In this document: in pieces, positions 1 through 64,000 of the stretch
How the letters are laid out: every line of letters begins with the position of its first letter
How positions within the stretch are numbered: the stretch's first letter is position 1
Origin: Macrostomum lignano
Taxonomy: Eukaryota
Reading direction: 5' to 3'
NCBI GenBank assembly: GCA_002269645.1
Contig: NIVC01001140.1
Location: 52,242 to 116,241, forward strand
Length of the DNA: 64,000 nt
Translations under genes and position numbers: made by a program
The notes under the pieces: generated by a model
The model's database searches: none
What the model was told of the DNA's origin: nothing
What the model saw: only the letters and a program-made list of their open reading frames with translations

Positions 1-3000
1 AGACTGTGCGCTGCATGCATGCCCGTGTGCGTGTCGTGAATGGCATCGAACGCGGCCTTGCGCAGTCTTGGTGGAATGAAGACTCTTCTTTGCATGTAGA
101 GTAGTCCATTTTCTTAGCGTTAGTTTGTTTGAGACTTTTTTGAACTGCGCTTCTGCCTGGCTGCAGTTTCGCCAATCGCCTTGGCGGACGCGATTGAGAA
201 TTCTCTGGGTGAGCGCGTCTAACTCCATCTCCGCTGTGATTCGTTTAGCGTCGATCACAGGTGATTCAAATGCGATTGAATTAATCGTCTCGAATGTGGC
301 CTTGTCGTCTGATGAGCTGTCATCGAATCTGAGTCTGGATAAGGCATCTACGTGTGGAATGCTACTGCCACGTGCATACTGAATTCGGTAATCAAACTGC
401 ATCAGGTACAAGGCCCAGCGTCCGATTCGGGCTGAGGCATCCACTGGGACGCCGGATCCGGAGCCAAAAAGTCGGATGAGCGGTTGATGGTCTGTGCGTA
501 TTGTGAATGGTCGGCCATGGAAGTAGTGCTTCAAGCGTGCGATGGCCCAAACAATAGCCAAGGCCTCCCGCTCGATGTTAGAATAATTGGATTCAGGAGG
601 ACAGGCTACGTGAAACGTATATCACGGGATGGCCATCTTGTGTTGCCACGGCGGCGAGGGCTCCTTTGGAAGCATCAGTGGTCAGCGTCAGTTCCTTTGT
701 CAAGCTGTAGGGCTGGACCACAGGCGCTGAAGCGATTTCCAGCTTTAGGCTCTCGAACGCTTTGGAACACTCCTCCGACCACACGAACGGAACGCTTGCT
801 TGTCGTAGTCTATTAAGCGGTGCAGCTTTGCCTGCAAAGTTTGGGATGAGGCGGCCGAAGAAGTTTACCAAGCCAAGAAAGTGAGCGAGCTCTGATTTAT
901 TTGCTGGCGGGCACACATGGCGAATTTTCTCCACTAGGCGATCATCGGGCTGAATACCAGCCGCAGATATTCGGAAGCCCAAGAACGAAACCGAATCGCA
1001 ATAGCTGATGCTTTTCGCTTCGTTGATAGTCACGCGCTTCTCAGATAGACGCGTTCGCACAGCAGCGAGGCGCTTCTCCAGCGTGGGTTTGTCTGGCGCG
1101 TGAATGAGAATGTCGTCTTGGTAGATAAGCAGTCCTTTGATGTCTTCCATGGTGCGTTGGAAGATGAAGGAGGCGTTCTTCATCCCCATTTGCAGCCGAT
1201 TGACACGATAGAGCCCGCGGGACGTGTTTATTACCGATAGGTCTCTCGCGGCTTCATCAAGCTCGATCTGCCAGTACGCCGAACGTAGATCGACTGTGGC
1301 GAAAGTTTTGGCGTTCTTTAGCTTGGAGAACATGGTCTCGATGTGTGGAATGGGATATGAGTCTGATTTGATCTTCGAATTGACGTGCACGCTGTAGTCG
1401 CGCACATGCGGAGAGTTCCATCCTTCTTCTTTTACCCACACTACGGGTGAAGCGTTACTAACCGGACCCTCTGTTGGCTCGATGACACCAAGTTGGTGGA
1501 GGCGATCCAGTTCTGCGCTGATTTGGCTTTCTAGGGCGAGTGGCACAGCACGAGCGCGGCAAAATTGTGGTTTAGCACCGTCCACCAGTTCCATTCGGGC
1601 CTTAACGCCTCGGATACAGGGCAGAGGTTCGACGGCAATTTTTTCTGCTTGAACATCGCTGGCATGGAAGACACCGTCAGACTCGAGGAGGTCGCGGCCA
1701 AGCAACCCGTACGTTTTCCGAAGAGACTACAATCAGTTCCACTGGTTGAAGGCGTCCTCGTAGCTCCACAGTTGCAGTCACTTTACCAAGCGATTTCATG
1801 ACGTGCCCGTCGAAGGCCTCCAAGCGCCGATTGGAACGCATTAGTGGTGGCTTACCCAGCAGAGCCCATTGCGCACTGGAGAGCACGGAGACTGATGCTC
1901 CCGTGTCGATCTGCATTTTGAAGGGCTTATCGTTGATGCGCACAGTCTCCATAGATACTTCGATCGAATTGAGCGCATCGATGAGATGCAGTACGTCTGT
2001 TTTTTGTTGGGCGGAATCTAATCCTCCTCACCAGTAGTCGTGTAGTGCATGGATCGAGACTTACAAACAGTACTGAAGTGGTTTTTCTTTCCACACTTGG
2101 AGCAGCTTTTTCCGAAAGCGGGGCATCTGCCTTCGGGGTGTGACTTGCCACAGTACCGACAGGCGCTGATTGTGCGACGAGAGCTTGCATGCTGCGATGT
2201 CTCAGGCCAACCGGATTGAGCGTAATTAAGGGTGGCTTCGTAGGTGCATGGTGATTTAGATTGGCCGGTTGCCTTGTCCATCTGCCTGGCGACGAAGCCA
2301 TCGACTTGCTCTAGGTTGCGTATGAAGTCCGTGATTTCTGAGACGGACATCAGTTTCAGCTGCATTGCTTCGAGTACGCGCTGCTGCTCCCGGCTATCGC
2401 GCAGTCCTGCGATGAGTGCCGTACTGATTAGCTCCTCGGAAGGGCTTCTGCATGCCTTGAGGTCGTCGAACTTGCAGTCAGTGGCCGCCTGGCGAAGACG
2501 ACTGACGAAATCAGAAATGCTTTCTCCTTGCAGTTGTTGCGTCTTGAAGAATCGCGCGCGCTCAGCGATTATCAGTTTCTCTTTGGGGCGCAGATACGTG
2601 ACAAATGTCGTCTGAATATCCTCGAATGAGAGCTCCGTGAGTGGGCGTGGCGACACCGGACTCTGCAGCTTTTCAAGCGCGGTGAGTCCACAGATAGCGA
2701 GAAAGTTGTCAGCGATCGTTTTTCTTTCGGTTGAATCAGACCAGCCTTTCGCTCTGGCCAGCGCTTGAAAGGCAGTCAGCCAAACCTGTGCTCGGTCAGG
2801 TTTATCCAGCGGCAGTTCGCCGAGCTGCGACGCCATTGTTGTGAATTGAACTCCGGCTGAAGTATTTAACTCATGAGCTTAAGATTCTTTATATTTCTTA
2901 TTTGAAAGAGATCAAAAAGGTGAGCTCTAGCAACTTTGGGCTGGGTTAGTTACCATAGAAGAAACTGTAGCGATAGAATGCTTAGAGGCGATTAGTGCAA

Positions 3001-3070
3001 ACAAACGGCATTGAATAACGAACTTGAACTTATATAAACTATAGTGCATCTCAGTGTGCGATACACCACA
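1..3070 (-). mobile_element. Ty3/gypsy LTR retrotransposon Gypsy-A, copy 1 (runs off the left window edge; pol broken by small indels; 5' LTR 2837-3070)
   Basis: Gag ORF 2018-2836 with Cys/His knuckle (CSKCGKKNHFSTVC), protease DTGA, RT YQDD, RNase H TDAS. Near-identical to 29114-33391, but with 1-2 nt indels (e.g. ~597, ~1398, ~1430, ~1714) that split pol. Confidence 0.95.
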
Positions 3071-3513
3071 AAAATACATGTATTAAAACAAAATGTTTTT
3101 CTTAGAAACGCGAGGATTTAAAAAGGCATAAAAGTAAGATTTGATCACGTAAAAAGATAAAGATAAGTGTGGTAGAGCCCCCCCCTGCGTGAGACCCCCT
3201 GCTCCCCTCCTCGATGACCAAAAGTGCTTCCTAAGTTCCTTCTCTGATCCCGCGCGTGGCCCTTTCCCTTTTGGGGCCCTTCTTTTCCCTCCTTTGGTAT
3301 TATCCTTTGGATAATCTGAAATATACTAAATCTCTAAGGTTTGTATGCTTGAATGACCATAACGATCCAGAGACTTATTAACTACTATAAATATTAAGTG
3401 GTTGATTAGGCCTTACCTAGGCCTTATATTGGTAGTTGATTAAAGTGTGCATAGGAAACAGTTTGTTATAGGCTTAGTTTGTATACTTAATTTTCTGTAT
3501 GGGAACTGATCAA

Positions 3514-4368
3514 GGTATCCACGCTTTTCGGTGCCTGTGCTTTTCGGTGCCCGTCATTTCGGTGCCCCAGGTCGCTTTTCGGTGCCCAAATTAAACATTA
3601 GAATTGGACACAAAATATAGAGATTGAGCTCTAATTTAGCAGTAAGTGCTTTGTCTTTGCGGTACTCTTATTTACTTTAAAAAATAAAGTATTATTCATT
3701 TAGTTAAGCTGACCTGCTGTTTTAGTGAATTCAAAAAAATGGTTTTCGATTAGGCCTACTCGATTCGATTTACTTCCATGTCGCTATAGCCGCGCGTCTC
3801 AGCCGCGTCAAAATTTTAAACTAATGCCCTAAATGCGCTTGTAATAAAATCTTATAGATTATGGTCCAAGAGTTATGCCCAAAAAGATTTCAGTTCATTA
3901 AATAATACTCGCTACATTATCCTAGGCAGTTTTATGAAATAAAACATGATCGGGTGATTCAAAAAATCAATACTAACTAAAATACATGTAGACTTGTCAC
4001 ATTTCATAATTTCGATCAAAACTACATGTAGCATTGTTGATGGATTTTAACTTTCCTAACTAAGTCTTCATAGCACTAGCACGCTTGCTGAGGGCAGCCA
4101 GCTTATATTGTATATACAGGATACAGCAACTGTGTGCAATTAAATTGAACGGATTTTTCCAATGTAAAGAAACGTGCCAGTTTAACAAAATTAATACTGC
4201 TTTTATTTAAAATATCGAACGTTTTGTAAAGTATTTATCATATTTGTTATAGGATTTCTTTTTTATTATCATCATTTTGGCGTAATATAAACTGGGGCAC
4301 CGAAAGGCAATCTGGGGCACCGAAATGCCGGGCACCGAAAAGCACGGGCACCGAAATGCATGGAAACC
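3514..4368. mobile_element. 855-bp non-autonomous TIR element (MITE-1), copy 1
   Basis: About 57-bp imperfect TIRs (GGTATCCACGCTTTTCGGTGCC... / ...GGCACCGAAATGCATGGAAACC) built from TTTCGGTGCC motifs. Exact 8-bp TSD CTGATCAA at 3506-3513 and 4369-4376. Confidence 0.88.
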
Positions 4369-5193
4369 CTGATCAAAAGGGCGATAGTCGACAGATCAAA
4401 AGGGCGACAGTTAAAAGGGTGACAGTCAAAAGGGCTTTCATTCCCTTATTTTTGTTTATTTAAAATTTTTAGTTTGACCTGTTTTAGGTGTTTATATGCA
4501 TAAAGAAACCAGGACATATATGATATGGTAAATAAATATCCTTGATAATTTCTTTGAATTGCTGAGCACTCACAATTAGCTTAACAACTTACAAAAGTAG
4601 CAAAAAATAATAGATAGAAATAGAAAAAATTGCTGCTATTTCTAGAAAATGCTACTCTTTTGTATTAAATGTTTCACTGGTTTGTTGCTAGCTATTGTTT
4701 CCAATAGATTTAACAATAGACAAAAATATTTGAACTAATAAGCCATTTTTTCTATAGGTTCATCATGTTTGAGGGCAGATAAGGAATGCATTCCATAAGT
4801 GTCGTGTCTATTTTTCCTTTATAATAACTTGCAGTTACATAAAGTCCTAGTACTAAAATTATTTAAAAATAGCACAATCAGATTTTATTAATATTATTTT
4901 TTTATTTGTACTCCCATCATCTTTTAACTGCAACCTTTATTTGAAATGTTGATACCTTTGTTATAGAAACTGACAATACTTGCATTTTTAAATAGCTTTT
5001 TTATACTACTTTTTGTACACCAAATGCAAAATTATTATATATACAATATGCCAAATGCAATTTTTGAAGATTTGAGCATGCCAAATGAACTATAAAGAGC
5101 TAATGCATACTGGAATTTTGAAGCAAAAAGGCCACCTTCCTGACTATGGCATATATATTCATGTTTATTTTCTATTACCAACTTTCTAAGGTC

Positions 5194-6179
5194 CAGTGTT
5201 GGGTACCAGTCTTAATAAATATTAAATCTTAATGCTTAATAATTATGCTTATTAACAGATTAAGTCTAAAGAGAAGTTATATATATAGCAATAGAAATAT
5301 ATTCAAATTTACCTAAATGCCATAGTTTGGGAAGTGACATATATGCCAAGAAATCCTAGTATACAACAAGGATCTTACCATTTTCAGCGTATATCAGGAT
5401 ATATCCTAGTTTATATGACATAGCAGATACATTGTGTCAAATGGCTTGAATTTTTTGTATTGGTGCACAAACTTGGCATATAAATGAGGTCTCATCATTT
5501 TTTATGGTATTTAGTGTTTACTAGTACACATTCCTAACAATGGCCTAAATGATTTATTAATCTCTTTGTTTATGAAGATCATCATGCAAATGTAATAACT
5601 TCTTACTAATAAACTTTAATTATGAATTAAACTTGTGAAATTTAATTATTGCTTGTGTGTGAACATTGATTGCTTTGATTCACTTCTTTCTTAATCTTTC
5701 ATAACTTTCTGCTGCACTTGCTAATGCTTCTGCAACAACCTTCCTATTCATATTTTATTATTATACTCATCTAATCAGTTTTCAAGTTCCAAAAAAATAA
5801 GTTACTTCTTTTACTATATGCCTAGCCTACTTTTAGTAGTATTACATACCTACAAGTTTTTACAATTTTCATGTATTACTTTTTAGCTTGTAAATTGCTT
5901 GGATGACCTCTGTGTTTTTCTCACATATAAAGATGATAAAAAGTTGCTAAAAAGATAGAAAAGCAAAGACAGTGCATTATGAAGTCTGTTTTGAAAAAAA
6001 ACTGCAAGATTTTTGTATTTTCTATGTTAACTTTAATGGATTAACACTCATTTACTCTTATCTATTAACTACTTTCAGTTAACTTAACAAAATTAAGAGT
6101 TAATAAGTTAAGATTTTTATGTTTTAATGCTTTAGCCCTTAATAGAAGTTAAGATTTTTATTAACAGTGCCCAACACTA
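5194..6179. mobile_element. ~986-bp hAT-like MITE (MITE-2), copy 1
   Basis: Termini CAGTGTTGGG / CCCAACACTA, similar AT-rich subterminal TTAA-motif regions, and a degenerate 8-bp TSD (CTAAGGTC vs GTAAGGTG, 6/8). Confidence 0.6.
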
Positions 6180-6749
6180 GTAAGGTGTTAAATATCTTGA
6201 GGTATTAAGGTCTTTAATCTTTTTTAAATCATTTAACATTGAGATTTTGAACTTATTGTTATGAAAATATGAATGTCTAAGTGGTATTAGTAATACATTG
6301 TGAGTGGGCCTTATGCCATAGGCATACAACTCTACAACCAAAAGCCAGCATATACAATATACATACTACTAGTGCTATTACAGTATGTCATAACATTATA
6401 ACAATGCAATGACAAGGATAATAATGGAAAAATATCAATCCTAGGATAATCCTATCGACCTATCCTAGCATCTCAGATTTGATATTTTCTAATCCCAGGA
6501 TCCTAGGTTTGAGGGAACATCTAGGATTTTGTGACCCCTAAGTGTTCATAACAATTATAATTATTTCAATATTACACACATTTAAACAAATTAAAAACTT
6601 TAAAATGAGTTTTTTAAAGAATTGTTTATGGGAATAAGGCCTATTGCATACGTTTTTATTACCTCCCCGCTCCTATTTTTGACTTTGATTTTTTAAATGG
6701 CTATACAACATCTACATTTTATTTCATTGCTTTAACTGCTTATTGATTG

Positions 6750-9618
6750 ATGCAGCCGAACACTGGCACCCAGGCCGACTCAGGCTCCTCTCAGAGTGAG
6801 CCCGAGTGCATCAGTCAGACCAGGGAGCAGCGGCAGCAGTCAACCTACCTGGATGAGAAAATCGCGGTGCCCCAGCCCGGCCAGGAGGTGTTCTCCCTGC
6901 GCAAGCTGTGGGCATACACGGGACCGGGCTTTCTCATGAGCATCGCTTACCTGGATCCTGGGAATATTGAGAGCGACCTTCAAACTGGCACCTTGGCCAG
7001 GTTCGACCTGCTGTGGCTGCTGCTGCTGGCGCACATCTTGGGGCTCCTCATGCAGCGGCTGGCCGCCAGGCTTGGCGTGGTCAGCGGCTGCAACCTGGCG
7101 GAGGCTGCGTCCGAGTTTTACCCAGCTGTGCCCCGCTTCCTGCTCTGGCTCATGGTTGAGGTGAGAAGTGCTTGTGTACTGTGTGTGAGCTCATGGTTGA
7201 GGTGAGAAGTGCTTGTGTACTGTGTGTGAGCTCATGGTTGAGGTGAGAAGTGCTTGTGTACTGTGTGTGAGCTCATGGTTGAGGTGAGCAGTGCTTGTGT
7301 ACTGTGTGTGAGCTCATGGTTGAGGTGAGCAGTGCTTGTGTACTGTGTGTGAGCTCATGGTTGAGGTGAGCAGTGCTTGTGTACTGTGTATGAGCTCATG
7401 GTTGAGGTGAGCAATGCTTGTGTACTGTGTGTGAGCTCATGGTTGAGGTGAGCAGTGCTTGTGTACTGTGTATGAGCTCATGGTTGAGGTGAGCAATGCT
7501 TGTGTACTGTGTGAGCTCATGGTTGAGGTGAGCAGTGCTGCAATCAGTGAGCAGTGCTGCAATCAGTGAGCAGTGCTGCAATCAGTGAGCAGTGCTGCAA
7601 TCAGTGAGCAGTGCTGCAATCAGTGAGCAGTGCTGCAATCAGTGAGCAGTGCTGCAATCAGTGAGCAGTGCTGCAATCAGTGAGCAGTGCTGCAATCAGT
7701 GAGCAGTGCTGCAATCAGTGAGAAGTGCTGCAATCAGTGAGCAGTGCTGCAATCAGTGAGCAGTGCTGCAATCAGTGAGCAGTGCTGCAATCAGTGAGCA
7801 GTGCTGCAATCAGTGAGCAGTGCTGCAATCAGTGAGCAGTGCTGCAATCAGTGAGCAGTGCTGCAATCAGTGAGAAGTGCTGCAATCAGTGAGCAGTGCT
7901 GCAATCAGTGAGCAGTGCTGCAATCAGTGAGCAGTGCTGCAATCAGTGAGCAGTGCTGCAATCAGTGAGCAGTGCTGCTTGCAGTGTGCTGTGACCTCAC
8001 TATGGATCAATGACGTCATCCATAAAGTCGCTGGTCAGTGCCAGTCTGAAAGCAGCAATGCCATGCAGCCATCCCTTGCCCTCCATAGGTGGCTATTGTG
8101 GGCTCGGACATGCAAGAGGTGATCGGGACGGCCATCGCCCTTAACCTGCTGAGCAACGGGGCGATCCCGCTGTGGGCCGGCGTGCTCATTACCATTGTCG
8201 ACACCTTCACGTTCCTGCTGCTGGACAAGTACGGCCTGCGCCGCCTAGAGGCCTTTTTCGGCTTTCTCATCCTCACCATGGCCGTCACGTTCGGCTACGA
8301 GTACGTGGTGGTGCAGCCCGACCAGCGGCAGGTGCTGCGCGGCCTGGTGGTGCCGGGGTGCCGCGGCTGCGGGGGCCGTCAGCTGCTGCAGGCGGTGGGC
8401 ACCATCGGAGCGGTGATCATGCCGCACAACATCTACCTGCACAGCGCCCTCGTGCAGTCGCGTGACGTGAACAGGCAAGACAGGCGGGCGGTGCGTGAGG
8501 CCAACAAGTACTTCTTCGTGGAGTCCTCCATCGCTCTGTTCGTGTCCTTTCTCATCAACCTGTTCGTGGTGTCCGTGTTCGCCCAGGGTTACAGCGAGCA
8601 GGCCATGAGTGCCATCTACAACTCCTGTGTGGCCAACGACAATCCGCATGCCGACATCTTCAGCGGTGAGGAGGCCGTTTTTGTGAATGTCTTTTTTAGA
8701 AAAAATGCTTTAACTGCCACTCAAACGAACAATAACGCACTGTATAAAGCTGCTGCTGCTTGTCTTCTCCAGAAAGTACTCCTAGTACTCCTAGAAATTC
8801 CTAGTTTATAGTTTCTTTTTTTTGAAATTCTATGCCTCAGCGTTAATTTGAAACTTATATGTAGTTTTCTCAGCAACCTTGAAGCTTTACAAATGTCCAA
8901 TTGTGGTAAATTTTCAGGCAACTCCAGCAAGCTGGATATGGACATCTACCGGGGCGGCGTCTTCCTCGGCTGCCAGTTCGGCCTGGCCTGCATGTACATC
9001 TGGGCGGTGGGCATCCTGGCTGCTGGCCAGTCCTCCACCATGACCGGCACCTACGCGGGCCAGTTCGTCATGGAGGGCTTCCTGCGGCTGCGCTGGAAGC
9101 GCTGGCAGCGGGTGCTGCTCACTCGCTCCTTGGCCATCGCCCCCACCGTCCTGCTGGCCGCCCTCACCGACATCAACCGGCTCACCGGCCTCAACGATCT
9201 GCTGAACGTACTCATGTCCCAGCAGCTGCCGTTCGCCCTCATCCCCATCCTCACTTTCACGGCTTCAGGCCGCTACATGAGCGAGTTCCGTAACCACCCT
9301 GTCATCAGCCTGCTGGCTGCGCTGCTCTCTGCCGCCGTGGTGGCCATCAACGTCTTCTTCATGGCGGTGTTCGTGCAGCAGCTGCCGCAGGTGTGGTACG
9401 TTCTGGCACCTTTAGGCCTGGCCTGCCTGCTGTACTTCTGCTTCATCATCTACCTGGTGGTCCTGGCCTGCGCGGAGATTTTCCCAGTCTGCTGCGGCCG
9501 GCTCGGGGATCGTTGCCGCGGCCGCGGTGGTCAGCAGTTGCTCGGCAGCGGTGGCGACTCCGAGATTGTGGAGCCGCTGCTGGGAGACAGTGAGCTGGCC
9601 GGAGGGACCGCGACTTGA
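6750..9618 (+). CDS. SLC11A2: NRAMP/SLC11 (DMT1/Malvolio-like) divalent metal transporter, copy 1; exons 6750-7160, 8089-8665, 8918-9618; 562 aa
   Basis: Signature motifs [22 protein letters not shown] and [23 protein letters not shown] introns with matching phases (0 and 1). Total 1689 nt in frame. The symbol marks the family; SLC11A1 vs A2 orthology is not resolved. Confidence 0.95.
7148..7978. repeat. Composite intronic minisatellite: ~10 x 41-bp unit containing the exon-1 donor, then 23 x 19-bp unit (CAGTGCTGCAATCAGTGAG)
   Basis: GAG|GTGAG recurs at 7161, 7202, 7243, 7284, 7325, 7366, 7407, 7448, 7489, 7528. The 19-bp period runs 7533-7969. Confidence 0.95.
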
Positions 9619-10726
9619 GCGCAACTAAGCTGGTAATAGCAGCAGCTTATGGTTCGATTTTTACCGGCTGTTACAGACATTATTTTTCATGCAAGGCAGT
9701 TGAACTGCGTACTTTAGATCTGTTTCAGTCTGTTTCTTTGCCTACTTGGAATGGTCTGCAACAGTTTTATGCAGAGGCAATTCAGTTCGCTTATAAGCAG
9801 TCAATTATTCGAAGGGTTTTGCTACCAACGTTCCTGCAATTCCGCTGAGGCAATTGGAATTCGGACCTCCGTACAGTTTCTCAGTACAGTATTGGAATAT
9901 AACTGGGTGGTATTGAGGCGATTTTGTATGATGAGTTTAACCAGAGCTTCTAAATAATTATGATGGCGCTTTAACGCTCAGCAGTCTGCACTTGAACTAA
10001 AAACACCCTCAATTGTTACAGCTGCGGTTTCAATTTTTGCAAGCTTTTTCAAGACTATAGTGAGGTCGAACAGCTGAGTAGCTTTTGTTTTCAGTAGACT
10101 TTGTTTTTATATCGTGTTGTTAAAGTTGTCTTATTGTTTTTCCGAGTCTCAGATTTATTATTAATAGAGAGCTCCTCGTATATGTCCTGTAAACTGCAGA
10201 CCACTTTTACTCCGGACTGTGGACTGTAAAAGTGCTGCATGTACTTTCGGTGAGTGTAATAAACTGGTATCGTATTTTAGTGTACACAGCTTTCTGAGAT
10301 TTATGAGCAGTGTGTGCTCTGAACGATAACCATAAAAAATGAATAGAACTTGCTTTTTTCTTTGGCCCATTGCACCAGCGGGATCGACTAAAGCCTCGTA
10401 AAGACAAGCCTTTATCGAATTAGTTACAGCAAGCTGTTGCTGTGGAAGCAGTTTAAGTCGTTAATTTATTGGTGCCTAGTAGTCAATAAGGCTTGCGCGC
10501 CTTGAACAATAGAGGAAAGACTAACAGAATTTATAGCTAGCATTATGTACGCTTGATCTTGCAATAGTGCAACTGTACATGCGGAACATCTGAATGAATC
10601 AACTATCAGTAATAACTGATAACATTAAAATGCTCTATAAAACAGATAAATAACTCTCAGGCATTCTTACAGGTAAAATAAATAACTAAAATGTGAATAC
10701 TGAGATGAGTAATTAAAGCTTGTGGC

Positions 10727-10893
10727 TCAGCGAGGCTCTGCAGCCAGGAGTGGCGGCTGGTGGCAGAGCAGCGCCTCGGTCTGGCGCGACCAGAACAGCA
10801 GCAGGTCGGACCAGCAGTGGCGCATCCACAGCATGCCCAGCACAACGCACAGGTGCCAGTGGTTGTGGCTGTGGCCAGCGAAGTCGAAGCGGC
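10727..10893 (-). pseudogene. Orphan terminal exon (exon 6) of the PAQR3-like gene, cut off by the junction at ~11081
   Basis: Encodes GRFDFAGHSHNHWHLCVVLGMLW...; matches 41028-41194; the upstream exons are absent from this copy. Confidence 0.9.
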
Positions 10894-11077
10894 CTTGGGT
10901 TGAAGAGACAGAAGGCATAATAAGAATATTGACTAGAGTTTTTGCCAAAAAGGGCAATATTTAAGCCGTCAATTTATTACCATAGAAATATGCAGTACAC
11001 GATCGTAGCACAATGTTCTTTTAACAGCCTGATTTATTTTCAATGATCGACAAAAAAGCAACTTATAAAATGACCAA

Positions 11078-14000
11078 AATTTTTTCAGACCAGGCCCTTA
11101 GTGCGGACTTGACGGTCTGAACGGCCCTTTCTGCGGCTCCATTCGCCTGCGGGTAATAGGTGGGTGACTCGAGCTTCTTGGCACCATTGGCGCGGAGCCA
11201 CGATGTGAGCACTTCAGTGGTGAACTCTGGGGCGTTGTCCGAAACCACCAGCTCGGGGACGCCGAACCGTGTGAATACGGTACGCAGGCACTGAATGACT
11301 GAATCAGCTGTGCGATCGCAGCAAGGAAAGGCTTCTATCCAGCCGGAAAAGGAATCCACGATGACCAGGATGTTTCCAGCGCCTTTTACGTATGCCCAGT
11401 CCATGTGTACTCGCTGGAACGGATACGTTGATGGAGGCCAGCGATCCCTGTCGTGGCCGAGTTGAGGCCGAAGCCTGCAGCAGTCTGGACAGCGTCGAAC
11501 AAACTGGGCAACGTCCTGTTGCATTCCGGGCCACCAGCAGCTAGTAGACATTAGACTGTGCGCTGCATGCATGCCCGTGTGCGTGTCGTGAATGGCATCG
11601 AACGCGGCCTTGCGCAGTCTTGGTGGAATGAAGACTCTTCTTTGCATGTAGAGTAGTCCATTTTCTAGCGTTAGTTTGTTTGAGACTTTTTTGAACTGCG
11701 CTTCTGCCTGGCTGCAGTTTCGCCAATCGCCTTGGCGGACGCGATTGAGAATTCTCTGGGTGAGCGCGTCTAACTCCATCTCCGCTGTGATTCGTTTAGC
11801 GTCGATCACAGGTGATTCAAATGCGATTGAATTAATCGTCTCGAATGTGGCCTTGTCGTCTGATGAGCTGTCATCGAATCTGAGTCTGGATAAGGCATCT
11901 ACGTGTGGAATGCTACTGCCACGTGCATACTGAATTCGGTAATCAAACTGCATCAGGTACAAGGCCCAGCGTCCGATTCGGGCTGAGGCATCCACTGGGA
12001 CGCCGGATCCGGAGCCAAAAAGTCGGATGAGCGGTTGATGGTCTGTGCGTATTGTGAATGGTCGGCCATGGAAGTAGTGCTTCAAGCGTGCGATGGCCCA
12101 AACAATAGCCAAGGCCTCCCGCTCGATGTTAGAATAATTGGATTCAGCGGAGGACAGGCTACGTGAAACGTATATCACGGGATGGCCATCTTGTGTTGCC
12201 ACGGCGGCGAGGGCTCCTTTGGAAGCATCAGTGGTCAGCGTCAGTTCCTTTGTCAAGCTGTAGGGCTGGACCACAGGCGCTGAAGCGATTTCCAGCTTTA
12301 GGCTCTCGAACGCTTTGGAACACTCCTCCGACCACACGAACGGAACGCTTGCTTGTCGTAGTCTATTAAGCGGTGCAGCTTTGCCTGCAAAGTTTGGGAT
12401 GAGGCGGCCGAAGAAGTTTACCAAGCCAAGAAAGTGAGCGAGCTCTGATTTATTTGCTGGCGGGCACACATGGCGAATTTTCTCCACTAGGCGATCATCG
12501 GGCTGAATACCAGCCGCAGATATTCGGAAGCCCAAGAACGAAACCGAATCGCAATAGCTGATGCTTTTCGCTTCGTTGATAGTCACGCGCTTCTCAGATA
12601 GACGCGTTCGCACAGCAGCGAGGCGCTTCTCCAGCGTGGGTTTGTCTGGCGCGTGAATGAGAATGTCGTCTTGGTAGATAAGCAGTCCTTTGATGTCTTC
12701 CATGGTGCGTTGGAAGATGAAGGAGGCGTTCTTCATCCCCATTTGCAGCCGATTGACACGATAGAGCCCGCGGGACGTGTTTATTACCGATAGGTCTCTC
12801 GCGGCTTCATCAAGCTCGATCTGCCAGTACGCCGAACGTAGATCGACTGTGGCGAAAGTTTTGGCGTTCTTTAGCTTGGAGAACATGGTCTCGATGTGTG
12901 GAATGGGATATGAGTCTGATTTGATCTTCGAATTGACGTGCACGCTGTAGTCCGCGCACATGCGGAGAGTTCCATCCTTCTTCTTTACCCACACTACGGG
13001 TGAAGCGTTACTAACCGGACCCTCTGTTGGCTCGATGACACCAAGTTGGTGGAGGCGATCCAGTTCTGCGCTGATTTGGCTTTCTAGGGCGAGTGGCACA
13101 GCACGAGCGCGGCAAAATTGTGGTTTAGCACCGTCCACCAGTTCCATTCGGGCCTTAACGCCTCGGATACAGGGCAGAGGTTCGACGGCAATTTTTTCTG
13201 CTTGAACATCGCTGGCATGGAAGACACCGTCAGACTCGAGGAGGTCGCGGCCAAGCAACCCGTACGTCTTTTCCGAAGAGACTACAATCAGTTCCACTGG
13301 TTGAAGGCGTCCTCGTAGCTCCACAGTTGCAGTCACTTTACCAAGCGATTTCATGACGTGCCCGTCGAAGGCCTCCAAGCGCCGATTGGAACGCATTAGT
13401 GGTGGCTTACCCAGCAGAGCCCATTGCGCACTGGAGAGCACGGAGACTGATGCTCCCGTGTCGATCTGCATTTTGAAGGGCTTATCGTTGATGCGCACAG
13501 TCTCCATAGATACTTCGATCGAATTGAGCGCATCGATGAGATGCAGTACGTCTGTTTTTTGTTGGGCGGAATCTAATCCTCCTCACCAGTAGTCGTGTAG
13601 TGCATGGATCGAGACTTACAAACAGTACTGAAGTGGTTTTTCTTTCCACACTTGGAGCAGCTTTTTCCGAAAGCGGGGCATCTGCCTTCGGGGTGTGACT
13701 TGCCACAGTACCGACAGGCGCTGATTGTGCGACGAGAGCTTGCATGCTGCGATGTCTCAGGCCAACCGGATTGAGCGTAATTAAGGGTGGCTTCGTAGGT
13801 GCATGGTGATTTAGATTGGCCGGTTGCCTTGTCCATCTGCCTGGCGACGAAGCCATCGACTTGCTCTAGGTTGCGTATGAAGTCCGTGATTTCTGAGACG
13901 GACATCAGTTTCAGCTGCATTGCTTCGAGTACGCGCTGCTGCTCCCGGCTATCGCGCAGTCCTGCGATGAGTGCCGTACTGATTAGCTCCTCGGAAGGGC

Positions 14001-14625
14001 TTCTGCATGCCTTGAGGTCGTCGAACTTGCAGTCAGTGGCCGCCTGGCGAAGACGACTGACGAAATCAGAAATGCTTTCTCCTTGCAGTTGTTGCGTCTT
14101 GAAGAATCGCGCGCGCTCAGCGATTATCAGTTTCTCTTTGGGGCGCAGATACGTGACAAATGTCGTCTGAATATCCTCGAATGAGAGCTCCGTGAGTGGG
14201 CGTGGCGACACCGGACTCTGCAGCTTTTCAAGCGCGGTGAGTCCACAGATAGCGAGAAAGTTGTCAGCGATCGTTTTTCTTTCGGTTGAATCAGACCAGC
14301 CTTTCGCTCTGGCCAGCGCTTGAAAGGCAGTCAGCCAAACCTGTGCTCGGTCAGGTTTATCCAGCGGCAGTTCGCCGAGCTGCGACGCCATTGTTGTGAA
14401 TTGAACTCCGGCTGAAGTATTTAACTCATGAGCTTAAGATTCTTTATATTTCTTATTTGAAAGAGATCAAAAAGGTGAGCTCTAGCAACTTTGGGCTGGG
14501 TTAGTTACCATAGAAGAAACTGTAGCGATAGAATGCTTAGAGGCGATTAGTGCAAACAAACGGCATTGAATAACGAACTTGAACTTATATAAACTATAGT
14601 GCATCTCAGTGTGCGATACACCACA
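11078..14625 (-). mobile_element. Gypsy-A copy 2, 3'-truncated inside integrase (no PPT or 3' LTR); gag 13573-14391, pol 11063-13507, 5' LTR 14392-14625
   Basis: The pol ORF matches copy 3 up to ...RAWSEKI and then ends LVIL* in flanking DNA; AATT junction. Confidence 0.95.
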
Positions 14626-15068
14626 AAAATACATGTATTAAAACAAAATGTTTTTCTTAGAAACGCGAGGATTTAAAAAGGCATAAAAGTAAGATTTGAT
14701 CACGTAAAAAGATAAAGATAAGTGTGGTAGAGCCCCCCCCTGCGTGAGACCCCCTGCTCCCCTCCTCGATGACCAAAAGTGCTTCCTAAGTTCCTTCTCT
14801 GATCCCGCGCGTGGCCCTTTCCCTTTTGGGGCCCTTCTTTTCCCTCCTTTGGTATTATCCTTTGGATAATCTGAAATATACTAAATCTCTAAGGTTTGTA
14901 TGCTTGAATGACCATAACGATCCAGAGACTTATTAACTACTATAAATATTAAGTGGTTGATTAGGCCTTACCTAGGCCTTATATTGGTAGTTGATTAAAG
15001 TGTGCATAGGAAACAGTTTGTTATAGGCTTAGTTTGTATACTTAATTTTCTGTATGGGAACTGATCAA

Positions 15069-15923
15069 GGTATCCACGCTTTTCGGTGCCTGTGCTTTTC
15101 GGTGCCCGTCATTTCGGTGCCCCAGGTCGCTTTTCGGTGCCCAAATTAAACATTAGAATTGGACACAAAATATAGAGATTGAGCTCTAATTTAGCAGTAA
15201 GTGCTTTGTCTTTGCGGTACTCTTATTTACTTTAAAAAATAAAGTATTATTCATTTAGTTAAGCTGACCTGCTGTTTTAGTGAATTCAAAAAAATGGTTT
15301 TCGATTAGGCCTACTCGATTCGATTTACTTCCATGTCGCTATAGCCGCGCGTCTCAGCCGCGTCAAAATTTTAAACTAATGCCCTAAATGCGCTTGTAAT
15401 AAAATCTTATAGATTATGGTCCAAGAGTTATGCCCAAAAAGATTTCAGTTCATTAAATAATACTCGCTACATTATCCTAGGCAGTTTTATGAAATAAAAC
15501 ATGATCGGGTGATTCAAAAAATCAATACTAACTAAAATACATGTAGACTTGTCACATTTCATAATTTCGATCAAAACTACATGTAGCATTGTTGATGGAT
15601 TTTAACTTTCCTAACTAAGTCTTCATAGCACTAGCACGCTTGCTGAGGGCAGCCAGCTTATATTGTATATACAGGATACAGCAACTGTGTGCAATTAAAT
15701 TGAACGGATTTTTCCAATGTAAAGAAACGTGCCAGTTTAACAAAATTAATACTGCTTTTATTTAAAATATCGAACGTTTTGTAAAGTATTTATCATATTT
15801 GTTATAGGATTTCTTTTTTATTATCATCATTTTGGCGTAATATAAACTGGGGCACCGAAAGGCAATCTGGGGCACCGAAATGCCGGGCACCGAAAAGCAC
15901 GGGCACCGAAATGCATGGAAACC
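15069..15923. mobile_element. MITE-1, copy 2
   Basis: Same TIRs and CTGATCAA TSD as 3514-4368. Confidence 0.88.
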
Positions 15924-16748
15924 CTGATCAAAAGGGCGATAGTCGACAGATCAAAAGGGCGACAGTTAAAAGGGTGACAGTCAAAAGGGCTTTCATTCCC
16001 TTATTTTTGTTTATTTAAAATTTTTAGTTTGACCTGTTTTAGGTGTTTATATGCATAAAGAAACCAGGACATATATGATATGGTAAATAAATATCCTTGA
16101 TAATTTCTTTGAATTGCTGAGCACTCACAATTAGCTTAACAACTTACAAAAGTAGCAAAAAATAATAGATAGAAATAGAAAAAATTGCTGCTATTTCTAG
16201 AAAATGCTACTCTTTTGTATTAAATGTTTCACTGGTTTGTTGCTAGCTATTGTTTCCAATAGATTTAACAATAGACAAAAATATTTGAACTAATAAGCCA
16301 TTTTTTCTATAGGTTCATCATGTTTGAGGGCAGATAAGGAATGCATTCCATAAGTGTCGTGTCTATTTTTCCTTTATAATAACTTGCAGTTACATAAAGT
16401 CCTAGTACTAAAATTATTTAAAAATAGCACAATCAGATTTTATTAATATTATTTTTTTATTTGTACTCCCATCATCTTTTAACTGCAACCTTTATTTGAA
16501 ATGTTGATACCTTTGTTATAGAAACTGACAATACTTGCATTTTTAAATAGCTTTTTTATACTACTTTTTGTACACCAAATGCAAAATTATTATATATACA
16601 ATATGCCAAATGCAATTTTTGAAGATTTGAGCATGCCAAATGAACTATAAAGAGCTAATGCATACTGGAATTTTGAAGCAAAAAGGCCACCTTCCTGACT
16701 ATGGCATATATATTCATGTTTATTTTCTATTACCAACTTTCTAAGGTC

Positions 16749-17734
16749 CAGTGTTGGGTACCAGTCTTAATAAATATTAAATCTTAATGCTTAATAATTA
16801 TGCTTATTAACAGATTAAGTCTAAAGAGAAGTTATATATATAGCAATAGAAATATATTCAAATTTACCTAAATGCCATAGTTTGGGAAGTGACATATATG
16901 CCAAGAAATCCTAGTATACAACAAGGATCTTACCATTTTCAGCGTATATCAGGATATATCCTAGTTTATATGACATAGCAGATACATTGTGTCAAATGGC
17001 TTGAATTTTTTGTATTGGTGCACAAACTTGGCATATAAATGAGGTCTCATCATTTTTTATGGTATTTAGTGTTTACTAGTACACATTCCTAACAATGGCC
17101 TAAATGATTTATTAATCTCTTTGTTTATGAAGATCATCATGCAAATGTAATAACTTCTTACTAATAAACTTTAATTATGAATTAAACTTGTGAAATTTAA
17201 TTATTGCTTGTGTGTAAACATTGATTGCTTTGATTCACTTCTTTCTTAATCTTTCATAACTTTCTGCTGCACTTGCTAATGCTTCTGCAACAACCTTCCT
17301 ATTCATATTTTATTATTATACTCATCTAATCAGTTTTCAAGTTCCAAAAAAATAAGTTACTTCTTTTACTATATGCCTAGCCTACTTTTAGTAGTATTAC
17401 ATACCTACAAGTTTTTACAATTTTCATGTATTACTTTTTAGCTTGTAAATTGCTTGGATGACCTCTGTGTTTTTCTCACATATAAAGATGATAAAAAGTT
17501 GCTAAAAAGATAGAAAAGCAAAGACAGTGCATTATGAAGTCTGTTTTGAAAAAAAACTGCAAGATTTTTGTATTTTCTATGTTAACTTTAATGGATTAAC
17601 ACTCATTTACTCTTATCTATTAACTACTTTCAGTTAACTTAACAAAATTAAGAGTTAATAAGTTAAGATTTTTATGTTTTAATGCTTTAGCCCTTAATAG
17701 AAGTTAAGATTTTTATTAACAGTGCCCAACACTA
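16749..17734. mobile_element. MITE-2 (hAT-like), copy 2
   Basis: Same termini and flanks as 5194-6179. Confidence 0.6.
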
Positions 17735-18304
17735 GTAAGGTGTTAAATATCTTGAGGTATTAAGGTCTTTAATCTTTTTTAAATCATTTAACATTGAGAT
17801 TTTGAACTTATTGTTATGAAAATATGAATGTCTAAGTGGTATTAGTAATACATTGTGAGTGGGCCTTATGCCATAGGCATACAACTCTACAACCAAAAGC
17901 CAGCATATACAATATACATACTACTAGTGCTATTACAGTATGTCATAACATTATAACAATGCAATGACAAGGATAATAATGGAAAAATATCAATCCTAGG
18001 ATAATCCTATCGACCTATCCTAGCATCTCAGATTTGATATTTTCTAATCCCAGGATCCTAGGTTTGAGGGAACATCTAGGATTTTGTGACCCCTAAGTGT
18101 TCATAACAATTATAATTATTTCAATATTACACACATTTAAACAAATTAAAAACTTTAAAATGAGTTTTTTAAAGAATTGTTTATGGGAATAAGGCCTATT
18201 GCATACGTTTTTATTACCTCCCCGCTCCTATTTTTGACTTTGATTTTTTAAATGGCTATACAACATCTACATTTTATTTCATTGCTTTAACTGCTTATTG
18301 ATTG

Positions 18305-21155
18305 ATGCAGCCGAACACTGGCACCCAGGCCGACTCAGGCTCCTCTCAGAGTGAGCCCGAGTGCATCAGTCAGACCAGGGAGCAGCGGCAGCAGTCAACC
18401 TACCTGGATGAGAAAATCGCGGTGCCCCAGCCCGGCCAGGAGGTGTTCTCCCTGCGCAAGCTGTGGGCATACACGGGACCGGGCTTTCTCATGAGCATCG
18501 CTTACCTGGATCCTGGGAATATTGAGAGCGACCTTCAAACTGGCACCTTGGCCAGGTTCGACCTGCTGTGGCTGCTGCTGCTGGCGCACATCTTGGGGCT
18601 CCTCATGCAGCGGCTGGCCGCCAGGCTTGGCGTGGTCAGCGGCTGCAACCTGGCGGAGGCTGCGTCCGAGTTTTACCCAGCTGTGCCCCGCTTCCTGCTC
18701 TGGCTCATGGTTGAGGTGAGAAGTGCTTGTGTACTGTGTGTGAGCTCATGGTTGAGGTGAGAAGTGCTTGTGTACTGTGTGTGAGCTCATGGTTGAGGTG
18801 AGAAGTGCTTGTGTACTGTGTGTGAGCTCATGGTTGAGGTGAGCAGTGCTTGTGTACTGTGTGTGAGCTCATGGTTGAGGTGAGCAGTGCTTGTGTACTG
18901 TGTGTGAGCTCATGGTTGAGGTGAGCAGTGCTTGTGTACTGTGTATGAGCTCATGGTTGAGGTGAGCAATGCTTGTGTACTGTGTGTGAGCTCATGGTTG
19001 AGGTGAGCAGTGCTTGTGTACTGTGTATGAGCTCATGGTTGAGGTGAGCAATGCTTGTGTACTGTGTGAGCTCATGGTTGAGGTGAGCAGTGCTGCAATC
19101 AGTGAGCAGTGCTGCAATCAGTGAGCAGTGCTGCAATCAGTGAGCAGTGCTGCAATCAGTGAGCAGTGCTGCAATCAGTGAGCAGTGCTGCAATCAGTGA
19201 GCAGTGCTGCAATCAGTGAGCAGTGCTGCAATCAGTGAGAAGTGCTGCAATCAGTGAGCAGTGCTGCAATCAGTGAGCAGTGCTGCAATCAGTGAGCAGT
19301 GCTGCAATCAGTGAGCAGTGCTGCAATCAGTGAGCAGTGCTGCAATCAGTGAGCAGTGCTGCAATCAGTGAGAAGTGCTGCAATCAGTGAGCAGTGCTGC
19401 AATCAGTGAGCAGTGCTGCAATCAGTGAGCAGTGCTGCAATCAGTGAGCAGTGCTGCAATCAGTGAGCAGTGCTGCAATCAGTGAGCAGTGCTGCAATCA
19501 GTGAGCAGTGCTGCTTGCAGTGTGCTGTGACCTCACTATGGATCAATGACGTCATCCATAAAGTCGCTGGTCAGTGCCAGTCTGAAAGCAGCAATGCCAT
19601 GCAGCCATCCCTTGCCCTCCATAGGTGGCTATTGTGGGCTCGGACATGCAAGAGGTGATCGGGACGGCCATCGCCCTTAACCTGCTGAGCAACGGGGCGA
19701 TCCCGCTGTGGGCCGGCGTGCTCATTACCATTGTCGACACCTTCACATTCCTGCTGCTGGACAAGTACGGCCTGCGCCGCCTAGAGGCCTTTTTCGGCTT
19801 TCTCATCCTCACCATGGCCGTCACGTTCGGCTACGAGTACGTGGTGGTGCAGCCCGACCAGCGGCAGGTGCTGCGCGGCCTGGTGGTGCCGGGGTGCCGC
19901 GGCTGCGGGGGCCGTCAGCTGCTGCAGGCGGTGGGCACCATCGGAGCGGTGATCATGCCGCACAACATCTACCTGCACAGCGCCCTCGTGCAGTCGCGTG
20001 ACGTGAACAGGCAAGACAGGCGGGCGGTGCGTGAGGCCAACAAGTACTTCTTCGTGGAGTCCTCCATCGCTCTGTTCGTGTCCTTTCTCATCAACCTGTT
20101 CGTGGTGTCCGTGTTCGCCCAGGGTTACAGCGAGCAGGCCATGAGTGCCATCTACAACTCCTGTGTGGCCAACGACAATCCGCATGCCGACATCTTCAGC
20201 GGTGAGGAGGCCGTTTTTGTGAATGTCTTTTTTAGAAAAAATGCTTTAACTGCCACTCAAACGAACAATAACGCACTGTATAAAGCTGCTGCTGCTTGTC
20301 TTCTCCAGAAAGTACTCCTAGTACTCCTAGAAATTCCTAGTTTATAGTTTCTTTTTTTTTGAAATTCTATGCCTCAGCGTTAATTTGAAACTTATATGTA
20401 GTTTTCTCAGCAACCTTGAAGCTTTACAAATGTCCAATTGTGGTAAATTTTCAGGCAACTCCAGCAAGCTGGATATGGACATCTACCGGGGCGGCGTCTT
20501 CCTCGGCTGCCAGTTCGGCCTGGCCTGCATGTACATCTGGGCGGTGGGCATCCTGGCTGCTGGCCAGTCCTCCACCATGACCGGCACCTACGCGGGCCAG
20601 TTCGTCATGGAGGGCTTCCTGCGGCTGCGCTGGAAGCGCTGGCAGCGGGTGCTGCTCACTCGCTCCTTGGCCATCGCCCCCACCGTCCTGCTGGCCGCCC
20701 TCACCGACATCAACCGGCTCACCGGCCTCAACGATCTGCTGAACGTACTCATGTCCCAGCAGCTGCCGTTCGCCCTCATCCCCATCCTCACTTTCACGGC
20801 TTCAGGCCGCTACATGAGCGAGTTCCGTAACCACCCTGTCATCAGCCTGCTGGCTGCGCTGCTCTCTGCCGCCGTGGTGGCCATCAACGTCTTCTTCATG
20901 GCGGTGTTCGTGCAGCAGCTGCCGCAGGTGTGGTACGTTCTGGCACCTTTAGGCCTGGCCTGCCTGCTGTACTTCTGCTTCATCATCTACCTGGTGGTCC
21001 TGGCCTGCGCGGAGATTTTCCCAGTCTGCTGCGGCCGGCTCGGGGATCGTTGCCGCGGCCGCGGTGGTCAGCAGTTGCTCGGCAGCGGTGGCGACTCCGA
21101 GATTGTGGAGCCGCTGCTGGGAGACAGTGAGCTGGCCGGAGGGACCGCGACTTGA
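18305..21155 (+). CDS. SLC11A2: NRAMP/SLC11 transporter, copy 2; exons 18305-18715, 19625-20201, 20455-21155
   Basis: Translation matches copy 1; splice sites intact. Confidence 0.95.
18703..19514. repeat. 41-bp donor-containing array plus 22 x 19-bp array, copy 2
   Basis: Intron 1 is 909 nt against 928 nt in copy 1, i.e. one 19-mer fewer. Confidence 0.95.
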
Positions 21156-23203
21156 GCGCAACTAAGCTGGTAATAGCAGCAGCTTATGGTTCGATTTTTA
21201 CCGGCTGTTACAGACATTATTTTTCATGCAAGGCAGTTGAACTGCGTACTTTAGATCTGTTTCAGTCTGTTTCTTTGCCTACTTGGAATGGTCTGCAACA
21301 GTTTTATGCAGAGGCAATTCAGTTCGCTTATAAGCAGTCAATTATTCGAAGGGTTTTGCTACCAACGTTCCTGCAATTCCGCTGAGGCAATTGGAATTCG
21401 GACCTCCGTACAGTTTCTCAGTACAGTATTGGAATATAACTGGGTGGTATTGAGGCGATTTTGTATGATGAGTTTAACCAGAGCTTCTAAATAATTATGA
21501 TGGCGCTTTAACGCTCAGCAGTCTGCACTTGAACTAAAAACACCCTCAATTGTTACAGCTGCGGTTTCAATTTTTGCAAGCTTTTTCAAGACTATAGTGA
21601 GGTCGAACAGCTGAGTAGCTTTTGTTTTCAGTAGACTTTGTTTTTATATCGTGTTGTTAAAGTTGTCTTATTGTTTTTCCGAGTCTCAGATTTATTATTA
21701 ATAGAGAGCTCCTCGTATATGTCCTGTAAACTGCAGACCACTTTTACTCCGGACTGTGGACTGTAAAAGTGCTGCATGTACTTTCGGTGAGTGTAATAAA
21801 CTGGTATCGTATTTTAGTGTACACAGCTTTCTGAGATTTATGAGCAGTGTGTGCTCTGAACGATAACCATAAATTATGAATAGAACTTGCTTTTTTCTTT
21901 GGCCCATTGCACCAGCGGGATCGACTAAAGCCTCGTAAAGACAAGCCTTTATCGAATTAGTTACAGCAAGCTGTTGCTGTGGAAGCAGTTTAAGTCGTTA
22001 ATTTATTGGTGCCTAGTAGTCAATAAGGCTTGCGCGCCTTGAACAATAGAGGAAAGACTAACAGAATTTATAGCTAGCATTATGTACGCTTGATCTTGCA
22101 ATAGTGCAACTGTACATGCGGAACATCTGAATGAATCAACTATCAGTAATAACTGATAACATTAAAATGCTCTATAAAACAGATAAATAACTCTCAGGCA
22201 TTCTTACAGGTAAAATAAATAACTAAAATGTGAATACTGAGATGAGTAATTAAAGCTTGTGGCTCAGCGAGGCTCTGCAGCCAGGAGTGGCGGCTGGTGG
22301 CAGAGCAGCGCCTCGGTCTGGCGCGACCAGAACAGCAGCAGGTCGGACCAGCAGTGGCGCATCCACAGCATGCCCAGCACAACGCACAGGTGCCAGTGGT
22401 TGTGGCTGTGGCCAGCGAAGTCGAAGCGGCCTTGGGTTGAAGAGACAGAAGGCATAATAAGAATATTGACTAGAGTTTTTGCCAAAAAGGGCAATATTTA
22501 AGCCGTCAATTTATTACCATAGAAATATGCAGTACACGATCGTAGCACAATGTTCTTTTAACAGCCTGATTTATTTTCAATGATCGACAAAAAAGCAACT
22601 TATAAAATGACCAAAATTAATAAAATATGAGCAGAATAATTTTTCTGTACATCTTATGTAGGTTTATATTTTAAATAGTAGTTTCTGAATACCAGACTCA
22701 GTATTGTTTTAGTTGATGATTAAGATAATAAGTGCTATCTTAATAGCACTTGATGGATAGCTATCGATAACTATTGTTTGATAACTAGCCTAAAGCAAAT
22801 ACCATGGACCACAGGGACAAACTTCATGAAGCAGCTGTCGACGCAAAATACACTGGTCTACTTTTACTTGGATGTAACAGGCATCACATATTTTGGTGAA
22901 AAATTATTCTCATAAGATTTTGTTTTGCAGTTAAAATTGAGACAAGTGGACTGAGTTTCACAAAATACTTGCATGAAATGTTTCGCATTTTAAAGCTGCT
23001 AATAATAATAAAGTAAATAATACTACACACGTGGTATGTGTAAGATGCTCTAAAATCTCATCTCAGACCATATATCCCATTGTGGAGTGCTCGAACGCAC
23101 TCAATGAAAGGTTAGACCGTTGCAATTTTAGATGCCAGCTCAAGCACTGGAATGGAGCCGGACCAAACCGAAAGCAGTCGATACCTTGCTGGACCAATCG
23201 ACC

Positions 23204-23992
23204 AGAAGCGCCGAGACATCATCCCACCCTAGAAGCGCCGAGACATCATCCCACCCTAGAAGCACCGAGACATCATCCCACCATAGAAGCGCCGAGACAT
23301 CATCCCACCCTAGAATCAACGAGACATCATCCCACCATAGAAGCACCGAGACATCATCCCACCCTAGAAGCGCCGAGACATCATCCCACCCTAGAAGCGC
23401 CGAGACATCATCCCACCATAGAAGCACCGAGACATCATCCCACCATAGAAGCACCGAGACATCATCCCACCCTAGAAGCGCCGAGACATCATCCCACCCT
23501 AGAAGCACCGAGACATCACCCCACCATAGAAGCACCGAGACATCATCCCACCCTAGAAGCGCCGAGACATCATCCCACCATAGAAGCGCCGAGACATCAT
23601 CCCACCCTAGAAGCGCCGAGACATCATCCCACCCTAGAAGCAACGAGACATCATCCCACCCTAGAAGCGCCGAGACATCATCCCACCCTAGAAGCGCCGA
23701 GACATCATCCCACCCTTGAAGCACTGAGACATCACCCCACCATAGAAGCACCGAGACATCATCCCACCATAGAAGCGCCGAGACATCATCCCACCATAGA
23801 AGCGCCGAGACATCATCCCACCCTAGAAGCGCCGAGACATCATCCCACCCTAGAAGCAACGAGACATCATCCCACCCTAGAAGCGCCGAGACATCATCCC
23901 ACCCTAGAAGCGCCGAGACATCATCCCACCCTTGAAGCGCCGAGACATCATTCCACCCTAGAAGCGCCGAGACATCACTCCACCCTAGAAGC
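23204..23992. repeat. 27-bp minisatellite (AGAAGCGCCGAGACATCATCCCACCCT), ~29 units, in PAQR intron 5
   Basis: Direct inspection; 9-aa periodicity (EAPRHHPTL) in the ORF track. Confidence 0.95.
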
Positions 23993-24593
23993 CGAGAATA
24001 GCAAAAAATCGTGAAGCAGCTTCAGAAAGAGTTTAAAGCAGACAATGAATTGGGTGGGACACTTGCAAACCAAGAATGGTCAAAGTGCAGACCATTGAAT
24101 GTACTGAGGCTTTATCTGAGAACAACGAGACAAATTCGAGCACCGAGTGATATCCTGATAGACTTCATGCGAACGTGTCTTCTTTTCTAGAGTCTTAAGT
24201 CGGCGTGAAATCTCAACATAATCGGTTTGGACGGGAGCTTTGAGTCAGGCTTCATTAGGGCCTGACATCGACTTAGTCAAAGGGCTTTGCTAGCAGTCCA
24301 CCAATAAATAAGATAGTGAAAACATCGCGCATTCTCACCTGGGAGGCAGCGCTCTGGAAACTGCGAGACATAGAAGCCGAAACCGAGCAGGCCGATTGCG
24401 TAAAGCGCAAGCACTTTGGGAAGAAAGTGCTGGAATGGGAAATTTCACTGCTTGTGTTCGCTGCATATATAATGGATAGTAAATTGGCTACAGGTCTGTG
24501 GGCACCCTGGCGCAACGCCTTTAGTGACATCAGGCAGCGCTGAGACGATTCTGCTGACTCCTAAGCACAGATATTGTTCAAGCGCGCCAATAC

Positions 24594-24906
24594 TGTACAC
24601 TCTGTGCCTTGGGGGTTGGCCCTCATGGCAAGCCCTCATTGATTTTCTAATCGCTGGGAATGTACACTCTGTGCCTTGGGGGTTGGCCCTCATGGCAAGC
24701 CCTCATTGATTTTCTAATCGCTGGGAATGTACACTCTGTGCCTTGGGGTTGGCCTTCATGGCAAGCCCTCATTGGCTTTCTAATCGCTGGAATGTACACT
24801 CTGTGCCTTGGGGGTTGGCCCTCATGGCAAGCCCTCATTGACTTTCTAATCGCTGGGAATGTACACTCTGTGCCTTGGGGGTTGGCCTTCATGGCAAGCC
24901 CTCATT
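24594..24906. repeat. 66/67-bp minisatellite, ~4.7 units, in PAQR intron 4
   Basis: Unit GTACACTCTGTGCCTTGGGGGTTGGCCCTCATGGCAAGCCCTCATTGACTTTCTAATCGCTGGGAAT. Confidence 0.95.
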
Positions 24907-25314
24907 CACAAGGTTGGCTTTTATTTAAATCGCACGACAACCCCGGCCAATTTTCGAACACAAGCTCCAAATTAATGTGGCCTTTCACGGAATCGAATCA
25001 GGAATTCCCCTGAAGCTGCTCTGCCCCTTCATACTCACCGCATACCTGCGGCAAAGCAATACCCAGCTTACCGAAACAAGAGGCGAAGAGATGCCGCCGC
25101 AGAGGTGGACCCAGTGCAGGGTGGGCAGAAGGCCGTAGCCCACCAGACAGCAGTACATGGGCAGCACAATGCGACGGAAGGCCCTGGACGATGTGCGCAG
25201 GCGCAGCGAAAAGTACAGCTTGGAGGACTCCGGTGCACTTGCTTTTTTGCCGCCACGGCAACCACTCACGGGGCAATCAAATTGTTGGTCATGTTTTCTT
25301 CCGTCCCCCACCAG

Positions 25315-28051
<2,737 letters not shown>

Positions 28052-29396
28052 TTGCTTTTTTTCTACTACAGGTTTTTCTGTTATCGAGATACATCAGGCT
28101 TTGATGCCACTGTTATTTGATGCCAATATAAGTCAACTTAAAATATAACTTTCAATAGCCAGCATAATCCAGAAGGTTAATTGCATTCAGCGGCTTCGCG
28201 TGGTCACATTACTAAAAACGGTCTTTGTTACTTTGTCGTGAAATCACGCGCTCGTGTGATTTATGATTTGGACATGGAAATCACAATAACAGTGGAACAA
28301 AATGTAAAAAAATTAGATGGAAAGAGCGAAAAAGTTAAGGCATCAAACATGCAATGTGGGACTCCTTTAACTCTGGCGTGCATTTGGTGGAACCCTTGTC
28401 GTAAATATAAAACCCATGGGACAACTTAAAGCAGTGAAAACAGTTTGAGTGACGCAACTTGCGCCACGCGACGCAGAGTTGGGCTGGGTGAGGAGGGATT
28501 GGGAAGAGCGAGGGCGAGGGATTGAAGCAGTTCCGCCCGGTTTTCATAGTTATCAAAATGGTTTTGGCCAGGTGATAGACGCTGATCGAAAGAGACTGCT
28601 CACTGCATGGGGCAAAGGGTGGAGACTTTTAAAAGTTGCTGACTACTACTACTACTGCTGACACAAAGTTGTCGTAGGGCCGGGTTGCCTCTGTCCTCTA
28701 AAATTCCACTATAATGCCACCAATTGCTGTGCTAGCTAGGGATTCTCTAATTCTATCTCCTTCCCACTGCTAAGCCACCAAGCTGGGCTGCTCAAAGACC
28801 ACTGTAATAGCTATATACGTGGTCCTTGGCTGTCCTATACATGTAGGGATTTACTTCTCTCTTAAATCCTAAAAGCTGCCACCAAATTTTCTTAGAAAAT
28901 CGGTCTGCGTATTTATTCTAGTATATATCTGAGTAATTTTCTGAGTATATGTATGGAGTGTCTGTCTGAGTCTGATTATATATCTGCGTATTTGATGTAC
29001 TTTATTGGTAGCGTTCCTATTCTGTAATGGTAGCGTTCAATGTAAATCTGGCCCGAGCGGACGAGCGGTACTATGTACTCTATTGATATATTTACTGCAT
29101 GCACGTATGATCCTTATATTTCTTATTTGAAAGAGATCAAAAAGGTGAGCTCTAGCAACTTTGGGCTGGGTTAGTTACCATAGAAGAAACTGTAGCGATA
29201 GAATGCTTAGAGGCGATTAGTGCAAACAAACGGCATTGAATAACGAACTTGAACTTATATAAACTATAGTGCATCTCAGTGTGCGATACACCACATGCCC
29301 CTCCCTATATTCAGAAGATGTCAATTGGAACAGTGAAGTCGTTTCGTGTCGTTTCATTAGTTTCGCGTTTTTTTTCAACCCTCCTCGGATACCAGT

Positions 29397-32273
29397 TTAA
29401 GGCACAAAGCGCTCAGGAGCGGATCGGTTTCTGAGGCTCCTTCTCAGCTGAACGGCTTCTTCAGGCACGGGTGTCTGAATCCCTGCGACTGGCTCGTTTC
29501 CGGTTTCTGGCACGCTGTTAGTCTCATCTTCGTCCTCCATCTCGAATTCCGATGGCCGGGTGGCCATTGGGGCAAGTTGATTCGTGCTTGCAAGGCGAAG
29601 CCCATCGTCAGCGAGGATCCACGCCGTGTTTTGACCTGCCGTCATCACGAACTTTGCCGGGTTGCCGACTGAGGATCTGCTGGGCGCATAGATCACGCTG
29701 TCTACCTGTTCGAAGTTGGTCACCACCGGGACTCTGAGTCGCCGTCCAAAAAGAATTTCGGCTGGGCAGCAGCCCCGCGAAGAGGTTGAGTTTCTGTGGT
29801 GCAGGAGGACCTTTTGCAAGAAGCGGCTAAACTCCATGTGCGTAATTTTTTCAGACCAGGCCCTTAGTGCGGACTTGACGGTCTGAACGGCCCTTTCTGC
29901 GGCTCCATTCGCCTGCGGGTAATAGGTGGGTGACTCGAGCTTCTTGGCACCATTGGCGCGGAGCCACGACGTGAGCACTTCAGTGGTGAACTCTGGGGCG
30001 TTGTCCGAAACCACCAGCTCGGGGACGCCGAACCGTGTGAATACGGTACGCAGGCACTGAATGACTGAATCAGCTGTGCGATCGCAGCAAGGAAAGGCTT
30101 CTATCCAGCCGGAAAAGGAATCCACGATGACCAGGATGTTTCCAGCGCCTTTTACGTATGCCCAGTCCATGTGTACTCGCTGGAACGGATACGTTGATGG
30201 AGGCCAGCGATCCCTGTCGTGGCCGAGTTGAGGCCGAAGCCTGCAGCAGTCTGGACAGCGTCGAACAAACTGGGCAACGTCCTGTTGCATTCCGGGCCAC
30301 CAGCAGCTAGTAGACATTAGACTGTGCGCTGCATGCATGCCCGTGTGCGTGTCGTGAATGGCATCGAACGCGGCCTTGCGCAGTCTTGGTGGAATGAAGA
30401 CTCTTCTTTGCATGTAGAGTAGTCCATTTTCTAGCGTTAGTTTGTTTGAGACTTTTTTGAACTGCGCTTCTGCCTGGCTGCAGTTTCGCCAATCGCCTTG
30501 GCGGACGCGATTGAGAATTCTCTGGGTGAGCGCGTCTAACTCCATCTCCGCTGTGATTCGTTTAGCGTCGATCACAGGTGATTCAAATGCGATTGAATTA
30601 ATCGTCTCGAATGTGGCCTTGTCGTCTGATGAGCTGTCATCGAATCTGAGTCTGGATAAGGCATCTACGTGTGGAATGCTACTGCCACGTGCATACTGAA
30701 TTCGGTAATCAAACTGCATCAGGTACAAGGCCCAGCGTCCGATTCGGGCTGAGGCATCCACTGGGACGCCGGATCCGGAGCCAAAAAGTCGGATGAGCGG
30801 TTGATGGTCTGTGCGTATTGTGAATGGTCGGCCATGGAAGTAGTGCTTCAAGCGTGCGATGGCCCAAACAATAGCCAAGGCCTCCCGCTCGATGTTAGAA
30901 TAATTGGATTCAGCGGAGGACAGGCTACGTGAAACGTATATCACGGGATGGCCATCTTGTGTTGCCACGGCGGCGAGGGCTCCTTTGGAAGCATCAGTGG
31001 TCAGCGTCAGTTCCTTTGTCAAGCTGTAGGGCTGGACCACAGGCGCTGAAGCGATTTCCAGCTTTAGGCTCTCGAACGCTTTGGAACACTCCTCCGACCA
31101 CACGAACGGAACGCTTGCTTGTCGTAGTCTATTAAGCGGTGCAGCTTTGCCTGCAAAGTTTGGGATGAGGCGGCCGAAGAAGTTTACCAAGCCAAGAAAG
31201 TGAGCGAGCTCTGATTTATTTGCTGGCGGGCACACATGGCGAATTTTCTCCACTAGGCGATCATCGGGCTGAATACCAGCCGCAGATATTCGGAAGCCCA
31301 AGAACGAAACCGAATCGCAATAGCTGATGCTTTTCGCTTCGTTGATAGTCACGCGCTTCTCAGATAGACGCGTTCGCACAGCAGCGAGGCGCTTCTCCAG
31401 CGTGGGTTTGTCTGGCGCGTGAATGAGAATGTCGTCTTGGTAGATAAGCAGTCCTTTGATGTCTTCCATGGTGCGTTGGAAGATGAAGGAGGCGTTCTTC
31501 ATCCCCATTTGCAGCCGATTGACACGATAGAGCCCGCGGGACGTGTTTATTACCGATAGGTCTCTCGCGGCTTCATCAAGCTCGATCTGCCAGTACGCCG
31601 AACGTAGATCGACTGTGGCGAAAGTTTTGGCGTTCTTTAGCTTGGAGAACATGGTCTCGATGTGTGGAATGGGATATGAGTCTGATTTGATCTTCGAATT
31701 GACGTGCACGCTGTAGTCCGCGCACATGCGGAGAGTTCCATCCTTCTTCTTTACCCACACTACGGGTGAAGCGTTACTAACCGGACCCTCTGTTGGCTCG
31801 ATGACACCAAGTTGGTGGAGGCGATCCAGTTCTGCGCTGATTTGGCTTTCTAGGGCGAGTGGCACAGCACGAGCGCGGCAAAATTGTGGTTTAGCACCGT
31901 CCACCAGTTCCATTCGGGCCTTAACGCCTCGGATACAGGGCAGAGGTTCGACGGCAATTTTTTCTGCTTGAACATCGCTGGCATGGAAGACACCGTCAGA
32001 CTCGAGGAGGTCGCGGCCAAGCAACCCGTACGTCTTTTCCGAAGAGACTACAATCAGTTCCACTGGTTGAAGGCGTCCTCGTAGCTCCACAGTTGCAGTC
32101 ACTTTACCAAGCGATTTCATGACGTGCCCGTCGAAGGCCTCCAAGCGCCGATTGGAACGCATTAGTGGTGGCTTACCCAGCAGAGCCCATTGCGCACTGG
32201 AGAGCACGGAGACTGATGCTCCCGTGTCGATCTGCATTTTGAAGGGCTTATCGTTGATGCGCACAGTCTCCAT
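29397..32273 (-). CDS. pol: Gypsy-A pol (protease, RT, RNase H, integrase), 958 aa from first ATG
   Basis: DTGAS; YQDD; TDAS...EREALA; H-H-C-C zinc finger (HDTH...CPDC); integrase D-D-E (HMDW, SDNA, AERA). Confidence 0.93.
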   Translation of the reverse strand: METVRINDKPFKMQIDTGASVSVLSSAQWALLGKPPLMRSNRRLEAFDGHVMKSLGKVTATVELRGRLQPVELIVVSSEKTYGLLGRDLLESDGVFHASDVQAEKIAVEPLPCIRGVKARMELVDGAKPQFCRARAVPLALESQISAELDRLHQLGVIEPTEGPVSNASPVVWVKKKDGTLRMCADYSVHVNSKIKSDSYPIPHIETMFSKLKNAKTFATVDLRSAYWQIELDEAARDLSVINTSRGLYRVNRLQMGMKNASFIFQRTMEDIKGLLIYQDDILIHAPDKPTLEKRLAAVRTRLSEKRVTINEAKSISYCDSVSFLGFRISAAGIQPDDRLVEKIRHVCPPANKSELAHFLGLVNFFGRLIPNFAGKAAPLNRLRQASVPFVWSEECSKAFESLKLEIASAPVVQPYSLTKELTLTTDASKGALAAVATQDGHPVIYVSRSLSSAESNYSNIEREALAIVWAIARLKHYFHGRPFTIRTDHQPLIRLFGSGSGVPVDASARIGRWALYLMQFDYRIQYARGSSIPHVDALSRLRFDDSSSDDKATFETINSIAFESPVIDAKRITAEMELDALTQRILNRVRQGDWRNCSQAEAQFKKVSNKLTLENGLLYMQRRVFIPPRLRKAAFDAIHDTHTGMHAAHSLMSTSCWWPGMQQDVAQFVRRCPDCCRLRPQLGHDRDRWPPSTYPFQRVHMDWAYVKGAGNILVIVDSFSGWIEAFPCCDRTADSVIQCLRTVFTRFGVPELVVSDNAPEFTTEVLTSWLRANGAKKLESPTYYPQANGAAERAVQTVKSALRAWSEKITHMEFSRFLQKVLLHHRNSTSSRGCCPAEILFGRRLRVPVVTNFEQVDSVIYAPSRSSVGNPAKFVMTAGQNTAWILADDGLRLASTNQLAPMATRPSEFEMEDEDETNSVPETGNEPVAGIQTPVPEEAVQLRRSLRNRSAPERFVP

Positions 32274-32338
32274 AGATACTTCGATCGAATTGAGCGCATC
32301 GATGAGATGCAGTACGTCTGTTTTTTGTTGGGCGGAAT

Positions 32339-33157
32339 CTAATCCTCCTCACCAGTAGTCGTGTAGTGCATGGATCGAGACTTACAAACAGTACTGAAGT
32401 GGTTTTTCTTTCCACACTTGGAGCAGCTTTTTCCGAAAGCGGGGCATCTGCCTTCGGGGTGTGACTTGCCACAGTACCGACAGGCGCTGATTGTGCGACG
32501 AGAGCTTGCATGCTGCGATGTCTCAGGCCAACCGGATTGAGCGTAATTAAGGGTGGCTTCGTAGGTGCATGGTGATTTAGATTGGCCGGTTGCCTTGTCC
32601 ATCTGCCTGGCGACGAAGCCATCGACTTGCTCTAGGTTGCGTATGAAGTCCGTGATTTCTGAGACGGACATCAGTTTCAGCTGCATTGCTTCGAGTACGC
32701 GCTGCTGCTCCCGGCTATCGCGCAGTCCTGCGATGAGTGCCGTACTGATTAGCTCCTCGGAAGGGCTTCTGCATGCCTTGAGGTCGTCGAACTTGCAGTC
32801 AGTGGCCGCCTGGCGAAGACGACTGACGAAATCAGAAATGCTTTCTCCTTGCAGTTGTTGCGTCTTGAAGAATCGCGCGCGCTCAGCGATTATCAGTTTC
32901 TCTTTGGGGCGCAGATACGTGACAAATGTCGTCTGAATATCCTCGAATGAGAGCTCCGTGAGTGGGCGTGGCGACACCGGACTCTGCAGCTTTTCAAGCG
33001 CGGTGAGTCCACAGATAGCGAGAAAGTTGTCAGCGATCGTTTTTCTTTCGGTTGAATCAGACCAGCCTTTCGCTCTGGCCAGCGCTTGAAAGGCAGTCAG
33101 CCAAACCTGTGCTCGGTCAGGTTTATCCAGCGGCAGTTCGCCGAGCTGCGACGCCAT
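32339..33157 (-). CDS. gag: Gypsy-A gag, 272 aa (identical ORFs at 2018-2836 and 13573-14391)
   Basis: Retrotransposon gag-like RQ.QGESISDFVSRLR motif and C-terminal Cys/His knuckles. Confidence 0.9.
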   Translation of the reverse strand: MASQLGELPLDKPDRAQVWLTAFQALARAKGWSDSTERKTIADNFLAICGLTALEKLQSPVSPRPLTELSFEDIQTTFVTYLRPKEKLIIAERARFFKTQQLQGESISDFVSRLRQAATDCKFDDLKACRSPSEELISTALIAGLRDSREQQRVLEAMQLKLMSVSEITDFIRNLEQVDGFVARQMDKATGQSKSPCTYEATLNYAQSGWPETSQHASSRRTISACRYCGKSHPEGRCPAFGKSCSKCGKKNHFSTVCKSRSMHYTTTGEED

Positions 33158-33835
33158 TGTTGTGAATTGAACTCCGGCTGAAGTATTTAACTCATGAGCT
33201 TAAGATTCTTTATATTTCTTATTTGAAAGAGATCAAAAAGGTGAGCTCTAGCAACTTTGGGCTGGGTTAGTTACCATAGAAGAAACTGTAGCGATAGAAT
33301 GCTTAGAGGCGATTAGTGCAAACAAACGGCATTGAATAACGAACTTGAACTTATATAAACTATAGTGCATCTCAGTGTGCGATACACCACAAAAATACAT
33401 GTATTAAAACAAAATGTTTTTCTTAGAAACGCGAGGATTTAAAAAGGCATAAAAGTAAGATTTGATCACGTAAAAAGATAAAGATAAGTGTGGTAGAGCC
33501 CCCCCCTGCGTGAGACCCCCCTGCTCCCCTCCTCGATGACCAAAAGTGCTTCCTAAGTTCCTTCTCTGATCCCGCGCGTGGCCCTTTCCCTTTTGGGGCC
33601 CTTCTTTTCCCTCCTTTGGTATTATCCTTTGGATAATCTGAAATATACTAAATCTCTAAGGTTTGTATGCTTGAATGACCATAACGATCCAGAGACTTAT
33701 TAACTACTATAAATATTAAGTGGTTGATTAGGCCTTACCTAGGCCTTATATTGGTAGTTGATTAAAGTGTGCATAGGAAACAGTTTGTTATAGGCTTAGT
33801 TTGTATACTTAATTTTCTGTATGGGAACTGATCAA

Positions 33836-34690
33836 GGTATCCACGCTTTTCGGTGCCTGTGCTTTTCGGTGCCCGTCATTTCGGTGCCCCAGGTCGCTTT
33901 TCGGTGCCCAAATTAAACATTAGAATTGGACACAAAATATAGAGATTGAGCTCTAATTTAGCAGTAAGTGCTTTGTCTTTGCGGTACTCTTATTTACTTT
34001 AAAAAATAAAGTATTATTCATTTAGTTAAGCTGACCTGCTGTTTTAGTGAATTCAAAAAAATGGTTTTCGATTAGGCCTACTCGATTCGATTTACTTCCA
34101 TGTCGCTATAGCCGCGCGTCTCAGCCGCGTCAAAATTTTAAACTAATGCCCTAAATGCGCTTGTAATAAAATCTTATAGATTATGGTCCAAGAGTTATGC
34201 CCAAAAAGATTTCAGTTCATTAAATAATACTCGCTACATTATCCTAGGCAGTTTTATGAAATAAAACATGATCGGGTGATTCAAAAAATCAATACTAACT
34301 AAAATACATGTAGACTTGTCACATTTCATAATTTCGATCAAAACTACATGTAGCATTGTTGATGGATTTTAACTTTCCTAACTAAGTCTTCATAGCACTA
34401 GCACGCTTGCTGAGGGCAGCCAGCTTATATTGTATATACAGGATACAGCAACTGTGTGCAATTAAATTGAACGGATTTTTCCAATGTAAAGAAACGTGCC
34501 AGTTTAACAAAATTAATACTGCTTTTATTTAAAATATCGAACGTTTTGTAAAGTATTTATCATATTTGTTATAGGATTTCTTTTTTATTATCATCATTTT
34601 GGCGTAATATAAACTGGGGCACCGAAAGGCAATCTGGGGCACCGAAATGCCGGGCACCGAAAAGCACGGGCACCGAAATGCATGGAAACC
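33836..34690. mobile_element. MITE-1, copy 3
   Basis: Same TIRs and CTGATCAA TSD. Confidence 0.88.
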
Positions 34691-35515
34691 CTGATCAAAA
34701 GGGCGATAGTCGACAGATCAAAAGGGCGACAGTTAAAAGGGTGACAGTCAAAAGGGCTTTCATTCCCTTATTTTTGTTTATTTAAAATTTTTAGTTTGAC
34801 CTGTTTTAGGTGTTTATATGCATAAAGAAACCAGGACATATATGATATGGTAAATAAATATCCTTGATAATTTCTTTGAATTGCTGAGCACTCACAATTA
34901 GCTTAACAACTTACAAAAGTAGCAAAAAATAATAGATAGAAATAGAAAAAATTGCTGCTATTTCTAGAAAATGCTACTCTTTTGTATTAAATGTTTCACT
35001 GGTTTGTTGCTAGCTATTGTTTCCAATAGATTTAACAATAGACAAAAATATTTGAACTAATAAGCCATTTTTTCTATAGGTTCATCATGTTTGAGGGCAG
35101 ATAAGGAATGCATTCCATAAGTGTCGTGTCTATTTTTCCTTTATAATAACTTGCAGTTACATAAAGTCCTAGTACTAAAATTATTTAAAAATAGCACAAT
35201 CAGATTTTATTAATATTATTTTTTTATTTGTACTCCCATCATCTTTTAACTGCAACCTTTATTTGAAATGTTGATACCTTTGTTATAGAAACTGACAATA
35301 CTTGCATTTTTAAATAGCTTTTTTATACTACTTTTTGTACACCAAATGCAAAATTATTATATATACAATATGCCAAATGCAATTTTTGAAGATTTGAGCA
35401 TGCCAAATGAACTATAAAGAGCTAATGCATACTGGAATTTTGAAGCAAAAAGGCCACCTTCCTGACTATGGCATATATATTCATGTTTATTTTCTATTAC
35501 CAACTTTCTAAGGTC

Positions 35516-36501
35516 CAGTGTTGGGTACCAGTCTTAATAAATATTAAATCTTAATGCTTAATAATTATGCTTATTAACAGATTAAGTCTAAAGAGAAGTT
35601 ATATATATAGCAATAGAAATATATTCAAATTTACCTAAATGCCATAGTTTGGGAAGTGACATATATGCCAAGAAATCCTAGTATACAACAAGGATCTTAC
35701 CATTTTCAGCGTATATCAGGATATATCCTAGTTTATATGACATAGCAGATACATTGTGTCAAATGGCTTGAATTTTTTGTATTGGTGCACAAACTTGGCA
35801 TATAAATGAGGTCTCATCATTTTTTATGGTATTTAGTGTTTACTAGTACACATTCCTAACAATGGCCTAAATGATTTATTAATCTCTTTGTTTATGAAGA
35901 TCATCATGCAAATGTAATAACTTCTTACTAATAAACTTTAATTATGAATTAAACTTGTGAAATTTAATTATTGCTTGTGTGTAAACATTGATTGCTTTGA
36001 TTCACTTCTTTCTTAATCTTTCATAACTTTCTGCTGCACTTGCTAATGCTTCTGCAACAACCTTCCTATTCATATTTTATTATTATACTCATCTAATCAG
36101 TTTTCAAGTTCCAAAAAAATAAGTTACTTCTTTTACTATATGCCTAGCCTACTTTTAGTAGTATTACATACCTACAAGTTTTTACAATTTTCATGTATTA
36201 CTTTTTAGCTTGTAAATTGCTTGGATGACCTCTGTGTTTTTCTCACATATAAAGATGATAAAAAGTTGCTAAAAAGATAGAAAAGCAAAGACAGTGCATT
36301 ATGAAGTCTGTTTTGAAAAAAAACTGCAAGATTTTTGTATTTTCTATGTTAACTTTAATGGATTAACACTCATTTACTCTTATCTATTAACTACTTTCAG
36401 TTAACTTAACAAAATTAAGAGTTAATAAGTTAAGATTTTTATGTTTTAATGCTTTAGCCCTTAATAGAAGTTAAGATTTTTATTAACAGTGCCCAACACT
36501 A
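35516..36501. mobile_element. MITE-2 (hAT-like), copy 3
   Basis: Same termini and flanks as copy 1. Confidence 0.6.
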
Positions 36502-37071
36502 GTAAGGTGTTAAATATCTTGAGGTATTAAGGTCTTTAATCTTTTTTAAATCATTTAACATTGAGATTTTGAACTTATTGTTATGAAAATATGAATGTCT
36601 AAGTGGTATTAGTAATACATTGTGAGTGGGCCTTATGCCATAGGCATACAACTCTACAACCAAAAGCCAGCATATACAATATACATACTACTAGTGCTAT
36701 TACAGTATGTCATAACATTATAACAATGCAATGACAAGGATAATAATGGAAAAATATCAATCCTAGGATAATCCTATCGACCTATCCTAGCATCTCAGAT
36801 TTGATATTTTCTAATCCCAGGATCCTAGGTTTGAGGGAACATCTAGGATTTTGTGACCCCTAAGTGTTCATAACAATTATAATTATTTCAATATTACACA
36901 CATTTAAACAAATTAAAAACTTTAAAATGAGTTTTTTAAAGAATTGTTTATGGGAATAAGGCCTATTGCATACGTTTTTATTACCTCCCCGCTCCTATTT
37001 TTGACTTTGATTTTTTAAATGGCTATACAACATCTACATTTTATTTCATTGCTTTAACTGCTTATTGATTG

Positions 37072-39919
37072 ATGCAGCCGAACACTGGCACCCAGGCCGA
37101 CTCAGGCTCCTCTCAGAGTGAGCCCGAGTGCATCAGTCAGACCAGGGAGCAGCGGCAGCAGTCAACCTACCTGGATGAGAAAATCGCGGTGCCCCAGCCC
37201 GGCCAGGAGGTGTTCTCCCTGCGCAAGCTGTGGGCATACACGGGACCGGGCTTTCTCATGAGCATCGCTTACCTGGATCCTGGGAATATTGAGAGCGACC
37301 TTCAAACTGGCACCTTGGCCAGGTTCGACCTGCTGTGGCTGCTGCTGCTGGCGCACATCTTGGGGCTCCTCATGCAGCGGCTGGCCGCCAGGCTTGGCGT
37401 GGTCAGCGGCTGCAACCTGGCGGAGGCTGCGTCCGAGTTTTACCCAGCTGTGCCCCGCTTCCTGCTCTGGCTCATGGTTGAGGTGAGAAGTGCTTGTGTA
37501 CTGTGTGTGAGCTCATGGTTGAGGTGAGAAGTGCTTGTGTACTGTGTGTGAGCTCATGGTTGAGGTGAGAAGTGCTTGTGTACTGTGTGTGAGCTCATGG
37601 TTGAGGTGAGCAGTGCTTGTGTACTGTGTGTGAGCTCATGGTTGAGGTGAGCAGTGCTTGTGTACTGTGTGTGAGCTCATGGTTGAGGTGAGCAGTGCTT
37701 GTGTACTGTGTATGAGCTCATGGTTGAGGTGAGCAATGCTTGTGTACTGTGTGTGAGCTCATGGTTGAGGTGAGCAGTGCTTGTGTACTGTGTATGAGCT
37801 CATGGTTGAGGTGAGCAATGCTTGTGTACTGTGTGAGCTCATGGTTGAGGTGAGCAGTGCTGCAATCAGTGAGCAGTGCTGCAATCAGTGAGCAGTGCTG
37901 CAATCAGTGAGCAGTGCTGCAATCAGTGAGCAGTGCTGCAATCAGTGAGCAGTGCTGCAATCAGTGAGCAGTGCTGCAATCAGTGAGCAGTGCTGCAATC
38001 AGTGAGAAGTGCTGCAATCAGTGAGCAGTGCTGCAATCAGTGAGCAGTGCTGCAATCAGTGAGCAGTGCTGCAATCAGTGAGCAGTGCTGCAATCAGTGA
38101 GCAGTGCTGCAATCAGTGAGCAGTGCTGCAATCAGTGAGAAGTGCTGCAATCAGTGAGCAGTGCTGCAATCAGTGAGCAGTGCTGCAATCAGTGAGCAGT
38201 GCTGCAATCAGTGAGCAGTGCTGCAATCAGTGAGCAGTGCTGCAATCAGTGAGCAGTGCTGCAATCAGTGAGCAGTGCTGCTTGCAGTGTGCTGTGACCT
38301 CACTATGGATCAATGACGTCATCCATAAAGTCGCTGGTCAGTGCCAGTCTGAAAGCAGCAATGCCATGCAGCCATCCCTTGCCCTCCATAGGTGGCTATT
38401 GTGGGCTCGGACATGCAAGAGGTGATCGGGACGGCCATCGCCCTTAACCTGCTGAGCAACGGGGCGATCCCGCTGTGGGCCGGCGTGCTCATTACCATTG
38501 TCGACACCTTCACATTCCTGCTGCTGGACAAGTACGGCCTGCGCCGCCTAGAGGCCTTTTTCGGCTTTCTCATCCTCACCATGGCCGTCACGTTCGGCTA
38601 CGAGTACGTGGTGGTGCAGCCCGACCAGCGGCAGGTGCTGCGCGGCCTGGTGGTGCCGGGGTGCCGCGGCTGCGGGGGCCGTCAGCTGCTGCAGGCGGTG
38701 GGCACCATCGGAGCGGTGATCATGCCGCACAACATCTACCTGCACAGCGCCCTCGTGCAGTCGCGTGACGTGAACAGGCAAGACAGGCGGGCGGTGCGTG
38801 AGGCCAACAAGTACTTCTTCGTGGAGTCCTCCATCGCTCTGTTCGTGTCCTTTCTCATCAACCTGTTCGTGGTGTCCGTGTTCGCCCAGGGTTACAGCGA
38901 GCAGGCCATGAGTGCCATCTACAACTCCTGTGTGGCCAACGACAATCCGCATGCCGACATCTTCAGCGGTGAGGAGGCCGTTTTTGTGAATGTCTTTTTT
39001 AGAAAAAATGCTTTAACTGCCACTCAAACGAACAATAACGCACTGTATAAAGCTGCTGCTGCTTGTCTTCTCCAGAAAGTACTCCTAGTACTCCTAGAAA
39101 TTCCTAGTTTATAGTTTCTTTTTTGAAATTCTATGCCTCAGCGTTAATTTGAAACTTATATGTAGTTTTCTCAGCAACCTTGAAGCTTTACAAATGTCCA
39201 ATTGTGGTAAATTTTCAGGCAACTCCAGCAAGCTGGATATGGACATCTACCGGGGCGGCGTCTTCCTCGGCTGCCAGTTCGGCCTGGCCTGCATGTACAT
39301 CTGGGCGGTGGGCATCCTGGCTGCTGGCCAGTCCTCCACCATGACCGGCACCTACGCGGGCCAGTTCGTCATGGAGGGCTTCCTGCGGCTGCGCTGGAAG
39401 CGCTGGCAGCGGGTGCTGCTCACTCGCTCCTTGGCCATCGCCCCCACCGTCCTGCTGGCCGCCCTCACCGACATCAACCGGCTCACCGGCCTCAACGATC
39501 TGCTGAACGTACTCATGTCCCAGCAGCTGCCGTTCGCCCTCATCCCCATCCTCACTTTCACGGCTTCAGGCCGCTACATGAGCGAGTTCCGTAACCACCC
39601 TGTCATCAGCCTGCTGGCTGCGCTGCTCTCTGCCGCCGTGGTGGCCATCAACGTCTTCTTCATGGCGGTGTTCGTGCAGCAGCTGCCGCAGGTGTGGTAC
39701 GTTCTGGCACCTTTAGGCCTGGCCTGCCTGCTGTACTTCTGCTTCATCATCTACCTGGTGGTCCTGGCCTGCGCGGAGATTTTCCCAGTCTGCTGCGGCC
39801 GGCTCGGGGATCGTTGCCGCGGCCGCGGTGGTCAGCAGTTGCTCGGCAGCGGTGGCGACTCCGAGATTGTGGAGCCGCTGCTGGGAGACAGTGAGCTGGC
39901 CGGAGGGACCGCGACTTGA
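37072..39919 (+). CDS. SLC11A2: NRAMP/SLC11 transporter, copy 3; exons 37072-37482, 38392-38968, 39219-39919
   Basis: Translation matches copies 1 and 2; splice sites intact. Confidence 0.95.
37470..38281. repeat. 41-bp donor-containing array plus 22 x 19-bp array, copy 3
   Basis: Intron 1 is 909 nt, as in copy 2. Confidence 0.95.
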
Positions 39920-41027
39920 GCGCAACTAAGCTGGTAATAGCAGCAGCTTATGGTTCGATTTTTACCGGCTGTTACAGACATTATTTTTCATGCAAGGCAG
40001 TTGAACTGCGTACTTTAGATCTGTTTCAGTCTGTTTCTTTGCCTACTTGGAATGGTCTGCAACAGTTTTATGCAGAGGCAATTCAGTTCGCTTATAAGCA
40101 GTCAATTATTCGAAGGGTTTTGCTACCAACGTTCCTGCAATTCCGCTGAGGCAATTGGAATTCGGACCTCCGTACAGTTTCTCAGTACAGTATTGGAATA
40201 TAACTGGGTGGTATTGAGGCGATTTTGTATGATGAGTTTAACCAGAGCTTCTAAATAATTATGATGGCGCTTTAACGCTCAGCAGTCTGCACTTGAACTA
40301 AAAACACCCTCAATTGTTACAGCTGCGGTTTCAATTTTTGCAAGCTTTTTCAAGACTATAGTGAGGTCGAACAGCTGAGTAGCTTTTGTTTTCAGTAGAC
40401 TTTGTTTTTATATCGTGTTGTTAAAGTTGTCTTATTGTTTTTCCGAGTCTCAGATTTATTATTAATAGAGAGCTCCTCGTATATGTCCTGTAAACTGCAG
40501 ACCACTTTTACTCCGGACTGTGGACTGTAAAAGTGCTGCATGTACTTTCGGTGAGTGTAATAAACTGGTATCGTATTTTAGTGTACACAGCTTTCTGAGA
40601 TTTATGAGCAGTGTGTGCTCTGAACGATAACCATAAATTATGAATAGAACTTGCTTTTTTCTTTGGCCCATTGCACCAGCGGGATCGACTAAAGCCTCGT
40701 AAAGACAAGCCTTTATCGAATTAGTTACAGCAAGCTGTTGCTGTGGAAGCAGTTTAAGTCGTTAATTTATTGGTGCCTAGTAGTCAATAAGGCTTGCGCG
40801 CCTTGAACAATAGAGGAAAGACTAACAGAATTTATAGCTAGCATTATGTACGCTTGATCTTGCAATAGTGCAACTGTACATGCGGAACATCTGAATGAAT
40901 CAACTATCAGTAATAACTGATAACATTAAAATGCTCTATAAAACAGATAAATAACTCTCAGGCATTCTTACAGGTAAAATAAATAACTAAAATGTGAATA
41001 CTGAGATGAGTAATTAAAGCTTGTGGC

Positions 41028-44000
41028 TCAGCGAGGCTCTGCAGCCAGGAGTGGCGGCTGGTGGCAGAGCAGCGCCTCGGTCTGGCGCGACCAGAACAGC
41101 AGCAGGTCGGACCAGCAGTGGCGCATCCACAGCATGCCCAGCACAACGCACAGGTGCCAGTGGTTGTGGCTGTGGCCAGCGAAGTCGAAGCGGCCTTGGG
41201 TTGAAGAGACAGAAGGCATAATAAGAATATTGACTAGAGTTTTTGCCAAAAAGGGCAATATTTTATTTATTATTTATTAATTTATTACCATAGAGATATG
41301 CAGTACACGATCGTAGCACAATGTTCTTTTAACAGCCTGATTTATTTTCAATGATCGACAAAAAAGCAACTTATAAAATGACCAAAATTAATAAAATATG
41401 AGCAGAATAATTTTTCTGTACATCTTATGTAGGTTTATATTTTAAATAGTAGTTTCTGAATACCAGACTCAGTATTGTTTTAGTTGATGATTAAGATAAT
41501 AAGTGCTATCTTAATAGCACTTGATGGATAGCTATCGATAACTATTGTTTGATAACTAGCCTAAAGCAAATACCATGGACCACAGGGACAAACTTCATGG
41601 AGCAGCTGTCGACGCAAAATACACTGGTCTACTTTTACTGGGATGTAACAGGCATCACATATTTTGGTGAAAAATTATTCTCATAAGATTTTGTTCTGCA
41701 GTTAAAATTGAGACAAGTGGACTGAGTTTCACAAAATACTTGGATGAAATGTTTTGCATTTTAAAGCTGTTAATAATAATAAAGTAAAAAATACTACACA
41801 CGTGGTATGTGTAAGATGATCTAAAATCTCATCTCAGACCATATATCCCATTGTGGAGTGCTTGAACGCACTCAATGAAAGGTTAGACCGTTGCAATTTT
41901 AGATGCCAGCTCAAGCACTGGAATGGAGCCGGACCAAACCGAAAGCAGTCGATACCTTGCTGGACCAATCGACCAGAAGCGCCGAGACATCATCCCACCA
42001 TAGAAGCGCCGAGACATCATCCCACCATAGAAGCACCGAGACATCATCCCACCCTAGAAGCGCCGAGACATCATCCCACCCTAGAAGCGCCGAGACATCA
42101 TCCCACCCTAGAAGCGCCGAGACATCATCCCACCATAGAAGCACCGAGACATCATCCCACCCTAGAAGCAACGAGACATCATCCCACCATAGAAGCAACG
42201 AGCCATCATCCCAACCTAGAAGCAACGAGACATCATCCCACCATAGAAGCGCCGAGACATCATCCCACCATAGAAGCGCCGAGACATCATCCCACCATAG
42301 AAGCACCGAGACATCATCCCACCCTAGAAGCGCCGAGACATCATCCCACCCTAGAAGCGCCGAGACATCATCCCACCCTAGAAGCGCCGAGACATCATCC
42401 CACCCTAGAAGCACCGAGACATCATCCCACCATAGAAGCGCCGAGACATCATCCCACCATAGAAGCACCGAGACATCATCCCACCCTAGAAGCGCCGAGA
42501 CATCATCCCACCCTAGAAGCGCCGAGACATCATCCCACCCTAGAAGCGCCGAGACATCATCCCACCCTAGAAGCGCCGAGACATCATCCCACCCTAGAAG
42601 CGCCGAGACATCATCCCACCATAGAAGCACCGAGACATCATCCCACCCTAGAAGCAACGAGACATCATCCCACCATAGAAGCAACGAGCCATCATCCCAA
42701 CCTAGAAGCAACGAGACATCATCCCACCATAGAAGCGCCGAGACATCATCCCACCATAGAAGCGCCGAGACATCATCCCACTCTAGAAGCAACGAGACAT
42801 CATCCTACCATTGAAGCAACGAGACATCATTCCACTCTAGAAGCAACGAGACATCATCCCACCCTAGAAGCACCGAGACATCATCCCACCCTAGAAGCAA
42901 CGAGACATCATCCCACCCTAGAAGCAACGAGACATCATCCCACCATAGAAGCGCCGAGACATCATCCCACCCTTGAAGCAACGAGACATCATTCCACTCT
43001 AGAAGCAACGAGACATCATCCCACCATAGAAGCGCCGAGACATCATTCCACTCTAGAAGCAACGAGACATCATCCCACCATAGAAGCGCCGAGACATCAT
43101 TCCACTCTAGAAGCAACGAGACATCATCCTACCATTGAAGCAACGAGACATCATTCCACTCTAGAAGCGCCGAGACATCATTCCACTCTATAAGCAACGA
43201 GACATCATCCCACCCTAGAAGCGCCGAGACATCATTCCACCCTAGAAGCGCCGAGACATCACTCCACCCTAGAAGCCGAGAATAGCAAAAAATCGTGAAG
43301 CAGCTTCAGAAAGAGTTTAAAGCAGACACAATGAATTGGGTGGGACACTTGCAAACCAAGAATGGTCAAAGTGCAGACCATTGAATGTACTGAGGCTTTA
43401 TCTGAGAACAACGAGACAAATTCGAGCACCGAGTGCTATCCTGATAGACTTCATGCGAACGTGTCTTCTTTTCTAGAGTCTTAAGTCGGCGTGAAATCTC
43501 ACCATAATCGGTTTGGACGGGAGCTTTGAGTCAGGCTTCATTAGGGCCTGACATCGCCTTAGTCAAAAGGGCTTTGCTAGCAGTACGCCAATAAATAAGA
43601 TAGTGAAAACATCGCGCATTCTCACCTGGGAGGCAGCGCTCTGGAAACTGCGAGACATAGAAGCCGAAACCGAGCAGGCCGATTGCGTAAAGCGCAAGAA
43701 CTTTGGGAAGAAAGTGCTGGAATGGGAGATTTCACTGCTTGTGTTCGCCGCATAGTAAATTGGCTACAGGTCTGTGGGCACCATGGCGCAACGCCTTTAG
43801 TGACATCAGGCAGCGCTGAGACGATTCTGCTGACTCCTAAGCACAGATATTGTTCAAGCGCGCCAATACTGTACACTCTGTGCCTTGGGGGTTGGCCCTC
43901 ATGGCAAGCCCTCATTGATTTTCTAATCGCTGGGAATGTACACTCTGTGCCTTGGGGTTGGCCCTCATGGCAAGCCCTCATTGACTTTCTAATCGCTGGG

Positions 44001-47000
44001 AATGTACACTCTGTGCCTTGGGGGTTGGCCCTCATGGCAAGCCCTCATTGACTTTCTAATCGCTGGGAATGTACACTCTGTGCCTTGGGGGTTGGCCCTC
44101 ATGGCAAGCCCTCATTGACTTTCTAATCGCTGGGAATGTACACTCTGTGCCTTGGGGGTTGGCCCTCATGGCAAGCCCTCATTGACTTTCTAATCGCTGG
44201 GAATGTACACTCTGTGCCTTGGGGTTGGCCCTCATGGCAAGCCCTCATTGACTTTCTAATCGCTGGGAATGTACACTCTGTGCCTTGGGGGTTGGCCCTC
44301 ATGGCAAGCCCTCATTGACTTTCTAATCGCTGGGAATGTACACTCTGTGCCTTGGGGGTTGGCCCTCATGGCAAGCCCTCATTGACTTTCTAATCGCTGG
44401 GAATGTACACTCTGTGCCTTGGGGTTGGCCCTCATGGCAAGCCCTCATTGACTTTCTAATCGCTGGGAATGTACACTCTGTGCCTTGGGGTTGGCCCTCA
44501 TGGCAAGCCCTCATTGACTTTCTAATTGCTGGGAATGTACACTCTGTGCCTTGGGGTTGGCCCTCATGGCAAGCTCTCATTGACTTTCTAATCGCTGGGA
44601 ATGTACACTCTGTGCCTTGGGGGTTGGCCCTCATGGCAAGCCCTCATTGACTTTCTAATCCCTGGGAATGTACACTCTGTGCCTTGGGGGTTGGCCCTCA
44701 TGGCAAGCCCTCATTGACTTTCTAATCGCTGGGAATGTACACTCTGTGCCTTGGGGGTTGGCCCTCATGGCAAGCTCTCATTGACTTTCTAATCGCTGGG
44801 AATGTACACTCTGTGCCTTGGGGGTTGGCCCTCATGGCAAGCCCTCATTGACTTTCTAATCCCTGGGAATGTACACTCTGTGCCTTGGGGGTTGGCCCTC
44901 ATGGCAAGCCCTCATTGACTTTCTAATCCCTGGGAATGTACACTCTGTGCCCTAGGGGTTGGCCCTCATGGCAAGCCCTCATTGACTTTCTAATCGCTGG
45001 GAATGTACACTCTGTGCCTTGGGGGTTGGCCCTCATGGCAAGCCCTCATTCACAAGGTTGGCTTTTATTTAAATCGCACGACAACCCCGGCCAATTTTCG
45101 TACACAAGCTCCAAATTAATGTGGCCTTTCACGGAATCGAATCAGGGATTCCCCTGAAGCTGCTCTGCCCCTTCATACTCGCCGCATACCTGCGGCAAAG
45201 CAATACCCAGCTTACCGAAACAAGAGGCGAAGAGATGCCGCCGCAGAGGTGGACCCAGTGCAGGGTGGGCAGAAGGCCGTAGCCCACCAGACAGCAGTAC
45301 ATGGGCAGCACAATGCGACGGAAGGCCCTGGACGATGTGCGCAGGCGCAGCGAGAAGTACAGCACGGCAGCGCAAAGGCTGCAGCAGATGCACATGTACA
45401 CCTGGCGCCAGTACTGCAGCAGAGAGGGCAATCAGTTGTTTAGTGAACACTTGCATATCAGATATAAAACGGCCCATTGAACTGCTTTTGAAGCTAAGGG
45501 GGTGATGGTGGGAGCATTTTATAAGCTCGAAAGTAGTTGCATCGTCTAAAAATGCTGCTTGATGAAAATTTTAAGGATTTTGACTATGTAAAATTTATAG
45601 CTTCTGGATTCGACCGCAATTTTTGCTTTTGGCGATGTGAAATTTCTAGCTTGTGAAGTTTTGATCGCATCAAATTCACTGCCTTCGAGGATGTGAACTT
45701 TTTGAGCCTGCAAAGACTGCCGGTGCATCTTACCGGATGGCAGCGGAATCCGAAGTGCACCGCGGGCAAGTAGCAGCCGACGATGCCAACGCAGATGCCG
45801 GCCTGGTCCAGCGCCAGCCAGCGCTTGAACGCCCGCTGGGAGTGGCAGCGAAACGTGTGGTAGCCGGCCGAGAGCAGCATGCACGCCTGAGGGGCGGGGC
45901 GCAGTGAGGCATTGTGAATGAAATGCTTTAATAATCTGTTCTGATTTTGGTCCTTCCTTTCTATTGGGTTCGACAATGCTTTCAGCGACGATAAAGTTGA
46001 CAAGTTGGACAAGTTGACAAAGCAAAGTCAGGTCGAACAAAGTCAGGTTGAAGTTTACCCAACAGTGTTGCCAAATCTGAGACTGGGTTGAAGGGCCGAC
46101 TAGCCGTAGGCTTGAACATGTGGTCTAATAGGGAGTATCTTATGTGCGGATTGACTTGATGTGTCTGAGGCGTCGCCTGCTAATTGCCAATCAATAAGGG
46201 CTCGATATCCGGAGTCCAGCGATGTAGGAGGGGAGGGGCGAGGAGGCAAGAGAGATTCTTACTCAAATATGAGCTCAGTTTTATGCATGTCTTTCAGCTG
46301 TTGGCGGTCGCATATGGGGAAAATCAGCTGATAAGAAGTGCATTGAGAAGCGCAGATAGACAATAAAAATGGATTACACCTGCCCAGTTGGGTCAGATGT
46401 GCAACCGACAGCTCAGCCGCAGCTATTGCACGGCGCATCTGAAGGCTGCGTACGGCTGCTCAATCCAAAGACTGGGGGGGGGGGGGGGGGTCCGCCACAC
46501 ACGCTCAATTGCCCCAGCTAATTCTGGTACCCATTTTACAGCTGAGTGGACTGAAGCAATGCAGAGTTATCTGTAAGTGTCTAGCTCAATTGCACAAATT
46601 GTTCCAGTACGATCGGGAATCGAACCCTCGACCTTCAAGTCGTGAGTCAAATGCTCTAACCACTAGGCTACACCCCATTGCAGATAGAAACAGCTAAATT
46701 TCACCAATTCAGTGCCAGCGCCAACCCAGGAGGCTCCCCAGGCTCACCTGAAAGCAGAGCAGGGAAGCGGCCGTTACGACTCTGTCGCTGCGCTGCTCAC
46801 CCCGAAGCCAGACAGGCTCGCAGAGATCCATCAGCATGAGCACAAAGAATAGAAAGAATGCCAGCAGATGTGACCAGATGTTGACTGTCTCATTGGTCCA
46901 CAGGAACATGCTGGCAATGGTGCAAGTAGGCGAAAATGCATGCAATTCAGAATAAACACTGGCGACCATCAGCCCATTTCGCCAACCCCTGAGCAGACGA

Positions 47001-47888
47001 CGGCTCAGCGCACACGCTGCATCTCGGATTCTCGGTGGTTGGACGTCATGAGTAAAACAAATCGCCCACCTCCTGGCCAGCATTGCTGCGCCAACTCCAA
47101 AATTAATTTGGACGTGCAGCGAAATCGAATCAGGGAACTCCAAAGTGTACTGGCGAAATAGGAATGCTTCAGTTGTTGGCACAAAAGAATATACTTCCCA
47201 ACAACTTTCTAAGATCATTTTAAAGCCGTTTAAAATCAATTCTAAGCCATTATGCGTTTGGCCCGATGCGGTTTCACAAGCTTACCGACTGTCATTTCGG
47301 AAAGATCACTACTGCAGACTGACAAACTGGCCTACCTCTCCAATGTGCTTCTTTCTAAACGGATTTTCTCGACTAACTGCTCCAGTTCGAAAGTTGTCCA
47401 TGGAACCCCCATTTGCAGATGGAATGCAGTCAAATAATTCGTGTAGAAACTCTCAGTACTTCTGTTTCATTCCGATTTATCTTCAGAATTCTAAACTTAT
47501 CAGCCTCCAATCAGACAGCAACTTAATATGTATATTGGAAGTTCACACGATGATAAAATCCCTAGCTATTGCCCCGTCTCAAAGCGAAACCAGGTCTCCG
47601 AAAATTATTTCATAAATTTGAGTTGTGGCAGGCAACTCACCTCTTGAGGCACTGGAAGGCAGTCAGGTAGCTCGTGTAGCCATTTCTCAGATAGGCATTG
47701 TGCTGCAGGAAATGCGGTACATCGTCCAGCCTTCTTACTACAATTGGGTCGCCCTGGCAGGAGGCTGGTAGGCTGCAGCGCTTCAACCTGAACAGGTCCT
47801 CCTCATTGACCTCCACATCCAGAATGAGGCAGCGGGATGAGCCATTGCGGCCTGCATGCTTGTACTCTGTGCGGACTGAGGCTGGCAT
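41028..47888 (-). CDS. PAQR3: PAQR3-like (progestin/adipoQ receptor, haemolysin-III family) 7-TM protein; exons 47641-47888, 46748-46910, 45734-45886, 45216-45413, 43626-43716, 41028-41194; 339 aa
   Basis: Family motifs NETVNIWSH, SAGYH, LDQAG, YWRQVY, PTLHW, FPERCLPG and SHNHWH. Six GT-AG exons total 1020 nt with consistent phases. Similarity to human PAQR3 is recalled from memory, not aligned. Confidence 0.92.
41975..43276. repeat. 27-bp minisatellite, ~48 units, PAQR intron 5
   Basis: Same unit as 23204-23992, with additional variant units. Confidence 0.95.
43870..45050. repeat. 66/67-bp minisatellite, ~17.7 units, PAQR intron 4
   Basis: Same unit as 24594-24906. Confidence 0.95.
46470..46676 (-). 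mobile_element. tRNA-derived SINE, CORE-like (3' end uncertain), in PAQR intron 2
   Basis: Minus strand shows A-box TAGCCTAGTGG (46660-46670), B-box GGTTCGATTCC (46616-46626), then CACTCAGCTGTAAAATGGGTACC resembling the CORE-SINE domain. Confidence 0.75.
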
Positions 47889-49193
47889 GGCTGCAGAGAG
47901 GAAGACAGGGTAGCTTAGCTGAACCTCTAAGGCAGGTGTGCACTCAAGTATTAGCAATGTTGGCATTCATCTAACAAGTGGGCTTTTGAAAAATGAAATA
48001 GATGGAACCTTTATATGCAAATACTAATATGCAGTAGAATTCAGTTATTAAAGCAGCCAATGCTACACATGTTTTCCTTAATTTATGAATAATATAAATC
48101 ATATTCATACATTAGATATCCTTGGCACCAAAGCTCATTTGACAAATTGTAGCTTAATATGAATATTAAGATGCTCCATTAAATATACTTTAAACTTTCT
48201 ATTCTCATCTTAAAAAATGTTAGAATTTGATAATGCCTATAATTATTTTATCTTTTTAATTATTTACATTTAATAATCCAAGGTGATAACCTTGGAAAAA
48301 CTACTTTTCTAATTTAGACTTTTTGTGGTATAAATTTCAATATCAATCTATTATATAGCTTATATTGATCTACCACAATACACATTGCATGCCATTTGTG
48401 TATGCTCATAACTACACTTTCTTCAGTTGCACAGATATTTAAAAATAAAATGCATCTTGTGTATGCTGACATTTTTAAATGCATGCCAGAAAATTTTGGC
48501 ATGCACTATATCTTCTAGAGATAGGTATATACCATAGTCTGGATCATGCTAGATGCACATCTAAACAAAAATTGATAATTATAAATGCACGCCAAAAAAA
48601 TTAAGTGTATGCCCATTTTTAAAACTCCACTAATGTTGCAACATATGACCTTTTTTATGTTATAACAAAAATGACATTTTTCAAGTCAATGCGTAATAAA
48701 TCTTTTTAACAGATAATTTGGTTAATTTTCCTGCTTTTTGGCAAAACTATTTATAGTGGAAAATTGATATATGCAAAGATTTTTTTAAATGCCTTATTGT
48801 GAGCTTATAAACCCAGAAAGTAGGAAATTTACATTCAAAAATAAACTTTTTTCACTTTTTTTCTACTTCACAATAACTTTTCTACAATTCTATAAAGTGC
48901 ACGCAAGGTGTATTTTCTTAGGAATGATGCACACCAACTGTGCATGCCTACTTTTGGCATGCAAGGCCAATGCACGCCTAAATTTTTGGGCATATACTAC
49001 ATGATCTAGAGTGTGGGGTGTATATAGTGTGCAAGACAAAAATTCTTATATGCATAGTGTTTACTTGGGATTATGTATAGCAACCAAATGATGCTCCTAA
49101 AGTTTAAAACATTTTAACTACTTTATATGTCTAGGCCTAGGCCTATTGCCTATAATATAATGTTAGAGGGCCTATTCTATAGTATAAAGTATC

Positions 49194-50123
49194 GGCTATC
49201 CTTCAGCTTTGTTCGTTTATTTATTCTCAAACTATAATATTATTTTTTACATCTTTTTCAGCATGGCAGGTTGCCCATCTGCTCCGACGACGATTGTCCC
49301 ACCAGCTGAGGTCAGGCCAACGACTGACCTATGCGATCTTCCATTCATGAAGATGCGTGACCTCACTATCCTGACTACTGACATGCAATCTGTGATACGC
49401 TGGCTGGCAAAGTATCGGCTGCTGCCCAACGAGCGCCAGTGCCACAACGACAACTGCCCTACAACACCCCAAATGTGGCTTCAACATCGTCAAGGTGATT
49501 GTTACGTTGATGGCTAGGCCTGGGCCTGCAAGGACTGCTGCGCTCAGGAGTCCATCAGGAAGGGCTTGTTCTTTGAGCGTAGCCACCTGCAGCTAACCCA
49601 ACTGGGACTTCCTGTACTGGTGGGCCCTCAAGACACCGATGAAGGACACCATGCGGCAATGCAACTTGACGGCATGGGCCATAGCTGTCAATTGGGCCAA
49701 CTTCTGCCGTGATGTCTGTGCCCAAGTCCTGATTGACCACCCCATGCAGCTCGGTGGCCCAAATGTGGAAGTCGAGGTGGACAAGTCTAAGTTCTTCCAC
49801 CGCAAGTACCACGTTGGCAATTACCGTGAGGGCCACTGGGTGCTTGGCATGGTCGAGAGGAACAGCAACAAGTGCATGATGGTCATTGTCCCTGATCGAC
49901 GTGCCCAGACACTGCTGCCCATCATGCCTGGTTCTTGGGTGCTGACCAACAGGTGGCAGGCCTACAATGGCCTTGCCATAGCTGGCTATGCCCATGCCAC
50001 CATCTTGTTTCGTGTTGCGACAATCGTCGTTGAAGCAGATAGTCTACCTGCCATGCTGAAAAAGAGGTAAAAAATAATATTATAGTTTGAAAATAATTAA
50101 ACAAACAAAACTGAAGGATAGCC
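49194..50123 (+). mobile_element. Merlin / IS1595 (ISXO2-like) DNA transposon, internally deleted, with a pseudogenised transposase
   Basis: 105-bp TIRs beginning GGCTATCC; exact 8-bp TSD AAAGTATC. Transposase motifs SIRKG.FFERSHL, LGGPNVEVEVD.SKF..RKY..G, WVLGMVER and VPDR.A.TLLPI. Stop at 49515-49517 and a frameshift near 49605. Confidence 0.9.
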
Positions 50124-51511
50124 AAAGTATCATATCATATTGGTACTGTTGAGTTGACACAATTTACTAGGCCTAGCCTACTGAATACTCCCAGATTACT
50201 ATAACCTTTGGAAAACATAGTTAAAGTTATAGAGTTGCAAAACTTTCCAATACATTTATAACTTATTTGTATAATATATTTTTCCTAAGGCCAAGGGCCC
50301 AAGGGGCATAGACACTTGGGCTTTTCACAAAGATTGGTTCTAGAACCAGAATAATTCCAATTCCAAAACTAGAATCTGTAGGAAAATGAAAAGCCTCAAA
50401 CCGATTTTATGTTTGTCAGTCTTACAATTTAATTTAATTTTGTCCTTCACTTTACTTGACTTTGTTTCTCCTCTTGTGGATATAAGAAAAACAATAATAA
50501 TAAAACAATAAAAAATTAATGATTTAAAATATATTTTACTGTTAAAGTAGCCTATAATAACTTTATAAGTACTTTAAGCTACCTAGACTTTGTGCTAGGC
50601 CTACTTGAAATTGAAACTGCTTACTAGGCAGGCCTACTTTAATTTTACTTACCTAAATGGGTAACTGGCTAACTTCTAATCTGAAATCTGAATTTTTCCA
50701 GTTTTCGCATTTCCTCGAAACTCATTTCATCATTTCATATCTGCTCTACACCGTTTATAACGACAACAAGAGCTTTCTATAGTGCTAGAAATGAGCATAA
50801 TTTCTAAAAGAAATTAAAAACCTGTTCATATTGTGATGAATAAGGCGAATAAGACGGATTTGTGTAGCGGTTAATTTAGATAGTTCACGATTAGTTAGCA
50901 GATCGGCAAGCCGCTTTAACCCTTAGACTTTTGCTAGTGCTACTTAAAATTGCTGGATCAGTTAATTATAACTAATTGGTGTGCCAAGGTAGACGGCGGA
51001 AGAGTTGGTGTAAGGAGGCCAGACAGCGTCACAGCTAAGGGTTAGCGAGCCTAGGTCGAGAAGCGAAGCAAGGGGAAGGGCGAGAGCGGCTGCTGACTGT
51101 AGTGTAAGCATATATTTAAAGGTAAACAGATAACAACACCCTTAATCCAAAACCCAGACAAACAACCCCCCACGCGGCGCGCAATGTACATGTACAAATT
51201 AATCGATAAATATATCATGCAAGAATAACTTACGTCAGTACAAGTACATAGGTAGAACTACTTTATGAGAAATAATAACGATATGAATGAAATACAAATA
51301 ACGGAATAAATACATACGAGGCTACAAAAACAAAGCAATTAACAGTAAAAATAGCGCGATAATAATACGAACGAATATTGTTAAAATAAATGAAAGAATA
51401 CAGTAGTAGTACGGTATGCATATGAAAATAAAGAAATACGATACACGCTTCTACGAATCACACTGTCACAATATATTTGCTTACAAAAATAAATGAAAAA
51501 AACTAAAAATT

Positions 51512-51666
51512 AAATATTTACATTTCAGAATCATAGCGCGGTTCTGGAGCCGATAATCAAAGCCTATCATCGCTTTTGGCCTATTAAGGCCTATTACATG
51601 TAGTTGCCAAATAGGCTTTGATTATCGGCTCCAGAATCGCGCTATGAAACTGAAATGTAAATATTT
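51512..51666. repeat. ~155-bp hairpin / tiny MITE with ~55-bp inverted arms
   Basis: ACATTTCAGAATCATAGCGCGGTTCTGGAGCCGATAATCAAAGCCTAT and its near-perfect reverse complement, flanked by AAATATTT on both sides. Confidence 0.8.
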
Positions 51667-54600
51667 TTTAACATATTTCTCATGAAATAGATAGCGTTTT
51701 TCTCGGGGTGGCCTGGTAGGTCTTTGAATCCCACCGCTGCCACCAGTGAAATAGATAGCGTTTTTCTCGGGGTGGCCTGGTAGGTCTTTGAATCCCACCG
51801 CTGCCACCAGTGTTGTACCTGTGGTTGTCCTGCTGTACAGCGCAGTGACTTGGGCTCCGTCCTCTCACTTAGAAGCCTTCTTAACTTTAGTAGCGTAGGT
51901 AGTGCTGCCACCAGTTCCTTCAGGTCCCGGCGTTGCCGCGGGAGCTCTCGGTTGACCTGAGCGCTCAGTGCCACGTTTATCTGCTGAGCGCTCTCTGCCG
52001 CAGGCGACTGCAGGCGCCGTACCGTGGTCCGATTCCCCGAGTTCGTGAGATCACTAAAGATCTCACGCTGGGCCCTGGCGATCTGGCAAGGTCCTGTACC
52101 TCGCCGGCGGGCCTCGGGCAGGGACCATCGCTCTGGCGGCGGCGAGCGTCGACGCGGTGGCTGCTCAGGCTGCGCTGGCCTGCCCAATGGCCTGCCCACA
52201 CGGGTCAGGACTGGTCGACGTGGGGCATCAGGTGGCCCGCCAAACGGCTCGTATTGGCCGGCCATGGCCCCAATTGGTCGAGCGTAGGAGGCCGGCGACT
52301 CCATCCTAGGCCGGTTGCGGCGGGAAGAGGCTCGGTCCTCTTCAGTTGGCGAGCGCTCAGTGCGCTTGAAGGATCGGCGGTGCATTTCTGCGCTGGAATG
52401 CGTTTTAATTTGCGAGCGGATGCGGGCGATGCTGCTAACATAAGTCTTGGCCCTAGGATTAATAACCAGCCTCTCAGGCTGCCTACGGTTCCTAGCCGGC
52501 CTACCGGCATCTACCGATTCTAATGACGCTTCCACCGGAGTGGTGCATAACGACGGCCCAGGGGTCTGGACCACAGCAAAAGCAGCACTGGGAGCGGGAG
52601 CAGAAACGGGAGGAAAAGAAACAGCAGGCATAGACGCATCGAGAACAGGCTTATGCAGATGGCATTCACCATACGGCACTGGCTCACGCCGAAGTGCACT
52701 TGCCTGGTTCGCTGGTGTCGTGACCGGTCCACCTCCTGGCTGCACCTCCGGGATCGCCACAGGCCGGAAGTGCCATCGGAAGGCCGGCCTTGCGTCGTAG
52801 CCGTCATCATCGTCATCGTCGGGGTCGTCCTGGTCGTCCTCGGGAATCGGCGTCAGGGTCGCGGGTCCTGCGCCGTCGGGGACGTCGGGCGGCCGCCGGC
52901 GTTTTTTTGGTTTGTCGACTTCAGGGTCCGAAGTTCTCGTGTAGTCAGCGTCAGGCACGAGCAGAAGGTTCCGGCGATGGACGACTAGTTCGTCTCGTCT
53001 AGCTCTCGGGTTGGGCAGTCTCCGTCGAATCTTGTAGACGACCTCGCCCTTGGGCTCGACGACTTCGTACAGTGCTTTGCGCGGTCGATGAAACTTCGCC
53101 GCCTCGTCCGGTTCAAGCACCGGATTGTTGAGGAAGACCAGATCACCGGGTTGAAGCTTCTTGGCGGCGGGCAGGTTCGAATAGTGCTCGTCTCGCAGTT
53201 GCTGGTGCAGATGCAGGCGCTCCTTGGCTAGCTCAGTCGCCTCGTCCAGGCGACGTTGGAAGTCCTTGACGTAGTCGGGCAGGTCGGCGTACTCGGGCAG
53301 CTTCTTCAGCGCGTTGTCGATCGGGAGTCGGAAGTCACGGCCGAACACCAGGTAGTGAGGCGTGAAGCCGGTCACCGGGTGCACGCTGGAGCGGAGAGCC
53401 ATCAGACAGGCCGGGAGGAAGGTGTCCCAGTCGTTGTGGTTGCGCTCGAGCAGACAGGTGAGGACACTCTTCAGCTGCTTGTTGAGGTTCTCGACTTGTC
53501 CATTGGAAGCTGGATTGTACGGTGTTGTTGTCGTATGCCGAATGCCAAACAGGTCGCAGAACTTCTTGAAGGCCGAGCCGGTGAAGTTGGTGCCTTGGTC
53601 GGTGTGGATCCAGCATGGTACACCGAACTCAGGGATGAAGCGCTCCTGCAGAAGCTTGATGACTGTTTTGGCTTTCTGGTTTCTCATCGGGTAGGCGAAT
53701 GGATACTTCGACGTCGCATCGCACAAGGTCAGGATGTAGCGGTTACCGCTCTTGCTCTTCTGCGCGATTGGTCCTACTACATCACAGTGGATTCTACCCA
53801 GAACTTCGCAAACTGGGAAGCTCTGGACCGGAACTCTCTCTCGCCGTCGCGATTTACTTTCAAGGCAAGTGCGGCACTTACTGATGAAGGTCTTGGTAGC
53901 ACGGGCTAATCCGGGTCTCCAGAACCGTTCTCGTAGCCGCAGTAACGTCTTCGTCTCGCCGAGGTGTCCACACAGTGGCGAACTGTGGAGCTCCTGGAGC
54001 ACCTGGGCGTCAAGGGCCTCAGGCAGAACAACCTTTGGCGGCTGCTGGCCATCGGACAGGTCAATCAGCAGCAGGCCGTTGTCCTCCTGCAGGTTCTCGT
54101 AGTATCCGAGCAGATTCCGCTGCTCCTTCGTCAGGCGCAACCGGGCGTCGAACTCAGGCTTCGGGGCTTCGTCCTTGACCAGGTTGAGCACATAGCTGAT
54201 GGCTCGGTCAGCGCGTTGGGCGTTAACGAACTGTTGGCGAGTCATCGGCAGCTTCAGAAAATCAGAGAGCACGGCGCGGCATGGCTGAGGGGTCCGGATT
54301 CCCGCAGTCTCCGCTTTAATGGCTCCAGGTCGATCACACGGCACCGTCTTGTCGGCGTCAGGATTAGGTCGCTCCGAGGGACTTTGTCTCACAACGTCGG
54401 CGTACGTCCGTTGATCTCGAATCGAAGTTCTCTTCATTGCTCTCATGACAGAAGATTCCGCAGATGGAGCAGCGCGCATGCCTCCACTGCATAGCACAGG
54501 CGACTCTTGGCTGTAGGGCGGGACGCAACACGTGAAGCACGCCTCGTCGCAGGCAGCCGTAGCCGTCGGCTCAGTCGTCGTCAAAATTGGGTGAGTCTTC

Positions 54601-57600
54601 TCCAGCACTGGGCGGTGTCGCAGAGGGGGACTCGACTTTCCGCACAGGCGATGAGCAGCTGTCTGTCGGCCCGGGGGACAGAGCTTCGACCTTGCAGCTG
54701 GCGCGAGATTCTGGCCTCTGTCAACACGGCGAGAAATCTCAGCGAAAGGCTCGGAAGGGTTGTAGTTAAATTGCTTGCCTGGAGTTGCGTGGCGGGCCGT
54801 CATCAGAAGGGCTGCTGGCGCGGTGGCCTTTGAATCTTGGTCCGTGGGCGTCTCCAGATTCCGAGACCGGAAGTCTTGGGCGTTGTCAAGGAGGTCTGCG
54901 TCAGCGGTGGCCTCTAGGACTTCGTCCAGGTTGGTCTCCAAGTTGCGGTAGGCGGCATGGGCATCGCGGCAGAGGGCTGTTGTCGCAGTGGCCTCTGAGT
55001 TGTCGTCCAGGCCGGTCTCCAGGCGTTGACTGCAGCGGTGGGCGTCGTGCTGGAAGGCTGCTGGCGCGGTGGCTTCCAGGTCTTCGTCCAGGTCAGTCTT
55101 GGCCTCCAAGCAGCGAGAGTGGACTGTCTTCTGGAGGGCTGCTTTGGCAGTGGCCTCGGGTGTCGGGTCCAAATCCGGTTCCAGGTCGTGGTCGTCACCG
55201 GGTCGGGCTGTAGAACCAGGTTGCTCTAGCAGTCGGCCATGCTCGAAGGAGATCGGCGGCGCCTCCGGTCTCTTGACAGGGCATCAGCGTTGGCGTGGTC
55301 CTTGCCTTTGCGGTGGTTGAGCTGGAAGCGGAACTCGCTTAGGCGTTCGATCCAGCGGCCTAAAATACCTGTGGCCTGAGTCTGTTCAGTAACCACAGTA
55401 AGGCCCGATGATCGGATCGAACTTCAAACTTCTTGCCAATTAAATAATGACGGAAATGTCGCATAGCGTCCACAATTGCAAGCAGCTCTTTCTTCGTGAC
55501 CGTGTAGCGCTTCTCAGGATCGCGAAGTTTACGGCTAAAGAATGCAATTGGACGTTCGACGCCGTCGGATTGCAGTTGTCCAAGACAAGCGCCTATTCGA
55601 ATATCAGAGGCATCCGTGTCGAGGACAAACTTCACAGCAGGATCAGAATTAAATTCAGGCAGAGCGAGAACTTCAGTAGAACACAATTTCTTCTTCAAAG
55701 TGTCGAACGCTACCTGATGCTCGGGAGTCCAATGCTGCCGCAGGCTGCCAATGTCCTTTCGCGTCAGGGCATGCAGCGGCGCAGCCACTCCAGCGTAGCC
55801 GTCGACAAACTTGTGGTAGTAATTGGCGAGGCCTAGGAATTGTCTCAGTTGAGTAACGGACTGTGGCACGGGCCAATCACGGATCTGCGCAATCTTGTCC
55901 TCACAGGTCTTCAGGCCGTCGGGAGTCACGACGTGACCTAAATAATGCAGCTCCTTGAGGAACAAATGACACTTCTTCGGTTTCACTTTGAGGTTGGCTG
56001 CGATGATGCGCTGGAGTACAGTTCGCAAGTTATCCAGCTGTTCCTCGAAAGTCACTGAGTGCACCACGATGTCGTCCATGTAGCCAAGCGCAGTCTTTGG
56101 CGTCAGGCCGTCCAGGAGCTTATTGATGCAACGCTGAAAGCTGCCGGGACTATCGTGGAGACCCATCGGTAGAACGTTGAAACAGAATTGGCCGCGGTCG
56201 ATTACTGAGAATGCCGTCAAGTGCTGGTCGCAGTCGCGCAGCGGGATCTGCCAGAATCCTTGAGCAAGGTCCAAGCTAGAATACCACTGAGCACCACGAA
56301 GCTTCGCGAAGGTTTCCTGGATGTGCGGGAGCGGATACGGGTGATACACACACCTGTCATTGAGAGCTCTGAAGTCGTGGACTAGTCGGATGTTGCCGTC
56401 CTTCTTGGGCACGATGAGCATTGGCGAATTGTAGCTCGAGTAGGCAGGGCGAATGATGTGCTTCGCCAGCATCTCGTCTAGCAGGGCGTCGAGTTTGTCC
56501 TTCAGATGAGGCGGGATTCGGCGCGGTGGTAGCGCGACTGGTGTCCGGTCCTTCAAGATGATCTCGTGGGTCACCAGGTGAGTCAGGCCGGCGTCTAGCG
56601 AGTGCTTGGAGAAGGCCGCTTGACATTCAACTAGTAGATCTCGCACTCTTTGATGTTGTTCTTTGGACAATTCGCTGTTGATCTCGACTTCATCTAGCCA
56701 TGCTGTGCTGGACTCTTCAGAGTTCTTCGGGAGGTGTCGCACTTCAGGTTCGGGCGTCTCGCTCAAGTACATCAGGTCGGCAGTTCGGAGTGGCGTCGCA
56801 ACGCCAACACGGATACCGGCTTGCAGGAACACCTCGCTGTCGGCGGTGTTGACGACCTCAATGTAGCCGCGACCTTCAGGCATCGTCATCAGAGCAGGCG
56901 CTGCTTCCAGAGCGTTGCAGCTGGGATGCAGCCTCGACTTAACCAGCTCGACAATTGATGGCGATCCTCGATTCTCAGGGTGGCCGTCATCCAGTCTGAC
57001 GGCAAGCAGCGCTGAACTTCTAGGCGGCAGGGTGCACTTCTCGGAGGTGTACACTCGGCAGTTCTGAAGCTCACGACGTGAATAGCGAACGGGGATGCAC
57101 GCGCCATTGTTAAACTTCAACATTCCTTGAGCGAAGTCCAAGTTCTGGCAGTGCTCTCGCATAAATGATACGCCAAGTAAATTTTCACAATCGGAGACCG
57201 TAACGAGGAATTCGGTGTCCGCGACGACATCACCGAACTCCACCGGGATGGTCACCTTACAAGCGAGCGGGAGCTGCGTCCCGTCATACATAGTTACGCA
57301 ATCGGGAATAGCATGCGATATAATACAACGAGGCATCCGGCGTCTAATAGCGGCCCAGGTTGACGAACCGAGGAAGTTTTTCCGGCTGCCGCTGTCTAGC
57401 AAGAAAGGGACTTCTCGACTCGCAACTCGACCTGTGACGTACGGATCGGCCTCACGCGCATGGATTTTTTGATTCGGGGAGGTGTCCACGAAACCTCCAC
57501 ACTCCGCGTCACTTACTGACGAGCGACTGTCGGACTGGGCATTGGCGCCTGCACCGCCGACATCCTCTTCTTCTGGTGACCTCTCGGAGTCTGCCAAGTA

Positions 57601-57681
57601 GCCTGGGCTTGGACCTCGCGGAGGGCGGTGCCGTTGTCGCTCTCCGCCTGGCCGTTTCCCTGGTTCTGGCGTATCGGGCAC
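51642..57681 (-). pseudogene. pol: Gypsy-B pol, broken by two apparent 1-nt deletions at the end of RNase H (~55385 and ~55270)
   Basis: The expected ...QATGILGRWIERLSEFRFQLNHRKGKDHANADALSR lies in a frame between ORFs 55360-57681 and 51642-55172. Confidence 0.85.
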
Positions 57682-59108
57682 TGGGTGTTGCGATGACCGG
57701 GCTGTCCGCAGCTATAGCAGATTATCGCTCTCTTTGGCGGACTGGCTACCTGCTGTTGGTCACGCTGCACCAGGTGATCAAGCATTCGCTGCTGTTTCTC
57801 AATCAAGTCGGTTAGAGTCAGCAAGGCTTGGGCGGTGACGTCGGGCTTCGGGTCGCCGTCCTCCTCCCCGTCCAACATCCTAACCGGGGGTTGAGCAGAT
57901 CGGTGCGCCAATTCTTTGGCGCCTTCTAGTCGTCGTAGCTCTCGAATCGCAGCAAGAAGATTGTTCGGGCGAACCCAGTACAGCCGTTCGCGCAGATCTG
58001 GAGTCGTCCGGATACCAGCAAGAAATTAATCAGTAATCTCCTTCTCGCGGTCTTCAGGATGCATTCGAGGATATGCACGTTCACCCAGAGTTCTCAGGGC
58101 GTCAGCGAACTCTTCTGCTGACTCATTCTTGCCTTGTTGACGACGTCGCAACAGTTCTCGATACTCATCAGCACCACCATGACGGGCAAATCGCTCAATA
58201 AGACGCTGCTTGACCTCCTCGTAGCTGGCGAAACGCGGAAGATTCATACCAAGCAAGGAAGGATACGCAGTAGCCAAATCAAGACTCGCGATGAGGTGTT
58301 GCTTCATCTCGAACGGGTCGACGATGCGCTCCATCTCGCAACGCTGCTCGAACGCGGCAAGCCAGACGTGAATGTCCTGACTTGGAGTAAACTTCACAAT
58401 TTTAACTTGTTTACTTACAGGCCGCTCCATCTGCTGCTGCAGAGCTGCCATCATGGTCCTGACGTCTTGGTGCGTGATGTTCCGGCCGATGTTGTCCAGG
58501 CCTTGCAGAAGCTCGTCTGGCGGGTCGTCGGACACGTCGCTTCTGGCACCTTGCCTCGGCGTTGGCTGCTGACCAAAGTCGTTGATCGCTGCTGCTGCTG
58601 CGGCGGCTTCTGCTGCCGCAGGCCTCGAACTGCTGATGTGCTGATCCAGCCGGCTGCTGCACCGGCTCTCGTCTCGCTCGTTGAACATGTTGAACTCGTC
58701 GTAGTCGCTGGCCGATGTCGTTCTCGAAAGAGCGGTTGGCTTGGGTGTGTCGTAGTCGGATCCCACCGCTGCGTCACCAGTGAAATAGATAGCGTTTTTC
58801 TCGGGGTGGCCTGGTAGGTCTTTGAATCCCACCGCTGCCACCAGTGAAATAGATAGCGTTTTTCTCGGGGTGGCCTGGTAGGTCTTTGAATCCCACCGCT
58901 GCCACCAGTGTTGTACCTGTGGTTGTCCTGCTGTACAGCGCAGTGACTTGGGCTCCGTCCTCTCACTTAGAAGCCTTCTTAACTTTAGTAGCGTAGGTAG
59001 TGCTGCCACCAGTTCCTTCAGGTCTCGGCCTTCGGTGAGGTGAGCTTCCCGTCGGAACGAAATAATGAAGTCAACGAACACAGCACGACGTGCAGATTTG
59101 CAGCTCAA
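57513..59108 (-). pseudogene. gag: Gypsy-B gag with an in-frame TAA at 58026-58028 and a CCHC knuckle (CYSCGQPGHRNTQC)
   Basis: ORFs 58026-59108 and 57513-57911 are in the same frame, separated by ITD*FLAGI. Confidence 0.85.
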
Positions 59109-59337
59109 CGTATAAGGCGTCTCGTCAGCAGCACCTGCCGGGCTTGGATGGTACAGGGAGGGCTGAGTTAGCCTCTCGTAGACTTGGATTGGTTTGGTCG
59201 GGTCTCAGTCGGAGCAATAGGAACAGAATCAATGTGCGCAAAGACTCGGACACTCGGGACTTAGTCACACGCGGACGTAGAACTCGAGGTTGAACAGAAG
59301 GAAGACTCCTTGACGGAAACAAGGGGGAGAGAGCTCC

Positions 59338-59590
59338 TATTTATAGCCGGGAAATTCCCACGCTCCAGACCTCGTGACTTGTTCTATTTTTAGAACTGAC
59401 GTCACTCGAGAGTCTTGGGCAGGGTACAAGCGCGCGGAAGACCTCGTGACTTGTTCTATTTTTAGAACTGACGTCACTTGAGGTCCCCGGCCAGAGTACA
59501 CGCGGCTGTGACTCAGTTGCTATTTTTAGCAACATGAGTCACTCCTCTCCTTAGAGAAGGGAAGGGTCCGAAAGCACGTGACTCACCCGG
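59338..59590 (-). promoter_or_regulatory. Gypsy-B U3 promoter/enhancer: TATA box, kB-like palindrome, repeated MEF2-, CRE- and AP-1-type motifs
   Basis: TATAAATA (59338-59345, minus); GGGAAATTCCC 59349-59359; CTATTTTTAG at 59384, 59456, 59520; TGACGTCA at 59397, 59469; TGA(C/G)TCA at 59509, 59535, 59579. Motif matches only. Confidence 0.6.
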
Positions 59591-60539
59591 TAAACAGGGC
59601 CAACGAGTGCAGTAAACATGTTTACTGCACTTTAAGACTCAAAGAACGCAAGAGCTGTCATGTGACTTGCTCACATGACAGAGGAAAACAGGATGGGAGC
59701 GAAACAGAGACAGCCCACAGTCGAGAGACTGAGGGCTGAGAACGGAGACGCAACAGGGCGGAAAGGGCCACGGGGGGGCAACAGGCAAACGAAAAAGGGA
59801 CGGGAAGCTGACCAGCGGCAGACAGCAACCCAAAGGGAGGGCAAGGGAGCGGCTGACAAGGGCGACGCCTAACAATAAACTAGCGGCTCACTACACTCAA
59901 CAACTTTAATTTCGCTGCAAGCGACTATGATGTCCAAAGCTGGCGCGTCGTCAACTTAGACAAACTCGAAACCTGTTTTGGAAAGAGATGTGCAGCGAGT
60001 GAATATCACTGCATTTAAAACTTTCTAGATACCGTATGAAGCTTACATATAGGAGCACAGCACGTACATTGCTGATCGGTTAGACCTGTTTCTTTTATTC
60101 CATTCTCTTAATGCAGTGTTCCCTAACTCCATTGATCGCTATTGATCATCTGCGCGCCTGCAGGAAATAGATCGAACAATTTTTCAGTGAGTACGATTAA
60201 ATCAAAATAAATGCTGTATACATGGACCTGCAGTGGTTCCGAAATCGAAATAAACTTCCTCAGAAGCGTTTTTTTCAGTTTGAACTGACCGCGTGCACCT
60301 GACCGACATACTCGTACTGTGCGTAACGCACACTAAATTTCTCCCCCTTCGGAATAGACTGTGAGTAAGAAAATTGATTAAAAAGAAACTCTCGAAAGAC
60401 TGAATCTGTGAATTAAATATTGAGGAAGTAAAATATTTTAATTAAATGCAAGAGCAAAAATACATGTATTTCAAAAACCCACAAGGCATATTTTTAGAAA
60501 AAGAGTTAATTTCAGACAACTGGATTCACAAATTCAGTC

Positions 60540-62640
60540 CTTGTAGATGTTCACGCCACCCTGAAGAGCAGCGCGGGGGTGTGGGCACAGCGCCAGGCGA
60601 GGGCTCGCCTCGTCTGGAGCTCTCGGTGCAGCGGTCTGCGTCTTGGGCGCCACAGCGTCGGCCAAGTTGGCTGACGACTTTGACCGCCGATCCAGGCGTA
60701 AGCGGCAGCGAGTTGCCGGCCACCCGCTGCATGCACCGTCGAGGCACCTCGAATGGCGCCTGCGTCTTGACGGCACAGACCCACCCTCGCAGCATCGAGT
60801 CGCCGACCTGGACGTTGTGCCGCGTGGCTGCACCCTTGCATGCTGCTTCATCAACGCCTTGGCGCCGGCATCCGCTTTTCTCAGCCGCTGCTCGTTGATG
60901 CCGACTCGCTGAGAGCTGGACGGGCAGCGGGGATTGCGTCGTTTGGCCGCCGACTCATCAGCAGCTCGGCTGGTGCGCGCATGATGGCCGTGTGCGGTGT
61001 ATTCCTGTAGGCCAGCTGCAGTCACTCGTCCAGAGCGGCCCTCCAGTCCAGCCGCTCCTCGATGGCTGCTCACACGACTCTGTTGATGGAGCGTGAGTCG
61101 CTCTATCATGCCGTTGGCCGGAGGTTAGTAGGGCATGATGAGGTGGTGCTTGATCCCGTAACTCGCCAGGAACCGTCCAAACTCTTTGGACGAGAAGGGC
61201 GGTCCATTATCTCTCAAGAGCTCTTGTGGGATCCCGAAGCCAGCAAACATCTCTCATAGGCGGGGTAATCAGTGCCTCGGCCGTCGTCGTCTGCATGATG
61301 CCTCTGGAAACCTCGAGTAGCGGTCCACGCACACCAGCAACATTTTGTTGTTGATGGGTCACACAAAGTCGGTGCTAATCGACAGCCAGGCTCCCGCGAG
61401 GAGGCGCGGCCCAAAGGCGATTACCGGGAGGCGTGGCCCGGAGGCTGGCGTGTGCGACTTGACGGCGTAGCTGCGGTTATATATCAGCTGACAAACTTCT
61501 CCGCTTGAGTTGCCATCCTCAGCCACCAGATCTTTATGCCGAATCTGGCGATCGTCTTCTAGGAGCCCTTGGTGATAGTGACCAGCTGGCACGACGATTC
61601 GCTGGTGCCGAATGAGGACTCCATCCACCGCGGACAGCTCCTCTTGCAGCGCGTGGAGGGACCCTATCTGGGCTCTGGAGCGATCTCAACGACCGCTTTG
61701 TGTCACCGCTACAGCCGCCCGGATGACTCTAGTCGACGCTCTTCCTGGTCAGGCGCCGCAGCGATTCCGCCACCTTGGCTAGCTGTGGCGTGAACACGGC
61801 GAGGTAATTCACGAGGCCCAGGAATGAGCGTTGGGGCTCCTTGAAGTCTTAAACGGCGGCAACCTTGCTTTCAAGCCGCATTCCCATGAAATTTTCCCAC
61901 CGAGTCTGCCAGGTGAATCGGACCTTCGAAGGCGCATGGCAGACCAGGCGGGCGTTGTCGGTGAGGTGGATGTTAGCAGGCGGTCCGTGAAGCAGCCAAA
62001 GTCGCTAAACACGCTGGCGTGCTTGAGCAGTTCTCTGACGATGTCCTCGACGTGTCCTTGGTGCACTCCGCTAGATCTCGCCGTTAGCCGTCGACGGCAG
62101 GCTCCGCATCAGCTATCTGCAGTACCTGCTGGCCGGCTGTCGGTGGTGGCCCGACCTGCAGGATGTCCATCCGAGTGGCCGTCTCCCTGTCAATTATGGT
62201 GATGCCTTTTCCTTCGACGATGTGAAACGTGGCGACTGCATGCCTGCCGGTCGAAAATGGGGACGGTCGTCGCCGTCTTGCCCAGCAGCTGCATGCCGGT
62301 CCGACCCGTACACGAACAGCCTGTCTGAGGTGGCCTACAGGCGCGGCCGCTGTCTCAGACTCTCGAACGTGGCCCGTTTGATCACATTTGAGCCGCGCCG
62401 CTGTCAATCAACACCGACAGTCTGGAGCCGTTGATCTCCTGGGTGTGCCGACTTCTCGACCCCAAATATGCCGGCGTCCGGGTCGTCCACCTTCTTGTAG
62501 CTGGTCTCGTCTTGCAGCGTCGCGACGGCGTTGGAGTCGCTCTTCGGGGCGTCCTGCCTGGACCTGCAAGCTCACGCGAAGTGGTCGAGCTTCGCGCACT
62601 TTTTGCGGCTCTTGCCCTGCGCTGCTATGCAGGTGGGGCG
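60540..62640 (-). mobile_element. Highly decayed, internally deleted Ty3/gypsy (Mag-like) remnant, Gypsy-C
   Basis: Frame-hopping remnants in canonical order: knuckle K..KCAKLDHFA*ACRS, protease INGSRLSVLIDSGA, ELLKHASVFSD, integrase HQGL...WW and FGIPQELLRDNGPPFSSKEF...ANGMIER, YRNTPH. No LTRs recognised. Confidence 0.75.
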
Positions 62641-62767
62641 CCCCGGTGTTAGGGTTTCTGTTCTCCGGTGTTTGTTTTCTCCGGCCCGGAGATCCAACAC
62701 GAAAAATCACGCGATTTTGCGATCGCCCGCACGGATATCAGGAGGTGGATGGAGAATGGTGGATGGA

Positions 62768-62786
62768 CCCTAACCCTAACCCTAAC
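62768..62786. repeat. Short interstitial telomere-like tract (CCCTAA)3
   Basis: CCCTAACCCTAACCCTAAC. Confidence 0.7.
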
Positions 62787-63876
62787 TCTCCGGAGTATTA
62801 TCTTAGAAAAAAAGAGCTATATAATTTTTTTCTGATTTTAGAAGCCCAGGATGTGAGCAGCCTAGCTTGCGCAACATTCTTCGATAAGTTCATCTATCTA
62901 GTACATAGTACATTCACATGTCCTGTGAGGGCTAAATTTAGGGTTGGTCAGACTTGTGCATCATTTTTCGTTTCTTAGTGATTTGATTGTCATATAAGCA
63001 GTGAAATAAAAAGTAAGATGAGCAAAGAGAAAATATGCGACAGCGTCATTTGGTTTCGGCTGCTGGAGCTCAAGAAATCTTAGAAATTAGTCATGCGACG
63101 AACACTAGTTTTTTTTTCTCGTAAGCTTCGAGATGCGAATTTCAGGGCAAAATATTTGGCTTTTTCTTTTCCATAGAGCATTTATTCTAAACGATGCTTC
63201 AGTACAGGCTATTCATTGTTACTGTGACCTGGTCATAACCTGGTCATACGAAAAACCTATCGCAGACGTACAGGTACAGATGCCACAGGTTCTGTGCCCA
63301 TCGCATCAGATAAATAGAGTCAAAAGACGAAATAATACAAAAAAGTTTTCAAATAGTAATTCTGAGTCTTGGTATTCAATAGTGTTTCTTGATGTCATGT
63401 TAATATTAGAGGCCTTTTTGAAAATGTATACAAAAGGTATATACTAAAGATGTGACCTACAAAGCTTAATTAATACAATACTTGTAGATTTATTAAATAA
63501 GATATATCTGCAGAGATTTCAAAACAGTACTATAAGCAAGGCGGAAATATAAATAAATATTTTAGATAAAAGAGCCGTGAACCAAATACGAAAAACACTC
63601 TGAAAAAAGATCTGCATTCAATGATAGGAATCTTTCCATGCCCGCTGTATAGAGAGGGCCCAAACAAAAAATTATAAAATTCTTTTAGCTACCTCAAACT
63701 GTAGGTGAACTGTTAATGGTATCCAATATACCTGTAAAAATATTTAAACATTTTTTCGTATCACTACGGTGCAGAAAAAGAAGCTTTTAAATCGGTTTTA
63801 GGCAATTAAAAAACCGCCACCACTATTCGCGCTATCAAATTCCTCATCATAGTGGCATTGGATAACTTGTTTGTCA

Positions 63877-64000
63877 TCAAGCTCTGTAACTGAAGATTAT
63901 CTTGTGGGCCGCCGGAGTCCTGATTGAGTTGCCCTTGAATATCTCTGGGTCCTCCGTGAGGTCCCACAGGGTGCGGCTGTCCTGGGGATCCAGGCTGAAG
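63877..64000 (-). CDS. Probable terminal exon of an unidentified gene entering from the right edge (...LDPQDSRTLWDLTEDPEIFKGNSIRTPAAHKIIFSYRA*)
   Basis: Open frame with GC3-rich codons like the host exons, ending in TGA at 63877-63879; too short to identify. Confidence 0.4.
   Translation of the reverse strand, partial: FSLDPQDSRTLWDLTEDPEIFKGNSIRTPAAHKIIFSYRA

Follow-up and report, generated by a model that had tools for sequence, protein, structure and literature searches.

Three head-to-tail copies of an NRAMP block at the NRAMP-PAQR3 locus of Macrostomum lignano: junctions, uneven divergence and possible origins

In a 64,000-nt stretch of scaffold NIVC01001140.1 (hereafter the window), a block composed of a Gypsy element, a MITE-like element, an NRAMP gene and the last exon of a PAQR gene, in that order, occurs three times head-to-tail. 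Was this locus duplicated for the dose of its transporter gene, is it an ordinary unstable locus, or was it over-expanded by the assembler? The window, which contains no N, comes from Mlig_3_7, the assembly of the inbred line DV1 of the flatworm Macrostomum lignano. Mlig_3_7 is a draft of a neopolyploid, repeat-rich genome with three subgenomes. The window represents one subgenome version of the NRAMP-PAQR3 locus, and contigs L003 and L004, used for comparison, represent the two others.

The repeated block and its junctions

The following segments and junctions delimit the repeat.

1..11081, + strand: block copy 1 (segment A, from self-BLAST), with the 5' part of Gypsy-A, the MITE-like element, NRAMP and PAQR exon 6
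11078..11081, no strand: junction J1, from PAQR intron 5 (equivalent to 41389) to the Gypsy-A integrase (equivalent to 29844)
11078..22618, + strand: copy 2, an 11.5-kb unit made up of X (476 bp of integrase tail) and then segment A
22619..25219, - strand: B', a 3' fragment of the PAQR3-like gene (from distal intron 5 through exon 5 and intron 4 into exon 4, of which it has the 3' 147 nt)
25219..25220, no strand: junction J2, within PAQR exon 4, fused to unmatched sequence
25220..29088, + strand: single-copy spacer ("gene Z part"), with 420 bp unmatched, (AG)n at 25743-26640 and an ORF at 27683-28051
29844..41389, + strand: copy 3, an 11.5-kb unit of the same make-up (X + A), running on at its left into the rest of Gypsy-A

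By self-BLAST of the window, positions 1-11081 are 99.69% identical to 11553-22618 and 99.56% identical to 30319-41389, while 11078-23992 matches 29844-42763 at 99.40% and the match is carried on via minisatellites to 25219 = 45363. The two periods are 11537 (22618-11081) and 20144 (45363-25219). These alignments and the junction sequences bear out what the first-pass annotation had proposed, i.e. a block repeated three times across two different junctions (11081 and 25219), and an 11.5-kb unit of period 11537 running from the integrase to PAQR intron 5. Each event left one novel, non-homologous junction between direct copies (J1 at 11081, J2 at 25219), as expected of tandem duplications.

The two parents of J1 are both in the window, and comparison with the junction reveals four bases of microhomology (AATT) common to them. 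The integrase breakpoint lies in the C-terminal part, at about residue 835 of 983 of pol and past the rve core (721-809), and neither side of J1 is within a shared repeat. With only 4 bp of microhomology and no shared repeat, J1 cannot have been created by an overlap- or graph-based misjoin. At J2 the minus-strand reading frame stays open across the junction (24988-25536); its right-hand parent was found neither in the window nor in L003 or L004, and would, like a second copy of the spacer, be expected left of the window, where the record has N alone. The intact gene Z and complete Gypsy-A 3' end predicted for that flank would fall in the same N region.

The larger, 20-kb unit was said to run from inside a "gene Z" to PAQR exon 4. 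Its period (20144) and the position of J2 in exon 4 stand, but a single complete instance is present in the window, where the spacer 25220-29843 is single-copy, and the "gene Z" boundary is unsupported. We thus infer the 20-kb unit itself. "Gene Z" has no annotation, and the homology search gave no homologue; its sole gene-like trace is the ORF 27683-28051, which resembles a terminal exon and encodes a TM segment, and there is no called gene in the part of L004 equivalent to the spacer.

Genes and mobile elements of the window

The genes and elements are placed as follows.

6750..9618, + strand: NRAMP copy 1, exons 6750-7160, 8089-8665 and 8918-9618 (562 aa)
18305..21155, + strand: NRAMP copy 2, exons 18305-18715, 19625-20201 and 20455-21155
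37072..39919, + strand: NRAMP copy 3, exons 37072-37482, 38392-38968 and 39219-39919
41028..47888, - strand: the sole complete PAQR3-like gene (339 aa), six exons at 47888-47641, 46910-46748, 45886-45734, 45413-45216, 43716-43626 and 41194-41028
10727-10893 and 22264-22430: extra copies of PAQR exon 6
29089..33391, - strand: Gypsy-A of copy 3, a complete Ty3/Gypsy element with PR, RT, RNase H and integrase
1-3070 and 11082-14625: truncated Gypsy-A copies
33836..34712, no strand: MITE-like non-autonomous element with TIRs of about 40 bp; further copies at 3514-4390 and 15069-15945

The NRAMP gene has three exons and GT-AG introns and is open in all three copies, in agreement with the earlier description of intact coding sequences and splice sites. 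The three 562-aa proteins are identical and the coding sequences differ by one synonymous change, a G at CDS position 534 of copy 1. The same protein is annotated three times on NIVC01001140.1, and residues 3-562 of the copy 2 protein correspond to P0002, a partial model of 560 aa. The exons cover positions 1-69, 67-233 and 245-356 of the 357 of the Pfam Nramp profile (PF01566), with scores of 57, 171 and 99 bits (cut-off 29.8), which places the protein in this family. Its closest foreign matches are molluscan NRAMP2-like proteins (62-67% identity). The sequences LDPGN and GAVIMPHN are present and invariant across all M. lignano NRAMP copies; they contain DPGN (TM1) and A-x-x-M-P-H (TM6), which we take to be the metal-site motifs of NRAMP proteins. 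The encoded protein is predicted to be a DMT1-type NRAMP/SLC11 divalent-metal transporter.

Each block comprises the complete NRAMP gene and some 3.7 kb upstream of it. NRAMP is also, as previously noticed, the only complete gene within the 11.5-kb unit. An up to three-fold NRAMP gene dose would be expected from the window's subgenome, this being gene dose only, as read from the sequence.

When begun at the annotated partial start, the 339-aa PAQR3-like model gives the annotated length of 329 aa. Its best matches are PAQR3 orthologues (42-47% identity), all with PF03006, and homology over the seven-TM core makes it a PAQR3-like member of the PAQR/HlyIII family.

Gypsy-A is bounded by LTRs of about 207 bp (29089-29295 and 33184-33391, 96% identity) and contains gag (32342-33199) and pol (29400-32348); the domain order PR-RT-RNaseH-INT between flanking LTRs is that of Ty3/Gypsy elements. 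A clean target-site duplication was looked for at the element ends and not found. L003 has the element and L004 lacks it. The MITE-like element, of about 877 bp, has GATCAA on both flanks and an empty site in L004, as MITEs do. Both insertions are the same in all three block copies.

Divergence within and between copies

Between the window copies the NRAMP block differs by 0.01-0.06%, versus 0.5-3.2% between subgenome copies, which marks the block as very young. Within the 11.5-kb unit, copies 2 and 3 differ by one substitution and two homopolymer indels up to the equivalent of position 41262. Beyond the block (22619-25219 versus 41390-45363), 22 substitutions are found in 1.5 kb of unique sequence, and the minisatellite arrays differ in size, with 29 versus 48 copies of a 27-mer and 4.7 versus 17.7 copies of a 67-mer. 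The step is abrupt: one substitution in 11,419 positions of the NRAMP block versus 29 in 1,618 of the PAQR fragment. At about 1.5-1.8%, this fragment is about 200-fold more diverged than the 11.4 kb next to it, a difference with a Fisher p of ~1e-21 to 1e-25. Divergence is uniform over the 11.5-kb unit and is not over the 20-kb unit.

The affinities of the PAQR sequences also differ. B' groups with L004, and B, its counterpart in copy 3, with L003, at five sites without any conflicting one; B' has five derived or ancestral states in common with L004 and none with copy 3, and over its final 313 bp it matches L004 at 100%. The nested tandem duplications first proposed, if both were similarly recent, do not account for a PAQR fragment about 1.5-1.8% diverged and allied with L004.

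Inside the block the informative sites conflict, two grouping copies 2 and 3 and one grouping copies 1 and 2, so that any order of events is tentative. The last 126 bp of copy 1 carry copy 2 variants, which places the origin of J1 in the left unit. Physically, copies 2 and 3 are to be regarded as distinct, since their array lengths differ strongly and B differs by 22 substitutions. Stacked haplotypes are an unlikely source of copies 99.95% identical, because the other two subgenome versions were assembled separately and are far more diverged than the window copies (0.5-3.2%), and because heterozygosity within the DV1 subgenomes is negligible (PMC10733133).

Possible origins of the array

The non-uniform divergence of the 20-kb unit points to an older duplication, or one between homeologues, followed by very recent copying or conversion of the 11.5-kb block. 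Together with a recent duplication at J1, and with the duplications taken as neutral events at an unstable locus, this is the explanation that we favour, with a probability of roughly 60%. Its history would have at least three steps. An older duplication, or one between diverged homeologues, would have produced J2 in PAQR exon 4 and left B', now about 1.5% off the copy in the functional gene. A recent non-homologous tandem duplication mediated by microhomology, by end joining or replication template switch, would then have generated J1 with its AATT. Finally, recent copying or gene conversion would have made the NRAMP block near-identical in both older units, the homogenised tract stopping about 126 bp short of the J1 breakpoint. 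The anatomy, the junction sequences, the intact genes and the step in divergence are read directly from the sequence; we infer the conversion, the sequence of the steps and the neutral character of the array, as a by-product of a minisatellite- and transposon-rich unstable locus and not a selected dosage. The array is best described as a segmental duplication of ordinary kind, recent and at an unstable locus, and selection on it would be speculative.

Microhomology-mediated tandem segmental duplication proceeds by end joining or by template switching of the FoSTeS/MMBIR type. The locus resembles its products by direct head-to-tail copies, by 4-bp junctions in unique sequence (AATT at J1 and ACCT at J3, see below) and by breakpoints that ignore gene boundaries. 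It departs from a simple case in the non-uniform divergence of its larger unit, so that later homogenisation or a between-homeologue origin must be added to a mechanism that is itself deduced from sequence alone. Tandem duplicates are known to undergo concerted evolution, or interlocus gene conversion. An 11.4-kb core with one substitution, sharply bounded by a flank diverged by 1.5-1.8%, looks like the outcome of such a process; the tract is nevertheless much longer than in typical conversion, and unequal crossing-over or break-induced replication may act instead.

The conversion tract would have to measure at least 11 kb, an unusual length, and this counts against the favoured explanation.

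At the homeologous locus, L004 shows a tandem duplication of 8.7 kb that is independent of the array and has a separate microhomology junction, J3 (ACCT plus a small scar). This duplication begins in NRAMP intron 1, leaving an extra copy without exon 1; an independent event thus did not keep NRAMP intact. This favours general instability of the locus over selection centred on NRAMP.

The tandem NRAMP copies are probably real. The most serious rival, to which we give a minor but appreciable chance, is an assembly artefact: the junctions may exist, but the three copies in cis would be an over-expansion or a chimera, produced when Canu tiled across near-identical repeat copies of 11 kb in a polyploid genome, with near-identity partly due to consensus mixing. 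For Mlig_3_7, expansion or collapse of paralogues is documented, as are numerous chimeric scaffolds: most blocks in more than three copies are covered only 3-fold by reads, and 36% of the length of the assembly falls in chimeric scaffolds (PMC10733133). The NRAMP block, in more than three copies, belongs to the class of block found there to be mostly over-represented. The contig begins inside the repeat, block copy 1 being cut where the window start adjoins an N run at least 3245 long in the source record, and the first 1.7 kb of copy 1 have an unpolished look, with five indels of 1-2 bp (114-1713) that resemble contig-end consensus errors. Copy 2 has essentially no private variants and its lineage affinity switches near the A|B boundary, as in a haplotype-switch chimera. 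The assembler may have over-expanded the copy number, and the number of copies and the left flank are provisional, such an N run and error-like indels being typical of an unresolved repeat.

On the other side, J1 and J2 lie outside repeats, and J1 has only 4 bp in common with its parents, so that both must be in the reads. Four distinct B sequences exist for three subgenomes with negligible heterozygosity. The same pipeline kept differences of 0.5% between contigs, which makes wholesale consensus homogenisation unlikely. In the ML2 gene models, which come from a different assembler, two complete NRAMPs of the window's allele (S119) are likewise fused in tandem (P0123). As ML2 and Mlig_3_7 were built from the same PacBio reads (PMC5730564), this agreement is independent of the assembler and not of the data. 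Finally, whereas the artefacts described in Mlig_3_7 are redundant scaffolds of one haplovariant (PMC10733133), the window is a gap-free stretch with junctions impossible from overlaps. The case is a warning that gene-copy counts and uniform-age assumptions drawn from Mlig_3_7 need read-level checks and not contigs alone.

Much less probable is the first proposal taken literally, i.e. a recent 20-kb duplication, then an 11.5-kb one inside its left unit, retained for an advantageous three-fold NRAMP dose (Fe/Mn supply or metal handling). The segment order fits, the copy 2 variants in the final 126 bp of copy 1 put J1 in the left unit, NRAMP is the sole complete gene of the 11.5-kb unit with all copies intact, and adaptation by amplifying metal-transport genes is known, e.g. 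the tandem duplication of NRAMP3 in poplars (PMC9234761). But divergence over the 20-kb unit is uneven (0.009% versus 1.8%), B' and B are of different lineages, two sites group copies 2 and 3 against copy 1, one complete gene per 11.5-kb segment is the chance expectation, and the unit duplicated at the homeologous locus cuts NRAMP short. It is equally doubtful that NRAMP-PAQR3 is a recurrent rearrangement hotspot of the neopolyploid, with at least three independent microhomology-mediated tandem duplications across subgenomes, in which the complete-NRAMP block was amplified and kept identical by concerted evolution for an advantageous dose of a DMT1-type importer, for example during long-term culture of DV1 in metal-supplemented medium.

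The metal pump HMA4 has undergone a tandem triplication in Arabidopsis halleri. The array resembles this case and that of poplar NRAMP3 in its tandem multiplication of a gene for a divalent-metal transporter; both of these are backed by functional, expression or population evidence, whereas the M. lignano array is known from one draft assembly of an inbred line. Moreover, the poplar NRAMP3 copies have diverged in function (PMC9234761), while the three M. lignano proteins are identical and no more than a few substitutions have accumulated since the event. No paper linking Macrostomum with NRAMP was retrieved by a literature search, and the array alone is no demonstration of metal adaptation.

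The assembly has more than three NRAMP blocks: besides the three of the window, L003 contains one, and L004 contains one that is complete and one that lacks exon 1. If the array is real, DV1 would have at least five complete near-identical NRAMP copies as counted in the haploid representation of the assembly (three in the window and one on each other subgenome contig), which would matter in practice for knock-outs, RNAi and expression studies in this model for regeneration and toxicology. The locus would then be a small, clean example of tandem duplication, homeologue exchange and homogenisation reshaping a young polyploid genome.

Arrangement of the three copies and their junctions

Compared with itself, the window shows three direct copies of an 11-kb segment (A); it is free of N. 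Copies 2 and 3 also have in common, on their left side, a 476-bp integrase tail (X), which together with A forms an 11.5-kb unit, and on their right side a PAQR3-like segment (B' in copy 2, B in copy 3). The order is A1 - J1 - X A2 B' - J2 - spacer - X A3 B - rest of PAQR, where J1 and J2 are the two novel junctions:

1-11081, direct: segment A, copy 1 (A1)
11078-11553, direct: X of copy 2, with J1 at 11081
11553-22618, direct: segment A, copy 2 (A2), 99.69% identity
22619-25219, direct: B', ending at J2 (25219)
25220-29843: spacer
29844-30319, direct: X of copy 3
30319-41389, direct: segment A, copy 3 (A3), 99.56% identity
41390-45363, direct: B

The periods of 11537 and 20144 bp agree with the first-pass annotation (11537 bp and ~20 kb), and its breakpoints in PAQR intron 5 (J1) and PAQR exon 4 (J2) are confirmed; its observation was largely right. 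The same locus is found on two further contigs, L003 (NIVC01002568.1) and L004 (NIVC01001141.1), which we interpret as the versions of the locus in the remaining two subgenomes.

The sequence across J1 reads ...AAAATGACCAAAATT / TTTTCAGACCAGGCC... and that across J2 ...GCGAAAAGTACAGC / TTGGAGGACTCCGG..., the slash marking the breakpoint. At J1 ...ACCAAAATT is joined to TTTTCAGACC..., AATT being common to both parents. Unequal recombination between transposon or LTR copies was rejected because none of the sequences joined at J1 and J2 breaks off in a shared repeat; at J1 the right side lies in the middle of the integrase and not at an LTR, with only 4 bp in common. A retrocopy was also rejected, since introns, upstream region and neighbouring fragments are all copied.

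Each A holds the 5' two-thirds of a Ty3/Gypsy element (Gypsy-A) on the minus strand, whose gag and pol bear protease, RT, RNase H and integrase domains, and an 877-bp MITE-like element with inverted ends of ~40 bp and an empty site in a relative. NRAMP follows, and after it the last PAQR exon, on the minus strand. A second, full-length LTR retrotransposon lies elsewhere in the window (51683-59029, minus strand). It has 249-bp LTRs, 99.6% identical, and long open ORFs (392 codons for gag, 783 for RT/RNase H and 1213 for integrase). The element seems young and may be active.

The spacer contains 420 bp matching nothing in the window, L003 or L004, a 0.9-kb (AG)n tract and one terminal-exon-like ORF (27683-28051, plus strand), whose product consists of a stalk, a transmembrane segment and a basic tail. 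This protein is 100% conserved in L004; it found no homologue in a search of 5.8 billion proteins, Pfam gave only a weak match, and the matching part of L004 has no called gene. The earlier proposal that J2 cuts a gene (gene Z) in the spacer is unsupported. The right-hand parent of J2 was sought via L004, where collinearity stops at a BEL/Pao-like element. Its ORF (L004 111-2620; gag zinc knuckle, protease and start of RT) adjoins the (AG)n tract; from there on, to the left of the equivalent of 25640, L004 and the window are no longer collinear. On the minus strand a frame is open across J2 (24988-25536), with ~105 codons of otherwise unmatched sequence in frame with the remainder of PAQR exon 4; a chimeric exon is therefore possible. 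From its first ATG, this ORF is on record neither as a called gene nor on independent contigs.

Divergence between the copies

The three A copies are almost identical. Private to copy 1 are seven substituted positions, of which four are outside the minisatellite arrays of intron 1, as well as one additional 19-bp repeat unit and five indels of 1-2 bp. Copy 2 is set apart by a single homopolymer indel, copy 3 by two of them and by a small complex change at 41263-41295. The five indels of copy 1 all fall in its first 1.7 kb (114-1713), break the Gypsy pol frame and look like unpolished long-read consensus errors. In the source record the window start is directly preceded by 3245 N or more (locus L001, 1-3245), which we read as a contig start beside a scaffold gap, masking being also possible. 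A second N run, in L003 (982-4349), lies inside the same Gypsy element, within which contigs seem to break.

Between copies 2 and 3 we observed one substitution in the 11,419 bp of 29844-41262 versus 29 positions in 1,618 bp of 41263-45363, minisatellite arrays excluded (Fisher p ~1e-25, or 1e-21 with the complex change counted once). The arrays themselves differ greatly, a 27-mer occurring 29 times in B' and 48 times in B, and a 67-mer 4.7 and 17.7 times. At five sites B' has the state of L004 and B that of L003, with none in conflict, and over its last 313 bp B' matches L004 without a difference. Because of the divergence step and this sharing, B' and B are old, separate lineages, and thus the near-identity belongs to the 11.5-kb NRAMP block and not to the 20-kb unit. 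B' and B are as different as subgenome alleles; there are four distinct B sequences, and only three subgenomes. The structural reading of the first-pass annotation is too simple: had the 20-kb unit arisen by one recent duplication, similarity between copies 2 and 3 would be equal along it, which it is not.

This step in identity is 126 bp left of the J1 breakpoint, and in those 126 bp copy 1 has the variants of copy 2; therefore J1 arose in the left unit. When variable sites are polarised with L003, two group copies 2 and 3 and one groups copies 1 and 2. An order of events could not be drawn from shared variants, the sites being too few and in conflict; exchange between the copies is likely.

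From the junction sequences and the divergence pattern, both observed directly, we infer a mechanism and an order of events. J2 would come from an older duplication, or from one between diverged homeologues, and J1 from a recent microhomology-mediated duplication; recent copying, unequal exchange or gene conversion may then have given both units an identical block. Events of this kind are already known, and the locus adds a further case, in a draft polyploid assembly.

Sister loci and the reality of the tandem copies

The window corresponds approximately to positions 52242-116241 of NIVC01001140.1 in Mlig_3_7 (GCA_002269645.1). Mlig_3_7 represents the inbred DV1 line and was built from PacBio reads with Canu, Pilon polishing and SSPACE scaffolding; duplicated non-repetitive blocks amount to 180 Mb (PMC5730564). 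SNP divergence among the three subgenomes (S, L1 and L2) is ~1.4-2.4%, and heterozygosity inside any one of them is negligible; most blocks with four assembly copies have only three-fold read coverage, and chimeric scaffolds make up 36% of the assembly length (PMC10733133). No newer chromosome-level assembly was found in the literature.

We put the probability that the tandem copies in cis are real at about 0.7. A wrong copy number or a chimera in the assembly is less likely; in its favour, over-representation and chimerism are documented in Mlig_3_7 (PMC10733133), the contig begins inside the repeat and the lineage switches within copy 2. A graph or overlap misjoin cannot make J1 or J2, because neither lies in repeats. 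In addition, gene models of the older assembly ML2, which derives from the same PacBio reads (PMC5730564), fuse two complete NRAMPs of this allele, with serine at residue 119 (S119), in tandem (P0123). Stacked haplotypes or subgenomes were rejected: the other two versions lie on separate contigs, the contigs differ by 0.5-3.2% versus at most 0.06% between the window copies, and heterozygosity in DV1 is negligible (PMC10733133).

L003 carries one NRAMP, then an uninterrupted PAQR; the Gypsy-A and MITE insertions are present, and relative to the window block there are 57 substitutions in 10 kb. L004 has neither insertion, and its divergence varies by segment, from 0.5% to 3.2%. It has its own 8.7-kb tandem duplication (11984-14906 and 20675-23597, 99.76% identity), spanning NRAMP intron 1 to PAQR exon 1. 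At its junction (20670) PAQR exon 1 meets NRAMP intron 1; ACCT microhomology and a small scar are seen there, and the extra NRAMP is without exon 1. This duplication is independent of those in the window.

Divergence among the three versions is mosaic along the locus (window 34713-47789): the PAQR 5' half is 0.46% from L004 and 0.92% from L003, the NRAMP 3' part 0.48% from L003 and 1.3% from L004. This pattern suggests exchange between homeologues, or chimeric contigs.

NRAMP and PAQR genes

The NRAMP model built from splice sites has three exons, GT-AG introns and 562 aa. Its Pfam Nramp scores are far over cut-off, the DPGN and MPHN motifs are found, and the protein, which matches Macrostomum lignano BOX15_Mlig002722g3 at 100% identity, is annotated three times on scaffold NIVC01001140.1. 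As first proposed, all three genes are intact: they are open and encode identical proteins, with one synonymous difference (CDS position 534, G in copy 1, A in copies 2 and 3). The PAQR3-like gene has six exons and 339 aa; begun at the annotated partial start, the model gives the same 329-aa length as the annotated partial gene in a sister contig. No M. lignano entry was among the matches of the PAQR homologue search.

Nothing here indicates selection for NRAMP copies, which had been suggested, and the adaptive reading is somewhat disfavoured. One complete gene per 11.5-kb segment is the chance expectation, and the homeologous locus duplicated a unit cutting NRAMP, which we count against it. 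No selection test is possible because the proteins are identical, with a single synonymous change. We found no paper linking Macrostomum and NRAMP in the literature; tandem NRAMP duplication is known elsewhere, NRAMP3 in poplar being one case (PMC9234761).

Residue 119 (37426-37428 and equivalents) is Ser in 3/3 window copies and Ala in both sister contigs and one ML2 model. Ser119 is thus a non-synonymous change that only this subgenome allele carries, and can serve as a marker.

NRAMP intron 1 starts with a 41-bp minisatellite (7148-7978, 18703-19514 and 37470-38281), after which comes the 19-bp array. The 41-bp unit contains the last 12 nt of exon 1 and the GTGAG donor, so that the 5' splice site is repeated, an exact 20-mer being present three times per NRAMP copy. 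A downstream repeat donor, if used, would shift the frame, since 41 is not a multiple of 3.
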